The notes beneath the pieces are model-generated. The model was not told the DNA's origin. It searched no databases and was given only the letters and a program-made list of their open reading frames with translations. From an uncultured Solibacteraceae bacterium (GTDB lineage: Bacteria > Acidobacteriota > Vicinamibacteria > Vicinamibacterales > SCN-69-37), in the NCBI GenBank assembly GCA_964423815.1, contig CAYRGW010000014.1, forward strand, positions 505 to 64,504: a DNA stretch of 64,000 nucleotides, in the 5' to 3' direction. Shown piece by piece: positions 1 to 64,000 of the stretch; the stretch's first letter is position 1, and the number at the start of each line of letters is the position of its first letter. A program made the position numbers and the translations under genes.

Positions 1-2103
1 GCGGAACATGGCCCCGGTCTCCAGCGTGACCACCGGCAGCAACACGTCCGCCTCCCGAAGCGCCGTTCTGATGGTCGGCAGCAGGACCGCTTCGTCGTTC
101 ACCACGGTGCGCACATGCATCGTCATGCCACTGCGAAACCGATGGGCCTGTGGGCGATAGACATGCGCCAATGAGTCCTCGTCATTCATCTGGTGGCGGA
201 TGGGGGGCGCGATGCCGATGACCTGGACGAGCTCGGGCGCCAGATCCTGTCCACGGTTGATCTGTATCTGTCGGCCCAACGGGTCGGCGGTGCCAAACAC
301 CCTGGTGGCGAGCGCTTCATCGATGATCGCCACGAGTGGTGTATCGGCGGATGTGACCTCTGCGAGCGAAAAGTCGCGCCCGCGCAGGAGCTGCAGCCCC
401 AGCGACGGGAAGTAGTCCTGCGTCACCGACTGCATGATGGCGGAGGTCACGGCCGTGTCGTAGTCCGGATCAGACCTGCGCCGGACGGGACCGGGCTGCT
501 GAACCGAGGAGGCTTCGGTGACGTCGCCGAAGGGCATGAGGGAGCTCAGCGAGGCGTGGGTGACGCCTGGAATGCGCCGCACGCGATCAAGGGCGTCGCC
601 ATAGACCGCCTGTGAGCGAGGGCGATCAAACCCGGCGAGGCTGGTGTCGAGCCCGGCGTGAATGCCGCGATCAAACGAAAACCCCGGATCCACTTCAGCG
701 GCGACCCACGCACCACGAATAAAGGCTCCGGCCGTGGTCAGGAGGGCTAGGCTCAGCGCGAGCTGGCCCATCACCAGCACATGGCGCACCTGAAAACGCG
801 CGCGGCCGCGCAGGGGCAGTTCGCCGGCCTGTTCCTTCAGCGCCGGGAGGACATCGGCACGTGAGGCCGCCAGCGCGGGTCCGAGGCTGGAGAACACGGT
901 GCCGATCACAGAGAAGGCCAATGTGGCCAGGAAGATGCGGGCGTCCGGGGCAGTTTCGATCGTGAGCATGACGGGCAACAGTCCGTTCATCCCACTCACC
1001 AGTGCCCGCATCGCACCCATGGCGACCACAAGCGCCAGTCCGCCACCAATGAGCGAGAGCAGCAGGCTCTCGGTCATCAGCTGGCGCACAACCTGCGCAC
1101 GCGACCCTCCAATCGAGAGCCGGATCGCAAACTCCTTGGCGCGCGCTGATCCACGGGCCAGCTGCATGTTGGCGAGGTTGAGCGCGGCAATCAGCAGGAC
1201 AATGCCCGACATGGCGAGCAGGCTGGCTCCCAGCACGGCCACCGGCGCTTCGGAGTCCGGGTCGGTGGAGATGCTCAGGCGGGATATGGGCTGGATGACG
1301 AGTTGCTGGGCCGCGTTCTCTGCGGGAAACGCCGCCTCCAGGGCCGCGCTGATGGTGTCCAGGCCGGGCATGGCCGCCTCGGGGCTCAGGCCCTCACGCA
1401 GCCGGCCGTACACGATGAGTGTGTGGTGGCGTCGGTCGCGCAAGGTCCCCGCCGCATCGTCAGCCGCGAAGTTATTGACCACGCTGTCGTACACACCCGT
1501 GGGCAGCCACAACTCCGGCGTCACCATCACCGTGGTGCCCGAAAACCCCTCGGGGGCCACACCCACGACCGTGAAGTCCCGCTGGTTGATCCGGATGATT
1601 TCGCCGATCGTGTTGGCGCGTGCGCCCATGCGTTCCCACAGGTTGTAGCTGAGGATCGTCACGGGGATGTCCGCGCCCGGCAGCTCTTCCTCTCTGGAAA
1701 AGCTCCGGCCCATCGCCAGCGGGACATCAAACGTGCGGAACAGGTCGCCGGTGGTGATGTCGATGAAGGCCCGGCGCGTGGTCTCGCCTTCGGTGATGCC
1801 GACCATGCCCGCGTTGTGGGCGGTCAGCGACGCAAATACATCGGTGCGCGCGCGCAAATCGGAGAAGTTGTCGTAGGAAAACGCTCGATAGGAATCCGGT
1901 TCGGTCCGGTGTTTGCTGAAGACCTGGACCAGTTCCTCTCCCGCGCCTGGCCGCGGCTTGAGAATCAGCTCGTTCACCAGGCTGAACATCGTCGTGTTGG
2001 CCCCGATGCCAATCCCGAGGATCAATACCGCCATGAGGGCGAATCCCGGTTGCCGCTTGAAGAGGCGGAGGCCAAAGCGGATGTTCTGAAAGAAAGCGGT
2101 CAT
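1..2103 (-). CDS. ADOP-family (MacB/FtsX-like) ABC transporter permease, C-terminus cut by the window edge
   Basis: Absent from the ORF track because it runs off the left edge. Hand translation of the minus strand from ATG 2103 (GGAGG just upstream) gives MTAFFQNIRFGLRLFKRQPGFALMAVLILGIGIGANTTMFSLVNELILKPRPG... It stays open for 701 codons to base 1. It has an N-terminal TM, a large periplasmic domain, then an FtsX-type segment (...LLIAALNLANMQLARGSARAKEFAIRLSIGGSRAQVVRQLMTESLLLSLIGG...). It is paralogous to the 27213-29894 protein. Confidence 0.85.
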   Translation of the reverse strand, partial: MTAFFQNIRFGLRLFKRQPGFALMAVLILGIGIGANTTMFSLVNELILKPRPGAGEELVQVFSKHRTEPDSYRAFSYDNFSDLRARTDVFASLTAHNAGMVGITEGETTRRAFIDITTGDLFRTFDVPLAMGRSFSREEELPGADIPVTILSYNLWERMGARANTIGEIIRINQRDFTVVGVAPEGFSGTTVMVTPELWLPTGVYDSVVNNFAADDAAGTLRDRRHHTLIVYGRLREGLSPEAAMPGLDTISAALEAAFPAENAAQQLVIQPISRLSISTDPDSEAPVAVLGASLLAMSGIVLLIAALNLANMQLARGSARAKEFAIRLSIGGSRAQVVRQLMTESLLLSLIGGGLALVVAMGAMRALVSGMNGLLPVMLTIETAPDARIFLATLAFSVIGTVFSSLGPALAASRADVLPALKEQAGELPLRGRARFQVRHVLVMGQLALSLALLTTAGAFIRGAWVAAEVDPGFSFDRGIHAGLDTSLAGFDRPRSQAVYGDALDRVRRIPGVTHASLSSLMPFGDVTEASSVQQPGPVRRRSDPDYDTAVTSAIMQSVTQDYFPSLGLQLLRGRDFSLAEVTSADTPLVAIIDEALATRVFGTADPLGRQIQINRGQDLAPELVQVIGIAPPIRHQMNDEDSLAHVYRPQAHRFRSGMTMHVRTVVNDEAVLLPTIRTALREADVLLPVVTLETGAMFR

Positions 2104-2191
2104 GGGCCTCCATACGGCCCTGGAGGGGCCGAAGTTCGGCTGATGGGGCTACAATCTGCCCATCAGATCAGCAACAGTCCCTGGAGGCGAT

Positions 2192-4747
2192 GTGAAAACG
2201 ACGCGAGTTTTGATGGTGGCGGCAGGTGTGATGACCCTGGCGATGGCCGTGCCGACGGGCCTCTCCGGGCAGGCCGGCGGCGGGCAGGCAGCGGCGGCGG
2301 GTGGAAGGGCTGGGCAGGGTGCCCCGGCACGGATTCCCTCGATTGCCGACCGCACCGGCTCCATGCAGAAAATTGACGGGTTCTTCCCGATGTATTGGGA
2401 TGAGTCCACCGGGGGCCTCTTCCTCGAGATTCCCCGGCTCGGCCAGGAGGTCCTCTACGTGAGTGGCCTCTCGGCGGGCGTCGGCTCGAACGACATTGGT
2501 CTCGACCGGGCCCAACTGGGTGGCGACGCCGTCGTGAGTTTCCAGCGCGTCGGGCCGCGCGTCCTGATGGTGCAACCGAACCTCGACTGGCGCGCCAACA
2601 GCGACAACGCCGCCGAGCGCAAATCCATGGAGGACGCATTTGCCAAATCCATCCTCTGGGGATTTGCCGTCGCTGCCGAGTCCAATGGCCGGGTACTCAT
2701 CGACTTCAGCGACTTCATCATGCGCGACACCCACAACGTGGGACCACGTCTGGGTGGTCATCGGTTTGACCGCACGCGCAGTGCGGTGAATATCGAGGGC
2801 ACCAAGGGGTTTCCCCAGAACACCGAGATCGACGTCATCTCCACGTTTGTGAGTGAGGCCGGCGGTGGTGGTCGAGGTGGTGGTGGGGCCGGCCAGATTG
2901 GCGGCCGTCTGGGCGACGTGGCACCGAATCCTGGGGCGGTGACCGTGCGCCAGCATCACTCGATCATCGAGTTGCCCGACAACAACTACACCCCGCGCCT
3001 GATGGACCCGCGGTCCGGCTACGGCGGCGTGAGTTACTCCGACTATGCACAGCCGCTCGGGACCGACCTGCGCGTGCGGTATATCAACCGCCATCGCCTG
3101 GTGAAGAAGGACCCCAGTGCTGCGCGCAGTGAACCGGTCGAGCCGATCATCTATTACGTCGATCGTGGTGCGCCGGAACCCATTCGCACGGCCCTGATCG
3201 AAGGTGGCCGCTGGTGGAACGAGGCCTACGAGGCCGCCGGGTTCATCAACGCGTTCCGTGTCGAGGTGATGCCCGAGGGCGCCGACCCGATGGACGTGCG
3301 CTACAACACGATCACGTGGGTGCACCGGTCGACGCGTGGGTGGAGTTACGGGTCGTCGATTACCGACCCGCGCACCGGCGAAATCATGAAGGGCCATGTG
3401 AGCCTCGGCTCGCTGCGGTGGCGTCAGGACTATCTGATTTTTGAAGGCCTCCTCTCTCCGTATGCGACCGGTGCCGAGACACCGGCGATTCTCGAAGAGA
3501 CCGCGCTCGCGCGTATCCGTCAGCTCTCCGCCCACGAAATCGGTCACACGATTGGCCTGGGGCACAACTACTACAACAGCACCAAGGGCCGCATCTCGGT
3601 GCTCGACTACCCACATCCGCTCATCACGTTGCGGCCCGATGGCACGATGGACCTCTCCGACGCGTATGACGTGGGCATCGCCGAATGGGACAAGGTGGCG
3701 ATTCAGTACGGCTACACGCAGTTCCCCTCCGGCACCAACGAGACGGCGGCGCTCAAGAAGATTCTTGATGACGCGTGGGAGCAGGACATCCGGTACATGT
3801 CCAATCAGGACCTTGACCTGAACCCGGGTGTGGACCAGTGGAACAACGGCACCGATGAGGCCGCTGAGTTGACGCGCATTCTGGAGCTGCGCCGCGCCGC
3901 GATGGAAGGTTTTGGCGAACGTGCGATCAAGGTCGGCCGCCCGATGGCGCTGATTGAGGAAGCGCTGGTGCCGGTCTACCTGCATCACCGGTACGCGGTG
4001 GATTCTGCGGTCACGGCGCTTGGGGGACAGGAATACATCTATGCCATGCGTGGTGACGGCCGGACACCCGTTCGCTGGGCCCCTGCCGCCCGACAGACCA
4101 AAGCGCTTGACGCGTTGATGAGTGCGCTGCGACTGTCGGATCTGGTGCTGCCGTCCGCGGTGGTCCAGAACATTCCGCCGCGTCCGCCCGGGTTCGGGGC
4201 CAACCGCGAGATGTTCCCGCGCATGACCGGTGGCGCGTTTGATCCCGTCACACCTGCGGTGGCCGCCACTGAAGTGGTGCTCGGCGGCATCTTCTCCAAC
4301 ACCCGGGCGGCACGTCTCGTGGCGCAGAAGGCAGTCGATGCGTCGTTGCCGGGGCTTGAGGACGTGCTCAACCGGTTGAACGCCACGGTGTTTGACGCGC
4401 GTCCGGCCAATGCCTACGAGTCGGAGATCAATCGCGCGATGGAACGCGCATTGGTCTCACGGTTGATGACGATGGCGGAGTCGGCGCCGATGACGCAGGT
4501 GCGCGCGATCGCGACGCAGGCACTCAAGTCCCTGCCGACGCGCGCCACACTGCTGCCGGCCAATTCGGGCACCAACACCGCCGAACGCGCCCATCGTCAG
4601 CTCCTGGCCGACGACATCAAACGTTTTCTCGATCGCCCGTACACCGAGCTGCGTCCCGCCTCGATCCCCGCGCCCCCACCCGGCGCGCCGATCGGCGACT
4701 TCGGGTTGGATTACCTGCTCGGGTTGGACGTTTGCAGAATCAGATAG
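2192..4747 (+). CDS. Secreted zinc metalloprotease (metzincin-type HExxHxxGxxH; DUF4953/DUF5117-like)
   Basis: 851-aa ORF with a GTG start preceded by GGAGG. Signal peptide MKTTRVLMVAAGVMTLAMAVPTG. Motif HEIGHTIGLGHN fits HExxHxxGxxH. Confidence 0.85.
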   Translation: MKTTRVLMVAAGVMTLAMAVPTGLSGQAGGGQAAAAGGRAGQGAPARIPSIADRTGSMQKIDGFFPMYWDESTGGLFLEIPRLGQEVLYVSGLSAGVGSNDIGLDRAQLGGDAVVSFQRVGPRVLMVQPNLDWRANSDNAAERKSMEDAFAKSILWGFAVAAESNGRVLIDFSDFIMRDTHNVGPRLGGHRFDRTRSAVNIEGTKGFPQNTEIDVISTFVSEAGGGGRGGGGAGQIGGRLGDVAPNPGAVTVRQHHSIIELPDNNYTPRLMDPRSGYGGVSYSDYAQPLGTDLRVRYINRHRLVKKDPSAARSEPVEPIIYYVDRGAPEPIRTALIEGGRWWNEAYEAAGFINAFRVEVMPEGADPMDVRYNTITWVHRSTRGWSYGSSITDPRTGEIMKGHVSLGSLRWRQDYLIFEGLLSPYATGAETPAILEETALARIRQLSAHEIGHTIGLGHNYYNSTKGRISVLDYPHPLITLRPDGTMDLSDAYDVGIAEWDKVAIQYGYTQFPSGTNETAALKKILDDAWEQDIRYMSNQDLDLNPGVDQWNNGTDEAAELTRILELRRAAMEGFGERAIKVGRPMALIEEALVPVYLHHRYAVDSAVTALGGQEYIYAMRGDGRTPVRWAPAARQTKALDALMSALRLSDLVLPSAVVQNIPPRPPGFGANREMFPRMTGGAFDPVTPAVAATEVVLGGIFSNTRAARLVAQKAVDASLPGLEDVLNRLNATVFDARPANAYESEINRAMERALVSRLMTMAESAPMTQVRAIATQALKSLPTRATLLPANSGTNTAERAHRQLLADDIKRFLDRPYTELRPASIPAPPPGAPIGDFGLDYLLGLDVCRIR

Positions 4748-4755
4748 CTGTCTAA

Positions 4756-4810
4756 GACGTCGGGTGTCTTTTTTTGCTAACGCCTAGAGCGAAAAAAGAC
4801 ACCCGACGTC
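4756..4810. repeat. Palindromic intergenic repeat 'Z', copy 1 (19-bp perfect stem, 17-nt loop)
   Basis: GACGTCGGGTGTCTTTTTT (4756-4774) is the exact reverse complement of AAAAAAGACACCCGACGTC (4792-4810). It lies between convergent genes ending at 4747 and 4818. The same element occurs inverted at 48580-48632, and a half copy lies at 49643-49672. Confidence 0.8.
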
Positions 4811-4817
4811 GTTGTCG

Positions 4818-5270
4818 TTATGACTGTGGTTTGAAATACAGCACCATCGAGGCGCCGGCGACGACCATGATGAATCCGAGATACAGCAGCGGATTCGGTG
4901 TCTCTTTCGGCGGGTGCAGGTACATGGTGAACAGCACGTTCACGACCGGGGCACCGCCGAACACAAGCGGCATCACGTAGGTCGGAATGCCGCCCGCGCG
5001 GAAGGCATAGATGATGAACACGGCGCCAATCGCGCCGAGCATCCCGGCCGCCGTGGCACCAAACGCCCCATCCATCGACCAGCCCTTCGTCAGTTGTCCC
5101 TGTGACGCCAGGACCACCATCGGCACAACCACGCCGACGAGGAAATAGGCGACCCCCACGCACAACAGCGCCTTGAACGGGCTGCCGAGTTTGACCTGAC
5201 CCTGGTGAAGCGCAGGACCGTACAGCCCCCACGACAACGCCGCCCCGAGCGCAAAAATCACCCAATGCAT
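4818..5270 (-). CDS. Small polytopic membrane protein (half-size DMT/EamA-like), function unknown
   Basis: 150 aa and almost entirely hydrophobic, with about 4-5 predicted TM segments by eye. Last gene of the cco-act array, 19 nt after the preceding gene. Confidence 0.6.
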   Translation of the reverse strand: MHWVIFALGAALSWGLYGPALHQGQVKLGSPFKALLCVGVAYFLVGVVVPMVVLASQGQLTKGWSMDGAFGATAAGMLGAIGAVFIIYAFRAGGIPTYVMPLVFGGAPVVNVLFTMYLHPPKETPNPLLYLGFIMVVAGASMVLYFKPQS

Positions 5271-5289
5271 GGAGACATACTAACGCGCT

Positions 5290-5952
5290 CTACCGTAACC
5301 CGCGCAGGAGGAACATCACCCCCATCGCCAGTACAAAGACCTGCGACAGCCGGTTGAGCGCGGGGCGGCGCTTCACGATGAGTTCGTCGGCGAACGACAA
5401 CATCAACAACGCCGGCACGGTGCCCGCGCCGAAGAGGGCCAGGGCGAGTGCGCCATCCACCAGCCCGCCCTGCGCGATGGCACCCACAACCGCCGTGTAG
5501 ACAAGCCCGCAGGGCAACAGGCCGAGCGCCAGACCGAGCGTCAAAGGATGCGCGGGCATACGTGCGCTGAGTCGAGAGACGACACGTGACAACCAGCTCG
5601 TGCTCAAGATGCGGGGACCGACGTCGGTCAACACCGCCAGACTCCAGATCACCAGCATCACGCCGGCCAGAATCAGGGCCGCCTGTTGCAGTCCCACCAG
5701 GTCACCCACGGCGCCCACGGCCAAGCCCATCGCGCCGGCCGCAGTTCCCAGGAGCATGTACGTGGTGAGTCGTCCGACGTGATACCAGGTCTGCGCGAGC
5801 CACGACGGTCGTGTGTCGCCGGCGTACCGCCGAGACACCATGATCACAAACGGCGAACACATCCCCACACAATGCCCGAGACCACCGAGCAGGCCGAGTG
5901 TCAGAAAACCCAGCAGGTCGAGGTGTGACGCGACCGCGTGTGTGTGCTCCAT
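5290..5952 (-). CDS. DsbD_2 / TauE-SafE-like membrane protein (HCxxMC and LPCG motifs)
   Basis: 220 aa and polytopic. Motifs GGLGHCVGMCSPF and GLLPCGLVY match the family usually annotated as sulfite exporter TauE/SafE or UreH-like (PF13386, from recollection). Confidence 0.7.
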   Translation of the reverse strand: MEHTHAVASHLDLLGFLTLGLLGGLGHCVGMCSPFVIMVSRRYAGDTRPSWLAQTWYHVGRLTTYMLLGTAAGAMGLAVGAVGDLVGLQQAALILAGVMLVIWSLAVLTDVGPRILSTSWLSRVVSRLSARMPAHPLTLGLALGLLPCGLVYTAVVGAIAQGGLVDGALALALFGAGTVPALLMLSFADELIVKRRPALNRLSQVFVLAMGVMFLLRGLR

Positions 5953-5964
5953 CTCAACATCGGG

Positions 5965-7179
5965 TCAGGACTGATACGCGAGGCACTCGGCCAGCGATGG
6001 ATCCTTGAGCGGCACCGCATCGTGTCGCGCCAGCGCCCAGCCAAACACGAGCGTGAAGAGACCAAGGAATCCCAGCGTTACCAGAAACTCAACGACGGGC
6101 AACTGCGCATGTGCGGGTTCGCCGCCATGCCCCAGCGCCGGTGCCACCATCAGGTAGAGCTCCCAGAATTGCGCGACCAGGATGACCATCGCCATCGACA
6201 CCAGGCGACCGGGCGTCCGTTTGGCTGTGCGCGGCAGCAACACCAGGAACGGCACCACAAACTTCAATACCGGCAACACCAGCATGTAGGGCAACCAGCC
6301 GTTGGCGGTCCGCTTCAGGAAATACACCGTCTCTTCCGGCAGGTTCGCGTACCAAATCAACATGAACTGGCAGAAGTAGATGTAGGCCCAGAAACCCGTC
6401 CACGCAAACAGCATCTTGCCCAGCGAGTGCAGGTGATTGTCATTGAGGAATCCACGCAGGGTTCCGGACATCACCAGCAGCCCGGCGACGATGGCGACAA
6501 AGGCCGTGCCGCTCTGCATGACGTCGGTAAACACGAGCACGGCCATCATCGTCGAGAACCAATGCGGCTCGAGCGACATCAGGAAGTAGAAACTGATCAC
6601 GCTGAGCGTCAGCGCGAAGATGACGATGAAGAGGGCAGAGAGTGCGCGCCGCTGTCGGCTCAACGCGACGCCGCCGTCTCGGTCCTGCCGGTAGGAACTG
6701 CCCACGAGTAACTGACCAAACACCGCCCACAACAGCAGGCTGCCTCCAACCAGTGCCCAGAACATGCCCATGTTGAGGAACGACGCCTTGTGCAGCAGGA
6801 GCGGATCGGTCGCGACCACATCCGCATGGGTCCACTCATAGAGTGAATGTGCCCCCAGGCCGAGTCCCAGTGCGAGCAGACCTCCGGGGATCAGCCAGGC
6901 GGTCATCGCTTCAGGAATTCGCCGCATCGTGACCGACCACGTGGCGCCGGAGAGATTCAGGATCGCGAGCCACGCGGCGCCAAACACGCCGAGGCCCAGC
7001 GTAAAGAACACTCCGATGAGATACGCGCTCCATGCGTGGGTGGCGTCGCCGGTGCTGAACGTCCACGCGAGCGTCGCCGCGCCAACCAGTGCGGCCACGG
7101 CGGCCAGACCACGCACCGAGGCGGGCAGACTGAGCCGCGGAGGCGGCGGCGCAAGTTCAACTGTGTGCGGGTGACTCAT
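5965..7179 (-). CDS. actF: Alternative Complex III subunit ActF (NrfD-like polytopic membrane subunit)
   Basis: Polytopic membrane protein in the sixth position of the act cluster. I trimmed the track ORF (5965-7320, R-rich N-terminus) to ATG 7179 (MSHPHTVELAPP...), 7 nt after the actE stop. Confidence 0.8.
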   Translation of the reverse strand: MSHPHTVELAPPPPRLSLPASVRGLAAVAALVGAATLAWTFSTGDATHAWSAYLIGVFFTLGLGVFGAAWLAILNLSGATWSVTMRRIPEAMTAWLIPGGLLALGLGLGAHSLYEWTHADVVATDPLLLHKASFLNMGMFWALVGGSLLLWAVFGQLLVGSSYRQDRDGGVALSRQRRALSALFIVIFALTLSVISFYFLMSLEPHWFSTMMAVLVFTDVMQSGTAFVAIVAGLLVMSGTLRGFLNDNHLHSLGKMLFAWTGFWAYIYFCQFMLIWYANLPEETVYFLKRTANGWLPYMLVLPVLKFVVPFLVLLPRTAKRTPGRLVSMAMVILVAQFWELYLMVAPALGHGGEPAHAQLPVVEFLVTLGFLGLFTLVFGWALARHDAVPLKDPSLAECLAYQS

Positions 7180-7186
7180 GATGTCC

Positions 7187-7852
7187 TCACTTGATCGGGG
7201 CCGTCGGCGGTGTCGCCGAGGCCGGCGTTGTCGCAGGTGTCGCCGGCGGCGGCGCAACGGGTTCAACCGACTGCATCTGCCTGATGTAGTGCACGACAGA
7301 CCACGCGTCCCGCGTATCAATCTGCCGGGCGTGGCTGGGCATCGAGCCCTGCCCGCGCATCGGACGATGGAACAACTCGCCGTCCGGCCAGTCGCGCACC
7401 TTCTGCGTCATCAGGCTGGGTGGCTTCGGGAAAAGGGCGGTCACGTGTCCATCCCCGGCGCCCCTGGGGCCATGGCAGGTGATGCAGACGTTCTCGTAGA
7501 TGAACTTCCCGTGCGCCACCACCTCGGGCGTCGACGGAAGGGGATTGACCAACTCGGCGCCCGCCAGCGCCGCCTCGTTCTGCGCGTAGGGGTAGGGCGT
7601 GTCGCCCACGGCAACGGTGCCCGCGGGTGGTTCAAGCATGCCGGTGACACGACCGCTGCCAAAGGGGTCGTTGCGCTGTGGCTTGATCTTCGGCTGGTCA
7701 ATCATGTCCAGCCGGTTGCCTTCCCGGTGCGGCGAGCGTCCGGCCGGCAGACCGACGTCACAGCCGGTCAGCAGCACGGTCAGCGCTCCGAGTACAAGAG
7801 CGGGGATGCGGTTATTCACGGACGCCTCCAGAAGCATCAACAATGCGCACAT
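7187..7852 (-). CDS. actE: Alternative Complex III subunit ActE (monoheme cytochrome c lipoprotein)
   Basis: Single CxxCH (CITCHG). Lipobox LLTGC. The start is uncertain; an alternative GTG at 7819 would overlap the actD stop by only 8 nt. Confidence 0.8.
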   Translation of the reverse strand: MCALLMLLEASVNNRIPALVLGALTVLLTGCDVGLPAGRSPHREGNRLDMIDQPKIKPQRNDPFGSGRVTGMLEPPAGTVAVGDTPYPYAQNEAALAGAELVNPLPSTPEVVAHGKFIYENVCITCHGPRGAGDGHVTALFPKPPSLMTQKVRDWPDGELFHRPMRGQGSMPSHARQIDTRDAWSVVHYIRQMQSVEPVAPPPATPATTPASATPPTAPIK

Positions 7853-8366
7853 GGTCCGCGCCGAGCGACGTCACAAATCCGCGCGCATCGTCGCTGGTCC
7901 ACTTGGGGTCGGTGGACGCGATCCAGATCACGAAGCGATCCACGGTCGCGCCGGTCGGAAGCAGCGGCGGCGGGGGCTTGAGCGCCCCTGTGCGCTTGCC
8001 GGCGACCACGGCGATAATCGCGGACCCGATGGCGGCCCAGAAGACCATCGCTTCAAACGTGATGGGGATAAACGCCGGCCACGACGCGTGTGGTTTGCCG
8101 CCGAAGTTCATCGGCCAGTCGTACACCATCACGTAGTTCTGCAGTCCCTGGGCGAACGCGATGCCACCAAACGCCAGCGCGAGTGTCGCCCACGGGATCC
8201 ACGATCGCTTCAGGCCCATGGCATCGTCCATGCCGTGGACGGGGAAGGGGGTCAACATGTCGAAGTGGGTCCAGCCGGCGTCGCGCACCCTGGCCGCCGC
8301 CGCCAGCGCGTCGTCCGGTTCGTAGAAGTCGCCGAGAATCCCGGCGGTTGTATCAGGTGTCATCAC
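7812..8366 (-). CDS. actD: Alternative Complex III subunit ActD (DUF3341)
   Basis: 184 aa with a soluble N-terminal part followed by two TM helices. Lies between the NrfD-like and monoheme subunits, 1 nt after the actC stop. Confidence 0.8.
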   Translation of the reverse strand: MMTPDTTAGILGDFYEPDDALAAAARVRDAGWTHFDMLTPFPVHGMDDAMGLKRSWIPWATLALAFGGIAFAQGLQNYVMVYDWPMNFGGKPHASWPAFIPITFEAMVFWAAIGSAIIAVVAGKRTGALKPPPPLLPTGATVDRFVIWIASTDPKWTSDDARGFVTSLGADHVRIVDASGGVRE

Positions 8367-8367
8367 G

Positions 8368-9831
8368 TCAGACCTCCTGCGCGCGTGCCCGCGCCACTTT
8401 TGGATCCATCACGCCCTTGACCTCTGACATTGCGACCACAGGCAGGAATCGGACGAACAACAGGAACAAGGTAAAGAAGAGTCCGAAGGACCCCACAAGG
8501 ATGGCGTAGTCCCAGAACGTGAGCGCATACATGCCCCACGATGACGGCAGGAAGTCGCGGTGCAGCGAGGTCACGACGATGACAAACCGCTCGAACCACA
8601 TCCCGACGTTGACCAGGATCGACACGATGAAGAGCACGAGTGTGTTGCGCCGCATCGCCTTCGACCAGAAGATCTGCGGGACGATCGCGTTGCAGGTGAA
8701 CATGATGGCGTAGGCCCACCAGTAGGGCCCAAACGCGCGGTTCTTGAAGACAAAACCTTCCCACTCGCTGCCCGAATACCACGCCATGAAGAACTCGGTC
8801 GCGTAGGCGAAGCCGACGAGCATGCCGGTGAGCATCAGGATTTTCGCCATCTGCTCCATGTGGTTGATCGTGACGTAGTTCTTCAGGCCGAAGTAGCCGC
8901 GCATGAAGGTCATCAGTGTGATGACCATCGCGAAGCCGGAGAAGATGGCGCCAATGACGAAGTAGGGCGGGAAGATCGTCGTATGCCAGCCCGGCATCAC
9001 CGACGTCGCGAAGTCAAACGACACGATGGTGTGGACGGAGAAGACCAGGGGCGTCGCCAGCGCGGCCAGAATCAGGTACGCCGATTCGTAGTGACGCCAC
9101 GCGCGGTTGGAGCCGGTCCAGCCCAGGCTCAACGCGTTGTAGAGCTTCTTGCGCCAGGGGTGGGTCGCGCGGTCACGCACCGTGGCCAGATCCGGCAGCA
9201 GGCCGAGATACCAGAACGTGAGTGACACGAGACCGTAGGTGGAGATGGCGAAGATGTCCCACGCCAGCGGCGAGTTGAAGTTGACCCACAGCGGGCCGCG
9301 GGCGTTGGGATACGGCACCAGCCAGTAGGCAAACCACGCACGACCGAGGTGGATGACCGGGAAGATGCCGGCGCAGGCGACGGCAAAGAGGGTCATCGCT
9401 TCAGCCGTCCGGTTGATGCCCGTGCGCCACTGCTGGCGGAAGAGGAACAACACGGCCGAAATCAATGTGCCGGCGTGGCCGATGCCGATCCAGAACACGA
9501 AGTTGACGATGAATGAGCCCCAGCCGACAGGCTGATTAACGCCGAGGATGCCCATCCCGCCGTAGAACAACGTGATCAGCGAAAAGATGAGCACCGACAA
9601 GCAGGCCAACGCCACGCTGAACGCGATCCACCAGCGTCTGGTCGGAAACTGCTCCGCGTGCATGCAGATGTCACCGTCAACCTCCGCCCACTTCTTGGCG
9701 CCGGTCACCAGTGGTTCCGGCACCTCGATGTCACCCCCGTAGGGGCCCGCGCCCACCAGCACGATCGGGTGGCCCGTGAGCTGGCTGTCGTCCATTACCG
9801 TCGCGTACGGACTTTGCTCATGCCTGGTCAT
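8368..9831 (-). CDS. actC: Alternative Complex III subunit ActC (NrfD/PsrC-like quinol-interacting membrane subunit)
   Basis: 487 aa with about 10 TM segments and NrfD-like composition. Overlaps the actB stop by 14 nt. Confidence 0.85.
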
Positions 9832-12800
9832 TACGCACCTTCGTCAGATAAGAGACCGAGGGCTTCACGCCCAGCGAGTCGAGCAATTTCATTGCGCGGG
9901 GATGGTCGGCTGCCGCGGCCACCTGTGAGTCCGGCAGATTGATGTCGCCGAAGGTGATGGCGCGTGTCGAACACGCTTCCATACACGCGGTCACCACGGT
10001 GCCGTCGGGCAGATGGTCCTTGGGCTGACCATTCCGTGTGGCTTCCGCCGTGGCCGCACGCACACGTTGCACGCAGAAGGAACATTTCTCCATGACACCG
10101 CGACTGCGCACGGTGACCTCGGGGTTGTTCTTCATCTGCATCGGTTCGCGGGCATTCAGGTCGGAATTGGTCGCAATCTGCGGCACCAGCCAGCGGAAGA
10201 AGCCGCTTTCCTGCTTCTTGCTCAGCTCCCAGTAGTTGAAGCGGCGGACCTTGAACGGGCAGTTGTTCGCGCAGTACCGCGTGCCCACGCAGCGGTTGTA
10301 GATCTGCTGGTTGAGTCCATCCTCACTGTGCATGGTCGCGACAAACGGGCAAACCGTTTCGCACGGCGCGTTTTCACAGTGCTGGCACAACATCGGTTCA
10401 AACAGCGCCTTGGGATCCTCGGTGACCTCGAGTGGGCCATCCCAGACCTCGGCGTCCCAGCCGCCCTCTTTTGCCGGCGCGTCGTAGTAACGATCAATGC
10501 GGAGCCACGACATCTCGCGACCGGCGATCATCCCGGTGCGCCCGACGACGGGGATGTTGTTTTCGGCCTGACAGCCGATCACACACTTGGCGCAGCCGGT
10601 GCACTTGGTGAGGTCGATGGCCATGGCCCATCGGGCCTTCGGGTATTCATGTTCCGGCCAGGCCGACGGACCGCCAGGGATCTGTTCGGTGCCTGCCTTG
10701 GGATTCTGCTGATACTCCGACAACGTGGTCGTTGGAACCAGAGGCCGACGAGCGCGGTCGATGACGTCTGAGCCCTGGGCAAGTGCGAGTTCCTCGTGCC
10801 CACCCGTCTTGCGGATGGTGACCGGCAGGCCGGCGGCCATCAGGCGGCCATTCACCAGTGGACGCATCGGGAAGGCGTTGGCGCCCACGCCGTTGCCGAT
10901 CAGGCCGCACGCGGTGCGGCCGTACCCGAGCGGCAGCGCAATCTGATCGTGATGCATCCCGGCGTGTCGATAGGCGGGTGCCACGATCTTCGCGTGGCCG
11001 GCGTCCACCTCGATCAGGTCGCCGTTGGTCAGCCCCATGTCGTCAAAACGCCGCGGCGCGATCGACAACGCCCCGCCCCAGGTGAGGCGGGTGATGGGAT
11101 TCGGCAATTCGTGCAACCAGCCGTTGTTGGCCGAACGTCCGTCGCCGAGCGCCAGGTCGGGATACAACTGGAGCTCGAGTGGGGACGTTTCCGTGATTCT
11201 CGCGAGGCGCGACACGGACATCAGGGCGCCGGCGCGGAATGTGCGCGGCGCTGCGGCCTCCGCCGGTCCCTGCCATCCACCCGTACGAACGACGTCACTC
11301 CACGCGTTTTCAAACGTTGTGGTGGCCGGGTCGAGTCCGAGACGTGTGGCCCAGGCGGCGCGCAGGTAGTGAAACGCGGGACTCGGACTCGGCGCGCGTT
11401 GTGCCGTCGCTGCCGCAGGCGGCGCGGCGGGCGGCAACGCGGCCGCGATGGCGGCACGGGCCGCCGGGTCACCAAACGCGGCGGCCCAGTCGACCAGCAC
11501 GTCGAGCAGACCACGCGTGTCGTGCAGGGCCTGGATGACCGGCTGCTGCACGGCGACGTATCCGCCGGGCATCGTCTCGTCGTTCCAGCACTCAAACGGG
11601 TGGCTGGCCGGCGCCAGCACATCGGCCAGCAGCGTGGTTTCGTCGAGCCTGTCGTTGAGCGAGACCACATACGGGACCTTGGTGATCGCGTCAGCGATGC
11701 CGAGTGCCGCAGGCGCGTCATACGCGGGGTTGGGTCCCGCCACGATAAGCACCTGCACGTCCCCGGCCTTCATCTCCGTCGTCAGGGTTTGCAGCGCCGC
11801 GGTGTAATCGGAGGAGCGAGCGACCGCGATCTCGTCGAACAGCCCGGCGTCAAAGGCCCCGAGGGTGACGTTGAGCGCCAGCGTCACCAGTTCAATCGCG
11901 GGTCCCTGGGCGGACGTGCTTGCGGCGCCGCCGGCGACCACGATCACGCGGCGTGTACCCTTCGCCAGTTCGTCCACCAGTGAGCGCAGGACGGCCGGAT
12001 CCAGACCGGCGGCCTGCGCCACCGTGGTGAGCTCAAACGGTGCGAGTGCCTCGGTCACCGACGCGTCGCCGGCGAGTGGACCCAGTCCGCGCACCACGAT
12101 GAGTTCGCGCGCCATCGCGGCGGCGACTGCGGCGAGATGGGAGTCGCGGGTGCGGATACGCTGATCGGCGTTGGCGCCGGTGAGCGTCAGGCGTCCTTCC
12201 AGTTGCACGAACCGGCTCATGCGCTGATCGCCGGTGCCGTCGGGATTACGTCGCGCGGCGAACAAGGGCTCAAGGCCATCGGATGGGCGGTCGAGGAACT
12301 CGGCGCCCAGGCCCAGAATCAGATCCGCCTTGTCGAGCCGTGGTCGTGCCACACGTGGTGCGCCAAACGCCTCGTTCCACGCCCACGTGGTCGTCGTGTC
12401 ATCGATCGGCGCCCACTGCACATGGCGCAGTCCGGTTTGTGCGCCAAGCGCGGCGATCGCCGATGTCATCGCGGGGCTGGTGACGGGGCCTGTCAGCAGG
12501 ACGGCCCGCGGCCCGGCGGCTTTCAGACGAGTGACCACCTCGGCGCTGATCGCGTTCCAGTTCATGGCCACCGTCGGACCCGCGTTGCGTCGCACGGAGA
12601 CCGGGCCTCGCGCGCGGTCCGGGTCATACAAATCCATCAGCGCCGCCTGGTGCCGCACCGTCAGGCCGCGCCCGGTCACTTCGTTGGCGCGGGGAGTGAC
12701 AAGAATCGGCCGACCTTCACGCGTCCGCACCAGGACGGGTGTGCCGTCGATGACCGTGTGGAAAAAGCGTACGTGCCCGAGTCCACCGACCAACTCCGAC

Positions 12801-12955
12801 GGCATGTCGTGAAACGGCACGGTGGCCTCGGGTGGCACCTGACATCCGGCGCTGGCCAGCGCGCCTGCGGCGGCCACAGTGCTGGTCAGTCGCAGAAATT
12901 CGCGCCGGTCGATGCCGGTGCCTTCCTGCGTGCTGACGGTATCGTGCTCGCTCAT
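9818..12955 (-). CDS. actB: Alternative Complex III subunit ActB (Tat-exported molybdopterin-oxidoreductase-like domain fused to a 4Fe-4S ferredoxin domain)
   Basis: Twin-arginine signal ([24 protein letters not shown]). The C-terminal third is rich in Cys clusters ([48 protein letters not shown]). Trimmed from track ORF 9818-13036 to ATG 12955 (MSEHDTV...), 11 nt after the actA stop. Confidence 0.9.
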
Positions 12956-12966
12956 ACGACTCTCCC

Positions 12967-13587
12967 CTACCTGTGGCACGTGATGCAGTCGGTGGACGCC
13001 TTCATTTCCGGCTTCCGGTGGCAGTCCACACACCACTGCATGTTGAAGTTGTTCTGCACGGACACCACGTCCATCTTCGCGACGTCGCCGTGGCAGTTCT
13101 GGCAGACGACCATCGGCTTGCCGTCCGCATCCACGAGCGGCAACTTGGGACGACCCTGTTCATCCTTGGCATTGAGATGTGCGGAGTGGTCGTAGTACAC
13201 AAAGTCCGGCAGGTCGTGCACCTTCACCCATGGAATGGGTTCGCCGCGATCCCAGTACTCCTTCATCTTGAGCACCCACTCGCGGTTGAGTCCGACCGTC
13301 GAGTGGCAGTTCATGCACACGGCCGTCGAGGGGATCGTCGAGTGCCGGCCCTTGTAGGGCATCGTGTGGCAATACACACACGGAATCGCAAACCCGCCGA
13401 CGTTGACGCGTTCGCCCTTTTCGTTCACCTGCCAGTCGGGTTCACCCGCCATACGTTTGTGGGAGAACGGAATCGGCTGCCGTGGTTCGTATCCCTTGCG
13501 GGCGTTGCTGAGGGCGTACGCCAGCGTGCCCGTGAAGGCGATCACGATCACCAGTGTCACCACGCGTATCACTGTGGGCCTCTTCAT
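12967..13587 (-). CDS. actA: Alternative Complex III subunit ActA (pentaheme cytochrome c, N-terminal membrane anchor)
   Basis: Five CxxCH motifs: CVYCH, CMNCH, CQNCH, CVDCH, CITCH. N-terminal TM. Its ATG overlaps the ccoS stop (ATGA at 13584-13587). Confidence 0.9.
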   Translation of the reverse strand: MKRPTVIRVVTLVIVIAFTGTLAYALSNARKGYEPRQPIPFSHKRMAGEPDWQVNEKGERVNVGGFAIPCVYCHTMPYKGRHSTIPSTAVCMNCHSTVGLNREWVLKMKEYWDRGEPIPWVKVHDLPDFVYYDHSAHLNAKDEQGRPKLPLVDADGKPMVVCQNCHGDVAKMDVVSVQNNFNMQWCVDCHRKPEMKASTDCITCHR

Positions 13588-13754
13588 TCGTCTACTCTCC
13601 GTGTCGAAGTCGGTTCTTCGTCGTCAAACAAAATGCGGATGGCGGGTGTTTCGAGATCGTCGAATTGCCCGGTGCGTGCAGCCCACACAAAAAACCCCAC
13701 CGCGATCGCGGCGATCAGCAGCGCCAGTGGCAGGAGCACAAAGATGGCTTCCAT
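13584..13754 (-). CDS. ccoS: cbb3 oxidase maturation protein CcoS
   Basis: 56 aa: MEAIFVLLPLALLIAAIAVGFFVWAARTGQFDDLETPAIRILFDDE. One TM followed by the SGQFDDL...P..RILFDD signature typical of CcoS/FixS. Trimmed from 13584-13796 to ATG 13754, 1 nt after the ccoI stop. Confidence 0.85.
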   Translation of the reverse strand: MEAIFVLLPLALLIAAIAVGFFVWAARTGQFDDLETPAIRILFDDEEPTSTRRVDE

Positions 13755-13755
13755 G

Positions 13756-16266
13756 TCAGGCTCCCGCTCCCGTCCGTGCCGAGCGCGCGCGCGCAAACGT
13801 GCGGGTCATCGCCGACGACAACACCACGGTCAGTGACGAAATCGGCATCAACACCGCTGCGAGTAATGGGCTCACCAACCCGGCGACCGCCAGAGACGAG
13901 GCCGCGATGTTGTAGAACAGCGAGAAGGTGATGTTGCGGCGGATGACACCACGCAGACGTCGCGAGCCATCAAGCACCTCAAGCAGTGGCGCGACGCCCT
14001 CGCGTGTGAGGACCACGTCGGCCGCCATCATCGACGCGCCCGTGCCCCCATGGACGGCGACACCCACATCGGCCAGCGCCAGCGCGGCGGCATCGTTGAC
14101 GCCGTCGCCCACCATCACCACGGTGCCGGTGCGATCGATGCGCGACACCAGCCCGGACACGATGTCGCGTTTGGCCTCCGGCGAAAGTCCGCCCTGTGCG
14201 TCCTCGGGCGCGAGTCCAAGCCGTGCGCCCAGCTCAGAGACGATGGCCGGGTGGTCGCCGGAGAGAATCCTGACGTGGATGCCGCGCGCGCGCAGCGACG
14301 CCAGCGTGGCCGCTGCATCCGGACGCACTGCGTCGCCAATGCCCGCCACACCCGCGACCTGGCCATCAATCGAAACAAACACTGGGCTCAGGCCATCGGC
14401 CACCATCGCGTCGGCGGCTCCAGCCACACCCAGTGAAAGCGCGTGACCAGGTGCAGACGTAAATGTGCGGGTGCCCACACGGACGTCGTGGGTGTCCACG
14501 CGGCCAGCGATACCCTGGCCGGGTGACTCCACGACGTTGTGTACCGTGCGAACAATTTGCAGCGCACGTGCGGCCGACGCTTGAAAGGCGCGCGCGACCG
14601 CATGGGAGGACTCCGCTTCGAGCGCGCGGGCCAGTTCAAACACCGACGCGTCACCATGCCAACGCGCAACCGTGGCACGGCCTTCGGTCAGTGTGCCGGT
14701 CTTGTCGAGCAGGACCGTCTCCACGTGGCGCAGCCGCTCAAAGGCGTCCGGATTCTTGACGAAGATGCCGGCGCGCGCGGCACGAGTCAGGGCCACGGAC
14801 ATGGCGAGCGGCACGGCCAGCCCGAGCGCGCAGGGACACGAAACCACGAGAAGCGCGACCACACGTTGCATCGCGACCCAGGAACCCTGTGTGGCCCAGG
14901 TCACCGCAGCAGTGACAGCGGCCACGACCAGCAGCACGTGCACAAATCGTCGCGCCAGCCGGTCGGTCGTCTGGACCAGGGCCGCCTTCTGCGAGAGCGC
15001 GTCCTGCACGATGGCCAGCAACGCGCCGACGCGGGTGTGTTCGCCGGCGGCCTGCACACGAAGGATGAGGCGCGCGCCCAGATTGGTGGCCCCCGCCGTG
15101 ACCGCATCACCTTCAGCGACCTCCAGCGGCGTGGCCTCGCCGGTGAGGACGGCGTTGTTGAGCGACGACCGTCCTGTCAGCACGACGCCATCGACCGGGA
15201 TCAATTCCCCAGACCGCACCTCGACGCGGTCGCCGGCTACCAGCGCCGCCAGCGGCACCTCGACCACCGGCGCGTCACTGTCGTCACCGTCGAGCCGCCG
15301 CGCAAATTCAAGAAACGCGACGTCGCGCAGACTGTTGGCCCGTTCCACTGCAGCGCGGTGGGCGCCGCGCTGCAGGATGCGGGCGCCAAGGAGCGCGGCC
15401 ACCAGCATCGCGAGTGAATCAAACCAGAGGGGGCCGTGGCCCACGACCGTGTTCCAGGCGCTGGCCCCGGCAGCGACGGCGAGCGCGACGGCAATGGGCA
15501 GGTCGATGTGCACCATCCCCATGCGCAGGCCGGAATACGCCGTCTGAAAAAATGGCCGCGCTGAGAACACCAGCACCGGCACGGAGATGACCAGCGAGAA
15601 CCATCGGAAAAACGTCTGGTAGGTCGAGGCCATGCCCGAGTACTCGCCCGCGTACAGCGCGCCGGACACAAACATGAGGTTCATCGCACAGGCCGCCGCA
15701 ACGCCGAGTCGCGCGACCATCTTTCGGTCTTCCGTGCGCGGCACTTCCGGGCCACGGCCCAGTCGCTGCAGGTGTGGTGTGTATCCGAGACGATCAAGCG
15801 CCCGACTGATGGTGGAGAGATGTGTCTGCGCCGGTCGCCACGTCACGTCGGCGACGCCCGTTGCATAGTTCAGGCGCACCTCATCGACGCCGGCCAGCAC
15901 CGACGGCAACTTCTCGACCATCCACACACAGGCGGCACACTGCACACCTTCGAGGTACAGCCGCGTGCGCAGCCGCTCAGGCCCGACATCCGTGGTTGCC
16001 TCCACCTGCACCCGCGCATCGTCAAAGTCCTCGAAGCTGCGGCCGGTGACTTTGGCGGGCTCCAGCGACATCTCCTGCCGGTTGACCAGCCGGTAATACT
16101 GGTCAAAACCCCACTCGCGCACGAGGGTGTACACCTGACGGCAGCCGTTGCAGCAGAACTGATGCGCGTCTTCCTGGCGCACGAGTGCCCCGGGGACCGG
16201 CAAACCGCAATGCGCACAGGCGACAGGCGCCGGGCGTGCGGGTCGCTGGTCGCGCGCGAGGGTCAT
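13756..16266 (-). CDS. ccoI: Copper-translocating P1B-type ATPase CcoI/FixI
   Basis: Motifs DKTGTLT, CPC (VVSCPCALG), GDGVNDAAAL, and N-terminal Cys motifs CAHCG...CCNGC. Start trimmed to ATG 16266 (MTLARDQ...), forming an ATGA overlap with the ccoH stop. Confidence 0.9.
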   Translation of the reverse strand: MTLARDQRPARPAPVACAHCGLPVPGALVRQEDAHQFCCNGCRQVYTLVREWGFDQYYRLVNRQEMSLEPAKVTGRSFEDFDDARVQVEATTDVGPERLRTRLYLEGVQCAACVWMVEKLPSVLAGVDEVRLNYATGVADVTWRPAQTHLSTISRALDRLGYTPHLQRLGRGPEVPRTEDRKMVARLGVAAACAMNLMFVSGALYAGEYSGMASTYQTFFRWFSLVISVPVLVFSARPFFQTAYSGLRMGMVHIDLPIAVALAVAAGASAWNTVVGHGPLWFDSLAMLVAALLGARILQRGAHRAAVERANSLRDVAFLEFARRLDGDDSDAPVVEVPLAALVAGDRVEVRSGELIPVDGVVLTGRSSLNNAVLTGEATPLEVAEGDAVTAGATNLGARLILRVQAAGEHTRVGALLAIVQDALSQKAALVQTTDRLARRFVHVLLVVAAVTAAVTWATQGSWVAMQRVVALLVVSCPCALGLAVPLAMSVALTRAARAGIFVKNPDAFERLRHVETVLLDKTGTLTEGRATVARWHGDASVFELARALEAESSHAVARAFQASAARALQIVRTVHNVVESPGQGIAGRVDTHDVRVGTRTFTSAPGHALSLGVAGAADAMVADGLSPVFVSIDGQVAGVAGIGDAVRPDAAATLASLRARGIHVRILSGDHPAIVSELGARLGLAPEDAQGGLSPEAKRDIVSGLVSRIDRTGTVVMVGDGVNDAAALALADVGVAVHGGTGASMMAADVVLTREGVAPLLEVLDGSRRLRGVIRRNITFSLFYNIAASSLAVAGLVSPLLAAVLMPISSLTVVLSSAMTRTFARARSARTGAGA

Positions 16267-16769
16267 TGCGTCACCTGCATCCTGGCGGCGTGCACAAATC
16301 GGAGCGACTGCTGGGTGGTGTCGAGACGCATCTCCCACTCGCCCGACTCGTCCATCTGTACCAACGTGCGGTACCGTCCGAGTTGGTTGGGGATTGCGGT
16401 CAATGTGCCCGTCTGATTGAGCCGTGTGTCGGATGGACGAATGGCGAACAAGCGACCTGTGAGATTCGCCACGGGCGCGCCCGTGCGGTCGGCCACCGTG
16501 ACGTCCACGGGCCGCGGCATGCCGCGCATGTGCGGCACGTCAGTCGGCAGTTCGTATCGCACCGTCCAGCCGAGTTGCTGGCTCGCCTGCTGTTCGGCTT
16601 CCGTGACGTCCCAGGCCAGTGCCGCCTCGAAATATCCCTGCATCGGTCGTGGTGCGTCGGGGCGCGTGGCCACCCACACGATCACACCACTTGCGACGAT
16701 CGACATGGACAGCAGCCCACCAACAAAGATCGGCCACCGATACTCGGAGAGCAGCCGCGCGAACTTCAT
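16263..16769 (-). CDS. ccoH: FixH/CcoH family cbb3 assembly protein
   Basis: 168 aa with an N-terminal TM (WPIFVGGLLSMSIVASGVIVWVA) and a periplasmic domain. Lies between ccoG and ccoI, with 4-nt overlaps on both sides. Confidence 0.75.
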   Translation of the reverse strand: MKFARLLSEYRWPIFVGGLLSMSIVASGVIVWVATRPDAPRPMQGYFEAALAWDVTEAEQQASQQLGWTVRYELPTDVPHMRGMPRPVDVTVADRTGAPVANLTGRLFAIRPSDTRLNQTGTLTAIPNQLGRYRTLVQMDESGEWEMRLDTTQQSLRFVHAARMQVTQ

Positions 16770-18193
16770 CGCCGTTCTCCACGTTCAGAAGGTCCAAGCA
16801 GCAGGAACTCAATTTCCTTGCGGAAACCGCGGTCGGACGTGACGACATACCGCACCGTGGCCTGCCCGTCGTCAAAGATGTCGGCCGGCACGGTCGTGAC
16901 CGCATTCACGGTGACCACCCGGTCAGCGTCGACCACGATGGGTGATTCGCTGAGGACAAACGAACCCCCGGCAACACCCTCAAGGACGACGTCGAAACGT
17001 TGGGTCTGATCCAACTGGCTGGTGAAACGGATGCGTTGCTGATTGGCGACCTCACCCGTCGGAAGGATCCGATAGGTTTCACGTCCACCCCTGCGGATCT
17101 CCACCAGGACATCCGCGCGCGTGAAGACGAGCGCGCCGAGTGTGCCCCAGGCGACGAGGAGGAGGGCCAGATACGCGAGGTTGCGCGGACGCCAGATCCG
17201 CCGCAGTCCACCCACCTGTTCGCGTTCCGACGTGAACTTGATCAGTCCCGTCGGCTGCCCGAGTTTGCGCATGACGTCGTCACACGCGTCCACACACTGT
17301 GCTGTGCCGATGCACTCGACCTGCAGCCCGCGCCGGATGTCCGTACCGGTCGGGCACACACGCACACACGCGCCGCAGTCGATACACGCGCCGGAGATCT
17401 CAACGCCCATCCGAAGTTTCGGCGCGAGGCGTGGTTCGCCGCGTTCCAGGTCGTAGGCCACGAGCAGCGTGTCCTTGTCGGCCAGCACGTTCTGCAGCCG
17501 GCCGTAGGGGCACGCGATCGTGCACATCTGATCGCGGAACCAGCCGAAGTCAAACAGAATCAGCCCGGTGACGCCCGCCATGGTGATGATCGCGCTTGTC
17601 CACGCCGCCGGGGCGGTCATCAACCCGCGAAGCAGCGGCGACCAACCGGTGAAGTACGACACAAACGTCGTCGCCATCAACACCGCAAGCACCGTAAACA
17701 AAAACCACTTGAGCGCCTTGACGCCGAACTTGTGCAGGCCCCACGGCTCCTTGTTCAGCCGCAGTTGCCCGGTGGCGCCGCCTTCGACCCACTGCTCGAT
17801 GGGCCTGAAGAGAAACTCCATGTAGACCGTCTGAGGGCAGCCGAAGCCGCACCAGACACGGCCAAACGTGGAGCCGACAAAAAACACGGTGACGACCACG
17901 CCAAAACCAAAAGCCGCGAGCAGCAGGTTGTCGGTCGGATGAAAGGTGCCGCCAAAGATGTGGAACTTGCGCGTGGCGAGGTCGAGCAGAATGGCGGGCT
18001 CACCCCCGATGGTCAGGTGGGGGAGGCCAAAAAACAACACCACGAGCGCAAACGCAATGTTGCGTCGAATCCTCCAATACCGCCCCTTGCTCACCACCGG
18101 ATGGATGTACCGGCGATGACCGTCGGCCGAGATGCTGAACAGCAACTCGTCGTCGGGTGCGGTGTCGAAGATGCGCTCGTGCTCGGTGCTCAT
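16766..18193 (-). CDS. ccoG: Cytochrome c oxidase accessory protein CcoG (polyferredoxin-like membrane protein)
   Basis: TM segments plus CPYGRLQ and CIDCGACVRVCPTG 4Fe-4S motifs. Trimmed to ATG 18193 (MSTEHERIFD...), 1 nt after the ccoP stop. Confidence 0.9.
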   Translation of the reverse strand: MSTEHERIFDTAPDDELLFSISADGHRRYIHPVVSKGRYWRIRRNIAFALVVLFFGLPHLTIGGEPAILLDLATRKFHIFGGTFHPTDNLLLAAFGFGVVVTVFFVGSTFGRVWCGFGCPQTVYMEFLFRPIEQWVEGGATGQLRLNKEPWGLHKFGVKALKWFLFTVLAVLMATTFVSYFTGWSPLLRGLMTAPAAWTSAIITMAGVTGLILFDFGWFRDQMCTIACPYGRLQNVLADKDTLLVAYDLERGEPRLAPKLRMGVEISGACIDCGACVRVCPTGTDIRRGLQVECIGTAQCVDACDDVMRKLGQPTGLIKFTSEREQVGGLRRIWRPRNLAYLALLLVAWGTLGALVFTRADVLVEIRRGGRETYRILPTGEVANQQRIRFTSQLDQTQRFDVVLEGVAGGSFVLSESPIVVDADRVVTVNAVTTVPADIFDDGQATVRYVVTSDRGFRKEIEFLLLGPSERGERR

Positions 18194-18194
18194 C

Positions 18195-18782
18195 TCAACG
18201 TCCTTGAATCGGCTCCGCCACAAAAACTGTGCCCTCGGGCGGGCGACCGTTGGCAGGACGGGTGCCCTGCAGGCTTCGCACGTACGAAACAAGCGCGCTC
18301 AGTTCATCGGGCGGAAGGGCGCGGCCCCATGGCGGCATCCCCTTGGCCGGCGACCCTTTGGCGATCGTCTGGAAGATCTGTTCGACCGATCCACCGAGCA
18401 GCCAGTGTTCGTCGGTCAGGTTCGGTCCGATCAGGCCCTGCGCCTGCGCCCCGTGGCACGCTGCACACGACCTAGAAAAACGCGATTCGCCCATGCCGAC
18501 GATGGCGGCGTTGGATGCACCTGCCAGCAACGACGTTGGGGACGGCGGCACGATGGGATTGGCGTCAAAATACGCTTGCACCTCGAGGGTCGCCGCCTCG
18601 TTCTGGGCGCGGAACTCCGCTTCCAGTGATCCTTCGCCGAAGCTCAGTGCGTAGAAGATGAGATACCCGGCGGCGAAGATGAGTGATCCCCACCAGATCG
18701 CCATGAGCCAGCCCGGCATCGGGTTGTCGTATTCCTTGATGCCGTCGAGTTCGTGCAGGACTTTGTCTTCGTATTTGGCCAT
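18195..18782 (-). CDS. ccoP: cbb3 oxidase subunit CcoP, monoheme form
   Basis: N-terminal HELDGIKEYDNPMPGWLMAIWW matches the FixP_N signature. One TM and a single CxxCH (CAACHG). Confidence 0.85.
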   Translation of the reverse strand: MAKYEDKVLHELDGIKEYDNPMPGWLMAIWWGSLIFAAGYLIFYALSFGEGSLEAEFRAQNEAATLEVQAYFDANPIVPPSPTSLLAGASNAAIVGMGESRFSRSCAACHGAQAQGLIGPNLTDEHWLLGGSVEQIFQTIAKGSPAKGMPPWGRALPPDELSALVSYVRSLQGTRPANGRPPEGTVFVAEPIQGR

Positions 18783-18789
18783 GGTCGCC

Positions 18790-18960
18790 TCACACCTTCT
18801 CGTCGTCTTCGTCGAGCGGCATCCGCGCGCGGGCGTCGAGGTCGGCGGCGGATGAGCGGAAGGCCCGCACGGCCACCACCACGTAGACCGCGATAAAAAA
18901 CAGCATCGAGCCCACAGCCCACATGCTGGCGCCCGATCCGGCGGTAAGTTCCTGGAGCAT
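18790..18960 (-). CDS. ccoQ: CcoQ/FixQ-like small membrane subunit
   Basis: 56 aa with one TM (MWAVGSMLFFIAVYVVVAV) and an acidic tail. Its ATG shares one base with the ccoNO stop (TAATG at 18958-18962). Trimmed from 18790-19041. Confidence 0.65.
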   Translation of the reverse strand: MLQELTAGSGASMWAVGSMLFFIAVYVVVAVRAFRSSAADLDARARMPLDEDDEKV

Positions 18961-21203
18961 TACCGTTGCCCTCCCGATGTCTGTGGCGCAGTGATGAGCG
19001 GCGTGGCGGAGAACGGTGCCTGCGTCTGGACCCGTTTCCACTTGATGTCGGTGCCGAGGCGTTGCAGGTACGCGGTGAGCGCAAGGATTTCCTTGTCGGC
19101 CAGGCCCTGGGGACCCTGCTGCGCTTCCACTTCAGCGGCAATCGCGCCCGCCTGTGCGTGCATGGTGGCGACCGCGTTTTCGATCTCGCCGTCGGTGTAG
19201 GGCGCGCCGAGGGTGCGCAGGACCGACATCTTGCTCTGGATCAAGCTTGTGTCAAACGCATCCCGGAGCAGATGTGGATACCGCGGCATGATCGATCCCG
19301 GCGTTGTGGAATCGGGCCGGTCCATGTGACGCACGTGCCACAGCGACGGGTATTTGCCGCCGACTCTGTGCAGGTCCGGTCCCGTGCGTTTCGAGCCCCA
19401 CTGGAACGGGCGGTCGTAGACGTATTCGCCGGCCTTCGAATATTCGCCGTAACGTTCGGTCTCGTAGCGGAAGGGGCGAACCAGCTGCGAGTGGCAGTTG
19501 TAACAACCTTCGCGCACGTAGATGTCGCGACCCACAACCTCGAGCGGTGTGTACGGCTTGACGCTTGCGATCTCCTTCACGTTCGACTTGTTGAAAAACA
19601 TCGGCAACGCTTCAACCAGTGACCCGACCGCCAGGGCCAGGACGGTCAACACCGTGAACGTCACCGTGCGGCGTTCGAGCACACGGTGGAAGCCGTGACG
19701 GGTCGCATGCTGGAAACGGTAGAGCGCGTAGTCGTAGGTGTTGGCCGGCGTCACCGCACCAGGCGCGGCATCGTCATTCACACGAGGCGGTACCTGGATC
19801 TCTGGTTCGACGGCGAAGTCTGCCGGCGCAGTCTTGATGGTCTTGTAGATGTTCCAGCACATCATCAGGAGGCCGGTGAAGAACAGGAGCCCGCCGCCCA
19901 GTCGCACCCAGTACATCGGCACGATGCGGACGACGGTTTCGATGAAGTCGGGGTAGGTCAGCCGGCCGTCGGGTTCAAACGCGCGCCACATCGCCCACTG
20001 GGTGATGCCGGCCACCCACATGGACACCTGGTAGGCGATCAGGCCGATGGTGGACGTCCAGAAGTGTGCCGTCGCCAGCCGGACGGAGTAGAGATTGGTC
20101 TTCCAGAGTCGCGGGATCGCCCAGTAGAGAATCGCGAAGGAGAGGAACGCGTTCCAGCCGAGGGCACCGGCGTGTACGTGACCGATGGTCCAGTCGGTGA
20201 AGTGGGAGACGGCGTTGACCGACTTGATCGACATCATCGGCCCTTCGAAGGTCGACATGCCGTAGTAGGTGATGGCCACCACCATGAATTTGAGGATCGG
20301 GTCCTCGCGCAGTTTGTGCCAGGCGCCGCGCAGGGTGAAGAAGCCGTTCACCATGCCGCCCCATGACGGCATCCACAGGACGAGCGAGAACAACATGCCG
20401 AGGGTGGACGCCCACTCGGGGATGGCGGAGTAGTGCAGGTGGTGCGGACCCGCCCAGATGTACACAAAGACCAGCGACCAGAAGTGCATGATCGAGAGCC
20501 GGTAGCTGAAGACCGGACGGTCGGCGGCTTTGGGCAGGTAGTAATACATCAGGCCCAGGAAGGGCGTGGTCAGGAAGAACGCGACGGCGTTGTGGCCGTA
20601 CCACCACTGCATCAGCGCGTCTTTGACGCCGGAGTAGGCGGAGTAGCTGCCCAGCCACGAATACGGCAGCACCATGCTGTTGCCGATGTGCAGGATGGCG
20701 ACCGCGACGATCGTCGCGATGTAGAACCAGATGGCGACGTAGAGATGTTGTTCGCGGCGAATGGCGATGGTGCCGAAGAAGTTGATGCCAAACGTCACCC
20801 AGAGCACCGCGATGACGATGTCGAGGATCCAGGGAAGTTCGGCGTATTCCTTGCCCTGGGTGTTGCCCGTGACCAGCGCGAGGGCGGCGGCGACGATCAG
20901 GAGTTGCCAGCCCCAGAAGTGGAAGGCGGACAACTTGTCGCTGAAGAGGCGTGTCTTCAGCAGGCGCTGCATCGAATGGTAGGTGCCGGCAAAGATGATG
21001 TTGCCGCAGAAGGCGAAGATGACTGCGTTGGTGTGGAGCGGACGCAGCCGACCGAACGTCAGATATGGCGCGAAGTTCAGGTCGGGAATAAAGAGCATCG
21101 CGGCGATGAGCACGCCCACGAGCATGCCGACCACGGCCCAGACCACCGCCGCGAGGAAAAAGAGTCGCGGCGTCTTGTCGTCGTAACGGACTGTCTCGCC
21201 CAT
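18960..21203 (-). CDS. ccoNO: Fused cbb3 oxidase subunits CcoN-CcoO
   Basis: 747 aa. The N-terminal two-thirds is a polytopic heme-copper oxidase (HTNAVIF, WGWQ, HFWSLVFVYIWAGPHHLHY, HVHAGALGW). The C-terminal third carries a TM plus monoheme CYNCHSQLVRPF, typical of CcoO. Trimmed to ATG 21203 (MGETVRYDDK...). Confidence 0.9.
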   Translation of the reverse strand: MGETVRYDDKTPRLFFLAAVVWAVVGMLVGVLIAAMLFIPDLNFAPYLTFGRLRPLHTNAVIFAFCGNIIFAGTYHSMQRLLKTRLFSDKLSAFHFWGWQLLIVAAALALVTGNTQGKEYAELPWILDIVIAVLWVTFGINFFGTIAIRREQHLYVAIWFYIATIVAVAILHIGNSMVLPYSWLGSYSAYSGVKDALMQWWYGHNAVAFFLTTPFLGLMYYYLPKAADRPVFSYRLSIMHFWSLVFVYIWAGPHHLHYSAIPEWASTLGMLFSLVLWMPSWGGMVNGFFTLRGAWHKLREDPILKFMVVAITYYGMSTFEGPMMSIKSVNAVSHFTDWTIGHVHAGALGWNAFLSFAILYWAIPRLWKTNLYSVRLATAHFWTSTIGLIAYQVSMWVAGITQWAMWRAFEPDGRLTYPDFIETVVRIVPMYWVRLGGGLLFFTGLLMMCWNIYKTIKTAPADFAVEPEIQVPPRVNDDAAPGAVTPANTYDYALYRFQHATRHGFHRVLERRTVTFTVLTVLALAVGSLVEALPMFFNKSNVKEIASVKPYTPLEVVGRDIYVREGCYNCHSQLVRPFRYETERYGEYSKAGEYVYDRPFQWGSKRTGPDLHRVGGKYPSLWHVRHMDRPDSTTPGSIMPRYPHLLRDAFDTSLIQSKMSVLRTLGAPYTDGEIENAVATMHAQAGAIAAEVEAQQGPQGLADKEILALTAYLQRLGTDIKWKRVQTQAPFSATPLITAPQTSGGQR

Positions 21204-21379
21204 TGCCTCACCTTGTCTGCAAGCGGCGCCACGCCGGATACGTTCCAGGGCCACAGGCACACGAGAGGCAACGTCCCGACGGCACTAAGCGGCGCACTCC
21301 TGCGGCGCACGCTTACGCTCGTCGGGGCCGTACATAGCAATCGCCATTCCACCGACGCGGCTATTGATTTTGTTGAGTG

Positions 21380-21400
21380 TTTTCGCACTTTTTGCGAAAA
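21380..21400. promoter_or_regulatory. 8-bp perfect inverted repeat TTTTCGCA-N5-TGCGAAAA between the receptor-gene stop and ccoNO
   Basis: Read directly from the sequence. It is the only AT-rich patch in the 263-bp gap upstream of the 16-kb cco-act array. It could be an operator, or a weak terminator for the upstream gene. Confidence 0.2.
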
Positions 21401-21466
21401 GGCACACCTGCCGCCGGGGAAAATTCCGCGGTCAGGGAAATGTCCCGCGAGGGGAAAAGCAGGGCG

Positions 21467-24400
21467 TCAGAACGAAATTCTGACGCCGAGCTGCCCCTGC
21501 CGGCCCGACGTGATCGTCGTGCGGATCTGCCCGAAGGACGAGAGCACGGGTTCGTTGTTGGTGGTGCCGGAGAAGGCGACCAGCGACGGGGGGCCGAAGT
21601 TGGCGCGGTTGAAGAGGTTGAACACTTCCGCGCGCAGTTCGAGCGTGCCGCGTCCCATCGACAACCGGCTGAGCCCGAACGTCTTGCTCACCGCCAGGTC
21701 CATCGTCTTCAGGTCCGGGCCGATGAGTTCGTTGCGGCCGACGTTGCCGAAGGTGCCGATCGGCTGCAGCACAAACGCCGCCGGGTCGAACCACTGGGCG
21801 GGGTCGCCGGTCACCGCGTTGTCCTTGTTGTAGCCGGGCGCGTAACTCGGACGGTCGGGACCGGTGCCGGGGCCAAGAGACGGCGACCACAGGGACCGCG
21901 ACCGGTTGGTCTGCACAAACGGCGTGATCGGGCTGCCACTGCGCATCCGATAGATACCCGACACACGCCAGCCGGCAAACGGCTCCCACACAAAGTTGGT
22001 CACCCAGTTGTGCTTCGCGTGGAAGTCCGAATACCCCTTGTTGTAGTCGGGGATGAACTCGGGCATCGCCGAGGTGGTAGCGGTCGTTGAGTCCGAGAAA
22101 AACGTCGAATTCTGCGTGGTGTCCTCCGACTCGGACCACGTGTACGACGACTGCACCTGCAGCCCGTTGCTCCAGCGCTTCTTCACCTCAACGATGAGCG
22201 CCTTGTACCAGGAGTCGCCATCACTCGACTTCAACTCGATCGCTGAATACCGGGTGTTGGGCCGCGTGAGGCCGGCCGGGTAAAACAGCGTCCCGTCCGA
22301 CAACGTCGTCGGCGTCGGCACGTTCACGTCGGAGTTGCGCCAGAGGTGCTGTCCGCGCGAACCCGCGTACCCAAGCATCACCATCCAGTCGGTGAAAAAC
22401 TCCTGCTGCACGTTGACGTTCCACATGTGGACACGCGGCAACTCGACGTCGTACTGAATCGGCCGAATCGAGATGCCCGAGAGGCGCTCAAACTGCGGTA
22501 CGGGGAACGACGGCGCACCAATCACGACACGCGGGGTGGCGGGCGGATTGGTGACCGTGACGATCAGATTCTGGTGATTGTTGGTGTTGTAGTAGATCCC
22601 GTACCCACCACGCACCGACGTGCGGCCATCGGCCCGCACATTCCACACGGCACCCACACGCGGCGAGATCGTCGGCGCCGGGTTGTCGTACAGCAGACCG
22701 ACCTCAGGCACACCACGAAGGTCGCGCATGTTGATGTCGCGGTTGCCCTCGTCCTTCGGCATCGTGGACCCTTCCACGCGCACACCGAGATTCAGGGTGA
22801 GGTTGGGTCGCACCTGCCAGTCGTCCTGCACATACGCGCCAAACACCGTGAACGGCCACTTGCGCGTGAAGTCCCCCTGCGGCGTGAGGCCAATAAACGT
22901 CGCGGGTGTGTTGCGGAGGAACGCCGCGATGTTGGCGAATCGGAATACACCGAGGCTGAATGTCGGGTTCGACTCGCTGGACACGTAGTGCTCGGCGACC
23001 GCGCCCACCTTGAACAGGTGCTGACCACGCGTGTGTGTCAGGTCGTAATTGAGGCTCAGCACATCCTGGCGAAGACGCAGTCCTGCGGAGAGCTGCGGAC
23101 CAAACCGCGGCATGCCGCCAATGTCGATGGCGCCGGTGAACTCACGGCCCGGCGCAAACACCGGCAACGCGTTGGTGGTGTTGGCCTCGATGTCCTGCCC
23201 AACACGTGTGCGGCTGTAACCCGCGCGCAACGTGTGGAAGATCGATGGCGTCACGGCCTGCCGGTATTCCGCGGTCACGAACTGATTGGTCGAGATGAAT
23301 GATCGCGGGAACTGCGGAAAGTCCGTCGGCAGTCTCTGCTCGGCGTCGTCAAACGTGTAACGCGCAAACATCTGCGCGCCGTTGGCAAACACCGCGTCCA
23401 CACGTCCCTGCAGGAAGTGCTGCGTCAACTTCTGATCAAACGGGAAGGTGTACCGCGCGAGCCCACCGCCGAGGTTGTCCCCATTGGCGCGCGGGAACTC
23501 GTTCAGGAACGGCACCACGGCGGGATTCACCGTGATGGGTGCCACACCGGGCAGAATCCCCAGCCGCGCATTGTCGTCGGGGACCGTGGTGACGATGGTG
23601 CGGCCGAGGGATTCGAGGAGGGCCTCGTAGCCGCCGAAGAAGAAGAGACGATCACGGCGGATGGGACCACCGATGGTGCCGCCGAACTGGTTGCGCTTGA
23701 AGTCGGGTTTGTCGCCGACGTCGAAGTAGTTCTTCGCGTCAAACGCGTCGTTGCGGTGGAATTCGAATGCGCTGCCCGAGAAACGGTTGGTGCCGGACTT
23801 GGTGATGGCGTTGATCTGGCCACCGATGTTGCGGCCAAACTCCGCGCGATAGGTGTTGGACTCGAGCCGGAACTCCTTCACGGTGTCCATGCCGAGCGCG
23901 GTGCCCGCGGCTGAGCCTGCGGGACTGTTGGTGAAGTCGTTGAGCAACGTGCCGTCGAGCAGATACACGTTCGCGCGCGGGTCCTGACCGTTGACGCTCA
24001 TCGCGAGCCCGTGCGCCACGACCGAACCGTTGTCGCGATGCGGGAATGGTGTCACCGCAGGCAGCAGCGACATCAGGTCCGTGTAGTTGCGACCGTTGAC
24101 GGGAATCTGCGCGATCGTGCGCTGGTCCACGAGGTAACTGAGCTCCGACGACCGGGTGTTCACCTGAGAGGCGGCGGCGGTGACCGTCACGGCCTCAGTC
24201 GCGCCCACGGACATCGTTAATGTGAGCGACGCATTTTCGCCAACGGTGAGTGAGATGCCGGTGCGCACGAGTGTGCGGAAACCGGACAACTCCGAGCGAA
24301 CCTCGTAGGCGCCTGCCTGCAAATTGCCGAGCGCAAATCGTCCGTCCTGGCCAGTGGTGGCCTGCCGGCTCGCCCCTGTGTCGGTGTGGCGCGCGGTGAC

Positions 24401-24535
24401 CAGCACACCTGGGAGCACACCACCGGATCCATCCTGCACCACGCCGGAGAGGGTGGCGCCGGTCTGTGCGGCTGCGGGGAGTGAGATCACGAGACAGAGC
24501 AACGCCAGAGAGACGACGCGGAACATGACACGCAT
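21467..24535 (-). CDS. TonB-dependent-receptor-like outer-membrane protein with N-terminal CarboxypepD_reg domain
   Basis: Signal peptide MRVMFRVVSLALLCLVISLPAAAQ. Then GATLSGVVQDGSGGVLPGVLVTARHTDTG...DGRFALGNLQAGAYEV (carboxypeptidase-regulatory-like fold), a long beta-rich body and a C-terminal ...LGVRISF. Trimmed from 21467-24787 to ATG 24535. Confidence 0.85.
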   Translation of the reverse strand: MRVMFRVVSLALLCLVISLPAAAQTGATLSGVVQDGSGGVLPGVLVTARHTDTGASRQATTGQDGRFALGNLQAGAYEVRSELSGFRTLVRTGISLTVGENASLTLTMSVGATEAVTVTAAASQVNTRSSELSYLVDQRTIAQIPVNGRNYTDLMSLLPAVTPFPHRDNGSVVAHGLAMSVNGQDPRANVYLLDGTLLNDFTNSPAGSAAGTALGMDTVKEFRLESNTYRAEFGRNIGGQINAITKSGTNRFSGSAFEFHRNDAFDAKNYFDVGDKPDFKRNQFGGTIGGPIRRDRLFFFGGYEALLESLGRTIVTTVPDDNARLGILPGVAPITVNPAVVPFLNEFPRANGDNLGGGLARYTFPFDQKLTQHFLQGRVDAVFANGAQMFARYTFDDAEQRLPTDFPQFPRSFISTNQFVTAEYRQAVTPSIFHTLRAGYSRTRVGQDIEANTTNALPVFAPGREFTGAIDIGGMPRFGPQLSAGLRLRQDVLSLNYDLTHTRGQHLFKVGAVAEHYVSSESNPTFSLGVFRFANIAAFLRNTPATFIGLTPQGDFTRKWPFTVFGAYVQDDWQVRPNLTLNLGVRVEGSTMPKDEGNRDINMRDLRGVPEVGLLYDNPAPTISPRVGAVWNVRADGRTSVRGGYGIYYNTNNHQNLIVTVTNPPATPRVVIGAPSFPVPQFERLSGISIRPIQYDVELPRVHMWNVNVQQEFFTDWMVMLGYAGSRGQHLWRNSDVNVPTPTTLSDGTLFYPAGLTRPNTRYSAIELKSSDGDSWYKALIVEVKKRWSNGLQVQSSYTWSESEDTTQNSTFFSDSTTATTSAMPEFIPDYNKGYSDFHAKHNWVTNFVWEPFAGWRVSGIYRMRSGSPITPFVQTNRSRSLWSPSLGPGTGPDRPSYAPGYNKDNAVTGDPAQWFDPAAFVLQPIGTFGNVGRNELIGPDLKTMDLAVSKTFGLSRLSMGRGTLELRAEVFNLFNRANFGPPSLVAFSGTTNNEPVLSSFGQIRTTITSGRQGQLGVRISF

Positions 24536-24556
24536 GTGACAAGTATAGTAGCCACC

Positions 24557-24958
24557 GTGACCACCGACTTCATCTATCGCCGCCGTGTGCAGTTTGCCGA
24601 AACAGACATGGCCGGCATCGTGCACTTCTCCATGTATTTCCGGTACATGGAGGAGGCCGAACACGCGTTGTGGCGCTCGGTCGGCCTGCAGATCGCGCCG
24701 CCGGATGGCACGGTGGGTTTTCCCCGCGTGGCCGCGTCGTGTGACTTCAAAGCCCCCCTGCGATTCGAGGAAGAGTTTGAAGTTCATGTCCGTGTGGAAG
24801 CGGTGGGGCGCCGATCGCTCAAATACGGGTTCACACTCCGGCGCGGCGACGACATCCTGGCCACCGGTTCGATGACATCGGTCAGTGTGGAGAGGGTGCC
24901 CGAGGGCGGTGTCCGGTCCGTGGAGCTGCCCGCAGACGTTGTTACGCGTTTGCGCTAA
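24557..24958 (+). CDS. Hotdog-fold acyl-CoA thioesterase (4HBT/YbgC-like)
   Basis: RRRVQFAETDMAGIVHFSMYFRYMEEAEHALWRSVG is the typical YbgC/4HBT N-terminal catalytic region. The track start GTG 24536 abuts the divergent gene's ATG, so I prefer the in-frame GTG at 24557. The start remains uncertain. Confidence 0.8.
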   Translation: MTTDFIYRRRVQFAETDMAGIVHFSMYFRYMEEAEHALWRSVGLQIAPPDGTVGFPRVAASCDFKAPLRFEEEFEVHVRVEAVGRRSLKYGFTLRRGDDILATGSMTSVSVERVPEGGVRSVELPADVVTRLR

Positions 24959-24971
24959 GCTTGCAGCCGCA

Positions 24972-25442
24972 GTGACCGTTTCCGACTACTTCATCATCAG
25001 CAACGCCGTGGTGCTGCCGGGCTGGATCCTGCTGGCCGTGCTCCCTGCGTGGAAGTGGACCCGCATCCTGGCCGCGTACGTGATCCCCGGCGGCCTGTCC
25101 CTGCTGTATCTCGCCCTGATGGTCGGTGATGTCGGTGCATTCTCCGGGGGATTTACGTCCATCGATGCCGTCAGGCAGATGTTCCAGAACGAATGGCTGC
25201 TGCTGGCGGGCTGGGTCCACTACCTCGCGTTTGATTTGTTTGTCGGCGCGTGGGAAGTGCGCGATGCCCAGCGCCTCGAGGTGCCGCATCCCTTTGTGAT
25301 TCCCTGCCTCGGTCTGACATTTCTCGTCGGCCCCATCGGCCTCGCCGCCTACTTCGTCGTCCGAGCCGCCGTCGTGCGGAAACTGCCGGGCATGGAACCG
25401 CCGACTTCCCATCGCACCCCTCGCAGCCGCTCCGTGCAATAA
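24972..25442 (+). CDS. DUF4281 (ABA4-like) membrane protein
   Basis: Motif WVHYLAFDLFVGAW and four hydrophobic segments. Start trimmed to GTG 24972, just after the thioesterase stop. Confidence 0.7.
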   Translation: MTVSDYFIISNAVVLPGWILLAVLPAWKWTRILAAYVIPGGLSLLYLALMVGDVGAFSGGFTSIDAVRQMFQNEWLLLAGWVHYLAFDLFVGAWEVRDAQRLEVPHPFVIPCLGLTFLVGPIGLAAYFVVRAAVVRKLPGMEPPTSHRTPRSRSVQ

Positions 25443-25451
25443 TCCGCGGCC

Positions 25452-25982
25452 ATGTCCCACATTGTTCGACCCCTGGTGGTGGCGTTGGTCGCCACCATCG
25501 GCGACTACATCTGGTTTGAATACGGGGTCCGTCACACCACTCTCGCCGGCGTCGTGCATGGCGCGGCACTCCTGCTCGCCGTGGGGCTCGTGCTCGGTCA
25601 CGCCGCGGGCGCGATTGCGCGAGGATCACTCGGCGGCATCGTTGCCGGTGTCCTGGGTGCCGGAGCGTTCTACGCGGTGGCAGGTACGCTGGGTTATCTC
25701 GGTGGCCTCATCGCCGCGTGGGCGTTCATGTGGATCGTTCTCGCCGCCATCAACGCCTGGCTGCTCGGTCGCGCGGGGCACGTGGGCGAGTGGCTCGTGC
25801 GCGGAGTCGTCGCCGCCATCGCCAGCGGAGCGGCGTTTTATCTGGTGTCCGGCATCTGGACCGACCACGCCCCTGAAGGCGGTCGCAACTACGTGTGGCA
25901 TCTCGTCGCGTGGACCATTGCGTGGGCTCCTGGGCTTCTCGCATTGACGCTCTCTGTGAGGGATGGGGAGATGAGGGGATGA
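25452..25982 (+). CDS. Hypothetical polytopic membrane protein
   Basis: 176 aa, Gly/Ala/Leu-rich, with about 5 hydrophobic segments. I recognise no motif. Confidence 0.5.
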   Translation: MSHIVRPLVVALVATIGDYIWFEYGVRHTTLAGVVHGAALLLAVGLVLGHAAGAIARGSLGGIVAGVLGAGAFYAVAGTLGYLGGLIAAWAFMWIVLAAINAWLLGRAGHVGEWLVRGVVAAIASGAAFYLVSGIWTDHAPEGGRNYVWHLVAWTIAWAPGLLALTLSVRDGEMRG

Positions 25983-27118
25983 GGGGATGGGGCATCGGCG
26001 TGACGGCGATGGGGGCGCTGGCGCTGGCGTTGTCGGCGCAGGCTCCGGCCCCACAACAGGGCGCTTCACTTCAGCAACGGCTTGACCAGCTCGTCGCGCA
26101 GTGGCAGCCGGCGTCGGGTGCGCCTGGTGTGTCTGTTGGGCTGGTGACCAGGGACGGCACCGTGTACTCGGCCACGGCAGGAGTGGCTGATCGCACCGCA
26201 CAAACGCCGTTGAAGGCCGACGACCTCATGCTTGCCGGCAGCACGGGCAAGACCTTTTTTGCGGCACTCGCCGTCCAGTTGATCGAGGCCAAACGGCTTG
26301 GTCTGGACGAAAAGGTCTCGACGTATCTCGGCACTCGACCCTGGTTCACGCGCCTTCCAAATGCCAACGCCATCACCGTGCGTCACCTGATGACACACAC
26401 GAGCGGCCTCGTGCGCTACGAGATGAACCCGACGTTCACCGCGGACCTTCGGGCGCAGCCTGATCGTGAGTGGAAGCCGGAAGACCAGCTCGCGTATCTG
26501 TTCGACACGAAAGCCGCGTTCCTGCCGGGCGAAGGCTGGGACTATTCCGACACCAACTACATCGTGCTCGCGATGGTGCTCGAACAGGTCACCGGCACAA
26601 GGGCCTACGATGAAATCACGCGCCGTTTCCTTGGCCCGCTGAAACTCACGCGCGTGGTGCCACAGACCGGTCGCGTCATTCCGGGTCTTGTCCAGGGTTA
26701 CGCAGGTCCCAAAGACCCGCTCGGTCTGCCCGACGAAGTGATCAGCGACGGAAAGTTTGTGATCAACCCGCAGTTTGAATGGGGCGGTGGAGGTTTTGCG
26801 ACGAGTGCGCGCGACCTCGCACGGTGGGGGCATGAACTCTACCTCGGACGTGCACTCTCTCCTGCGGCGCGGTCTCTCATGATCGATTCAGGTGTGCCTG
26901 CGCGACTGGGACCTCAAACGCAGTACGGCCTCGGCGTGATCATCCGCCCAACCACGCCGGTTGGTCCGGTGGTGGGCCACAGTGGATTTTTCCCAGGCTA
27001 CCTGACCGAGCTTGTGCACGCCACGAACTCGGGCGTGACGGTCGCGGTGCAGGTCAACACGTCGGCCGGCCGTAGCCCGCTCCGCCTTGCTTACGAGATT
27101 GCTTCGCTTGCGAAATGA
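25979..27118 (+). CDS. Secreted serine hydrolase (beta-lactamase/DD-peptidase family, class-C-like)
   Basis: Signal peptide MRGWGIGVTAMGALALALSAQA. SxxK motif (GSTGKTF), a YSD/TNY region, and HSG in place of KTG. Start trimmed to ATG 25979 (4-nt overlap with the previous gene). Confidence 0.8.
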   Translation: MRGWGIGVTAMGALALALSAQAPAPQQGASLQQRLDQLVAQWQPASGAPGVSVGLVTRDGTVYSATAGVADRTAQTPLKADDLMLAGSTGKTFFAALAVQLIEAKRLGLDEKVSTYLGTRPWFTRLPNANAITVRHLMTHTSGLVRYEMNPTFTADLRAQPDREWKPEDQLAYLFDTKAAFLPGEGWDYSDTNYIVLAMVLEQVTGTRAYDEITRRFLGPLKLTRVVPQTGRVIPGLVQGYAGPKDPLGLPDEVISDGKFVINPQFEWGGGGFATSARDLARWGHELYLGRALSPAARSLMIDSGVPARLGPQTQYGLGVIIRPTTPVGPVVGHSGFFPGYLTELVHATNSGVTVAVQVNTSAGRSPLRLAYEIASLAK

Positions 27119-27127
27119 GCCAATGGG

Positions 27128-27199
27128 CCGCTATGGCGTGGCTAAAGCCAACGCCCTACGAGGAGCAGGTCTTCGTAGGGCGAGACCTTTAGGTCCGCC
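27128..27199. repeat. Structured intergenic repeats 'Y' then 'X' (copy a)
   Basis: Y is CCGCTATGGCGTGGCTAAAGCCAACGCCCTACGAG (27128-27162). X is CGTAGGGCGAGACCTTTAGGTCCGCC (27174-27199). Both recur at 49588-49645 in the opposite order. They fill the gap between convergent genes. Confidence 0.75.
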
Positions 27200-27212
27200 G
27201 GTCTGGCTTGCC

Positions 27213-29894
27213 TCATTCGGATCGCAGGCCGTCCACCGGATCAACACGCATGGCGCGCCAGGCGGGGGGCACACTTGCGATGAGGGCGGCGACGAAGAGC
27301 AGGAGGCCGGCGGTGACGATCGACGTGACGTCGTTGGGCTCCACGCCGAACAACACCGACGTCAGGGACTGCTGCACGCCCTGCATGAGCGCTATCCCAC
27401 CAAGCAGACCGACCACCACCAGGATGGCACTCTGACGTACGACAGCTGAGGCTACCGACAACGGTTTGGCGCCAAGCGTGAGTCGAATCGCAAGTTCACG
27501 CTTCCTTAACGCGACCGACCAGGAGAACAACCCATAGACCCCCAGAGCCGCGAGGAACGCGGCCAGGCCGCCGAACAGGCTCAGGGTGGTCATCAGCAAC
27601 CGCGGTTCGGCCGTGCTGGTGGCGAATCGGTCGGCCCAGGTGTCAACCGTCCCAAGGGGAGTCGTCGGTGACACCGCGCGAAGCGCCTGTTTCAGCCCGG
27701 CAATCCCAGTGGCCGTGTCGCGCGCATTGACGGCGATCGTGATCGCGGCGAACGGAAATTGTCGTGTCGGAAAGAACACCGCGGGTTCCGGCTCAAGTCC
27801 TAGCGCGACGTTCTGAATGTCAGCAACGACGCCAACGACACGAACGGTTGGCTGGATGCGATGCCCGTCCGGGGTGACCTTCCACGAGAGGTTCCGTCCG
27901 AGCGGCCCAATCTGCGACGACCACGACCGCATCTCACGTCCAAGAGCAGACTCGTCGCCGAAATACCGCCGCGCCGCGGTTTCATTGAGGATGACGACGG
28001 GGTCACTGTCACGGGTGTCCCTGTCGTTGAACAGCCGCCCGTCGACCAGCCGGGCGCCCATTGTCTCGAAGAACCCTTCACTCACCGACTGATGTTGCGC
28101 CTGCGGCGCCTCGGCCTCACTCGGCACAGGCAAGTCCGCCCGAATCAATGGACCGCGCCAGCCGTGGTCCAAGGGCAGGCGGTTGGTGCTTCCGGCCGAG
28201 ACGATGCCGGGTTGCTCACGCAGGCGATCCAGGATCTGCGCGTGCAATGTGCCCACGGTGCTCCACGCCTCGTAGCCTGAGTCAGCCGGGGAGATCTGCA
28301 CGCTGGTGACGACGGTCGATGATCCGTCGACTCCGAGCGGGACCTCCACCATCCGGCCCACCGTGCGCACCAGCAGCGCCGAACTGACCAGCAGCGCGCA
28401 CGCCAGCGCCACCTCCGCCATCACCAGTCCCTGATAAATACGCCGCGCACCGCGCGAGCTTCCGCGATCGCCGGACCGCAAGTCGCTGTTGATCTGCTTT
28501 TTCAGCAGCACCAGCGCCGGCACCAACCCAAACACCATCGTCATTGCGACGACGAGACCAAGGATCAGGAGCAGGACGCGCCCATTGATGGCGGCCTCAG
28601 CGAGCCGGGGAACCTCCACGGGGGTGAAAGCGATGATGATCGGTAGCGCGGCGAGGGCGACGATGACGCCGGCGACGGCTCCGGCGGTCGACAGGATCAG
28701 ACTTTCGGCAACCAACTGCGTGACGACCTGACGAGGCGTGGCCCCGAGAGCGGTGCGCACGGCCATCTCGCGCTCTCTGGAGAGCGCGCGCGTCAGCAGC
28801 AACGATGCGACGTTGAGGCACCCGATGATCAACAACAGCCCCACGGCGCCAAACAGCACATACAGTGCCGGCTGGTAATAACCAAGTTGGTCATCGAGCA
28901 GCGGCACCACGGCAAATGCCCAGCCCTTGTTGCTGGCTTCAAACTCGCTGCCCAGTCTCGCGGCCAGCGCTGCGGCTTCCGACGCCGCGTGTGCGATCGT
29001 CACATTGTCGGCCAGACGGGCGACACCTTCCATGAAGTGCGCCTGCCGGCTGTGTTGCGTCAGGTCCCAGGTGAGCCGCTGCCACACATCGATGTCATCG
29101 GGAAACCTGAATCCGGGCGGCATGATGCCGACCACAGTATGGGGCTCGCCGTTGAGCGACAGTTGTTTGCCAATCAGGCCCGTATCTGCGTTATACCGTG
29201 TGCGCCACAACCGGTCGCTGATGACGATCTGGAGATCGGTTCGGTGGAACAGCGCCTCTTCTCTGACGAAGCCCGGTCCGAGTTGTGGCGTGACACCCAG
29301 CAGGTGAAACAGGTTGGCACTGGTCTCAATGGTCGGCACTCTCAGCGGGTCGAGACCGGGATCCACGAGATTGATGTCCGGACGCCACCAGGCTGCCGCG
29401 TCCTTGAAGACCGGCAACGCCCGGTAGTCCATAAACGTCACCGGCGAGATGGGATCGTGGCTCAGCCCCTGTTTCACGTTGGTGTCCCACAGCTTCACCA
29501 GTCGGTCAGGCTGTTCGTAGGGCAGGGGACGAAGCACGACCGAGTCCACGATGGTGTAGACGACCGTCGCAGCGCCGGTGCCGAGACCAAGCACCAGCAC
29601 CGTGATGAAGACAAACGCCGGGTGCAGGCGGAACTGCCGCAGCGCCATCCGAAGCGAATAAATCATTGCGAGGCTCCTTGAGCGAGGTGGAGGCTTGAGT
29701 GGAAGCAGGCCCGATGTGGCCAGCGCGTGGTGTGCCTTCGTGCGGGCGGCATCTTCCGGCGCGCCGGTCTCCAGCGCGCCGAGGTAAATGTCTTCGAGGT
29801 GGGTGGCCAGCTCGTCGGTGGTCTGGGGCGACAAGTCGATGCCGGCTGACCGTGCGTGCCGCCGCACGACGTCCCGCCAGTCCGGCCGGATCAT
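27213..29894 (-). CDS. ADOP-family (MacB/FtsX-like, duplicated) ABC permease with N-terminal soluble 'prefix' domain
   Basis: 893 aa. The prefix is MIRPDWRDVVRRHARSAGIDLSPQTTDELATHLEDIY.... Two FtsX-type TM bundles are separated by large periplasmic domains. Trimmed from 27213-30047 to ATG 29894, which forms an ATGA overlap with the padR-family stop. Confidence 0.85.
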   Translation of the reverse strand: MIRPDWRDVVRRHARSAGIDLSPQTTDELATHLEDIYLGALETGAPEDAARTKAHHALATSGLLPLKPPPRSRSLAMIYSLRMALRQFRLHPAFVFITVLVLGLGTGAATVVYTIVDSVVLRPLPYEQPDRLVKLWDTNVKQGLSHDPISPVTFMDYRALPVFKDAAAWWRPDINLVDPGLDPLRVPTIETSANLFHLLGVTPQLGPGFVREEALFHRTDLQIVISDRLWRTRYNADTGLIGKQLSLNGEPHTVVGIMPPGFRFPDDIDVWQRLTWDLTQHSRQAHFMEGVARLADNVTIAHAASEAAALAARLGSEFEASNKGWAFAVVPLLDDQLGYYQPALYVLFGAVGLLLIIGCLNVASLLLTRALSREREMAVRTALGATPRQVVTQLVAESLILSTAGAVAGVIVALAALPIIIAFTPVEVPRLAEAAINGRVLLLILGLVVAMTMVFGLVPALVLLKKQINSDLRSGDRGSSRGARRIYQGLVMAEVALACALLVSSALLVRTVGRMVEVPLGVDGSSTVVTSVQISPADSGYEAWSTVGTLHAQILDRLREQPGIVSAGSTNRLPLDHGWRGPLIRADLPVPSEAEAPQAQHQSVSEGFFETMGARLVDGRLFNDRDTRDSDPVVILNETAARRYFGDESALGREMRSWSSQIGPLGRNLSWKVTPDGHRIQPTVRVVGVVADIQNVALGLEPEPAVFFPTRQFPFAAITIAVNARDTATGIAGLKQALRAVSPTTPLGTVDTWADRFATSTAEPRLLMTTLSLFGGLAAFLAALGVYGLFSWSVALRKRELAIRLTLGAKPLSVASAVVRQSAILVVVGLLGGIALMQGVQQSLTSVLFGVEPNDVTSIVTAGLLLFVAALIASVPPAWRAMRVDPVDGLRSE

Positions 29895-30235
29895 GCGAAC
29901 CGGACCCCTGCCACCTGTCCCAGCGCGGTGACAAACTTCGCCCACTCTTCGCGTTGGGCCGTCAGGACTTTCCGGCCCTCGGCGGTAATTCGGTAGTGGC
30001 GGCGGCGCCGCTGCCCGGCCTTTTCCACCCATCGCCCGGTGATCCACCGCCGGGCCTCGAGCCGGTACAAGGTGGCGTAGAGGCCGGCGAGTGTAAAGGT
30101 CAACGTGCCGTCCGACCGCAGCTCGATCTGTTTTGCGATTTCGTAGCCGTGCAGGTCGATATCCTCGACCAGCGCCAGAATCAGGATCTCGGCACTGCCC
30201 CGTTTGGCCTCGTCAATCGCGGTTCGTTCACCCAT
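29891..30235 (-). CDS. PadR-family transcriptional regulator
   Basis: 114 aa. ILILALVEDIDLHGYEIAKQI...LYATLYRLEARRWITGRW...RRRHYRITAEGRKVL is a classic PadR winged helix. GAGG lies upstream of the ATG. Confidence 0.9.
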   Translation of the reverse strand: MGERTAIDEAKRGSAEILILALVEDIDLHGYEIAKQIELRSDGTLTFTLAGLYATLYRLEARRWITGRWVEKAGQRRRRHYRITAEGRKVLTAQREEWAKFVTALGQVAGVRFA

Positions 30236-30253
30236 GGCGCCTCATACATAACA

Positions 30254-30269
30254 ACGTGATACATCACGT
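30254..30269. promoter_or_regulatory. Candidate PadR operator: perfect palindrome ACGTGAT-AC-ATCACGT
   Basis: Read directly. It lies 19-34 nt upstream of the padR-family ATG (30235), in an AT-richer patch. Confidence 0.35.
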
Positions 30270-30300
30270 CGTAGGGGCTTTGACGGTGGGGATGGCCAAA

Positions 30301-30352
30301 GGGTTGGGGCCCGGGCTGCGCCCACGCATGCCGCCAAAGGCGGCCCCAACCC
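30301..30352 (-). terminator. Candidate terminator hairpin after the propeller operon
   Basis: GGGTTGGGGCC (30301-30311) is complementary to GGCCCCAACCC (30342-30352), with an inner GCCGCC-AAA-GGCGGC hairpin. It sits about 65 nt downstream of the stop at 30417. Only a weak U-tract follows. Confidence 0.35.
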
Positions 30353-30416
30353 TGGCGTCCTGCGCCGACGCCCAGGCACGGATTTCTCCATGCCTCCATG
30401 TCTCGTGTGAATGAAT

Positions 30417-31526
30417 TTACTGGCCGATGGAATAGATGCGGCCGTCGCCGTCGCCGATGATGATGCGGCCGCCGGAGACGGCGGGCGAACCGGTGATCGG
30501 CGCGCCGGCTTCGAACTCCCACAACTTCTTGCCGGAGTTCAGATCGAGCACGTAGAGCTTGCCGTCGCTCGAGCCGACGATGACACGGGTGTCCACGATG
30601 ACAGGGGAGGATTCCACGCGGGCGCGGGTGGGGAACACCCAGCGCTGTGTGCCCGTGGCCATGTCGATGGCGCGGACGTTCTTGTCGCGTCCGCCCAGCA
30701 CCATCACACCGTTGCCCAGCGCGGCGGAGGAGTAATACGGGAACTGGCGGTCCGGGTCCATAAAACGCCACTTGACCTTTTTGGCCGCGATGTCCCCCGC
30801 GACCACCTCGTTCGCGAACGTGCCGTAGTAGGCAACGCCGTTGGCAATGGCCGGTGACGCAGCGGTATAGGCTTCGGTCGCCAGTTTCACCACCTGCACG
30901 CCGTCGCTGATGCGGACACCGTGAAAGAATTCGTCACACCCGCCGAAGTACGCGACCCCGTTCCAGACCGCCGGTGTGGCGTGCACATAGTTGTCGGTCT
31001 GCACCTTCCACGCCTGTTTGCCCGTCGCCACGTCCAGCCCGTACAGGTGCCCGTCGTACGACCCGATCAGCACCTTGCCGCCGCTGACGACCGGTGACGA
31101 TTTGATCTCGGCGCCGGTCTTGAACGTCCAGCGCGCCTTGCCCGTGGTGGCATCCACCGCATGGAACACACCGGCAAGATCGCCGATGTACACCACGCCG
31201 TTGGCCACCGCCGGCGACGACTCGCCGATCCCGTAGTCGTCCGAGACGGCCCTGTACGTCCACCGGGGTTTGCCCGTGGAGGTATCGATCGCGAGCAACT
31301 GCCCCGCGCCGGTGCCGATGTAGGCAATGCCGTCCACAATCGCCGCCGACGAGTCGATCGTCGTGCCCGCGTCGTACGTCCACTGCATCCTCAGCGTCGT
31401 CGGCAAGGCAGACGATGCCACTCCGGACAATGTCGGAGTGTTACGAAACTGACTCCAGTTCGTGGACTGCGCGTGTGATGTGACGCACAGCGCGCCCATC
31501 ACGAGCGCGAGAGCAGCGGTTCTCAT
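30417..31526 (-). CDS. Secreted PQQ-like (BamB-like) beta-propeller repeat protein
   Basis: Signal peptide [20 protein letters not shown]. Repeated blades of the type ...G.VY.G..DG.L.A.D..TGK..W.... Trimmed from 30417-31736 to ATG 31526 (ATGA overlap with the upstream gene). Confidence 0.8.
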
Positions 31527-32977
31527 TTCAGCTTCGCGCCCTGCGCAATCGCGTACAGGTTGTTCCTCGTCATGACATACATCGTGCCGTTCGCGGTGAT
31601 GACCGTCGAATAGACCGAGCTGCCCATGTTGACCTCGTTGATCACCTTCTTCTCGCGGCCGTGCTGGAAGATGGTGACGTCGCCGTCTTCGTCGCCGAGG
31701 TAGACCTTGCCGTCGGCGACCATGGCCGAGCTCCACATTGCGGCAAACATGTCGTGCACCCAGAGCGGCTGGCCGGTCTTGGCATCAAGCGCATGGAAGA
31801 AGCCCGAGAAGTCGGGGTAATAAATCACTCCATCCTTCACCGCAGCGGTCGAGATGCTGCGACGGATCTTCTCGTAGTGCCACAGGCGGCCGGTCTCGGT
31901 GATGTCGCCGCGTTTGGTCGCGTCGATCGCATACAGATGTCCGATGCCTTCGCCGTGTTCCGGATCCTGGCCATTGGCGATGTAGACCACGTCGCCGACG
32001 ACGACCGGCGTGGCGATGATTTCGTTGCGCGTCTTTGGCCAGACCGCGTCCTTCGGGTTGGAATCAAACTCCCAGAGTTTTTTGCCGGTCTTGGCTTCAT
32101 AGCCGCGGATCCAGCCGTCGCCCTGGCCGTGGATGACCTGCTGCACGCCGCCGATGGTCCCGACCGTGGGTGTGGACCACTGGCCGTGCAGGATCTTGTC
32201 GCCTGGGGACGCGTCCTCCCACATCAGTTCGCCGGTGATGCGATCCAACGCGATAATCGCCGGCGCTTTGGGTGAGGGAATGTTGACGTGGCTTTCGTCC
32301 TGACCATTACCGGTCGAGACGTAAATCATGTTGTCGAGGAACACCGGCGAGGAATTGGCGAGGTTATGCGGGAAGGCCCCCACCTCTTCCATCATGTCGA
32401 ATTCCCAGAGCACGTCCGGGTCGTTCGGGCCGGACAACTTTTCGTCCTTCTTCGGGCCGTCGTTTTCACCGTCGTGGAATCCCTGGATGTCCACGGCGTG
32501 CACCACACCACGGTTGGACACAAAGTACGCAATCTCACCGAGCACGAGGGGCGACGACGCGATGCCCTGGAAGGGCCAGTCATTGGCGCGGCCCGATGTG
32601 AGTTTTTCGTAGGTGGCCTGCCACATGAACTCACCCGTGCTCTCGCGGAACGCCATGAGGACGCCGCGGTCCCCCGGTTGTTTGGGATCACGCACGGCTT
32701 CGTTGTTGGTGCCGACGAGCACCACACCGCCGCCGATCACGGGATTGCCGTAACTCTGTGATCCGAGCGCGGCGACCCACTTGATGTTTTCGCCGGTCTT
32801 GACGTCCCACGTGGTGGGCAGTCCCGTGGCGTCCGACACCATGTTGCGATCGGGAGACCCGCCCCACATCGGCCACGACGTCACGCCTTTGGTGGCGGGT
32901 GTCTGGCTGGCGGAGATCGTCAAGGCACACACGGCGACAAACGCCGCAGAACACACAGTCACTACACGCTTATTCAT
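31523..32977 (-). CDS. Secreted PQQ-like beta-propeller repeat protein
   Basis: 484 aa. Signal peptide [23 protein letters not shown]. Blade repeats such as VYIANGQD..., [23 protein letters not shown]. Confidence 0.8.
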
Positions 32978-32985
32978 CTGAAGTC

Positions 32986-35166
32986 CTACTGGTTCCGATA
33001 GACCTTGAAATTGTCGAAGAACACATCAGAGATGCCGTCGCCATACAGTCCCGGCGCCCCGGCACGATGGGGAATCGTGTCGACCTTCTCGATGGTCCAC
33101 GCGGACGGTTCGGCCTCCGCGGCCGGCCAGACCTTGCCCTGTACCAGCGTGGTGCCGTCGGGGCGATTCTGCACACGCAGCTTCATGCGATACCAGGTGT
33201 TGACCGGCCACGTGAAGTTGTCCACGCTCACCGTCATCTCGTTGGCGGCCTGCCAGGGCTGCAACTCAATCTTCTGGTTGTTGCCAAACAACATCAGGAT
33301 GTAGCGCTGATTGATGATGCCGACGTCGCCGCGCTGCCGGCGCATCTCCACGCCCCGCACGTCCACCTCGACCGTGTAGTCGGACCAGTCGGGTTTGCCC
33401 ATCAGGAACTTGGTGCGCCGACCCACGGTGTCATCACGCGGACGCACCAGCGCCGTGTTGCCTTCAAGTTCCCGGGGCGAGCCCTTCAGGTTCGAGATCC
33501 ACCACGACGGCGTGGTCTTCATCCCCTCGAAGTCGATGGCCCACGGCAGCGCGGGAATCACCCGCACACGCGCCTGACCGGTCACACCACCCACGGCCGC
33601 CTTCACATACCCGGCCGACCCTTCCTTCGGAGCGGTGTACCGCCCATTCGCATCCACCGTGCCGGCGAGTTGATCGACGGTCCACGTCACTTCGGCGCCT
33701 TTGGCCTCACGAATGAATGCACCCTTCGCATCAAACAACTTCACCGAGAACGCCTGCGCCTGTCCCGGGTCCAGCAACGCTTCGTACGGAAAGACCTGCA
33801 CTTGCGCGGGGGCAGCGGTCGACGCGGCCTGTGGGGCCACACGCGGCGCCGCCGGCACTGCGACCGGCGCCTTCGGCCCGATCGCATAGAGGCGCTCCAT
33901 CGACGTGACGTAGACACGACCACCAGCGACGATGGGTGTGGCCACGATCACTTCGGGTTCACCCGCCTGGCCAAGCATGTCTTCATCGAGCACTTCTACG
34001 CCGGTGGCGCTGGGTTGCAGAATGTAGAACTTGCCGTTTTCGGTGCCGACGTAGAGCTTGCCGTCAGCGAGCGTCGCCGACCCTTTCTGCAAGGTGCCCA
34101 GCGTCCGTTCCCACAGCTGCTTGCCGGTCTGGGTGTCAAACGCCTCGAGGATGGCACCGTTGTCCACCACGTACAGACGATTGCCGTCGAGCACCGGGGA
34201 CGAAAAGGTCGGCATGAACCCGTGCGTGTTCCACTGCAGGGCCGTCAGCGGAATTTCGCCGCTCTTGCCCGTCAGATCCACGGCGGCCACCATGCCCATC
34301 GCTGTCGTGTCCATGTTCTCTTCACCATGGGTCACATACAGCGTGGTGCCTCGCAGGACCGGGCTGCCGAGGATCGCGCGTTTGCTCACCTCAAGGCGCC
34401 AGATGGGTTTGCCGGTGTTGAGCTGCAGTCCGTGAAACGCACCGTCCGTGCCGCCCACGATCATCTGGCGCACACCGTCGATGGTCGCGACGATCGGACT
34501 CGAGTAGTTCGTGTCGTAGTGGCGCGGCTGCGGCGCACTCACCCACACGGTCTGGCCGGTGGTTTTGTCGAAGGCGAAGTACCGATTGCCGGGGCGACCC
34601 AGATCGCCCCATCCCTGCAACAGGGTGTTGAGGATGAGCAGGTTGCCTTCCACGATGGGCGACGTGGTGCGACCGCCGTGGGTGGTAATGGCGCCGTATT
34701 CCTCGGGCAACGAACGTGTCCACAACTTCTCACCAGCCGGGTTGAACGCCACCAGCTCCGCCGAAATCGTGAAGATGAAGATGTTGCCGGTTGCCGGATC
34801 CACCGCAGGTGATGCCCAGGCGATGCGATGTTGAGGGACGTCACTCAGGTACTGACTCAGTTGACGTTCCCAGAGCACCTTGCCGGTCGTGACATCCACC
34901 GCCACCAGACGTTCCTGTGTGGTCGAGACATCACCGGTGGTGTTGGTTTGGAGATAGAGCCGGTTGCCGTGCACGACGGGCGCCGAACGGCCTCCCATCG
35001 GCAGCGTCCACGCCAGATTTTCCCCTGCGGGCGACCACCGGGTCGGCAGGTTCCGCTCAGACGACGTGCCATCGCGGTGAGGGCCTCGGGACTCGGGCCA
35101 CTGGCTGGCTGCCAGGACCGGCGCCACAATCAGAACGGCAACGATAATCAGTAGTTTTCTTCGCAT
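32986..35166 (-). CDS. Secreted PQQ-like beta-propeller protein with C-terminal concanavalin-A-like (LamG/DUF1080-like) domain
   Basis: Signal peptide MRRKLLIIVAVLIVAPVLAA. The N-terminal ~430 aa are propeller blades (LVAVDVTTGKVLW, FHGLQLNTGKPIW, LEAFDTQTGKQLW). A Big-like middle region follows. The C-terminal ~190 aa end ...GAPGLYGDGISDVFFDNFKVYRNQ, a jelly-roll-type ending. The domain call is tentative. Trimmed to ATG 35166. Confidence 0.75.
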   Translation of the reverse strand: MRRKLLIIVAVLIVAPVLAASQWPESRGPHRDGTSSERNLPTRWSPAGENLAWTLPMGGRSAPVVHGNRLYLQTNTTGDVSTTQERLVAVDVTTGKVLWERQLSQYLSDVPQHRIAWASPAVDPATGNIFIFTISAELVAFNPAGEKLWTRSLPEEYGAITTHGGRTTSPIVEGNLLILNTLLQGWGDLGRPGNRYFAFDKTTGQTVWVSAPQPRHYDTNYSSPIVATIDGVRQMIVGGTDGAFHGLQLNTGKPIWRLEVSKRAILGSPVLRGTTLYVTHGEENMDTTAMGMVAAVDLTGKSGEIPLTALQWNTHGFMPTFSSPVLDGNRLYVVDNGAILEAFDTQTGKQLWERTLGTLQKGSATLADGKLYVGTENGKFYILQPSATGVEVLDEDMLGQAGEPEVIVATPIVAGGRVYVTSMERLYAIGPKAPVAVPAAPRVAPQAASTAAPAQVQVFPYEALLDPGQAQAFSVKLFDAKGAFIREAKGAEVTWTVDQLAGTVDANGRYTAPKEGSAGYVKAAVGGVTGQARVRVIPALPWAIDFEGMKTTPSWWISNLKGSPRELEGNTALVRPRDDTVGRRTKFLMGKPDWSDYTVEVDVRGVEMRRQRGDVGIINQRYILMLFGNNQKIELQPWQAANEMTVSVDNFTWPVNTWYRMKLRVQNRPDGTTLVQGKVWPAAEAEPSAWTIEKVDTIPHRAGAPGLYGDGISDVFFDNFKVYRNQ

Positions 35167-35225
35167 ATAGGGGATACTCGCGACCTTACAATGCCCGGCC
35201 CCATGGGTCAATTCGAGCGGATAGA

Positions 35226-35948
35226 ATGACGGCTATGCCCCAGACCCGGCGCTACCGGATCTACGACTCCGGACGGGTGGTCGTTGCCCCGGTGCTCGCC
35301 CTGCTGACCGTGGTCGCCGGATGTGGCGGCAACACCGGGTCCGAGACCTCCAAGGGCAGTTACGACCCGAAAACAGGGCGTCTCGTGCAGATCACCTACG
35401 ACCGTAACGGGAATGGGCGCATCGACACCTGGACCAAAATGGACGGCACTCGTCCCATTTCCTCCGAACTTGATACCAACGAGGACGGCCGTATTGATCG
35501 GTGGGAGGAGTACGACGAACAGGGGCGACTCACCCGTGCCGGATGGACAAGGCCGGCTACCGAGATCACTCCCGGCGCACCGGTGACACCGCCGACGCCC
35601 GGTGCCACACCGACGCCGGATGCCTGGCTCTACACGTCGGCAGACGGCAAGACCTCCCGCATTGAATTTTTTGATATCGACAACACCGGCGCCGAGGTGG
35701 TGACCCGGCGGGAATTTTACGAGGGGACGGTCCTGGTGCGCGTCGAAGAAGACAAGGACGGCGACGACATCGTCGACCAGTGGGAGACCTGGGAAGGCGG
35801 CGCGCTCAAATACGTCGAGTTTGATGACGCAAATGATGGCCGCCCCGACCGGCGCTTCACCTACACCAACGGGGCGCTGGTGCTTATCGAGAGTGCGCCG
35901 GACGCGTCGGGTGCGTACACCAAACGTGTTGTGCCGGGGGGGCGGTAA
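35226..35948 (+). CDS. Lipoprotein with repeated EF-hand-like D-x-[DN]-x-[DN]-G-x-x-D-x-W motifs
   Basis: Lipobox LLTVVAGC. Repeats DRNGNGRIDTW, DTNEDGRIDRW, DKDGDDIVDQW, DANDGRPDRRF. An alternative ATG at 35235 lies 7 nt after a TAGAAT box. Confidence 0.7.
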   Translation: MTAMPQTRRYRIYDSGRVVVAPVLALLTVVAGCGGNTGSETSKGSYDPKTGRLVQITYDRNGNGRIDTWTKMDGTRPISSELDTNEDGRIDRWEEYDEQGRLTRAGWTRPATEITPGAPVTPPTPGATPTPDAWLYTSADGKTSRIEFFDIDNTGAEVVTRREFYEGTVLVRVEEDKDGDDIVDQWETWEGGALKYVEFDDANDGRPDRRFTYTNGALVLIESAPDASGAYTKRVVPGGR

Positions 35949-35953
35949 CCGTC

Positions 35954-36550
35954 ATGTTGCGTGTGGCGTGTGACCTCGACGGCACCCTCGCCGATCTGTC
36001 GAGTGCGTATCGCAAGGTGGAGGAACGGGTCCACGGCGATTCCGACGGGCTGGTCTGGGATGAAATCCGCAGCATCGAAAACTTCTGGGTGGGGCTCGAT
36101 CCGGTGGAACCGGGCATCGTTCGACGCCTCTTTGAACTATCGAAGCGGGCGAAGTGGGAGTTGCTGTTTGTCACACAGCGGCCTGGGACGTCGGGCGACT
36201 CCGTTCAGCGGCAGACGCAGCAGTGGCTGGTGAATCAGGGATTTGAGTCACCGAGTGTCGTGACGGTCCCCGGATCGCGTGGCAGGGCCGCACACGCGCT
36301 TGATCTGGATTTTCTGATCGACGACCTCCCGCGGAATTGCATCGATGTGGCGTCGGAGTCCCGATGCCGGCCGCTTCTGGTCGCGCGGAATCCCAATCAG
36401 GAAACGGAGCAGGCTGCCGCCCGCTTCAAAATTTCCATTGTGCATTCGGTGTCTGACGCGCTCGACATCATCGAGGCCAACACGCCGCAGCTTCGCGAGA
36501 CGGCCCGGAGCCAGAGCTGGCTCAGGCGACTGGGCCTGGGGCTGGGCTAG
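35954..36550 (+). CDS. HAD-superfamily hydrolase (5'(3')-nucleotidase-like)
   Basis: N-terminal DLDGTLAD (HAD motif I) and a later DD motif (FLIDDLPRN). Confidence 0.7.
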   Translation: MLRVACDLDGTLADLSSAYRKVEERVHGDSDGLVWDEIRSIENFWVGLDPVEPGIVRRLFELSKRAKWELLFVTQRPGTSGDSVQRQTQQWLVNQGFESPSVVTVPGSRGRAAHALDLDFLIDDLPRNCIDVASESRCRPLLVARNPNQETEQAAARFKISIVHSVSDALDIIEANTPQLRETARSQSWLRRLGLGLG

Positions 36551-37215
36551 GCAGCTCCGACGATCCGGACCAGTGTCTCGATCGTGATGTCGTCGAGCGA
36601 GGACACGACGTGGTGCGCGTCGGTCAGCGCCGGGGCGGCGTAACTGGTGGTGATGCCAATCGTGTGCAGGCCCGCACCACGGGCGGACTGCAAACCCCAG
36701 GGGGAATCTTCAATCGCGAGGGCCTCGTGGCCGTCCACCCCGAGCAGGTCCACGGCCCGGCGGTATGAATCCGGTGCCGGTTTTCCCTCCATGACATCGT
36801 CTGCTCCCACAATGACGGAGAAGTAGGCGCGGAGATCATTCCGGTCGAGGATCCATTCGATCTCGCCGCGCAGCGATCCGGAGGCGATGGCCAGCGGGAA
36901 GTGATCGGCCAGGCGTTCGATGCAGGCGCGAGCTGTGGGATACAACACCTGGCCCGCGTCGGCCAGTGCGGCGTAGCGGGTTTCTTTGTCTTCCAGCAAC
37001 ATTTCCAGCGTCGCCTCGTCGAGGGTGACACCTTCACGCCGGGCAAACTCCGTGACACAACCACGGTCGTCATAACCCAGGAAAAACTCGTAGTACGCCG
37101 CCTCGGTGAGGGTCCAGCCGCGTGTGGCCAATGTGTCCCGCAGGGCGACCAGGTGCAGGCGTTCGGTGTCGGCGAGTACGCCGTCGAAATCAAAAACGAT
37201 GGCGCGCAGACTCAT
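36547..37215 (-). CDS. HAD-superfamily hydrolase (beta-phosphoglucomutase/phosphatase-like, subfamily IA)
   Basis: MSLRAIVFDFDGVLADTE (motif I), ASGS, GKPAPD, and EDSPWGLQSARGAGL. Trimmed from 36547-37296 to ATG 37215 (ATGA overlap with DUF1684). Confidence 0.85.
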   Translation of the reverse strand: MSLRAIVFDFDGVLADTERLHLVALRDTLATRGWTLTEAAYYEFFLGYDDRGCVTEFARREGVTLDEATLEMLLEDKETRYAALADAGQVLYPTARACIERLADHFPLAIASGSLRGEIEWILDRNDLRAYFSVIVGADDVMEGKPAPDSYRRAVDLLGVDGHEALAIEDSPWGLQSARGAGLHTIGITTSYAAPALTDAHHVVSSLDDITIETLVRIVGAA

Positions 37216-37832
37216 CGCGCTTTGTAGCCTGCGGGCAACTTCTCGCCGGAGAGGATGGCGATGTCGAGGCGGTTCTCCCGCGGGGGCACGGGACACACGT
37301 AGTTGATGTTGTAGACGCAGTACGGATGGTAGGCGCGATTAAAGTCGAGGTCGTACAGTCCCGTTGGTGTGCGATCGAGGTCTAGGTAGCGGCCACCGCC
37401 GTAGGTGGTGTCACCACTTGTGAGGTCACCAAACGGCACAAAAAGCCTGGTAATGACCGTGGTGCCTTCGTCAGCAAACGCCGTGAGTGTCAGCGGTTTG
37501 CCGTTGAAGGCAAAACGCAGGGTGCCGACGCGCTGCATCCGGCGTTTTTCGGCGGCGGAGGTCGACAGTTCGATCACCGTGCTGTTGGAGCGATCCTCGT
37601 CGAGACGCGCGGGCATGCGGTAGAGCGAGTTGATGGGGAAGTAGGGCAGCCCGGTGAACCCCGCGCGGTCCTCGGGCAACAGCGGCGAATCCGGGTTGGA
37701 CTTGAACATCGCGTCCTTGTCCGCGCGCCACGTCAGGACCTCGCGGTCGTGCCCCGTGTCGTCCATGGGCTGCGGCCCGGACGTACACGCCGCCACAAGG
37801 CCAACCATCACCAGTGCGAAACACAAACGCAT
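37212..37832 (-). CDS. DUF1684 domain lipoprotein
   Basis: Lipobox LVAAC. Motifs PYFP, FAFNGKPLTLTAF, FVPFGDLTSGDTTYGGGRYLD, AYHPYCVYN and CPVPPRENRL are characteristic of DUF1684. Confidence 0.8.
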   Translation of the reverse strand: MRLCFALVMVGLVAACTSGPQPMDDTGHDREVLTWRADKDAMFKSNPDSPLLPEDRAGFTGLPYFPINSLYRMPARLDEDRSNSTVIELSTSAAEKRRMQRVGTLRFAFNGKPLTLTAFADEGTTVITRLFVPFGDLTSGDTTYGGGRYLDLDRTPTGLYDLDFNRAYHPYCVYNINYVCPVPPRENRLDIAILSGEKLPAGYKAR

Positions 37833-37866
37833 AAACGAATTCTATCTTTTACAGTTTCTGTTTTTT

Positions 37867-37945
37867 ACAGTAGACATGCAGGCATGTAGGTCTTTTTTCA
37901 AGAACTTTCCTTGTCAAAAAATCTACATGTCTGCATGCCTACTGT
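37867..37945. repeat. 23-bp inverted repeat (2 mismatches) around a 33-nt AT-rich spacer in an AT-rich 115-bp gap
   Basis: ACAGTAGACATGCAGGCATGTAG (37867-37889) pairs with CTACATGTCTGCATGCCTACTGT (37923-37945). The spacer holds a further imperfect IR, TTTTTTCAAG/CTTGtcAAAAAA. Confidence 0.8.
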
Positions 37946-37947
37946 TA

Positions 37948-39723
37948 TCAAAAGATATAGGCCTTTTTATCGATCGCCGCGTCGGCGAGGCGCCGGCGGA
38001 TGGCAATCGTGTTGACGGGTGAGACCTTCAGGACGCGACGCAGGGCGGCGAGCATCGTGCGCTGGGTGTCGCCGGTGGTGATGGCCTGAATGGCCGTGCG
38101 CGCGGCGGTGTCCACGCGCAGGCCGGCGTCGTGCAGCAGCAACGCGGCGGCGTCCTGCTGGAGCGCGGCGCTCGGCACATTCTTCGCCTGACTGCGTCCG
38201 GCGCGCAGCCACGCGCTCTCAGCGACAAACGTGTCCATCAGGATGTCGGAAGCCAGCATGAGCACTTCCTGCTCCTCTTCAACCTTCATCGCGTAGGTCT
38301 GCATCGCCAGACCCATCACCATGATTGCGGCCTTTTTCATGGCGAGGATCTGCGCCACGGCCGGGTCTCCACCGTCGGTCTTCGGGCCAACGGCGAGCAA
38401 TTCACCCTGCAGCGCCTGCGCGGCGGCAATCAGCGGCAGTCCACCCTTGAGCGCACGTTTCATGATCATGCCGGGCACCAGCAACCGGTTGATCTCGTTG
38501 GTGCCTTCAAAAATGCGGTTCACACGCGCGTCGCGGTAGTGACCTTCAGCCGGGTAGTCGTGCACATACCCGTTGCCGCCGTGGATCTGCACGTTTTCAT
38601 CCAGCACGTAGTCGATCATTTCGCTGCTGGCCACCTTCAGGATCGACGCTTCGATGGCGTACTCCTCCAGCGCCGTCAACGCGGCCGCCGCCGACCCGCC
38701 CCCACGCTCGATCGCATCATCGATGAGTCCGGTCGTGCGATACAGCGCGCTCTCAACACCGTACGCACGCGCGATCATGTCGCCGAGTTTGAACTTGATC
38801 GCGCCAAACGAGGCGATGGTCTGACCAAACTGTCGTCGGCTCGACGCGTACCGCACCGCCTCGCCGATCGCCATCTTTGCGCCGCCGCTGCACATGCCGG
38901 CCAGCTTGAATCGACCGTAGTTCAGCACGTTGAACGCAATCTTGTGCCCCTTGCCCACTTCGCCGAGCAGGTTCCCGGCCGGGACGCGCGCGTCCTGAAG
39001 AAGGACGGGCGTCGTCGACGACCCGTGCAGCCCCATCTTGTGTTCTTCCTTGCCGTGCGACACACCTGGGAAGTCCTTCTCCACGATGAAGGCGGAGAAG
39101 TGTTCACCGTCGACCTTCGCAAACACGATGTAGATGTCGGCGAAACCGCCGTTGGTGATCCACATCTTTTCGCCGTTGAGCACCCATGAGCCGTCCGCCT
39201 GTTTGGTGGCCTTCGCGCGTGCACCAAGGGCGTCGGACCCCGAGCCGGACTCGCTGAGGCAATACGCGCCGACGAGTTCGCCGGAGACGATGCCCGGCAG
39301 GTATTTTTTCTTCTGCTCTTCCGTGCCGAAGCACAGGATTGGGATGATGGCGAGCCCCGTTTGCGCGCCAAACGTGGTCGCAAACGACGCGCTGCCCCCG
39401 ATGACCTCGCCAACGACGATGGCGGCGGCCTTGTCGAGATTGATGCCGCCGAACTCCTCGGGCACGTCGGTGCCGAGCAGGCCGAGGTCGCCGCTGCGTT
39501 TGACCATGGCGCGCGCGAGCGCCCAGTCCTTGGTCTCCATCTGTGGCAGCGCGGGCAGGAGTTCCTTCTCGAGGAACTCTGCGGCTGTCTGCGCGATCAG
39601 GCGATGGTCGTCGCTGAGGCCCTCGGGCGTCAGCATGGTGTCGTGTGTGGTCGCCTCAAAAAGCCATGCGGCGCCTTTGGCCGAAGTCCCGGGGTCCCGG
39701 GGTTCCGTCGTTGCTGACATCAT
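37948..39723 (-). CDS. Acyl-CoA dehydrogenase (long form with C-terminal extension)
   Basis: 591 aa. ACAD motifs include [19 protein letters not shown] and [10 protein letters not shown]-like ([12 protein letters not shown]). Confidence 0.9.
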
Positions 39724-40874
39724 TCGCTCCGTTCAAAAATTGCCGCTGCGCCCATGCCGCCGCCGACACACATGGTGACCATTCCGTACCGCCCGTTGCG
39801 GCGTCGGAGTTCATACAGAAGAGACGTGGTGAGTCGCGCGCCCGTGCAGCCCAGGGGGTGTCCCAGGGCGACGGCGCCGCCGTTCACGTTGAGCCGATCG
39901 CTGCTGATCGGGATCTCCTTGGTGCACGCCAGCACCTGCGCGGCAAACGCCTCGTTCAGCTCCACGAGATCCATCTGATCGATCGTGAGCCCGGTGCGTT
40001 CCAGCAGTTTCCTGATGGCGGGAACGGGGCCGATCCCGAACAACTCCGGTTTCACGCCGGCGGTGGCGTATCCCACAAACCTCGCCAGTGGTGTGAGTCC
40101 GAGTGCCTTTGCTCTGGCGCCGCTCATGACAATGACGGCGGAGGCGGCGTCTGAGGTCTGTGACGAGTTACCTGCGGTCACCGTGCCCTTCGCGTGGAAG
40201 GCCGGCTTGAGTCCCGCCAATGCTTCGGCGGATGTCTGCCGGCGCGGACCTTCGTCGGTGTCGACCCGCACGATCCCGTTCAGCGTGGCGACTTCAATCG
40301 GCACAATTTCATCAACAAACCGCCCGGCGTCGATCGCCGCGAGCGCCCGTTGATGACTCTGCAACGCAAAGGTGTCCTGGGCTTCGCGCGAGATGCCGCT
40401 TTCGCGCGCGTGATTCTCGGCCACCAGTCCCGTCGAGAGATACACGTCCGGGTAGTCGCGCACCAGCCCGGGGTTGGGCGACACCTTGTGTCCCCCCATG
40501 GGCACCAGGCTCATCGATTCGGTGCCGCCGGCAATCACGACGTCGGCGCTTCCCGTGGCAATGCGGCCCGCCGCCTGCGCGATGGCTTCGAGGCCCGAGG
40601 CACAGAAACGATTGACAGTAACGGCGGACGCCGATACGGGGATGCCCGCGCGCAGGCTCGCAATTCGCGCAACGTTGAGGCCTTGTTCCGCCTCCGGCAT
40701 CGCACATCCCAGAATCACATCGTCAATCAGCGCCGGATCGAGGCTGGGCGTACGCGCGAGCAGTGCCGCGATGACGTGGGCCGCCATGTCGTCGGGCCGG
40801 GTCGTACGGAACACCCCGTTGGGGGCTTTGCCGATCGGGGTGCGGGCCGCAGCGACGATCACGATGTCAGTCAT
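39720..40874 (-). CDS. Acetyl-CoA C-acyltransferase (3-ketoacyl-CoA thiolase)
   Basis: 384 aa. [10 protein letters not shown] (active-site Cys), [18 protein letters not shown] and MCVGGGMG. Confidence 0.95.
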
Positions 40875-41494
40875 GGCAGGTCTCCCAGCAAATCCACGAG
40901 GGCCTCACCCAGTTCCTGGGTGCGGCCTTCAAACAGATGGTCCGCGCCCTCGATGACGATCAGGTCTTTTGGTTCCTGAAGGCGCGCGTAAAAGGTGCGA
41001 AGGTCTTTCAGCAGACACAATTCGTCGAGATCACCCTGCAGGAGGAACTTCGGTTTGGTGGTCTCGAGCGTGTGCACAAACGTCAGTCCATGACCCTTCA
41101 CGGGTGGCGCAATGCCGATCAGCGCCGAGACGCGCGGATCGGTGGAGCCCGTCTCAAGCGCCACCCAGGCTCCGAACGAAAAACCCGCGGCCCACAGCGG
41201 CAGATCCGGATACCGATCGTGCATCTCGTTGAGTGCGGCCCGGAAGTCGTCGATTTCTCCGACGCCGTTGTCGAACCCGCCGGCACTCGTGCCCACCCCT
41301 CTGAAGTTGAAGCGCAATACGGCGCAGCCGATCTGCGTCAAGGCCTTGGCAGACGCAAACACACCACGTGTGTGCATCGTGCCGCCGAGGGTCGGCATCG
41401 GGTGCGCCAGCACAACGGCCACACGGGGCGGACCATCGGGCAGGTCGAGTCGCGCTTCAAGCGGACCGGCGGGACCGGGAACTGTCAAGACCAT
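40871..41494 (-). CDS. Alpha/beta hydrolase (small, single-domain)
   Basis: Nucleophile elbow GFSFGA, plus the pattern HPMPTLGGTMH...FNFRGVG. The start is uncertain (41494 or 41521) and overlaps the upstream gene. Confidence 0.7.
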   Translation of the reverse strand: MVLTVPGPAGPLEARLDLPDGPPRVAVVLAHPMPTLGGTMHTRGVFASAKALTQIGCAVLRFNFRGVGTSAGGFDNGVGEIDDFRAALNEMHDRYPDLPLWAAGFSFGAWVALETGSTDPRVSALIGIAPPVKGHGLTFVHTLETTKPKFLLQGDLDELCLLKDLRTFYARLQEPKDLIVIEGADHLFEGRTQELGEALVDLLGDLP

Positions 41495-42242
41495 GAAGAA
41501 ACTCTTCCACGAGTGCGGCAAACGCCGCGGGTTTGGTGACCAGGCCGATGTGTCCCGTGCGTGGGAACGTGACGGCGGTGGCCCCGGGAATTAATGAAAG
41601 GTAGTCGCGTGTACTCGCGGTCGGCACCACACGGTCCAGCGCGTCATCGCCGGTGATGATGTGGGTGGGTGCCTCAATGCGCGCGCACTCGGAGGCGAGA
41701 TCCCGACCCTGCCACTCGCGCACCCAGCGCGCGGACTTCCACGGGTGCATGGGACGCCGCGCCACCTGCCACCCGTACGTCGCGAGGAATCGCAGTCGCG
41801 ACGGCCACGAATCGATCGCGGTCCACACTTCCGGCAGCAGACGTTGCAGGGCGCGCGCCGCAAACAACGGGAACAACGGCACCAACGACAGCGGACGATG
41901 CACCAGCAATCCTTCGGACTGCCCAAGTGTCATGCGTGGCGACGGCGCCGACACCAGCACCAGCGCCGCTGTGCGTTCGGGTCTCGTCGCGGCGTAGTGC
42001 ATGGCGACCAACCCGCCGAACGACACGCCGATGATGGCGGCGCGTTCGGTGCCGAACTGGTCAATGGCCCTGTCTATCTCGGCGACCCACTGCGCAAACG
42101 GATCACCCTTGCCGTTTTCCGCATTCAGCGAAAACGTGCGCACCTCACGCCCCTGCCGCAACGCCGCGATGGCAGGCGTCATCCACTCGGCATGGCCCTG
42201 AATGCCAGGGATGATGACGATGGGGAGGTCGGCCTTCATCAC
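41457..42242 (-). CDS. Alpha/beta hydrolase
   Basis: 261 aa. Nucleophile elbow GVSFGG and a C-terminal GH (RTGHIGL). Confidence 0.75.
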   Translation of the reverse strand: MMKADLPIVIIPGIQGHAEWMTPAIAALRQGREVRTFSLNAENGKGDPFAQWVAEIDRAIDQFGTERAAIIGVSFGGLVAMHYAATRPERTAALVLVSAPSPRMTLGQSEGLLVHRPLSLVPLFPLFAARALQRLLPEVWTAIDSWPSRLRFLATYGWQVARRPMHPWKSARWVREWQGRDLASECARIEAPTHIITGDDALDRVVPTASTRDYLSLIPGATAVTFPRTGHIGLVTKPAAFAALVEEFLHGLDSSRSRRSA

Positions 42243-44461
42243 TAGTTCCTGAGCGTCTTTCCGGTCTTGAGCGTGTAGGCGATCCGTTCCTGGGTCTTGG
42301 GTTCACCACAGAGGCTGAGGAACGCTTCACGTTCCAGTTCGAGGAGCTGGGTTTCGGTGAGTGTGGTCGCGTGTGGCACGTTGCCGCCGGTGAGAATCCA
42401 CGCAAGTTTGCGTCCGATGACCGCATCGTGATCGCTCACCCGACCGGCACGGTGCGCAAGATGGACGCCCAGCGACAACGTCGCGTAGGTTGATGGTCCA
42501 CCAACGGGGATGGCCTGGTGCAGGGATTTCGGCGTGTAGCCCGTGCGTGCCAGCGCGAGCGCGGCGACTTTGGCATCCGCGATCAGCCGCTCACGATTCA
42601 TCGTGATGCCGTCCCCGGGACGCAGATACCCGAGGCGTTTGGCCTCCGGCCCGCTGGTGGAGACCTTGCCAAAGGCAATCGTCTCAAACGCGGTCTGGAC
42701 GTCGGCCGCGCGGATAAGCATCTCCTTGGAGCCGCCGCCGGCGGGAATCAACCCCACGCCGACTTCGACCAGTCCCATGTAGGTTTCAGCTGCGGCCTGC
42801 ACATGTGCGCCATGCAGGCTGACCTCGCACCCACCACCAAGCGCCAATCCACCAGGCGCCACTACCACGGGCACCGCCGCCAGCTTCAGCGCCATCGTGG
42901 CACCCTGGAACGCGCGCACCATCATGTCCACGTCGTCCCAGTTTTCCTCCTGGGCCTCGAGCAGCAGCAACATGAGGTTGGCGCCGGCCGAAAAGTGGGT
43001 GCCGTCGTTGCCGACCACCAACGCCTGGAAGTTTGTTTCCGCCTCACGCACGCCCGCGTGCAGCATGGCGATCGTGTCGCCGCCGATCGCGTTCATCTTG
43101 GAGTGGAACTCCACGCAGAGGACGCCATCGCCCAGGTCGATCAGGCTCGCGCCGTCATTGGATTGGACGACCTTCTTCTGGTCGCGCGCCGTTTGCAGGA
43201 TCAGCAGATCGGGTGCGGCTGGTGGGAGCGCGCCAGGTCGGAATCGCGGGCGTGTCCCTTCGACGCCGCAGGCCTTGAGGACGTTGTCCGCCCCGATCGC
43301 GTCCCAGAGTTCAAAGGGGCCGATGTCCCATCCGAAACCCCACCGCATGGCGCGATCGATGTCGTCGATGGAGTGCGAGACGTCCCTGGCAATGTGATCG
43401 GCGTAGAGCAGGGTCGGGCCAAGTGTTTCGCGCAGCAGTTCGCCGGTGCGATGTTGTCCGAGGAACAACGTCTTGACGCGTTCACCCACGTCGGCAATGG
43501 ACTTCGCGGCCTCGATTTCCGGCAGCGACGGTTTGATCTTCGGTCGATAGGTGAAGGTGTCGAGGTCGAGCGTCTGGATGTCCGAGCCGCTCTCGGTGCG
43601 GACCTTCTTGTAGAAACCCTGACCGGACTTGTCACCGACCAGGCCTCGTTCAAGCATGCCCTGCACAAAGGCGGGCGGCACAAATCGCGCACGGTCCTCC
43701 TCGCGCGGCAGGCGTTTTGCGAGATCGGCACCGACCTTGCCGAGAATGTCGAGCCCGGCAATGTCCACCGTGCGGAACGTTGCACTTTTTGGGCGTCCCG
43801 TGGCCGGGCCGGTGATCGCGTCGATCTCCTCAATCGTGTAGCGGCCCGTGGCCACCACGTCCAGCAACCGCATCACACCGAACATCCCCAGGTGATTTGC
43901 GATAAACGCCGGCGTGTCCTTGGCGGTGACCACACCCTTGCCGAGGCGATGGTCGATCCACGACGAGAGATGGGCGGTGATGACCGGGTCGGTGTCGGCC
44001 GTGGGAATGATCTCGACCAGCCGCAGATATCGAGGTGGATTAAAAAAGTGGGTGCCGAGCCAGTGTGATCGCAGTCCTTCGGACCGCCCCTCGGCAATCG
44101 CGCTCAGCGGAATCCCCGACGTGTTCGAGGAGACGATGGTGTGGGGGGCGCGGACGGCGTCGATTCGTTCGAGCAGCGCGCGTTTGATGGCGAGGTCCTC
44201 GATGATGGCCTCAATGATCCAGTCCACCTTCGACAGCGGCGACAGATCGTCGAGGCTGCCCGTGTGGATCAGTGTGCGGGCCTCGGGGGTGTAAAACGGA
44301 TCGGGCTTCAGCGTGATCGCACGTTTGAGTCCGGCCGATGCCGCGTCGGCTGTGACGTCGAGCAACCAGACCTGCACGCCCGCGTTGGCGAGATGGGCGG
44401 CAATCTGCGCGCCCATGACACCCGCACCGAGCACTGCCGCCTGACGAATCGGAGTTGTCAT
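42242..44461 (-). CDS. Bifunctional 3-hydroxyacyl-CoA dehydrogenase / enoyl-CoA hydratase
   Basis: 739 aa. N-terminal Rossmann motif AAVLGAGVMGAQIAAHLANAG. The C-terminal half is crotonase-like (GGGCEVSLH...). Confidence 0.9.
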   Translation of the reverse strand: MTTPIRQAAVLGAGVMGAQIAAHLANAGVQVWLLDVTADAASAGLKRAITLKPDPFYTPEARTLIHTGSLDDLSPLSKVDWIIEAIIEDLAIKRALLERIDAVRAPHTIVSSNTSGIPLSAIAEGRSEGLRSHWLGTHFFNPPRYLRLVEIIPTADTDPVITAHLSSWIDHRLGKGVVTAKDTPAFIANHLGMFGVMRLLDVVATGRYTIEEIDAITGPATGRPKSATFRTVDIAGLDILGKVGADLAKRLPREEDRARFVPPAFVQGMLERGLVGDKSGQGFYKKVRTESGSDIQTLDLDTFTYRPKIKPSLPEIEAAKSIADVGERVKTLFLGQHRTGELLRETLGPTLLYADHIARDVSHSIDDIDRAMRWGFGWDIGPFELWDAIGADNVLKACGVEGTRPRFRPGALPPAAPDLLILQTARDQKKVVQSNDGASLIDLGDGVLCVEFHSKMNAIGGDTIAMLHAGVREAETNFQALVVGNDGTHFSAGANLMLLLLEAQEENWDDVDMMVRAFQGATMALKLAAVPVVVAPGGLALGGGCEVSLHGAHVQAAAETYMGLVEVGVGLIPAGGGSKEMLIRAADVQTAFETIAFGKVSTSGPEAKRLGYLRPGDGITMNRERLIADAKVAALALARTGYTPKSLHQAIPVGGPSTYATLSLGVHLAHRAGRVSDHDAVIGRKLAWILTGGNVPHATTLTETQLLELEREAFLSLCGEPKTQERIAYTLKTGKTLRN

Positions 44462-45102
44462 GCATCCTCCCGCACACTGACGCCGTACAAAAACACATCC
44501 ACCACACCGTCCGCATCGTCGGCCAGCGTGTATTTGCGATCGCTCAGGATCCAGTTGGTGGCCATCTCGTCGAGGGCGCCGAACAACACTTTGGCGCCCA
44601 GTGTTGGCGGCACGTTCGCGCGGAACTGGCCCTGCGCCTGTCCTTCCGCGATGGTGTCACGGATGATGCCGAGGTAGGCGCGCAGTCGGGTGGCGGAGAG
44701 TCGCGCCATAAATTTGGTGGACTGTCGCAACTCGACCTGGAAGACCACGGCGAGATCGCGATCGCGTCCGAGCCGTTCGAGATGCAACCGGGCGATCCGG
44801 CGCAGGCGTTCGGTGGGGTCGGTGACCGACTCGAGCGCCTCGCGTCCTTCGCGAATGGCGTCCTGCATCGTGCGGTCAAACAGGGAGATGAGCAGGTCGT
44901 CCTTGCTGCGGAAGTACAGGTAGACGGTGCCGGCGGCGATACCCGCGCGGCGGGCGATGTCGGCGACCTGTGCGGCAAAAAAGCCCCGCTCGGCGAACAC
45001 GTGGGTGGCGGCGTCCAGGATCAGGACCCGTTTGTCGACGTCGGGGGCCGGCCTGGTCATGCGCAGGGTGCGGGGCATAAGAATGAATGAATCGTCATTC
45101 AT
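44458..45102 (-). CDS. TetR/AcrR-family transcriptional regulator, first gene of the beta-oxidation operon
   Basis: HTH region RVLILDAATHVFAERGFFAAQVADIARRAGIAAGTVYLYFRSKDDLL. ATGA overlap with the next gene. The start is uncertain. ATG 45102 has a GGGAG about 6 nt upstream; alternatives are 45078 and 45060. The track ORF (to 45351) is over-extended. Confidence 0.85.
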   Translation of the reverse strand: MNDDSFILMPRTLRMTRPAPDVDKRVLILDAATHVFAERGFFAAQVADIARRAGIAAGTVYLYFRSKDDLLISLFDRTMQDAIREGREALESVTDPTERLRRIARLHLERLGRDRDLAVVFQVELRQSTKFMARLSATRLRAYLGIIRDTIAEGQAQGQFRANVPPTLGAKVLFGALDEMATNWILSDRKYTLADDADGVVDVFLYGVSVREDA

Positions 45103-45103
45103 T
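45082..45103. promoter_or_regulatory. Candidate TetR operator: perfect palindrome AATGAATGA-ATCG-TCATTCATT
   Basis: Read directly. It sits at the very 5' end of the tetR-family gene, overlapping the 45102 start or just upstream of the 45078 start. Confidence 0.4.
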
Positions 45104-45165
45104 TCAGGCTCCCGGTCAAGCCCTGAAACGCCGTGCAAAAATGGTCGTAGAGACTGGGTACCACC

Positions 45166-45441
45166 ATGTTGGATGTCGCACAGCAGCAACTTCTCGTCAC
45201 TCGGCTCAACCGTATTGAAGGCCAGGTTCGCGGAATCAGGCGCATGGTGCAGGAACCCCGACTTTGTGTCGAGATCCTGCAGCAGCTGTCCGCCGCCGAG
45301 GCGGCCCTGAACCGGGTCAGCCTCGCTATCCTCAAGTACCACGTCGAACATTGCGTGCCAGAGGGGGTCAATATCAGCCCGGAAGAGGGCAGTTTGCGGT
45401 TGAAGGAGCTGGTCGACATCTTCGACCGCTTCTCGTCTTGA
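45166..45441 (+). CDS. csoR: CsoR-family metal-sensing repressor (Cu(I)-type C-H-C ligand pattern)
   Basis: 91 aa. L..RL.RIEGQVRGI..M is the family signature. Cys34, His59 and Cys63 have the same spacing (25 and 4) as Cys36/His61/Cys65 of M. tuberculosis CsoR (from recollection). Confidence 0.85.
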   Translation: MLDVAQQQLLVTRLNRIEGQVRGIRRMVQEPRLCVEILQQLSAAEAALNRVSLAILKYHVEHCVPEGVNISPEEGSLRLKELVDIFDRFSS

Positions 45442-45583
45442 TCTGCGTCACTCACCGTCAGGCTGAGTGTCTGTACTTCAACGGTTTGGACGCTCCGATC
45501 CGGTAACTCGTCACACCGGGCCGCCGTTTCGGACCAGACCCCACATTTTCCTAAGGTTTTTGCAGATTTACTTGTTCCAGAAG

Positions 45584-45599
45584 TGGACAGGGAATTGCA
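45584..45599 (+). promoter_or_regulatory. Candidate sigma-54 promoter TGGACAGGGAATTGCA
   Basis: GG and GC elements sit at the exact consensus spacing of TGGCAC-N5-TTGCW. It lies in an AT-richer patch and ends 64 nt before the ATG of the receptor-like gene at 45663. Confidence 0.35.
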
Positions 45600-45662
45600 C
45601 CTTCCTCCGCATTCAGACCCCAAGGACCGGCACTGAGGCCGCCCTGTGGGCATGGAGGATAC

Positions 45663-48515
45663 ATGACAAGACGATTGATGCACGTGGCCGTGATGGCTTT
45701 GTGCTCGGCACTGGTGGTGGCAAATGCTTCCGCCCAGACGTTCACGGGACGTATTGAACTGACCGTGACGGATAGCACCGGCGCAGTTCTGCCCGGCGCG
45801 ACGGTCGAGCTCACCGGTCAGCAGACGGCGAATACCGTGTCCGACGCGCGGGGTGAGGCACGTTTCCTCAACCTGGCGCCTGGTCGCTACACGGTGGTCG
45901 CGAAGCTTTCGGGCTTCGGCGAATGGAAGACCGAGAACATCACGGTCAGCACGGGGCAGGTCGTGGCCTTGAAGGCCACGATGGCCGTTGGCGGCATTGC
46001 GACGTCGATTGACGTCACGGCCGGCGCGCCGACGATTGACCCCAAAAAACAGACGCAGTCGACGGTGGTCTCGTACGAAGAGCTGCAGTCGGTCCCGTCG
46101 TCGCGCGACCCCTGGGTTGTGCTGCAGACGGTGCCTGGCGTGGTTGTGGACCGCGTGAACGTTGGCGGCGCCGAATCGGGTCAGCAGTCGGGTTATCGCG
46201 CGAAGGGCGCGGGTTCCGGCGAAAACACGTGGAACATTGACGGCATTGCCATCACGGACATGTCGGCACTGGGTTCCTCGCCCACCTACTACGACTTCGA
46301 CATGTTCCAGGAAATGCAGGCCACCACGGGTGGCGCGGACGTGTCCAACGTCACGCCTGGTGTGTCGTTGAACTTCGTCCTCAAGAGTGGTTCGAACGCG
46401 CCACGCGGTTCCGCGCGCTGGTACGCCGAAGACGAAAAGTGGAAGATGCAGGCGAACAACATGCCCGCCGACCTCGCAGCCCTGATTGGTGGCAAGAGTG
46501 GCAAAGGCAACCGCATGCGCAAGTACATTGACAGCGGTTTTGAACTCGGCGGACCGATTGTGCGCGATCGCCTCTGGGCGTGGGGCGCGTACGGCAAGAC
46601 GGATGTCACCGTCGTGACCCTTGCCGACACACCCGACCAGACCATCCTTGAGAACTACTCGTTCAAGGCCACCGGCCAGGCGACACAGAATCTCCGCGGC
46701 AACTTCACCTACTACCGTGGTGACAAGATCAAGTTCGGTCGAAGCGCCGGCACGACTCGTCCGCCCGCCACGACGTGGAATCAGAGCGGTCCGACGCAAA
46801 TGTACAAAGGTGAAGCGAACCTCACGGTTGGCAACAACATGTTCCTGACGGCGCGCGCTGCCCACGTCTCGGGCGGGTTCTCCCTGACGCCTCAAGGTGG
46901 TCTCGACGTCAACATGATTTTTGCTGATGACGCGGGCATTGGCCGCAACAGCTGGTACGAATACGCGACGGTGCGTCCCCAGAACACGATGAACGTGGAA
47001 GGCAACTATTTCAGTGGCCGTCACGAACTGAAGGTTGGGTTCGGCTACCGCACGGCCGATGTCGAGTCGACCTACGCCGTGCCGGGTAACGGCGTCATCA
47101 CCTACCATGACGGCTATCCGAACATGATCGCGGAAATCACCGCGTGGAACCAGGTCTCGGGCACCACCGGCAAGTACATGAGCGGCTTCCTGTCGGACAC
47201 GATCTCGTTCGACCGTCTCACGCTCAACGTCGGGGTGCGCTGGGATCGCCAGTCATCCTCGGTCGCCGCGTATTCACAGGCGGGTAACCCGCTCCTGTCG
47301 GCCTTGCTGCCCAACCTGACGGGCAAGGCCGCCGATGACGTCATCGTGTGGAACTCGGTCACGCCGCGCATCGGCGCGACCTACGCGATCGACGATGCAC
47401 GCAAGACCATCGCACGTGCCAGCTACGCGAGCTTCGCGTCGCAGATGAACGCCGGCGCGGGCGGCTTCTTCTCGACCGTCGGCTCGTTCCGTGGCGTCTA
47501 CATCTACGACGTAGCCGACCTGAACGGCAACGGCACGGTGGATGCGGCCGAAATTGCCGGTCGCTCGGCGGAGAACTGGTACGGGTTCGACATCAACAAC
47601 CCGGCCAACGTCAGCACCCCGAACCACGTGGTTGGCGACTACAAGACGCCGCTCACGCAGGAGTTCATCCTGGGTGTGGACCGCGAGCTGATGGCCAACC
47701 TCGGCGTGTCGGCGAGCTACACGTTCCGCCACTTCTCGAACTTCAACTGGCGCCCGATCGAAGGACTGCGCGCTGACGACTACGTGCAGCGTGGCACCTA
47801 CACGGGTTCGCTCGCACCGGTGGGGCAGTTCTCCGTGCCGTTCTACGGCGTGAGCGCGCTGCCGGCCAACCGCACGCGTACCGAGTACATCGACCGCGAT
47901 GGCTACTCGCAGCGTTACCACGGCTTCGAAGTGTCGGCCACCAAGCGCATGTCCAACCGCTGGATGGCCCGCTTTGGCTTCTCGTGGAACGATCACCGCG
48001 AGTACTTCGACGGCAATAACTCGCGCACCGACCCGACCTCCACGCTGGCCAACCCGAACATCGACGGTGGTCATGTGATGGCCGCTTCGGGCGGTTCGGG
48101 CAAGAGCCAGATCTACATGGTGCTGCCGCAGTACCAGTTCGTGCTCAACGGTGTCTACCAGGCGCCCTGGGGTGTGAACCTCGGCCTCAACATGGTCAAC
48201 CGTCAGGGTTTCGCGATGCCGTACAGCCGCAGCAACGTGGCCACCGGCGACCCACTCGGCAACAACAAGAACCTGCTGCTTGTGGATGACGTCACGAAGT
48301 TCCGCCTGCCGGCGGTGACGTCGCTCGACCTGCGTCTCGGCAAGACGTTCAACATCCGCTCAACGACGGCCAACATCGACCTCGACGTGTTCAACGTGCT
48401 GAACTCGGCGACGGTGCTTGGACGCCAGTACGACCTCCGTCTCACGACGGCCGACAACGTTCGCGAAATCATGAATCCCCGCATTCTGCGCGTGGGCTTC
48501 CGCTTCGCGTTCTAA
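45663..48515 (+). CDS. TonB-dependent-receptor-like outer-membrane protein with CarboxypepD_reg domain (paralog A)
   Basis: 950 aa. Signal peptide ...ANASAQ. Then TFTGRIELTVTDSTGAVLPGATVELTG...RGEARFLNLAPGRYTV, a plug-like DPWVVLQTVPGVVVDRVNVGG, and C-terminal ...RVGFRFAF. About 70% identical at the N-terminus to the 57937-60879 protein, by eye. Confidence 0.85.
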   Translation: MTRRLMHVAVMALCSALVVANASAQTFTGRIELTVTDSTGAVLPGATVELTGQQTANTVSDARGEARFLNLAPGRYTVVAKLSGFGEWKTENITVSTGQVVALKATMAVGGIATSIDVTAGAPTIDPKKQTQSTVVSYEELQSVPSSRDPWVVLQTVPGVVVDRVNVGGAESGQQSGYRAKGAGSGENTWNIDGIAITDMSALGSSPTYYDFDMFQEMQATTGGADVSNVTPGVSLNFVLKSGSNAPRGSARWYAEDEKWKMQANNMPADLAALIGGKSGKGNRMRKYIDSGFELGGPIVRDRLWAWGAYGKTDVTVVTLADTPDQTILENYSFKATGQATQNLRGNFTYYRGDKIKFGRSAGTTRPPATTWNQSGPTQMYKGEANLTVGNNMFLTARAAHVSGGFSLTPQGGLDVNMIFADDAGIGRNSWYEYATVRPQNTMNVEGNYFSGRHELKVGFGYRTADVESTYAVPGNGVITYHDGYPNMIAEITAWNQVSGTTGKYMSGFLSDTISFDRLTLNVGVRWDRQSSSVAAYSQAGNPLLSALLPNLTGKAADDVIVWNSVTPRIGATYAIDDARKTIARASYASFASQMNAGAGGFFSTVGSFRGVYIYDVADLNGNGTVDAAEIAGRSAENWYGFDINNPANVSTPNHVVGDYKTPLTQEFILGVDRELMANLGVSASYTFRHFSNFNWRPIEGLRADDYVQRGTYTGSLAPVGQFSVPFYGVSALPANRTRTEYIDRDGYSQRYHGFEVSATKRMSNRWMARFGFSWNDHREYFDGNNSRTDPTSTLANPNIDGGHVMAASGGSGKSQIYMVLPQYQFVLNGVYQAPWGVNLGLNMVNRQGFAMPYSRSNVATGDPLGNNKNLLLVDDVTKFRLPAVTSLDLRLGKTFNIRSTTANIDLDVFNVLNSATVLGRQYDLRLTTADNVREIMNPRILRVGFRFAF

Positions 48516-48534
48516 TCGGTCTTCGACGTTCGAC

Positions 48535-48579
48535 CGGCCCCGGGATCCGACTCACGTCGGGGCCCGGGGCCTTTTTTTT
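48535..48579 (+). terminator. Rho-independent terminator of paralog A
   Basis: GC-rich hairpin GGCCCCCGGG...CCGAC-TCAC-GTCGG...CCCGGGGCC, followed immediately by T8 (48572-48579). It starts 20 nt after the stop. Confidence 0.7.
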
Positions 48580-48632
48580 ACGTCGGGTGTCTTTTTCCGC
48601 TCTAAGCGATGCAGAAAAAGACACCCGACGTC
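48580..48632. repeat. Palindromic repeat 'Z', copy 2 (inverted relative to copy 1)
   Basis: ACGTCGGGTGTCTTTTT (48580-48596) is complementary to AAAAAGACACCCGACGT (48615-48631). The 18-nt loop CCGCTCTAAGCGATGCAG is about 85% identical to the reverse complement of the copy-1 loop region, by eye. Confidence 0.8.
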
Positions 48633-48667
48633 TTAATCTGTGACCCGATTTCGTGCAGGATGTACAT

Positions 48668-49591
48668 ATGAAGAAACTTGTCCTCGCTGTGATGCTGATG
48701 TTGGTCGTGCCCGGGCTCGCGATCGCGCAGGAATGGCGCGGGCAGGGGCGGATCGCTGGAAAAATCACCGATGAGGCCGGCGTGGCCATCGAAGGCGTCG
48801 CCATCAAGGCCACAATGCCGTCGTCGGAAAACAGGGGGCCTGGCGCCCAGAAGTCCAACGCAAAGGGCGACTGGTCCATCGGGGGCATCGCCGGCGGATC
48901 GTGGGTGGTCGAGTTCAGCAAAGAGGGCTACAAGACCCGCACGATGACGGTGCCGGTCAGTGAAGGCAACCGTCTGCCTCCGGCCACGATTGTGTTGGAG
49001 AAGGTCGTGGTCGTGGTGGACCCCAACGACGTGATCCGGGAGCGACTGACGGTCGCCGCCGACCTCATGACGTCACGGAAGTACGCCGAGGCGCGCGCCA
49101 TCTATGAGGAGCTGTCGAAGGAATATCCGACGGTCAAACAGTTCAAGCCGCTGCTGGCGCGCGCGTTCCACGGCGAGGGCAACACGGCACGCGCCATCGA
49201 ATTGCTCAAGGAAGTGGTCGCTGACGACCCGACACTCGTGGAAGTGAAGGTGCTGCTTGGCACGTTGCAGATTGGCGCGGGTCAGATGGCCGAGGGCCAG
49301 GCGACGCTGGACTCCATCGACGCCGCGCGCATCACCGACCCCACCGTGTTCGTCAACATCGGCATCAGCCTGATGAACGACAAAAAACCCGCCGACGCCA
49401 TTACCTGGCTGACCAAGGGCGTGACGACCTTCCCGAAAGATGCCAGCGCGTACTACTACCGCGGCATTGCGCAGCTCTCACTGGGCAACACCGCCGAGGC
49501 CAAAGCCGACCTGGAGAAGTTCGTCTCAATCGCACCCGCCGACGCATCAGAGCTCGCGACGGCGAAGAAGATTCTGGAGACCATAAAGTAG
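48668..49591 (+). CDS. Secreted CarboxypepD_reg-like domain + TPR repeat protein
   Basis: Signal peptide MKKLVLAVMLMLVVPGLAIAQ. GRIAGKITDEAGVAIEGVAIKA...GDWSIGGIAGGSWVVEFSKEGY (CarboxypepD_reg-like), then TPR-like helices (YAEARAIYEEL..., AYYYRGIAQLSLGNTAEAKADLEKFV). ATG 48668 is preferred over the track GTG 48653. Confidence 0.8.
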   Translation: MKKLVLAVMLMLVVPGLAIAQEWRGQGRIAGKITDEAGVAIEGVAIKATMPSSENRGPGAQKSNAKGDWSIGGIAGGSWVVEFSKEGYKTRTMTVPVSEGNRLPPATIVLEKVVVVVDPNDVIRERLTVAADLMTSRKYAEARAIYEELSKEYPTVKQFKPLLARAFHGEGNTARAIELLKEVVADDPTLVEVKVLLGTLQIGAGQMAEGQATLDSIDAARITDPTVFVNIGISLMNDKKPADAITWLTKGVTTFPKDASAYYYRGIAQLSLGNTAEAKADLEKFVSIAPADASELATAKKILETIK

Positions 49592-49672
49592 GGCGTGACC
49601 TTCAGGTCCGCCGCTATGGCGCGGCTAAAGCCGCTGCCCTACGAGCGATGCAGAAAAAGACACCCGACGTCT
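49588..49672. repeat. Composite of repeats X + Y + right half of Z filling a whole convergent intergenic gap
   Basis: X is GTAGGGCGTGACCTTCAGGTCCGCC (49588-49612, overlapping the TAG stop). Y is CCGCTATGGCGCGGCTAAAGCCGCTGCCCTACGAG (49611-49645). The half-Z is AGCGATGCAGAAAAAGACACCCGACGTC (about 49644-49671), identical to the copy-2 right half. Confidence 0.8.
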
Positions 49673-49673
49673 T

Positions 49674-51689
49674 TTATCGCAGGCGCCGCAGCGCGTCAGC
49701 GGCCATCGTGAGGCCGGGCTCCAGGCGGAGCGCTTCGCGGTAGTGACGTTCGGCGACGTCGATCTGGCCGCGCGACTGGGCGATTTGTCCGAGCGCAAAG
49801 TGGCTGCGTGAGGGTTGATACCCCATCGTGATCAACTGCTCGAGCTGCTGCGTGGCGAGATCGAGACGATTCACACGGGAGGCTGCGCCCACAAGCAATA
49901 ACCGCGCGCGCGGGTTCGCCGGGTTCAGCGTGACCGCACGTTCGTAGGCGGCCACCGCCTCCGCCGGTCGTCCCTCGGCCTCAAGCACTCGTCCAGTGAC
50001 CAGCGCCACGTCGAAAGACGAAGGGTCGAGCGTGGTGGCGACGTCGACCCGGGCACGCGCGTCCGCGATCTGTCCGGTCGCCAGCAGCAATTCCGCCGCC
50101 GAGAGCTGTGGTGCGGCAGCGGCTGGGTTGAGCAGCGCGGCCATCTCGTATTCACCCAGCGCCTCGACCGGTCGTCCCATCCGTTCGTACGCTTCGCCGA
50201 GCAACTGGTGCAGGTCGTACGCGCGGTCGTTGATGCGGACCAGGTCCCGCAACTGGCGCACCGAGTCGTCGAGTCGACCGGCGCGAAGGTCGTCGATGGC
50301 CTCCGACAACAAACGTTTGAACGTGCGGCGCTCCTCAATCCGATCCTTCGGGTCAGGTCCTCGTTCGCCGTCGCTGGTGGGCAAGGGAGACGACGTGCCG
50401 ACGTACCCAAGGCTGCGCAGGCGCTCCATCGTCTCTCGATTGGGAGCGGTGGCCTGTGGCGCCTGTCCGCCAGTCAGTTCCCGGTCGAGCCGCGCGGCTT
50501 CAGCGACCATGCGCTCCCCAAGTGCGCGCTGCGCGTCGAACATATTGTCGGCCTCGCGCGGGTCCTTGGTGATCGCAAACAATTCCGGCCGCGGCGCATC
50601 AATGACCTTCCACCCATCGGCGCGGAGCGACCGCAGCTCACTCCAGCCGTAGTGCAGTTTCGGGTAATACGACTCGGTGTACGCGGCAGGAATGGTCTGG
50701 CGGGTACCACCGTCGAGGACGGTGCGGAGTGACTCGCCATCGAGACCGGTGACCGCAGGCAACCCCAGCAGATCCAATGTTGTGGGGACCAGATCGATCA
50801 CGCGCACCTGCTCCGTCACGACGTGCCCGGCCCGTGCCGCGGGCCCCGCGATGATCAGCGGCACCCGCATGACGGGTTCGTACAGGAACACGCCGTGTTC
50901 GTCCTCGCCGTGTTCACCGAGTGATTCTCCGTGGTCGGCCACGGCCATGATCAGACTGTCGTCAAACGTGCCGCGAGCCTTGAGCGCCTCGAGCACACGG
51001 CCGATCTGGTGATCGACGTAGGCGACCTCGCCGTCGTACGGGCTGGACACAAACTCCGTCCCGAAAGGAGCCGGCGCGGCATACGGCGCATGCGGGTCGT
51101 ACAGGTGCACCCACAGGAATGTCGACTGATCGACGGGCACCGTCGCGAGCCACTCCAGCGCGTCATCGACCACCGACGCACCGATACGTTCCGCGTTGGC
51201 CTCGCGCCCGGATTCCACACGATCAAAACCGGAGAACGTGGTGAACCCCTGCGCAAACCCGTAGGCGCGGTCGAGAACGAAGGCGCCGATAAAACCGCCG
51301 GTCGCAAAGCCGGCGGCGCTGAGATGTTCAGCCAGTGTGGTCGCCCGCTCCGGCAGCGGCGTCGTCGCGTTATCGCGCACACCAAAACGTGCGGGGTACT
51401 GCCCCGTGAAGATGGCCGCATGTGCCGGGCCCGTGATGGGCGCCGTGGTGACCGCGTCATCAAACCGCACGCCCAGTTGTGCCAGCGAATCGAGATGCGG
51501 GGTGCGGGCCTGGGACGCGCCGTAGGTGCCGATGTGGTCCGCGCGGGTCGTATCAAGCGTGAAGAGGACGACGTGCCTGGGTTGGCTGGCCGTCGCGCCG
51601 TTGCTGCTGACGATGACCCATGCCACGACACCGACCGCGAGCAGCACCCCGAAAAGAATGAGTGCACTGACCGACCGTTTGCGCATCAT
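49674..51689 (-). CDS. Membrane-anchored alkaline-phosphatase-superfamily ('sulfatase-like') enzyme fused to C-terminal TPR domain (paralog 1)
   Basis: 671 aa. N-terminal TM. LFTLDTTRADHIG (metal-ligand Asp), PITGPAHAAIFTGQYPARFGVRDN, ADHGESLGEHGEDEHG. The C-terminal ~230 aa are TPR repeats. Confidence 0.8.
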   Translation of the reverse strand: MMRKRSVSALILFGVLLAVGVVAWVIVSSNGATASQPRHVVLFTLDTTRADHIGTYGASQARTPHLDSLAQLGVRFDDAVTTAPITGPAHAAIFTGQYPARFGVRDNATTPLPERATTLAEHLSAAGFATGGFIGAFVLDRAYGFAQGFTTFSGFDRVESGREANAERIGASVVDDALEWLATVPVDQSTFLWVHLYDPHAPYAAPAPFGTEFVSSPYDGEVAYVDHQIGRVLEALKARGTFDDSLIMAVADHGESLGEHGEDEHGVFLYEPVMRVPLIIAGPAARAGHVVTEQVRVIDLVPTTLDLLGLPAVTGLDGESLRTVLDGGTRQTIPAAYTESYYPKLHYGWSELRSLRADGWKVIDAPRPELFAITKDPREADNMFDAQRALGERMVAEAARLDRELTGGQAPQATAPNRETMERLRSLGYVGTSSPLPTSDGERGPDPKDRIEERRTFKRLLSEAIDDLRAGRLDDSVRQLRDLVRINDRAYDLHQLLGEAYERMGRPVEALGEYEMAALLNPAAAAPQLSAAELLLATGQIADARARVDVATTLDPSSFDVALVTGRVLEAEGRPAEAVAAYERAVTLNPANPRARLLLVGAASRVNRLDLATQQLEQLITMGYQPSRSHFALGQIAQSRGQIDVAERHYREALRLEPGLTMAADALRRLR

Positions 51690-52957
51690 TTCACTGGCGT
51701 CGGAATCAGAAGCAGCGACGAGGGAAGGGCAAGATACCCACGCCGCGCACGGACGCTGATGCCCTCTCGTTTTACGCGCACCTCAATCGGTCTGTAGGTG
51801 CCGTCCAGCCTGGAGTTTTCAGGCTGGTATCCAATCACGTAGTACCGATTCGCATCGTCGGCCACCTCGACAAGGGCTTTGCCGATGTTGTTCTGGTTGC
51901 GGACAAAAAAGCCGCCGGTGTCCACCGAAAGGCTGTTGGGGGCGTCCTCGGTGAGATCGAAACGTGCCGGGCCGCCCGTCGGACTGTCGGCCAGCATCTG
52001 ATCGCCAATGCCGGCATTGGTCCCGCGATTCAGACCACGTACGTCAATCGCGTAGATTCGTGCGCCGGCGCGTGTGGTCTGACCTACGACAGACTGCAGG
52101 GCGCCCTCCATGTCCTGTGACACGAGTCCGTCACTCAGAAAGACGATGGTCTTGGGACCGGGGATGCGGGCGAGGCCGTTGGCGAGTGCGTTCATCGCCT
52201 TCAGTGTGTCGAGGGTGGAGCGCTGGCTCTCGGTGCGAAACCTGGAGGCTTTCTCGCGGACCTGGCCCTCAGCGCTCTGGCATGCGCTCTGGTCTTCGGC
52301 ACACGCCCGTATGATCACGCGCTGCAAGGCCTCGCGGTCCTGATCCGCCACGGCCAGCGCTTCACTCTCGTCACGGAAACGCGGCCACTCGCGCGTCAGT
52401 TCGTTCAGCCGGGCGCGGTTGTCGTTGTTCGGGCGGACGCTGGACGCCGCGTTCATCAACTCCGCGCGGACACTGGTCAGGCGGCCGTTGACCATCGTGC
52501 CGCCGGCCATCACGCCACCGAGATCCCCGTCTCTGAATTGCTCTTTGAGGAAGGTCGTCACCGCCAGTCGCGCGCGGTCAAAACCGCCGCCGGCTGTCAG
52601 GTGGTTCACATCGAACACAAAGATCCACGTTTGCCTGGCGGCCGAGATGGGTGGGCCCGCGGTGGTGCCTTCTGGTCCACGAGAGGTGACGAGCGGCCGT
52701 GCGGTGGCCGAGTCGCTCGCAGCCGGGCCCACAAAATACAACGCGCGAATTGTCTGAGGTTTTCCGCCCTCCATCACCTCAAAATCGTCGATGGTCAGGT
52801 CTTCGGCAAATCGCCCATCACGCGTGAAGGCGCGGACGTCGACCTCCACGATTTGTGTGGAGGCGGTGAATGTTGGTGGCTGCTGTTGCGGGGGCGTTTG
52901 CGCCGCCAGCGCCGCACCCAGCACCACGCACACAGACCCCAGAAGTGCACCCCGCAC
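51686..52957 (-). CDS. Secreted vWA-like protein (acidobacterial VWFA-related type)
   Basis: 423 aa. Signal peptide. N-terminal beta segment FTASTQIVEVDVRAF..DGRF..DLTIDDFEVMEGGKPQTI, then WIFVFDVNHL...IVFLSDG (vWA beta1/beta4-like). GTG start shares one base with the upstream stop. Confidence 0.7.
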   Translation of the reverse strand: MRGALLGSVCVVLGAALAAQTPPQQQPPTFTASTQIVEVDVRAFTRDGRFAEDLTIDDFEVMEGGKPQTIRALYFVGPAASDSATARPLVTSRGPEGTTAGPPISAARQTWIFVFDVNHLTAGGGFDRARLAVTTFLKEQFRDGDLGGVMAGGTMVNGRLTSVRAELMNAASSVRPNNDNRARLNELTREWPRFRDESEALAVADQDREALQRVIIRACAEDQSACQSAEGQVREKASRFRTESQRSTLDTLKAMNALANGLARIPGPKTIVFLSDGLVSQDMEGALQSVVGQTTRAGARIYAIDVRGLNRGTNAGIGDQMLADSPTGGPARFDLTEDAPNSLSVDTGGFFVRNQNNIGKALVEVADDANRYYVIGYQPENSRLDGTYRPIEVRVKREGISVRARRGYLALPSSLLLIPTPVK

Positions 52958-55548
52958 TAACGCCCACCCTCAATCTGCAGCAGGCGCTGTCTAATTTCCG
53001 CGGAGTCAGGAATTGCGTCAAGTCCCGCCCTCAAGGCCTGGCGAGCGAGGGCTGGTTGTTGCAGCTTCAAATACCCTTCTGCCAGCGCCAGGTGCGCAGA
53101 GACCATCAGGGGGTCGAGATGGGCGGCTCCGCGCCACGAGGTGAGTGCCGCGCGTGTATCGCCGGCGCGATCGTGCGCCCAGCCCAGGAAAAATGCCGTG
53201 AGTGCGTGATCGGGCTGGGCCGACTGGGCGTGTGTCCACGCGGTCACCGCCCCGGGGAAGTCCTCACGGATAAACCGTGCGAGGCCTCGCACCGACTGCG
53301 CCACAAAATCCGTGGTCCCGGCGTTCTGCACTGCCGCTTCGGCGCGTTCCCACTGACCGCGTGCGGCGTCTTCCACAGACGCCGCCAATGGCGTGGTGCG
53401 TGATCGTTCGAGCAGGTCAGCGATCAGGGCCTGTCCGAGTTGGCCTTCCACGATGTCCCTGGGTGCAATCGGCGGCGCCGGAGCCGGCATCGGTCGGGCG
53501 GGTGCCGGACCGGCGGTCCCTGGAGCCACGTCCACAAACCGCGTACGTTCCGCGAGGATTGCGCCACTGCTGACCAGTGTCGCGTGGACCACGTACGCTC
53601 CAGGTTCCACGCCCGGCAGGGGAATGGCAATCGGTGCGCGCACCACAAAGCCGCTGCCATCGGACACCGGTGCCGGCAGCGGGGAGGTGTACGAGGCCCG
53701 GGCCTCTTTGCCGTCAGTTGTCCGCACGGTGACGGTCAAACTGAGCGCCTCGAGCTGTGTGGGCACACGCGCGTACGCTTCAATCAGTCCCGTCAGGCCA
53801 TCCTCGGTGTGCGCCACCGCCCGCACGGGCAACGCGGTCGCTTGTGACCCGAGAATGAGATCGCTCACCGCGACGTTGGGTGTGTCCAGGGGGCGAACGT
53901 CGATGCGCCGGTCGGCACTGCCACTCAGGCCGCCAGGCTCACGCACCACGGTTCGCATCAGGTAGTTGCCGGCCGGCAGTGCAAACTGCACACGCCACGT
54001 GCCGGTGCCCAACGCGGCACCCGACTGGGAGGCGACGGGCAAGGGCATCACATCCGACCCACTCGCCACCACACGACCGTCACGTACATCGCGCACGACA
54101 AAAATCACATCCGCCTTGTCCGTCGGCCTGGCCTGCACCGGCAGTTGCGCAGACAGGCTCAGCATCACACGCTGCTGACCAGGCGCGTCCGACTTCAAGA
54201 GGTAGGTCGTGTAGTCGACCTTGAGTCCCTGTTGCACAAACGGGGCTCCAAGGACGGACGAAATGGCCCGCTGCCGATCGGAGACCGACGCCTCGGGCTT
54301 CAGCGAATAACCGGTGCGTGTGCTCACGCGCGCGCCGGGGCGGGTGACCGTCACCGTCACGCGTCGATACACGTTGCGCCCTGATCGCGCTTGTTCAGAG
54401 GGTTCAAAACCAACGAGGTAATAGTCCTGCGCCTGGGCGGCGATCTGTGTAAGGGCGTCTTCACTGCGCGTGGCCGCATCAATGACGAGGGTACCGTCGG
54501 TTTCCACCGCCAGCGTGCCGAGTGGCGCGATGCGCGCCGAGATCTCCGAACCCTGCACGGTGTCGGACGCATACGCCTCGCTGATGGAGGGTCCGCGGCG
54601 ATTGAGATCAAACGCATAAAATACCGAGTAGGTCTGTGCGGCCGCAGCGGCCACCGCCTCGAGTTCACGCGTCAGGTTGTCCTGGAAAAACCCTTCCGAG
54701 AACAACACGACCGACTTACGGCCTTCGATATCACCAAGACCACGGATGACATCGGCCAGTCGCTGCAGGAACTGACGCGATTCGGCATCGGTCTGATTGA
54801 TGATCGTGCGGGCATTTTCGGTCAGCAAGCGGCGCGCGACCCCCATGTCTTCAGCGGCGCCACCGCCCCGACCAGCAACGTTGGTGGAGGCCCCAAGCAG
54901 GTCGCCACCACCCTCGATGGTCAGGCGCGTAATCGTGTCCATGAGCAAACGTTCGTCGCCCTGGGCAATACGATGAGCGTCGTAGGTCGGGATGTTGCCA
55001 AACGGCGTGGCCGCAACGCGCTGATAGGACCCACGCACACGGGCCAACTCTTCGATCACCTTCGCGCGGTCGGACGTGAAGCCAATTTGTGGACCGGGGC
55101 CGGGGATCGCAAACAACGCGACACGATCCGACGGACGCACGTGCCGCCGGATGAACTGCTCCGCGGCCAGGCGGGCACGTTGTTCGTTGCCTGCCGTGAT
55201 GTGCGCCTGATCAAACACCAGCAGATACAGGTGGCCGCGCGGGAATCCTTCGTTGGAGGACACCTCTGCGGTGACCGCCTTGTTGGCGGCATCCACAAAC
55301 TCGTCGGCCGGCTCCGTGATGCGTTGGAACATCAGCGCCGGGCGTGTCACCCCGTTTTCGGTGATGCGCACCTCATCTTGTCGAAGATCCGTGATGGGCC
55401 GGCCTGCGGCATCCACCACGCGGATATCAAGGCGAACCAGATCAATCCCTGATCGGAACGTCAGTTGGGCCTGAGCGAACACACCGACAGTTGCAGCGAC
55501 CACCGCCACCGCTGCCGGCAGGACAACGCGAAAGGGTCTGTGGGCCAC
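52957..55548 (-). CDS. Secreted vWA-like protein with long beta-rich middle region and C-terminal TPR domain
   Basis: 863 aa. The N-terminal layout matches the 51686-52957 protein (LTFRSGIDLVRLDIRVVD..GRPITDLRQDEVRITENG; YLLVFDQAHIT...VVLFSEG). The C-terminal ~170 aa are TPR-like. Confidence 0.7.
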   Translation of the reverse strand: MAHRPFRVVLPAAVAVVAATVGVFAQAQLTFRSGIDLVRLDIRVVDAAGRPITDLRQDEVRITENGVTRPALMFQRITEPADEFVDAANKAVTAEVSSNEGFPRGHLYLLVFDQAHITAGNEQRARLAAEQFIRRHVRPSDRVALFAIPGPGPQIGFTSDRAKVIEELARVRGSYQRVAATPFGNIPTYDAHRIAQGDERLLMDTITRLTIEGGGDLLGASTNVAGRGGGAAEDMGVARRLLTENARTIINQTDAESRQFLQRLADVIRGLGDIEGRKSVVLFSEGFFQDNLTRELEAVAAAAAQTYSVFYAFDLNRRGPSISEAYASDTVQGSEISARIAPLGTLAVETDGTLVIDAATRSEDALTQIAAQAQDYYLVGFEPSEQARSGRNVYRRVTVTVTRPGARVSTRTGYSLKPEASVSDRQRAISSVLGAPFVQQGLKVDYTTYLLKSDAPGQQRVMLSLSAQLPVQARPTDKADVIFVVRDVRDGRVVASGSDVMPLPVASQSGAALGTGTWRVQFALPAGNYLMRTVVREPGGLSGSADRRIDVRPLDTPNVAVSDLILGSQATALPVRAVAHTEDGLTGLIEAYARVPTQLEALSLTVTVRTTDGKEARASYTSPLPAPVSDGSGFVVRAPIAIPLPGVEPGAYVVHATLVSSGAILAERTRFVDVAPGTAGPAPARPMPAPAPPIAPRDIVEGQLGQALIADLLERSRTTPLAASVEDAARGQWERAEAAVQNAGTTDFVAQSVRGLARFIREDFPGAVTAWTHAQSAQPDHALTAFFLGWAHDRAGDTRAALTSWRGAAHLDPLMVSAHLALAEGYLKLQQPALARQALRAGLDAIPDSAEIRQRLLQIEGGR

Positions 55549-55557
55549 GAGGTGATT

Positions 55558-57747
55558 CTACCGTGCGGGAGGACCGCTGATCCCAGCACGGGTACGGGCG
55601 GCGGCCGCACGGGCGGGCTCGCCGAACAATGTCCACAGTTGAGCGGCGGCGACGTCCGCCTCGACGCCGGCGTGTCTGCGGCCCTCCGTTTCAAGGGCCT
55701 GGACGGTCGCCATCGCCTCCGCCCGTCGCCCGGTGGTCCAGAACACCATGGCCAGCCCTGTCCGAGCCCGGACGTGGTGGGGAAACGCGGCGATCTCCGC
55801 CTCGAAGAGGGGGGCCGCCTCAGTGAAGCGCTGTTCGCGTGCCAGGGCGTCGGCGAGCACATACCGCACGTCGGCGATCTGCTCCGTCCTGGCCGTCAGC
55901 GCCTGCACGGCCTGTGTGAGCGGGGGAATCGCCGCGGCGTAGGCCCCGGAGTTGTAGAGCATCAGACCCTCGACAAACTCGGGCATGGGCAGCGACGGGT
56001 CTGCCGCCTTCGCCGCCGCCGCGTGGGTGCGCGCCGCCGCGGTGTCCCCCCGCTGCAGGGCCAGGCGCGCCAGCAACTCGTGCGCACTGGCAGGCGCGAC
56101 ATCAACCGCCAACTCTGCATGTGCCCGCGCACTGTCGAATTGTCCGGCCTGCACGTACAGCGCCGCTGCGCCGATCAAGGCGGCGGCGTTTTTGCCGTCC
56201 CGGTTGATGACCTGACGATAGGCCTCAAGCGCCTCGGTGCGTTGGCCGGCGCGTTCTCTCGCGTTGGCGAGTTGCAGCCAGCCGTCGACCATGTCCGGTT
56301 CAGCCTGCAGCAACACCGCGTAGGCGGCACTGGCCTCCAGCCATTTGCCTTCCGATGCGAGTGACGACGCCCGCTGGTAACGTCGGAGGACTTCGATTTT
56401 GTCCTTGGGATCTGCGCGTTGTGTCGACGGGTCGTCTGGCTGCGAAGTGGTCTGAGAGCCGACGTAGCCCAGCGCGGCGAGTCGCTGCCGATCGGACGCC
56501 GACACGGCGGAGGGCGCGCTCACGGTGGTACCAGCGATCAGTGTGTCCAGCGCGCGCCGCATCGCCGCATGGACCTGCGCGCGTTCGTCGACGATCGAAC
56601 GTGTCTCGCGAGGATCAACGGCGAGGTCAAACAACTCGTCGCGTGGCGCACGAATCAGCCGATACCGGTCGTCGGTGAGCGCATACAGCTCACTCCATCC
56701 GAAATGATACCGAGGCGACATGGCCTCCGCGTAGATGGTGGCCGGGGGGAGGTCCGTGGCACCGTCGAGTGCCGGCACGAGTGAGCGTCCGGTCAACGCC
56801 GGGTCCGCGGGGACGCCAGTCAGGCTGAGGATCGTCGGCACCAGGTCGATGTGCTGCACCGGCGCGGCGACGCGGCGTCCGGCCCCGGGACTGCCTGGAC
56901 GCTTGATCACCAGCGGCGTATGGATCGTTGATCGGTACAGGAACAGGCCGTGTTCGTCCTCGCCGTGATCGCCCAGTCCCTCGCCGTGATCGGACAAGAG
57001 CACGATCGTTGCGTTGTCATAGTCGCCGCGTTCGCGCAGGGCGGCGATGACCTGGCCAACGATCGCATCGGCATAGGTGACCTCACCGTCGTAGCGGTCG
57101 CCCGACGCCGGCACCACCGGAGGCGTGTAGGGCGCGTGCGGTTCGTAGATGTGAAAAAAGAGGAAATATTTTGCGGAGGTCTGTGCGCGCAGCCAGGCCA
57201 CAGCCGCGGTTGCGGTGTCCGTGCCGGCGCGCTGGACCATTCCAAGCGGGCGGTCCGGACCCGCCGCCGGCAGACGGTCGTCGTAGGTATCAAACCCTCG
57301 GTCGAGCCCGACTTGTCGTCGCAACACAAACGAAGAGACAAATGCTGCGGTGCCGTAGCCCGCGTCTTTGAGTCGAAGGGCGAGGGTTGTGGTGTCGGGT
57401 GGCACCACAAACCCCACGTTGTCCCGCACCCCATGCACAAACGGCAAGCGCCCCGTGAAGATGGACGTGTGTGAGGGCAACGTCTGCGGTGAGTGCGCGT
57501 ACGCGTTCTCAAACACCACGCCGTCGGCGGCCAGTTGATCGATCGTGGGTGCGACGCCCTGGCGATAACCGTATACCGGCAACCGGTCGGCGCGCAGGGT
57601 ATCAATCGAGATCACAATCACCGGTCCATCGGCGCTGTGTGTATTCGCCCACTTCGTGACGAACAGCAGTGCGATCGCGAACATGACCACCACAGTTAAT
57701 CCGTAGGGCCACGTCAGGAATCTGCGGGCGGGGGAGCGATCCGACAT
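55558..57747 (-). CDS. Membrane-anchored AP-superfamily ('sulfatase-like') enzyme + TPR (paralog 2)
   Basis: 729 aa. TM, then VISIDTLRADRLP, PQTLPSHTSIFTGRLPFVHGVRDN, SDHGEGLGDHGEDEHG, and a C-terminal TPR domain. Trimmed from 55558-58098 to ATG 57747 (MSDRSPARRF...). Confidence 0.8.
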   Translation of the reverse strand: MSDRSPARRFLTWPYGLTVVVMFAIALLFVTKWANTHSADGPVIVISIDTLRADRLPVYGYRQGVAPTIDQLAADGVVFENAYAHSPQTLPSHTSIFTGRLPFVHGVRDNVGFVVPPDTTTLALRLKDAGYGTAAFVSSFVLRRQVGLDRGFDTYDDRLPAAGPDRPLGMVQRAGTDTATAAVAWLRAQTSAKYFLFFHIYEPHAPYTPPVVPASGDRYDGEVTYADAIVGQVIAALRERGDYDNATIVLLSDHGEGLGDHGEDEHGLFLYRSTIHTPLVIKRPGSPGAGRRVAAPVQHIDLVPTILSLTGVPADPALTGRSLVPALDGATDLPPATIYAEAMSPRYHFGWSELYALTDDRYRLIRAPRDELFDLAVDPRETRSIVDERAQVHAAMRRALDTLIAGTTVSAPSAVSASDRQRLAALGYVGSQTTSQPDDPSTQRADPKDKIEVLRRYQRASSLASEGKWLEASAAYAVLLQAEPDMVDGWLQLANARERAGQRTEALEAYRQVINRDGKNAAALIGAAALYVQAGQFDSARAHAELAVDVAPASAHELLARLALQRGDTAAARTHAAAAKAADPSLPMPEFVEGLMLYNSGAYAAAIPPLTQAVQALTARTEQIADVRYVLADALAREQRFTEAAPLFEAEIAAFPHHVRARTGLAMVFWTTGRRAEAMATVQALETEGRRHAGVEADVAAAQLWTLFGEPARAAAARTRAGISGPPAR

Positions 57748-57856
57748 GTGAATGTGATCAAGTATAACGATCGTCCCCCAGACGGACCGTTGGATAGTGA
57801 CGTTCAACTTCTTGGTTTGGTCGAAGGGATCGCGCCGGACCCACCAGGTCCCGGAG

Positions 57857-57872
57857 CGGGGGCGTCCTTGCA
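57857..57872 (+). promoter_or_regulatory. Weaker sigma-54-like element CGGGGGCGTCCTTGCA
   Basis: GG-N10-GC with a perfect TTGCA(C) -12 box. It ends 65 nt before ATG 57937, essentially the same distance as the element before paralog A (64 nt). Confidence 0.2.
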
Positions 57873-57936
57873 CTACCCCCTGCAACGGTCCCGTGAGCAG
57901 GCGATGAGCGTCTGCTGTTCGGGAGTGGAGGAATAC

Positions 57937-60879
57937 ATGACACAACACATGGTGAGAGTGGTCCTGATGGTCCTTTGTCTCGCTGCCAGCGCAATGCCCG
58001 CATTCGCACAAACGTTTACGGGACGCATTGACGTGATGGTGGTGGATGGCACGGGGGCGGTGTTGCCGGGCGTCACGGTCGAGTTGACCGGGCCGCAAGC
58101 GACCAACGCCGTCACGAACGAGCGCGGGGAAGCACGTTTCCTGAATCTCGCGCCAGGGAAATACGCCGTGACAGCCAGACTGTCCGGCTTTGGCGACTAT
58201 CGCAATATCGACGTCCCGGTGGGTGCCGGTTCGATCGTGTCGCTGAAGGCGACGATGGCTGTGGCGGGTATGGCGACGTCGGTCGATGTGCGGGCGGTGA
58301 CGCCGGTCATCGAAACGAAGCGTCAGACGATTTCGACCAACGTATCGCTTGATGAGCTGCAGGGGATTCCGACGGCGCGCGACCCCTGGGTCGTGTTGCA
58401 GACGGTCCCCAGCGTGATTGTCGACCGTGTCAACGTGGGTGGGGCCGAGTCGGGTCAGCAGTCCAACTACGTGGCGAAAGGCGCCCGCGGCGGCGAAAAC
58501 ACGTGGAACATCGATGGCATCGCCATCACCGACATGGGCTCGCTTGGGTCGTCACCGACGTACTACGACTTCGACATGTTCCAGGAGATGCAGATGACGA
58601 CCGGTGGCGCGGATCCCACCACGCCAACGCCCGGTGTGCAGCTGAACTTCGTGCTGCGCGGCGGCACCAACTCCTGGCGTGGATCGGCGCGGTACTACTT
58701 CGAGAACAACGATCTGCAGTCCGACAACCTCTCCGACAGTCTGCGTGGGACGTTGGGCAGCTACAATCGCGTGAACACCTACAAGGACTACGGTTTTGAG
58801 TTCGGCGGTCCGATCCTCAAGAACCGTCTGTTCATGTGGGGCGCGTTTGGCAAGACCGAACCCGAGATGGACATCTACACGTACAGCGCGAACACGCGCA
58901 ATCTGGTGGTGCCGTCCAAGGGCTGTGGCCCGACGGAACGGATGACCGCCGCCGGGGGCGCGTACGCACTGAGCTCGCGCGACTGCACCACGCTCGAGAA
59001 CTACTCGGCCAAACTGAATGCGGAAATCAACGCGAACACGCGCGCGAATTTCACCTTCTTCCAGGGAAACAAACTGAAGGCTGGTCGTGGCGCCTCAGCC
59101 ACACGTACGGCCGAGACGTCGTGGAACCAGGACGGTCCGACATCGATGTACAAGGGCGAGATCAACCGAACCGTCGGCAACAGCCTGTTCCTGACCGCGC
59201 GGTACGCCCATGTGGAAAGTGAGTTCAGCCTCGTGCCGATCGGCGGCATGGACGCGCTGCACTATCGTGACGATGCCCGGGTGCACAACGGAAGCTACTT
59301 CCAGTACGCGACCAAGCGGCCGCAGGACAACGTCAACGCCGAGGGCAACTTCTTCAAGGGCAACCACGAGCTCAAGTTCGGCTTCGGGTGGCGGTCGGCG
59401 GCGGTGACATCCGAAAGCGGCTGGCCCGGTGTCGGGATCCAGACGCGCCACGCGACGTATCCGGCCATGACGGCCGTCATCGTGCGCGACTGGGCATCAG
59501 CTTCAGAGGGCAAATACTGGAGCGCCTATGCGGGCGACACCATCAGCTTTGATCGGCTGACGGTGAACCTCGGCCTGCGCTGGGATCGTTCGATCAGCAG
59601 CATCGCGGCGGCCTCGGTCCCCGGCAACACGGTCGTGCCGAACCTGCTGCCCGCGCTTGATGCGCCTGCGGTGAAGGACGCGATTGTCTGGAACACGATC
59701 ACACCGCGTGTGGGTGTGACGTACGCGCTCAACGACTCGCGGAAGACCATCGCGCGCGCAAGTTATTCGACGTTTGCGTCGCAGTTGGACGCCAATCGAT
59801 CGGCACTCATTGCCTCAGCGATTCCCTATTACTCCTATGTCTACTACCGCGTGACCGATACCAACGGCAACCGGGCGGCGGACGCGGCGGAAGTGGCGGC
59901 GGGAACGTTCCTGGGGACCGCTGGATTTGATCCCAGCAATCCGCTGGGTGGCAACCCGGACACCATTGGCGACTACGGCGTGCCGCGCACGCACGAAGTG
60001 GTGCTGGGCCTCGAACACGAACTGCGCGCCAATTTCGGCCTGTCAGGGTCATTTACGTGGCGGAAGTACACGAACTTCAACTGGCTGCACCACCGCGGTG
60101 TGACCGGCGCGAATTTCGTGAGCGCCGGCAACGTGACCGGAACCGTGGCCCCGATCGGCAGCTACTCGATTCCCCTCTACAACGTGGATCCGGCGGCCCT
60201 GCCGGCAGACAACGGTCGCGTCTATGAGAACCGTCCGGGGTACACGCAGCAGTTCTGGGGGCTTGAGTTTGCCGCCACCAAACGTATGTCCAACAACTGG
60301 ATGATGCGCGCGGGGTTCTCGACTGGCGAACACACCGAAGACTTCAAGGACGATGGAGCGAGGTTTGATCCCACGCCAAACCTGCCGCTCGCGGGAACGC
60401 CACTTGCCTCACCCAACGTGAGCGGCGGTCTTGTGCTGACGCAGACCGCGGGCAGCGGCAAGAGCAACGTGTTCCTGGTGGCGCCGAAGTATCAGTTCAT
60501 CCTGACGTCGGCCTACCAGGCGCGATACGGCATCAACCTCGGCATGAACTACGTGGCACGCCAGGGGTATTCGACGCCGTATTACCTCGGTGAACACGCC
60601 GGCACCGAGGATGACTTGAACCCGAGCGGACGCAACATCCTGCTGTCAACCGACATCGGGGATGCCCGCCTGCCGATGGTGCATTCGTTTGATGCCCGCA
60701 TCAGCAAGGTGCTGAAGGTGAGCCGTCTGACGGCAGACGTCGACCTCGACTTCTTCAACCTGTTCAACACGTCGACGATCCTCGGCCGCCAGTTTGATCT
60801 CAATGCGACCAACGGCGACCAGCCGCTCGAGATCATGAACCCGCGGGTGGTGCGACTGGGATTGCGCGTGAGGTTCTGA
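57937..60879 (+). CDS. TonB-dependent-receptor-like outer-membrane protein with CarboxypepD_reg domain (paralog B)
   Basis: 980 aa. MTQHMVRVVLMVLCLAASAMPAFAQTFTGRIDVMVVDGTGAVLPGVTVELTG... and C-terminal ...LGLRVRF. The RBS context GGAGGAATACATGACA nearly matches paralog A (GGAGGATACATGACA). Trimmed from 57748-60879. Confidence 0.85.
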   Translation: MTQHMVRVVLMVLCLAASAMPAFAQTFTGRIDVMVVDGTGAVLPGVTVELTGPQATNAVTNERGEARFLNLAPGKYAVTARLSGFGDYRNIDVPVGAGSIVSLKATMAVAGMATSVDVRAVTPVIETKRQTISTNVSLDELQGIPTARDPWVVLQTVPSVIVDRVNVGGAESGQQSNYVAKGARGGENTWNIDGIAITDMGSLGSSPTYYDFDMFQEMQMTTGGADPTTPTPGVQLNFVLRGGTNSWRGSARYYFENNDLQSDNLSDSLRGTLGSYNRVNTYKDYGFEFGGPILKNRLFMWGAFGKTEPEMDIYTYSANTRNLVVPSKGCGPTERMTAAGGAYALSSRDCTTLENYSAKLNAEINANTRANFTFFQGNKLKAGRGASATRTAETSWNQDGPTSMYKGEINRTVGNSLFLTARYAHVESEFSLVPIGGMDALHYRDDARVHNGSYFQYATKRPQDNVNAEGNFFKGNHELKFGFGWRSAAVTSESGWPGVGIQTRHATYPAMTAVIVRDWASASEGKYWSAYAGDTISFDRLTVNLGLRWDRSISSIAAASVPGNTVVPNLLPALDAPAVKDAIVWNTITPRVGVTYALNDSRKTIARASYSTFASQLDANRSALIASAIPYYSYVYYRVTDTNGNRAADAAEVAAGTFLGTAGFDPSNPLGGNPDTIGDYGVPRTHEVVLGLEHELRANFGLSGSFTWRKYTNFNWLHHRGVTGANFVSAGNVTGTVAPIGSYSIPLYNVDPAALPADNGRVYENRPGYTQQFWGLEFAATKRMSNNWMMRAGFSTGEHTEDFKDDGARFDPTPNLPLAGTPLASPNVSGGLVLTQTAGSGKSNVFLVAPKYQFILTSAYQARYGINLGMNYVARQGYSTPYYLGEHAGTEDDLNPSGRNILLSTDIGDARLPMVHSFDARISKVLKVSRLTADVDLDFFNLFNTSTILGRQFDLNATNGDQPLEIMNPRVVRLGLRVRF

Positions 60880-60909
60880 TCCCAGTACGAAGATAGATGC
60901 ACAGCGGGA

Positions 60910-60957
60910 CATGGAGGGCTGGGAGTTTTCTTGAAAAAAAACTCTCAGTCCTTCATG
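60910..60957 (+). terminator. Long strand-specific hairpin after paralog B
   Basis: CATGGAGGGCTGGGAGTTTT (60910-60929) pairs with AAAACTCTCAGTCCTTCATG (60938-60957). That is 20 positions with 3 G:U pairs on the plus-strand RNA; the same positions would be C:A mismatches on the minus strand. A T-rich run lies about 15 nt downstream. Confidence 0.4.
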
Positions 60958-60981
60958 TCTCGGTGTGAATTATTTTTTGGA

Positions 60982-61773
60982 CTAACGCGCGATTGTCGCA
61001 ATCACAAGCGCGTAGGTCGTGCGCGCGGTTTTTTCGAGATACGCCAGCCGCGTGCCGTCGATCGACCAGGCGGGCAGGGTCACCGCCTTGGTGGACTCGA
61101 TGCGTCGGGCTTTCCCTCCGCGATCCATCACGGCAAGTTGTCCCGACTTGTCCGCAAACGCGATGAGGCCGACGCCTTTGGGCGCCCATCCAAACGTGAG
61201 GCCGGGCACGATCGGATGATTTTCCCAGTACCCCACCACTTCGCCGCCCAGCACCATGGAGTAGACGTTCACATTGCCCGACTGCGCGGCCGCAACCGCG
61301 ACGGTCTCTGCAGAAATAGCGCCGCCGGTGTCCACGCCGCCACGGGCGAGATCACCACCCATGGGAGTGGCAGTCGCCGATTGAATCTTCTTTTCGGACC
61401 TGACGTCGATCTTCCACGATGGGTCGTCTGGCGAGGCCTGTCCTGACTTCCACTGCAAATAGGCGACGGCCCATGAGGGTGGGGTATCCACCTGGCGTGG
61501 TGCGCCGCCGGTGACCGGAATCACATAATGAAACGTGTTCCTGACACTGGCATCCCGATTGGCTTCGTACGTCTGCAGATACAACTCGGTCTGATCCGGG
61601 GACCAGGCCAGTTGCCGGACGAGTGGACCTTTCAGACGCCGCATGTCGAACTCGACCACCGGCGCGGACGGGGTGACGACGACGGACGCGGCGGTGGCCG
61701 GAGGGGCCTGCGCCGCCTGGCCCTCGGCAGGGCACAGCGCGAGGACACACGACAGCAATAGTGTGGACATCAT
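60982..61773 (-). CDS. Secreted hypothetical protein with PD40/TolB-like propeller repeats
   Basis: 263 aa. Signal peptide MMSTLLLSCVLALCPAEGQA. Repeats LAWSPDQTELY and PAWSIDGTRLAY resemble WD40-like PD40 motifs. It starts 2 nt after the upstream stop. Confidence 0.6.
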   Translation of the reverse strand: MMSTLLLSCVLALCPAEGQAAQAPPATAASVVVTPSAPVVEFDMRRLKGPLVRQLAWSPDQTELYLQTYEANRDASVRNTFHYVIPVTGGAPRQVDTPPSWAVAYLQWKSGQASPDDPSWKIDVRSEKKIQSATATPMGGDLARGGVDTGGAISAETVAVAAAQSGNVNVYSMVLGGEVVGYWENHPIVPGLTFGWAPKGVGLIAFADKSGQLAVMDRGGKARRIESTKAVTLPAWSIDGTRLAYLEKTARTTYALVIATIAR

Positions 61774-61775
61774 CC

Positions 61776-63872
61776 TCAGAATCTACCACCGGCGAGCCGC
61801 GCGCGGACGCGGGCGATATCGGCCGCAAAAAACGCCGGCGGCGCCGTGGCGACAAAACGTTCCCCATATCGCCGCGCTTCACCGGCCTGTCCGCTCTCGA
61901 ACAATTCCATCGTCAAATTAAAAAGTGCGTTGAAGTCGTTGGGGTCGAGGCTCACGGCCTTGCGCCAGGCGTCCAGGGCTTCGGGCAGACGGTTGAGCCT
62001 TGTGAGCGCCACGCCCAGGCCGGTGTAGGCGCCGGCAAGCGTGGGGTCGACCGAGAGTGCCCGTCGGAACGACGCTTCGGATGCGGCGAAGTCCCCGGTG
62101 CGCAGCTGGAGCGTCGCGATGTTCTGGTGCGAGAGCGCGCTGGTGGAATCGACCTGCAACGCGCGTTCAAACGTGCGCATCGCATCAGCAACACGCCCGC
62201 TCTGCCCGTACGCGATCCCCAGCGCATTGAGGACCTCGCTGTCGTCGGCCGACATCTCCTCGAGCAGTGGGATCGCTCGCGCGGCCGCACCCGATTCCGC
62301 GAGGTAGATCCCGAGCTTCACGCGGATGTCCCGTTGTGTGAGTCCGCGCGCCAGCGCCGATTCCAGGATGTTGATGGCGTCTGCGGGCCGCCCCGTCTGC
62401 CAGTAGACAAACGCGAGGTATCGATACGCGTCGGCGGTATCAGGTCGTCGGGTGATCACCGCGCGGAACGCCGCCACGGATTCCTCATGACGGCCGCGCG
62501 AATACAGATCGCCGGCATCGTGCAACATCTTGTCGAGATCGATCAGCTGTTTGGGGTCGTCGGCTTCCGTGTATCGCTCCCGCGCGGGTGCGGGACTGCC
62601 GCCGATATACCCGAGTGCCCTGAGGCGTTCGAGCACCGCCGTGGACTCCTCGCCGGGTTGCCCCGGTGGCGCCGTATCAAACGTCCGCAACGTATTAAAG
62701 AGCACCTGCGTGCGATCGGTGTCCGCCGACGCGAGGTTTCGTTGCTCGGCCGGGTCCGTGGTGAGGTCATACCGCTCGGGGATCGGCAGGTCGATGTATT
62801 TGTCGCGATCAACGAGCACACCTCGCAGTGGTGCCCACCCACGTGACAGGTTCGCCGTCATCGCTTCGAAGTACGACGGCCGCGTCTCACCCCGGCCTGT
62901 GGTGATGACGTCCAGGAGCGACGTGCCCGCGAGGGTGGTGTCGGCTGGTGCCCCGACCGCGTCAAGGACCGTCGGCACCACGTCCACGTGCCGCACGGGT
63001 GTGTCGATCGTGCGTCCCCCGGACGCCGCCGCGCCGTCGGGTGTGACCTCCGCAATAATGAGCGGCACCCGCAACGTGGCGTCATACGCAAAAATGCCAT
63101 GGGTGAGTTCGCCATGTTCACCGAGGCTTTCGCCGTGGTCGGCCGTGACGATGACGAGTGTGGGGCGCGACAACGTCCGGAGCTGATCCAGCAGTGGCGC
63201 GAGCGCAGCGTCGGTCCAGGCGACTTCCCCGGCATAAGGATCAGCTGCGTACTGCGTGTCGTAGGGGGCCGGCGGACGATACGGCGCGTGGGGATCAAAG
63301 ACGTGCACCCAGCTGAACCACGGCGTCTGTTGTTGCCCGATCCACGCCGTGGCGGCACCCACAACCTGATCGGCCCGTCGCTCCGGCAGCTCGAAGTCCA
63401 CGGTCGGACCCGACTCGGGCAGGCGGTCGTCGTAGACATCAAATCCCTGGTTCAGTCCGAAGCGCTGATCGAGGGGGAACGCGCCGACAAACGCGCCGGT
63501 GGCAAATCCCAGTGCTTTGAGGCGTGTGGCCAGGGTGACCTCGCCCGCCCGCACGCGATACCCGGTGTTGTCGCGAACACCATGTTGGTACGGATACAAC
63601 CCTGTGAAGAGGCTGGCGTGCGACGGCAGCGTGACGACCGCGTGTGCGTGCGCAAACGTAAATCGTGCGCCGGATGCCGCGAGCGCGTCGAGTCGCGGTG
63701 TCGCAGCGCGTCCGCCGTACGACCCGAGCGCGTCACCACGCAAGGTATCGATCGAGATGACCAGCACATTGCGATCCGCTGTGCGCTGCAGCGTGAAGGC
63801 CGGTGCCGGCCAGAACCACCACGCCGCCACAGCGACCGCCGCGGCAATCGCACCCCCGTATATCGCCTTCAT
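61776..63872 (-). CDS. Membrane-anchored AP-superfamily ('sulfatase-like') enzyme + TPR (paralog 3)
   Basis: 698 aa. TM, then VISIDTLRGDALG, VVTLPSHASLFTGLYPYQHGVRDN, ADHGESLGEHGELTHG, and a C-terminal TPR domain. Confidence 0.8.
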   Translation of the reverse strand: MKAIYGGAIAAAVAVAAWWFWPAPAFTLQRTADRNVLVISIDTLRGDALGSYGGRAATPRLDALAASGARFTFAHAHAVVTLPSHASLFTGLYPYQHGVRDNTGYRVRAGEVTLATRLKALGFATGAFVGAFPLDQRFGLNQGFDVYDDRLPESGPTVDFELPERRADQVVGAATAWIGQQQTPWFSWVHVFDPHAPYRPPAPYDTQYAADPYAGEVAWTDAALAPLLDQLRTLSRPTLVIVTADHGESLGEHGELTHGIFAYDATLRVPLIIAEVTPDGAAASGGRTIDTPVRHVDVVPTVLDAVGAPADTTLAGTSLLDVITTGRGETRPSYFEAMTANLSRGWAPLRGVLVDRDKYIDLPIPERYDLTTDPAEQRNLASADTDRTQVLFNTLRTFDTAPPGQPGEESTAVLERLRALGYIGGSPAPARERYTEADDPKQLIDLDKMLHDAGDLYSRGRHEESVAAFRAVITRRPDTADAYRYLAFVYWQTGRPADAINILESALARGLTQRDIRVKLGIYLAESGAAARAIPLLEEMSADDSEVLNALGIAYGQSGRVADAMRTFERALQVDSTSALSHQNIATLQLRTGDFAASEASFRRALSVDPTLAGAYTGLGVALTRLNRLPEALDAWRKAVSLDPNDFNALFNLTMELFESGQAGEARRYGERFVATAPPAFFAADIARVRARLAGGRF

Positions 63873-64000
63873 CGTCCTCCTGCCGCCGCCGCACGTACGG
63901 CGGCCGCGCGTTCGGGCAGCCCGAACATGATGTAGAGATCGCCGGCCGTTTTATAGGTCTCCGGCGACGGCGCGACCTGCAGCAACTCGACAATCGCGCG
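63869..64000 (-). CDS. 3' end of an upstream gene (partial, runs off the right edge), function unknown
   Basis: Hand translation of the minus strand gives ...RAIVELLQVAPSPETYKTAGDLYIMFGLPERAAAVRAAAAGGR*. The TGA forms an ATGA overlap with ATG 63872. Confidence 0.4.
   Translation of the reverse strand, partial: RAIVELLQVAPSPETYKTAGDLYIMFGLPERAAAVRAAAAGGR

Follow-up and report, generated by a model that had tools for sequence, protein, structure and literature searches.

A cbb3 oxidase, its maturation genes and an Alternative Complex III in one gene array of a soil acidobacterium: evidence for a co-inherited respiratory cassette

Alternative Complex III (ACIII) is normally encoded beside the genes of A-type oxidases (PMC8407424, PMC5928083), as the sequence-only reading of this DNA had stated. 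ACIII-caa3/aa3 'superoperons' or supercomplexes are described for Rhodothermus marinus (6F0K), Flavobacterium johnsoniae (6BTM) and Acidobacteriaceae (ACIII-A2 caa3; PMC8407424). ACIII genes that adjoin cbb3 genes are described for Opitutaceae and for methanotrophs of the Verrucomicrobia (Methylacidiphilum), and a functional pair or supercomplex has been proposed for them (Refojo 2010, cited in PMC8498564; Kruse 2019, PMC6688271). According to the review (Schmitz 2021, PMC8498564), "only" Verrucomicrobia have this pairing.

The locus described here is from a soil acidobacterium of the order Vicinamibacterales (Acidobacteriota), and lies in a 64-kb window, which is the whole stretch of DNA analysed. 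The ORF listing and Pfam searches give 15 ORFs on the minus strand between 21203 and 4818, or 16 gene names with ccoN and ccoO taken separately; the eighteen genes claimed earlier were an overcount. In gene order, these are:

18960-21203, minus strand: ccoNO, fused catalytic N and monoheme O subunits, 747 aa (Pfam COX1 1e-114 and FixO 6e-92)
18790-18960, minus strand: ccoQ-like small membrane protein, 56 aa (weak FixQ, 23 bits against a cut-off of 29)
18195-18782, minus strand: ccoP, 195 aa, monoheme, one CxxCH (FixP_N and Cytochrome_CBB3)
16766-18193, minus strand: ccoG (Pfam Fer4_18 and FixG_C)
16263-16769, minus strand: ccoH (Pfam FixH)
13756-16266, minus strand: ccoI, P1B-type copper ATPase (E1-E2_ATPase, HMA, ATPase-cat_bd)
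13584-13754, minus strand: ccoS (Pfam FixS), its stop overlapping the actA start (ATGA)
12967-13587, minus strand: actA, pentaheme cytochrome c, 5 CxxCH (matches PDB ACIII chain A)
9818-12955, minus strand: actB, molybdopterin-like and Fe-S subunit with Tat signal (RREFLR; Pfam Fer4, Molydop_binding)
8368-9831, minus strand: actC, NrfD-type quinol-binding membrane subunit (Pfam NrfD)
7812-8363, minus strand: actD (Pfam ActD PF11821, 167 bits)
7187-7819, minus strand: actE, monoheme cytochrome c lipoprotein with LTGC lipobox (cytochrome c Pfam match, one CxxCH)
5965-7179, minus strand: actF, second NrfD-like membrane subunit (PDB match)
5290-5952, minus strand: DsbD_2-family membrane protein (Pfam)
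4818-5270, minus strand: EamA-like half-size membrane protein, 150 aa (Pfam EamA 27 bits, just below cut-off)

The junctions along this order are -1, 7, 1, -4, -4, 1, -4, 11, -14, 4, -8, 7, 12 and 19 nt. The claim that no gap exceeds 19 nt is thus correct, and among the five stop/start overlaps are all those quoted in the sequence-only reading (TAATG at 18960; ATGA at 16766, 16263 and 13584). For actE, a start at ATG 7852 was set aside for GTG 7819; the projected overlap of -8 nt equals the median in relatives.

By homology, the oxidase is of the high-affinity cbb3 type (C family) with an intact active site. CcoNO matches chains A and B of PDB 3MK7, the FixO part being the match to 3MK7_B, and also the oxidase chains of PDB 6XKW and 8SMR, which we take to be the Rhodobacter capsulatus and Pseudomonas aeruginosa assemblies. 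In the alignment to 3MK7_A (Pseudomonas stutzeri numbering), CcoN keeps H60, H207, Y251, H257, H258, H345 and H347, which are all the heme b, heme b3 and CuB histidines together with the helix-7 cross-link tyrosine. The dedicated maturation genes ccoG, ccoH, ccoI and ccoS are all present, and are located between the oxidase and the ACIII genes. The ccoQ-like gene is kept in 11 of 19 related loci (tblastn).

The products of actABCDEF are, judged from their matches, a bona fide ACIII, with a predicted role as quinol:cytochrome c (or oxidase) oxidoreductase. ActA matches chain A of 8K9E, 6LOD, 6F0K and 6BTM (E 4e-25 to 2e-21), and ActB matches chain B of the PDB ACIII structures (E 2e-130 to 8e-116). 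A Pfam search with ActF gave no match, and the protein was identified by its match to 6F0K chain F (3e-60). Two insertions in ActA are peculiar to the cco-linked clade, and across the linked loci ActC is 77-95% identical. The host genome also contains a second, canonical and very different ACIII, two cytochrome b genes and three further heme-copper oxidase loci, making two ACIIIs and four loci of the oxidase family in all; a caa3 cluster is present in it. The statement that ACIII replaces bc1 therefore does not apply to this genome, which has both ACIII and cytochrome b genes.

The array resembles the verrucomicrobial clusters in that its ACIII genes directly adjoin C-type (cbb3) oxidase genes; it differs in being found in Acidobacteriota and Myxococcota, in having cco first, in the fusion of ccoN and ccoO, and in the full ccoGHIS set between oxidase and ACIII. 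It shares with the ACIII-caa3/aa3 systems the same six-subunit ACIII, of which ActA, ActB and ActF match solved chains, and a location beside the presumed terminal oxidase, but this oxidase is C-type rather than A-type and is encoded upstream and not downstream of ACIII. Compared to the canonical paralogue in the host, the ACIII of the array forms a distinct subclade (28-32% identity, 58% for ActC), marked by the ActA insertions. In the bc1-cbb3 supercomplex, as is proposed here, a quinol:cytochrome c oxidoreductase is paired with cbb3, and CcoN and CcoO are homologous to the 6XKW and 8SMR chains. The genes of that supercomplex are not in one operon; in the array, the complex III partner is ACIII, which is unrelated to bc1, and CcoP has a single heme. 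The cco half has the content and order of proteobacterial ccoNOQP and ccoGHIS clusters, except for the ccoN-ccoO fusion and the monoheme CcoP, where the proteobacterial enzymes have the diheme form; it also continues into six act genes and a DsbD_2 gene, and has a sigma-54-type site in place of an FNR-type box.

A comparative survey of ACIII neighbourhoods showed the array to be real and repeated. More than 25 independent loci share the cco-act gene order, which is therefore not due to chance. Among the 27 cbb3 loci from 401 Acidobacteriota genomes, 8 have the array in complete or compatible form, and it is present in 7/301 Myxococcota genomes. The arrangement had been called unusual, with the proviso that such linkage should not already be common or well described. 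Since it recurs in Vicinamibacterales, and adjacency of ACIII and cbb3 is published, this holds only in part: what is new is the architecture, with two more phyla and with maturation genes between the two complexes. All loci of the ActA subclade with enough upstream DNA have ccoNO to ccoS immediately upstream, except L052. L052 is a metagenome-assembled genome (MAG) labelled Proteobacteria. In L011, from the same genus as the host, no homologue of the flanking outer membrane protein (OMP) or Met-zincin genes of the array was found in the 3.4 kb upstream and 0.6 kb downstream that were sampled. From its recurrence and surroundings, the cco-act array is judged to be a discrete, co-inherited module.

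In the trees of CcoNO and ActB, all linked loci fall into one clan each, with identical branching order. This congruence suggests that an entire quinol-to-O2 branch can behave as a single module in inheritance and in transfer, and the cassette seems to have moved between Acidobacteriota and Myxococcota as a unit. We infer the direction from quick, midpoint-rooted trees and from the phylum labels of MAGs: the cassette would have originated in Myxococcota, whose native order is ccoNO-P-G-H-I-S, and would have entered Vicinamibacterales by horizontal transfer, in one piece, beside the acidobacterial-type ACIII of the host. Vertical descent from ancient times, followed by many losses, or transfer from Acidobacteriota to Myxococcota, seems distinctly improbable, given that in both trees the acidobacterial linked copies form a single shallow clade nested in a deep grade of myxococcal ones (SH-aLRT 92 and 98), that the array ACIII clusters with myxococcal ACIIIs in the ActB tree and has these as its sisters, that the NO-P-G-H-I-S order is found in unlinked myxococcal cco clusters and not in native acidobacterial ones, and that the array is patchy even inside the genus of the host. 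Such histories do gain some room from the midpoint rooting and from the fallibility of MAG labels, as in the case of L102, which is labelled Verrucomicrobiae, while the phylum-level search around its genome gave the phylum sample of the array host.

Taken as a whole, the array is best explained as a self-contained, co-inherited respiratory cassette encoding a menaquinol-to-O2 branch, to which we give a probability of roughly 0.65. This reading is built on the observed gene identities, synteny, co-divergence and intact ligands. ActABCDEF would oxidise quinol, and the electrons would travel by way of the ActA and ActE hemes to the cbb3 oxidase, whose genes come first in the unit. The CcoNO fusion and the monoheme CcoP would form the terminal oxidase, matured by CcoG, CcoH, CcoI and CcoS, with the DsbD_2 gene as a conserved accessory gene of the cbb3 cluster. 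In acidobacterial cco clusters of every type, act-linked or not, a DsbD_2 homologue comes last or lies within the cluster, and by this distribution the gene belongs with the cbb3 cluster and not with ACIII; no such homologue was detected after actF in the Myxococcota arrays. The EamA-like gene starts 19 nt past the DsbD_2 gene, and a tblastn search of the related loci gave no match to its product, which is thus not conserved in any of them.

The electron flow from ACIII to cbb3 in this scheme is a prediction from gene linkage, and linkage could instead reflect co-transfer or co-regulation only, with ACIII feeding the periplasmic cytochrome c pool in general or some other acceptor, or running in reverse, as has been suggested for iron oxidisers. 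We regard this as unlikely. The two cytochrome b genes, the other ACIII and the three other oxidase loci offer the host several quinol:cytochrome c and oxidase options, which makes a shared pool of cytochrome c conceivable. Flavobacterium johnsoniae can do without its ActE, which may serve a different acceptor (PMC8552683), and the roles of ACIII in iron oxidisers are held to be speculative (PMC4643136). Also to be set against the cassette reading is that CcoP is monoheme in 45/45 cbb3 loci examined, act-linked or unlinked, and that this feature shows no co-variation with act linkage. A dedicated branch is favoured by the fact that the cco and act halves have stayed joined and have co-diverged across two phyla, with the act genes enclosed between ccoS and the DsbD_2 gene of the cco cluster. 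It is favoured also by the insertions specific to linked ActA, and by the three Myxococcota genomes tested, in which the linked ACIII is the only ActD match.

The sequence-only reading predicted a dedicated microaerobic ACIII-cbb3 chain, possibly a supercomplex; both the microaerobic expression and the supercomplex are still predictions. A stronger version of the cassette reading is an obligate ACIII-cbb3 supercomplex, in which the ActA insertions and/or ActE would dock on the monoheme CcoP without a soluble cytochrome c. We consider an obligate supercomplex rather doubtful. If it were true, the cassette would be a portable 'plug-in' high-affinity quinol oxidase, moved between phyla as one piece of DNA. 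We know of no biochemical or structural study of an ACIII-cbb3 pair, which would be a fourth way of combining a complex III with a heme-copper oxidase, besides bc1-aa3, bc1-cbb3 and ACIII-aa3/caa3.

It is incomplete to say, as the review does, that a C-type oxidase occurs with ACIII only in Verrucomicrobia, as there is a second ACIII-cbb3 architecture, with embedded oxidase maturation genes, in Vicinamibacterales and Myxococcota, which are two abundant soil groups. A transferable quinol-to-O2 module bears on the spread of microaerobic capacity among soil bacteria. At the same time, a genome in which two ACIIIs occur together with two cytochrome b genes and four heme-copper oxidase loci calls for caution in reading electron routes from the presence of genes alone.

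The following features lie around the array, all on the minus strand:

21463-21487, minus strand: terminator-like hairpin, 11-bp stem, loop TTT, T-rich tail (5' boundary of the array)
21416-21442, minus strand: candidate upstream activator site CATTTCCCTGACCGCGGAATTTTCCCC, proposed from sequence
21380-21400, minus strand: perfect 8-bp inverted repeat TTTTCGCA-N5-TGCGAAAA
21337-21351, minus strand: candidate sigma-54-type -24/-12 promoter TGGAATGGCGATTGC (GG-N10-GC), 134-148 nt upstream of the ccoNO ATG
4754-4813, minus strand: perfect 19-bp hairpin, -35.4 kcal/mol, between convergent genes and directly past the last stop

The upstream hairpin closes a TonB-dependent OMP gene (21467-24787; Pfam), and the downstream one is likely to be the terminator at the 3' boundary of the array. 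They are the only two intergenic terminator-like hairpins, one at each end, and no terminator-like hairpin with a U-tract was found at the internal intergenic joints. The 263-bp gap before ccoNO (21204-21466) had been proposed as the sole candidate promoter space, and indeed no other intergenic space holds a promoter-like site. With the ATGA overlap of ccoS and actA, a single transcription unit remains the simplest reading of the sequence, as previously suggested; co-transcription would run from the sigma-54-type promoter (21351-21337) to the hairpin at 4813-4754, probably with translational coupling at several joints, including ccoS/actA.

Long operons often have internal promoters, and it is conceivable that cco and act form two or more units on separate promoters responding to different signals, one promoter being hidden in ccoI/ccoS coding DNA. 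The GC-rich coding DNA of the array contains many stable hairpins similar in energy to those at the boundaries, and the promoter scans covered sigma-70 and one sigma-54 pattern only. Separate units are nevertheless unlikely. The ccoS-to-actA spacing in 19 related loci has a median of -1 nt (range -4 to 59 nt), and a joint of at most 59 nt in all 19 leaves no room for a terminator and a promoter; the internal joints have no U-tract hairpin, and the window holds no second sigma-54-type match.

Scanning both strands of the window with TGGMAYN5TTGC gave a single match, which falls in the 263-bp gap. No sigma-70-like site was found in 4000-22500, and no FNR-type box. The sigma-54-type motif is also upstream of ccoNO in the six closest loci (L011, L022, L024, L029, L044 and L049), whose flanks are otherwise only about 45% alignable, and 12 unlinked cbb3 loci all lack it. 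It is confined to one subclade of seven loci, with no match in the other acidobacterial arrays or in any of the myxococcal ones, and is therefore not intrinsic to the cassette. No sigma-54 activator gene is located on the contig of the array; the host genome has rpoN and 15 such genes, and sigma-54 control from the candidate promoter is plausible. Motifs related to the candidate activator site, AATTCCCC, are seen in sister loci, and L011 has an inverted repeat ATTCCC-N8-GGGAAT at the matching relative place. The 8-bp inverted repeat is kept as one half-site only in the same-genus locus.

Mapping by ORF listing, start-codon inspection and Pfam searches gave a continuous array of genes on the minus strand, running from 21203 to 4818. 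The sequence-only reading had described an unbroken array of 18 genes; the continuity, the gene order and a largest intergenic gap of 19 nt (ORF and start-codon inspection) all hold, but the ORF listing and Pfam reduce the count to 15 ORFs, equivalent to 16 gene names. The stop/start overlaps that it listed (TAATG at 18960, and ATGA at 16766, 16263 and 13584) were all found on inspection of the start codons.

Genes of the array, in array order
ccoNO: minus strand, first gene; fused, Pfam COX1 and FixO
ccoQ-like gene: minus strand, second; 56 aa
ccoP: minus strand, third; 195 aa, one heme c domain
ccoG, ccoH, ccoI, ccoS: minus strand, after ccoP in that order; assigned by Pfam, ccoI being a P-type ATPase with an HMA domain
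actA: 12967-13587, minus strand, after ccoS; five CxxCH motifs, pentaheme
actB: minus strand, after actA; Tat motif and Fe-S domains
actC: minus strand, after actB; NrfD
actD: minus strand, after actC; PF11821
actE: minus strand, after actD; monoheme lipoprotein
actF: minus strand, after actE; assigned by structure match only
DsbD_2-family gene: minus strand, after actF; assigned by Pfam
EamA-like gene: minus strand, last of the array; 150 aa

ActF gave no family match in the Pfam search, and was matched to chain F of the Rhodothermus marinus ACIII structure 6F0K (3e-60). ActA and ActB match chains A and B, respectively, of four solved ACIIIs, and CcoNO matches both chains A and B of 3MK7. Every heme and CuB histidine is retained in CcoNO, together with the cross-link tyrosine, and the oxidase is therefore predicted, on sequence grounds, to be catalytically competent. 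Very probably the array is a single cassette, inherited and expressed together, that serves an ACIII-to-cbb3 branch. We hypothesize from the sequences that electrons would flow from ACIII to cbb3, that the two may form a supercomplex, and that O2 regulation may apply.

In published descriptions ACIII is normally followed by an A-type oxidase (PMC5928083, PMC3362086, PMC3534657, PMC8407424), in agreement with the earlier statement that the ACIII operon is mostly described beside caa3/aa3-type oxidases. In verrucomicrobial methanotrophs the ACIII genes directly adjoin cbb3 genes (Schmitz et al. 2021, PMC8498564), as they do in Methylacidiphilum kamchatkense (Kruse et al. 2019, PMC6688271). Linkage of ACIII to cbb3 is thus already known, but literature searches on ACIII with cbb3, extended to Vicinamibacter and Myxococcota, found no description of the architecture seen here. 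Compared to the published linkage, the differences here are that the oxidase comes first, that all the maturation genes are embedded, and that CcoNO is fused. The analysis also adds two phyla to ACIII-cbb3 linkage, evidence for co-divergence at the level of the module and for transfer between phyla, and, for one subclade, a candidate sigma-54 promoter.

Full-length FixO was found in 8 genomes among 41 relatives. In four of the eight, namely the window's own genome (G000) and G016, G026 and G032, a second, low-scoring ActD lies 11.2-11.7 kb from FixO on the same strand. A sample of 401 genomes from the phylum contains ActD in 282 and full-length FixO, at E of 1e-60 or better, in only 27. Linkage was scored on the DNA around each FixO match, mapped with the window's proteins. 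The order ccoNO-Q-P-G-H-I-S-actABCDEF-DsbD2 is complete in 6/27 (G000, G026, G032, G171, G281 and G309; the comparison locus L047 is the same DNA as G171), and a further two (G301 and G349) have an array compatible with the same order but interrupted by a contig end. G016, from the set of relatives, has a complete array as well. The rest of the 27 FixO loci are of two types, ccoI-S-NO-P-G-DsbD2 and ccoNO-P-G-(H)-DsbD2-ccoI-S, in which CcoNO is 54-62% identical to that of the window and act genes are lacking. The DsbD_2 gene is common to all three types of cco cluster, implying that the act genes are embedded in a cco cluster and not merely adjacent to one. The distribution of the array is patchy inside the window's own genus, and the same-genus locus L011 shows no homologue of the window's flanking genes in the 3.4 kb upstream and 0.6 kb downstream that were sampled.

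Weaker FixO matches in Acidobacteriota were considered as arrays of the window type and rejected: they are divergent C-family clusters with CcoN about 35% identical and no act genes. Eight loci from other Acidobacteriota genomes (L154-L161) are divergent C-family clusters of this kind, with CcoN about 35% identical to the window's, one or two cytochrome c genes in front and no ACIII; ccoG and ccoI genes follow CcoN, and six of the eight have a DsbD_2-like gene too. In Acidobacteriota, then, cbb3 clusters seem generally to be accompanied by a DsbD_2-family gene. In one copy of the array (L042, CAVUTP010000003.1), ccoNO, ccoI and actB are each split into several in-frame pieces, which look like long-read assembly frameshifts rather than decay.

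Beyond the phylum, an ActA-alignment scan was made with one genome per species. Among the matches listed, at least 12 loci have ActA identity of 41% or more, and in 10/12 of these the cco genes sit immediately in front of actA. Seven of the ten are MAGs of Acidobacteriota or Vicinamibacterales, while the other three bear the labels Myxococcales, Myxococcota and Polyangiaceae. The organism names attached to the scan matches assign the window to Acidobacteriota and, within it, to Vicinamibacterales. Every carrier that could be identified by name is a metagenome-assembled genome. The remaining two are a locus that begins inside actA, so that its upstream side is uninformative, and L052, a Proteobacteria-labelled MAG in which act stands alone. 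No cco array adjoins act in any of the 68 further loci among the matches listed; one (L062) has an isolated single ccoG-like match. L102 (OY970344.1) is labelled by its submitter as 'uncultured Verrucomicrobiae bacterium', and a phylum-level search on its genome returned the window's Acidobacteriota sample, with the same genomes and coordinates; the label thus disagrees with the classification used in that search.

In a sample of 301 genomes from the phylum to which the Polyangiaceae genome belongs, FixO is widespread, occurring in 174. Window-type ActA (235 bits or more; all others 140 or less) is present in 7/301, including G434, the sample's centre genome, and is linked in 7/7. The linked ACIII is the sole ActD match in three myxococcal carriers, and the order ccoNO-P-G-H-I-S exists already in myxococcal clusters that are not linked. 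The distance from ccoS to actA, projected in 19 linked loci, spans -4 to 59 nt around a median of -1 nt, which makes this joint as tight as those inside either complex.

Trees of CcoNO (61 rows) and ActB (40 rows) were calculated by quick IQ-TREE maximum likelihood with SH-aLRT support only, and were midpoint-rooted. All linked loci form one clan in the CcoNO tree, and likewise in the ActB tree. Both have the same branching order, namely L053, L125, L051/L126, L050/L124, L123, and lastly one shallow clade of acidobacterial loci with support of 92 (CcoNO) and 98 (ActB); the ActB tree alone places L127 just before L123. Among unlinked ActB sequences, myxococcal ones come closest. The simplest reading is that the cassette would have originated in Myxococcota, when act was added behind a cco cluster native to that phylum, and that cco and act would have evolved as a unit from then on. 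A single entry into Vicinamibacterales would have followed, where the cassette ends in a DsbD_2 gene. The direction of transfer between the phyla is provisional, because the trees have no outgroup root.

The linked ActA proteins carry two insertions absent from canonical ActA, in all linked loci except the earliest-branching L053. The first is of 16 residues just before heme 1 (residues about 47-62 of the window's ActA), and is absent from the sister unlinked ActA too. The second is of 7-19 residues before heme 3 (residues about 140-157 of the window's ActA); it is absent from L129 and L131, and partly present in L052. CcoP has one CxxCH in 45/45 cbb3 loci examined in both phyla. Monoheme CcoP was rejected as an adaptation to ACIII, since it is found in linked and unlinked loci alike, and being universal in both phyla it is uninformative on linkage.

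The G000 assembly (189 contigs, 100% complete) contains a second ACIII on contig C17 (58374-65848; 4374-11847 of the fetched locus L007), which is canonical, runs off the contig end, and falls inside the acidobacterial-type ActB clade. That the linked ACIII arose by recent duplication of this host copy was considered and rejected: the two are only 28-32% identical (58% for ActC), and belong to different ActB clades. The cbb3 oxidase of the window is accompanied by an ACIII of its own, which looks foreign. The sequence-only reading had taken ACIII as a replacement for bc1, which is not so here, as G000 has two cytochrome b genes and the second ACIII. No cytochrome bd was found in G000.

Another contig of G000, C5, has an SCO1-COX2(cytochrome c)-COX1-COX3 cluster at its very start (1-4665, L008), and this cluster and the canonical ACIII may be a classic ACIII-caa3 superoperon in the real genome. 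If an open ORF at C5:1-504 were the piece lacking from the second actF, C17 and C5 would be joined, but it has no similarity to ActF, so the adjacency is unproven. The genome also has a further COX2-COX1 pair, and a COX1 with a FixO-like tail. At 8412-10165 of contig C4 (L010), which is not part of the window, a partial FixO-like domain (120 bits, profile positions 19-146) comes after a COX1-family gene (202 bits); this could be an enzyme of a NOR-like or divergent C-family type. The same partial FixO match, at 110-130 bits and in open frames of about 400-920 aa, occurs in most genomes of the window's genus.

The upstream neighbour of the array is a TonB-dependent OMP gene, which ends in a hairpin at 21487-21463 (11-bp stem, T-rich tail). 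At the other end, a perfect, terminator-like 19-bp hairpin (4813-4754) begins 5 nt past the array, with a convergent Met-zincin gene on its far side. T and A runs occur within its stem, and an inverted second copy had been reported near 48580-48632, which would suggest a REP-like repeat; the copy folded here is the first. Hairpin energy was uninformative as a test for internal terminators, because equally stable folds arise in coding DNA at 64% GC.

No sigma-70-like sites scored across 4000-22500, and neither an FNR/FixK box nor a sigma-70 promoter was found in the 263-bp gap upstream of ccoNO. An inverted repeat in this gap (21380-21400) was rejected as a conserved operator, since the same-genus locus keeps one half-site only. 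The gap does contain TGGAATGGCGATTGC at 21351-21337, a sigma-54-type -24/-12 element (GG-N10-GC). In the 64-kb window, both strands included, the pattern TGGMAYN5TTGC matches here alone, the expected number for the full length being 0.49. Six related loci (L011, L022, L024, L029, L044 and L049) share the motif at 69-153 nt ahead of ccoNO, in surrounding non-coding DNA that is otherwise only about 45% alignable; 12 unlinked cbb3 clusters and the Myxococcota arrays lack it in their upstream DNA. The seven loci with the motif make up exactly one well-supported subclade of the CcoNO tree. G000 encodes RpoN and 15 sigma-54 activators, none of the 15 on the window's contig. We infer that sigma-54 is a candidate for control of the array, which would belong to one lineage and not be general to the cassette. 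Downstream of the sigma-54-like site and ahead of the ccoNO start there is a stable stem-loop (21272-21331, -34.9 kcal/mol), which would fall in the 5' leader of the predicted transcript.

What the first reader, a model, noticed from the sequence alone, without database searches (positions are those of the whole stretch)
45663..64000. Paralog-rich envelope locus of unknown function: receptor-like barrels, AP-superfamily-TPR enzymes, vWA-like proteins and a propeller
Nearly every gene in these 18 kb is a secreted or envelope protein without an assignable function, and the parts are duplicated.
- Two CarboxypepD_reg-fronted TonB-receptor-like barrels lie at 45663-48515 and 57937-60879. They are about 70% identical at the N-terminus by eye and share an RBS context.
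- Three membrane-anchored alkaline-phosphatase-superfamily enzymes are each fused to a C-terminal TPR array (49674-51689, 55558-57747, 61776-63872).
- Two vWA-like proteins lie at 51686-52957 and 52957-55548; the second also ends in TPR repeats.
- A CarboxypepD_reg-TPR protein lies at 48668-49591 and a PD40-propeller protein at 60982-61773.
- The four genes from 57747 to 49674 are joined by a 9-nt gap and by 1- and 4-nt overlaps, so they look like one translationally coupled operon. That operon is divergent from barrel B.
The combination of OM barrel, periplasmic TPR/vWA scaffolds and inner-membrane-anchored hydrolases suggests a trans-envelope capture-and-processing machine. It has no SusD, no glycoside hydrolase, no MoxR ATPase and no TonB/ExbBD in the window. 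I know of no characterised system with this composition.
Basis: partly seen in the sequence, partly recalled or inferred. Interest (0 to 1): 0.7.

Follow-up and report, generated by a model that had tools for sequence, protein, structure and literature searches.

The report
Conserved acidobacterial TonB-barrel, pseudo-sulfatase, VWA operon
This 18-kb stretch is a real gene cluster, conserved across two classes of soil and sediment Acidobacteriota, that pairs a special outer-membrane TonB-type barrel with membrane-tethered "sulfatase-like" enzymes that cannot be sulfatases, plus odd VWA-like proteins, and nobody has yet worked out what it does.

Summary
All genes and domain calls of the finding hold. 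The source is a Vicinamibacterales (Acidobacteriota) genome.

The combination is not a chance juxtaposition.
- The set Sulf-TPR x2-3, VWFA x2, propeller, CarboxypepD_reg-TPR and barrel A recurs in at least 15 Vicinamibacterales genomes, down to about 50% identity. It also recurs where the flanking genes differ.
- A colinear version (barrel, CarboxypepD_reg-TPR, Sulf-TPR x1-3, often VWFA x1-3) occurs in class Thermoanaerobaculia.
- All five barrel-seeded look-ups showed it.

- The conserved barrel partner is A. Barrel B is a lineage-specific opposite-strand insertion.
- The locus runs past the window edge.
- The "sulfatases" carry an invariant Thr-x-Pro-x-His in place of Cys/Ser-x-Pro-x-Arg (166 of 166 homologues where the motif is covered). 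They are therefore Thr-nucleophile phosphoesterase or phosphotransferase candidates.
- The VWA domains lack the canonical MIDAS motif.
- Thermoanaerobaculia orthologues of the enzymes are mostly lipoproteins, not membrane-anchored by a helix.

Best reading (about 0.4): a TonB-dependent utilisation-type locus for a phosphoester-bearing substrate. I found no description of it in the literature.

The parts
45663..48515 (+). Barrel A. An Oar-subclass TonB-dependent-transporter-like outer-membrane protein: signal peptide, CarboxypepD_reg N-terminal extension, TonB-box-like TSIDVTA, plug, barrel. It is the conserved barrel partner of the cluster.
   Evidence: Pfam hits. Orthologues at 61-92% identity next to the cluster in 13 loci. 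Homologues of this subfamily at 32-38% identity sit next to Sulf-TPR genes in Thermoanaerobaculia. The TonB-box region is conserved.
48536..48634 (+). Two hairpins after barrel A. The first is GC-rich with a T-run (48536-48573). The second has a 21-bp stem (48580-48631), whose right arm is part of a 30-nt repeat.
48668..49591 (+). Secreted CarboxypepD_reg-TPR protein. It directly follows the barrel in most loci of both classes.
   Evidence: Pfam. Synteny. Signal peptide ending ...AIA/QE.
49644..49673 (+). Second exact copy of the 30-nt repeat AGCGATGCAGAAAAAGACACCCGACGTCTT. It lies in the convergent intergenic space.
   Evidence: 0 copies expected by chance.
49674..51689 (-). Sulf-TPR1. N-terminal hydrophobic anchor, PF00884-fold domain with a Thr nucleophile motif (ITGPAH), and a C-terminal TPR array.
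51686..52957 (-). VWFA-1. A secreted TIGR03436 protein: beta-sandwich plus VWA fold with a long helical insert. The MIDAS motif is replaced by FDxxHxT. It has lost the TPR tail that its roughly 700-aa orthologues carry.
52957..55548 (-). VWFA-2-TPR. A secreted protein with a TIGR03436 domain (residues 30-414), an unassigned middle region (about 415-750) and a C-terminal TPR (757-859).
55558..57747 (-). Sulf-TPR2. Anchor, Thr-type PF00884 domain (QTLPSH) and TPR.
57937..60879 (+). Barrel B. A paralogue of barrel A (51% identity) inserted on the opposite strand inside the operon. It is present in only some orthologous loci.
60982..61773 (-). Secreted 263-aa beta-rich protein with TolB/PD40-like blades. 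It is specific to Vicinamibacterales, and its position in the cluster varies between genomes.
61776..63872 (-). Sulf-TPR3. Thr-type PF00884 domain (VTLPSH) and a long TPR array.
63869..64000 (-). 3' end of Sulf-TPR4 (710 aa in L018 and L019), cut by the window edge. Its stop codon overlaps the Sulf-TPR3 start (ATGA).

Best explanation
SHOWN
- This is one conserved, co-inherited envelope gene cluster of Acidobacteriota, found in the classes Vicinamibacteria and Thermoanaerobaculia.
- Its constant core is a distinct subfamily of Oar-type TonB-dependent-transporter-like barrels encoded next to Sulf-TPR enzyme genes (usually two or more), usually with a secreted CarboxypepD_reg-TPR protein in between.
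- The enzymes have a sulfatase (PF00884) fold, but the formylglycine motif is replaced by an invariant Thr-x-Pro-x-His. The sulfate-binding Arg and Lys positions are replaced by invariant His.
- One to three MIDAS-less TIGR03436 VWA-like proteins, often TPR-tailed, are frequent members. They are always present in Vicinamibacterales.

INFERRED MECHANISM
- The barrel, gated by TonB through its conserved TonB-box-like segment, moves a large substrate across the outer membrane.
- The enzymes are tethered by a helix or a lipid anchor and held near the barrel through TPR contacts, possibly with the CarboxypepD_reg domains. They act as metal-dependent Thr-nucleophile phospho(di)esterases on that substrate.
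- This would make the cluster an acidobacterial counterpart of TBDT-centred utilisation loci such as the Flavobacterium phosphate-utilisation (PUS) clusters.
- The released phosphate or small product would need no dedicated inner-membrane transporter in the locus.
- The VWFA-TPR proteins are proposed substrate-binding or scaffolding subunits.
For: Cluster conservation:
- Searches show about 15 Vicinamibacterales genomes with 50-93% amino-acid identity. Gene order is partly shuffled: the propeller moves and barrel B comes and goes.
- In L016 and L017 the flanking genes are unrelated, yet the cluster is kept.
- Sulf-seeded metagenome scan: 16 loci carry an A/B-type barrel beside the Sulf genes. 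Overall 27 of 39 loci of at least 9 kb have an Oar-type barrel within 2.5 kb of a Sulf gene, against about 18% expected from a crude baseline.
- Barrel-seeded look-ups: 5 of 5 show barrel, usually CarboxypepD_reg-TPR, then Sulf-TPR x1-3.
- VWFA pairs follow the Sulf genes in L031, L033 and L102, and a single one in L101.

Enzyme chemistry:
- The alignment to solved sulfatases places Thr at the Cys/Ser nucleophile position and His at the Arg position.
- D49, T89, P91 (162 of 166), H93, H199, H204, D253-H254, H261 and H266 are invariant or nearly so in all 165 homologues from the fetched loci plus the four paralogues of this genome, wherever the motif is covered.
- From my own knowledge, the DHGESLGEHG...H pattern resembles the Thr/Zn phosphoethanolamine transferases.

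Barrel and localisation:
- The barrel keeps the CarboxypepD_reg extension, plug and a conserved (I/V)(T/D)VTA segment.
- Every product has a signal peptide, hydrophobic anchor or lipobox.

Known analogue: TBDT-type (SusC-like PusC) transporters co-localised with periplasmic phosphodiesterases and monoesterases in Flavobacterium (PMC8115612).
Against: - No expression, activity or localisation data exist.
- No Pho-related gene, regulator or inner-membrane transporter is consistently linked in the flanks seen.
- Long TPR arrays on every component and paired MIDAS-less VWA proteins are not features of known nutrient-utilisation loci. They fit assembly or scaffold complexes better.
- The Oar prototype of this barrel class is needed for protein export, not import (PMC6434023).
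- Thr-nucleophile PF00884 enzymes that have been characterised (EptA/MCR, LtaS) are transferases acting on envelope components.
- Direction of transport and the substrate are pure inference.
Confidence: 0.4

Rival explanations
1. Envelope assembly, export or modification complex. The Oar-type barrel exports or surface-displays cluster-encoded secreted proteins (VWFA, CarboxypepD_reg-TPR), as Oar does for PopC. The TPR-bearing Thr-type enzymes, and the neighbouring PMT_2/GT-C-TPR glycosyltransferase, act as transferases that decorate these proteins or another envelope polymer with phospho-groups or sugars. The TPR arrays serve as substrate-recognition or scaffold modules.
For: [quoted passage not shown]
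- Every component has TPR or CarboxypepD_reg interaction modules.
- The VWFA proteins have signal peptides and long low-confidence loops.
- A PMT_2-TPR gene lies next to the cluster here and in L003.
- From my own knowledge, the characterised Thr-type PF00884 enzymes are transferases.
- No catabolic or uptake genes are linked.
Against: - VWFA genes are missing from some Thermoanaerobaculia loci that keep barrel and enzymes (L104, L105), so they cannot be the universal cargo.
- The enzymes lack the multi-helix membrane domain that lipid-donor transferases (EptA, LtaS) use. They have one helix or a lipid anchor.
- By sequence they are closest to soluble hydrolases: S1 sulfatases and phosphonate monoester hydrolases.
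- PMT_2-TPR is present in only two loci.
Confidence: 0.3
2. Sulfated-glycan utilisation locus. As automated annotation ('sulfatase', 'arylsulfatase') would suggest, the enzymes desulfate polysaccharides imported by the barrel.
For: - PF00884 hits of 145-165 bits, and the best NCBIfam and PDB matches are arylsulfatases, choline sulfatases and carrageenan sulfatases.
- A TBDT next to the enzymes resembles marine polysaccharide-utilisation loci.
Against: - The defining C/S-x-P/A-x-R formylglycine motif is replaced by T-x-P-x-H in all 166 family members where the motif is covered. Thr cannot be converted to formylglycine (established enzymology, my knowledge).
- No glycoside hydrolase, SusD, or formylglycine-generating or anSME maturase appears in the window or in any related locus inspected.
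Confidence: 0.03
3. Chance neighbourhood. The genes are members of families that are hugely expanded in Acidobacteria (Oar-type barrels, TIGR03436 VWFA, TPR proteins) and merely happen to sit together, preserved by recent common ancestry.
For: - TonB-receptor and VWA families are among the large paralogue families of Solibacter (PMC3174227).
- In close relatives the TetR/FadB flank is conserved too, so part of the synteny is simple inheritance.
Against: - The cluster persists with unrelated flanks (L016, L017) and in a different class with a different gene order.
- The barrel next to the enzymes belongs to a specific subfamily: 32-38% identity to barrel A or B, against 27% over the N-terminal third only for the other Oar-type barrel of this window, 21467-24787.
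- No Sulf, VWFA or propeller family member occurs in the other 45 kb of the window.
- Adjacency statistic: P about 2e-12 against a crude baseline.
Confidence: 0.02

Closest known systems
Phosphate utilisation system (PUS) gene clusters of Flavobacterium (PusC/PusD plus periplasmic phosphodiesterases and monoesterases; PMC8115612), and Bacteroidota PULs in general
   Same: - An outer-membrane TonB-dependent barrel with a CarboxypepD_reg-type N-terminal extension is encoded beside several membrane-tethered or periplasmic hydrolase-fold enzymes of the phosphoesterase type.
- Enzyme paralogues sit in tandem.
- No dedicated inner-membrane transporter is strictly needed if phosphate is the product.
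   Different: - There is no SusD/PusD lipoprotein.
- The enzymes are a Thr-type offshoot of the sulfatase family, each fused to a TPR array.
- Additional CarboxypepD_reg-TPR and MIDAS-less VWA-TPR proteins are present.
- The phylum is different.
- No evidence of phosphate regulation exists.
Oar, the Myxococcus xanthus TonB-dependent transporter required for PopC secretion (PMC6434023)
   Same: The barrel has the same architecture: signal peptide, PF13620 CarboxypepD_reg extension, TonB box, plug, large barrel.
   Different: - Oar sits in a TonB/ExbBD cluster, whereas this barrel sits with enzymes and VWA proteins.
- The direction of transport here is unknown.
S1 formylglycine sulfatases and phosphonate monoester hydrolases (PF00884; e.g. 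PDB 6pt6, 4upl, 2vqr)
   Same: - They are the best sequence matches (E 1e-31 to 1e-22).
- They share the fold and the metal-binding Asp and Asp-His positions.
   Different: - The nucleophile is Thr instead of Cys/Ser (formylglycine).
- Arg and Lys of the sulfate pocket are replaced by His.
- There is an N-terminal membrane tether and a C-terminal TPR array.
Thr-nucleophile PF00884 transferases (EptA/MCR-1 phosphoethanolamine transferases, LtaS)
   Same: - Thr nucleophile.
- DHGE-x-LG-x-x-G...H motif with extra His residues. This is from my own knowledge of these families, supported by weak NCBIfam hits over residues 215-268.
   Different: - Those enzymes have a five-helix membrane domain that presents a lipid donor, whereas these have one helix or a lipid anchor.
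- Overall similarity is far lower than to sulfatases.
Bat (Bacteroides aerotolerance) / MoxR-VWA-TPR operons
   Same: - Paired VWA proteins together with TPR proteins in the envelope.
- BatB is among the Foldseek hits of the VWFA-1 model.
   Different: - There is no MoxR ATPase and no DUF58 protein.
- The VWA domains lack MIDAS.
- A barrel and AP-superfamily enzymes are present.
Inter-alpha-inhibitor heavy chain type VIT-VWA proteins (PDB 6fpy)
   Same: It is the best structural match of the VWFA-1 model: an N-terminal beta-sandwich followed by a VWA fold.
   Different: - The TM-score is only about 0.3.
- There is no MIDAS.
- There is a large helical insertion (residues 164-262).
- The protein is bacterial and periplasmic or secreted.

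Membership tests
S1 (formylglycine-dependent) sulfatases | C/S-x-P/A-x-R motif supplying the formylglycine nucleophile | tested here: not met
   The alignment to PDB sulfatases puts ITGPAH at the motif position. Thr and His are invariant in 166 of 166 homologues where the motif is covered.
S1 (formylglycine-dependent) sulfatases | PF00884 fold with N-terminal metal-binding Asp and the D-H/N pair | tested here: met
   PF00884 at 145-165 bits over the full model. D49 and D253-H254 are invariant.
Alkaline-phosphatase superfamily Thr-nucleophile phosphoesterases and phosphotransferases | Thr at the nucleophile position next to a metal site, with catalytic activity on phosphate esters | tested here: inconclusive
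   The Thr and six invariant His residues are present. Activity and metal content cannot be tested in silico.
TonB-dependent transporters, Oar subclass | PF13620 CarboxypepD_reg N-terminal extension before the plug | tested here: met
   66.8 bits (A) and 48.8 bits (B) against a cut-off of 32.3. The subclass is defined in PMC6434023.
TonB-dependent transporters, Oar subclass | Plug domain (PF07715) and 22-strand barrel | tested here: inconclusive
   Plug scores 25.7 bits (A, just above the 23.9 cut-off) and 20.8 bits (B, below it). The barrel is matched by PF25183 at 99 and 82 bits but only in part, and there is no PF00593 hit. No structure was predicted.
TonB-dependent transporters, Oar subclass | TonB box between the extension and the plug | tested here: inconclusive
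   The segment TSIDVTA (A), TSVDVRA (B) and ITVTAEAP (Thermoanaerobaculia) is conserved at the expected place. Binding to TonB is untested.
TIGR03436 acidobact_VWFA | Score above the NCBIfam cut-off over the whole 324-position model | tested here: met
   178.1 and 150.0 bits against a cut-off of 81.25, covering model positions 1-323 and 2-321.
Canonical VWA (metal-dependent adhesion) domains | MIDAS motif D-x-S-x-S plus downstream Thr and Asp | tested here: not met
   The motif reads FDVNHLT and FDQAHIT here, and FD(L/V)xN(S/A) in Thermoanaerobaculia. There is no significant Pfam VWA hit. The VWA fold itself is supported by Foldseek hits to BatB and CMG2, with target-normalised TM-scores of 0.55-0.6.
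Bat / MoxR-VWA systems | MoxR AAA+ ATPase and DUF58 gene next to the VWA genes | tested here: not met
   Neither is present in the window or in any related locus inspected.
SusC/SusD polysaccharide utilisation loci | SusD-family lipoprotein gene adjacent to the barrel, with CAZymes in the locus | tested here: not met
   There are no SusD or glycoside-hydrolase Pfam hits. The gene after the barrel is a CarboxypepD_reg-TPR protein with a type-I signal peptide and no lipobox.
TolB / PD40 beta-propellers | Six-bladed PD40 propeller (PF07676 repeats) | tested here: inconclusive
   The window protein has no Pfam hit. A few homologues carry PF07676 or PF26549. The AF2 model (pLDDT 82.6) hits TolB at E 5e-6, but with TM-score 0.27 and rmsd 17 A. 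At 263 aa it is short for a full six-blade propeller (my estimate).

The most novel reading that the evidence does not exclude
The cluster encodes a previously unrecognised TonB-powered envelope machine of Acidobacteriota. An Oar-type barrel works outward, and the TPR-tethered Thr-type 'pseudo-sulfatases' are phospho-group transferases that decorate the MIDAS-less VWA proteins, or another surface polymer, during export. This would be a new secretion-and-modification system rather than a nutrient-uptake locus.
Probability: 0.15. Interest if true: 0.8.

Novelty: new variant of a known kind. Interest (0 to 1): 0.55.

Why it matters
- Vicinamibacterales and Thermoanaerobaculia are abundant but poorly studied soil, groundwater and sediment bacteria. 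The barrel subfamily alone has 1,344 representatives at 50% identity with E of at most 1e-30.
- The cluster gives a concrete, conserved genomic context to three 'expanded but function-less' acidobacterial families: Oar-type barrels, TIGR03436 VWFA, and Sulf-TPR.
- It flags a systematic annotation error. These PF00884 proteins are counted as sulfatases in metagenome surveys, yet they cannot make formylglycine.
- If the enzymes are phosphodiesterases coupled to a TonB-dependent barrel, this would be an unrecognised route of organic-phosphorus acquisition in dominant soil taxa.
- If the barrel exports, it would extend the single Oar/PopC precedent for TBDT-dependent secretion.

Tried and rejected
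- An exact-sequence look-up of Sulf-TPR1 found nothing. The source contigs were reached through the propeller protein instead.
- A PDB sequence search with VWFA-1 and with barrel A gave no significant hit.
- A profile search with VWFA-2-TPR matched only its TPR tail. The middle 335 residues have no Pfam or PDB match.
- tblastn missed the diverged VWFA genes of Thermoanaerobaculia. They were recovered only with NCBIfam and a custom HMM.
- An Exo_endo_phos gene next to the barrel in L016 looked like support for a phosphodiester substrate, but it is not recurrent, so I dropped it.
- FG-GAP proteins upstream of the barrel in L101 and L102 are not found in L031 or L033, so I dropped them too.
- L013, a 39%-identical VWFA paralogue, has none of the partner genes.
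- There is no Rfam family or tRNA in the window, and no sigma-70-like promoter match in the locus.
- Seven of the eight literature searches run (TIGR03436, sulfatase+TPR+Acidobacteria, CarboxypepD_reg, Vicinamibacteria, Thr-nucleophile sulfatase, and others) found no description of this cluster; the eighth was the Oar search.
- The sulfatase-PUL reading was rejected on the motif test.
- The chance-juxtaposition reading was rejected on cross-class conservation.

Full report
**1. Observation**

The nine ORFs exist at the stated coordinates.

Pfam and NCBIfam reproduce nearly every domain call.
- Barrels A (45663-48515) and B (57937-60879) carry a CarboxypepD_reg extension, a weak Plug match and a partial OMP_b-brl_4 barrel match.
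- 48668-49591 is CarboxypepD_reg plus TPR.
- 49674-51689, 55558-57747 and 61776-63872 are PF00884 'Sulfatase' domains (145-165 bits) followed by TPR arrays.
- 51686-52957 and 52957-55548 match TIGR03436 acidobact_VWFA (178 and 150 bits, cut-off 81). They have no Pfam VWA hit.
- 60982-61773 has no Pfam hit.

Barrels A and B are 51% identical overall and 59-68% identical in the N-terminal 120-300 residues. They share the TGGAGGA(A)TACATGAC start context.

With the longest-ORF starts, the minus-strand genes are joined by a 9-nt gap and by 1-nt and 4-nt overlaps. Other gene callers pick slightly later starts.

Every product begins with a signal peptide or a hydrophobic anchor.

HMMs for the Sulf, VWFA and propeller families hit nothing in the other 45 kb of the window. 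That part encodes respiratory complexes, a beta-oxidation operon with a TetR regulator, and other housekeeping genes. It has no TonB, ExbBD, MoxR, SusD or glycoside hydrolase.

**2. Where it comes from and how far it extends**

A scan of species-representative genomes with VWFA-1 returned Vicinamibacterales (Acidobacteriota) MAGs.

The propeller protein is 100% identical to a protein on groundwater-metagenome contigs. Those contigs show that the window edge cuts the locus. Upstream of Sulf-TPR3 lie, in order:
- a fourth Sulf-TPR, whose stop codon overlaps the Sulf-TPR3 start;
- a third CarboxypepD_reg barrel;
- a PMT_2 (GT-C glycosyltransferase)-TPR gene;
- a fourth barrel.

**3. Is the combination conserved?**

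Yes. In 15 genome loci plus two complete-genome-scale contigs, the following block recurs at 50-93% amino-acid identity:

Sulf-TPR3 - [propeller] - [barrel B] - Sulf-TPR2 - VWFA-2-TPR - [propeller] - VWFA-1 - [Sulf-TPR1] - [CarboxypepD_reg-TPR] - barrel A

Three observations show this is more than inherited synteny.
- In L016 and L017 the flanks are unrelated (no TetR/FadB), yet the cluster is intact.
- The propeller gene changes position and copy number while staying inside the cluster.
- Barrel B is present in only about half of the loci and sits on the opposite strand inside the operon. The constant barrel partner is therefore A, not B.

VWFA-1 orthologues in the more distant genomes are about 700 aa with a TPR tail. 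The window copy has lost that tail.

**4. Beyond the order**

A metagenome scan seeded with the catalytic domains of the four Sulf paralogues returned 80 loci.
- Sixteen carry a barrel of the A/B subfamily (32-38% identity; HMM score 500-680) right next to the Sulf genes. The usual order is barrel, CarboxypepD_reg-TPR, Sulf-TPR x2-3, all on one strand.
- Thirteen more carry a generic Oar-type barrel somewhere in the locus, eleven of them within 2.5 kb of a Sulf gene.
- Overall, 27 of 39 loci of at least 9 kb have a barrel within 2.5 kb. A crude baseline predicts about 18%.

The two large genes after the Sulf pair in L031 and L033 have no Pfam hit but are TIGR03436 proteins (150-171 bits). tblastn had missed them.

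Homologues of the L031 barrel are named Thermoanaerobaculia in NCBI records.

Five look-ups seeded with such barrels all showed barrel followed by Sulf-TPR x1-3, four of them with a CarboxypepD_reg-TPR gene directly after the queried barrel; in L103 that gene follows a second tandem barrel instead (L101-L105).
- VWFA genes follow in L101 (one) and L102 (two confirmed; a third gene of similar size runs off the locus end and was not tested).
- VWFA genes are absent in L104 and L105.

The widest core is therefore barrel plus Sulf-TPR (usually two or more), usually with CarboxypepD_reg-TPR. VWFA is a frequent member and constant in Vicinamibacterales. The propeller is specific to Vicinamibacterales. 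The barrel subfamily is large: 1,344 representatives at 50% identity with E of at most 1e-30.

**5. What the parts are**

*Enzymes.*
- The closest solved relatives are S1 sulfatases and phosphonate monoester hydrolases (E 1e-31 to 1e-22).
- The alignment places Thr at the Cys/Ser (formylglycine) position and His at the Arg position.
- I checked the 165 homologues from the fetched loci plus the four paralogues of this genome. Wherever the motif is covered, the following are invariant or nearly so: D49, T89-x-P-x-H93, H199, H204, D253-H254-G-E, H261, E263 and H266.
- This is an active site under strong purifying selection.
- It cannot form formylglycine (established enzymology). By analogy with NPP, EptA/MCR-1 and LtaS (my knowledge), it points to metal-dependent phosphoryl transfer through a Thr nucleophile.
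- In the window the enzymes have an N-terminal helix-like anchor. In Thermoanaerobaculia most have a lipobox Cys. Tethering is conserved, but the membrane is not.

*Barrels.* They have the Oar-subclass architecture (PMC6434023). A conserved TonB-box-like segment sits between the extension and the plug.

*VWFA-1.*
- The AlphaFold2 model (pLDDT 77.5) is a beta-sandwich plus a VWA fold with a roughly 100-residue helical insert.
- The best Foldseek matches are inter-alpha-inhibitor heavy chain, BatB and CMG2.
- The MIDAS motif D-x-S-x-S is replaced by invariant F-D-x-x-H-x-T here and by F-D-x-x-N-S/A in Thermoanaerobaculia.

*Propeller.* The model (pLDDT 82.6) hits TolB at E 5e-6 but with TM-score 0.27. 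It has TolB-like blades, but it is not demonstrably a full propeller.

**6. Mechanism**

What is shown is a co-inherited envelope cluster built around a TBDT-like barrel and Thr-type AP-superfamily enzymes.

My preferred inference (about 0.4) is a utilisation-type locus.
- TonB-gated passage of a large phosphoester-bearing substrate is coupled to hydrolysis by tethered enzymes.
- These enzymes are held near the barrel through TPR and CarboxypepD_reg contacts.
- The VWFA-TPR proteins act as binders or scaffolds.
- The nearest characterised logic is the Flavobacterium PUS clusters, which pair TBDT-type (SusC-like PusC) transporters with periplasmic phosphodiesterases (PMC8115612).

The main rival (about 0.3) is an export or modification complex in the manner of Oar/PopC, with the enzymes acting as transferases. 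In its favour:
- TPR arrays are everywhere in the cluster.
- The VWA proteins are paired and lack MIDAS.
- A GT-C-TPR gene is a neighbour.
- No catabolic or transport genes are linked.

Against it:
- VWFA genes are not universal.
- The enzymes lack a lipid-donor membrane domain.

A sulfated-glycan locus is excluded by the motif test. Chance juxtaposition is excluded by cross-class conservation. The confidences given to the four named readings sum to about 0.75; the rest is for functions I have not named.

**7. Novelty**

No NCBIfam model names the barrels, and only generic models hit the enzymes. Seven of the eight literature searches run found no description of the cluster; the eighth was the Oar search. 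Each component belongs to a known superfamily, and 'TBDT plus enzymes' is a known organisational principle. I therefore rate it a new variant of a known kind, moderately interesting.

**8. Limits**

- All functional statements are inference from sequence, predicted structure and gene context.
- Start codons are uncertain in this high-GC DNA.
- The baseline for the adjacency statistic is crude.
- The taxonomy of metagenome loci rests on names attached to homologues.

Noticed in passing
window 48605-48634 and 49644-49673: There is an exact 30-nt direct repeat, AGCGATGCAGAAAAAGACACCCGACGTCTT, flanking the CarboxypepD_reg-TPR gene (0 copies expected by chance). The first copy forms the right arm of a 21-bp hairpin (48580-48600 / 48611-48631). 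It could be a duplicated terminator, a REP-like element or a recombination scar. Its meaning is unknown.
   Followed up: partly
window 57937-60879 (barrel B), compared with L003, L004, L007, L008, L011, L012, L016, L017: Barrel B is an opposite-strand insertion that splits an otherwise colinear minus-strand operon. It is absent from about half of the orthologous loci, so it looks like a recent duplication of barrel A (51% identity) dropped into the operon.
   Followed up: yes
L019 231-2225 (beyond the window's right edge) and L003: A PMT_2 (GT-C, ArnT/PMT-like) glycosyltransferase fused to a TPR array lies two genes beyond Sulf-TPR4. This is another periplasm-facing enzyme with a TPR tail, reminiscent of eukaryotic TMTC O-mannosyltransferases. 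It was seen next to the cluster in only two loci.
   Followed up: partly
L101-L105 (Thermoanaerobaculia), Sulf-TPR N-termini: Seven of the nine orthologous enzymes with a complete called N-terminus have lipobox-like N-termini (for example ...TLSCGRR, ...LASCGRF, ...ALGCRRE) without Asp at +2. They are therefore predicted lipoproteins, whereas the Vicinamibacterales enzymes have a helix-like anchor.
   Followed up: partly
window 51686-52957 versus P0039-P0118: VWFA-1 of this genome (423 aa) lacks the roughly 280-aa C-terminal TPR tail that its orthologues in more distant Vicinamibacterales have.
   Followed up: partly
L001 9325-11327: In the closest relative, the Sulf-TPR1 orthologue appears as two tblastn pieces in different frames (query residues 1-121 and 126-667). 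This may be a frameshift or an assembly error.
   Followed up: no
window 18960-21260: A single 766-aa ORF combines COX1 (CcoN-like) and FixO (CcoO) domains, which suggests a fused cbb3-type oxidase subunit. It sits beside FixG, FixH and a P-type ATPase.
   Followed up: no
window 30417-35211: There are three consecutive PQQ_2/BamB-like beta-propeller genes (439, 484 and 741 aa) on the minus strand, next to an ADOP-like MacB/FtsX permease (27213-30047). These are further examples of acidobacterial paralogue runs.
   Followed up: no
L103 10001-23081: Two barrel-plus-enzyme sets lie in tandem in one Thermoanaerobaculia MAG: barrel then Sulf-TPR, followed by barrel, CarboxypepD_reg-TPR and Sulf-TPR x2. 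L028 likewise has two A/B-type barrels. This suggests modular duplication of the unit.
   Followed up: no
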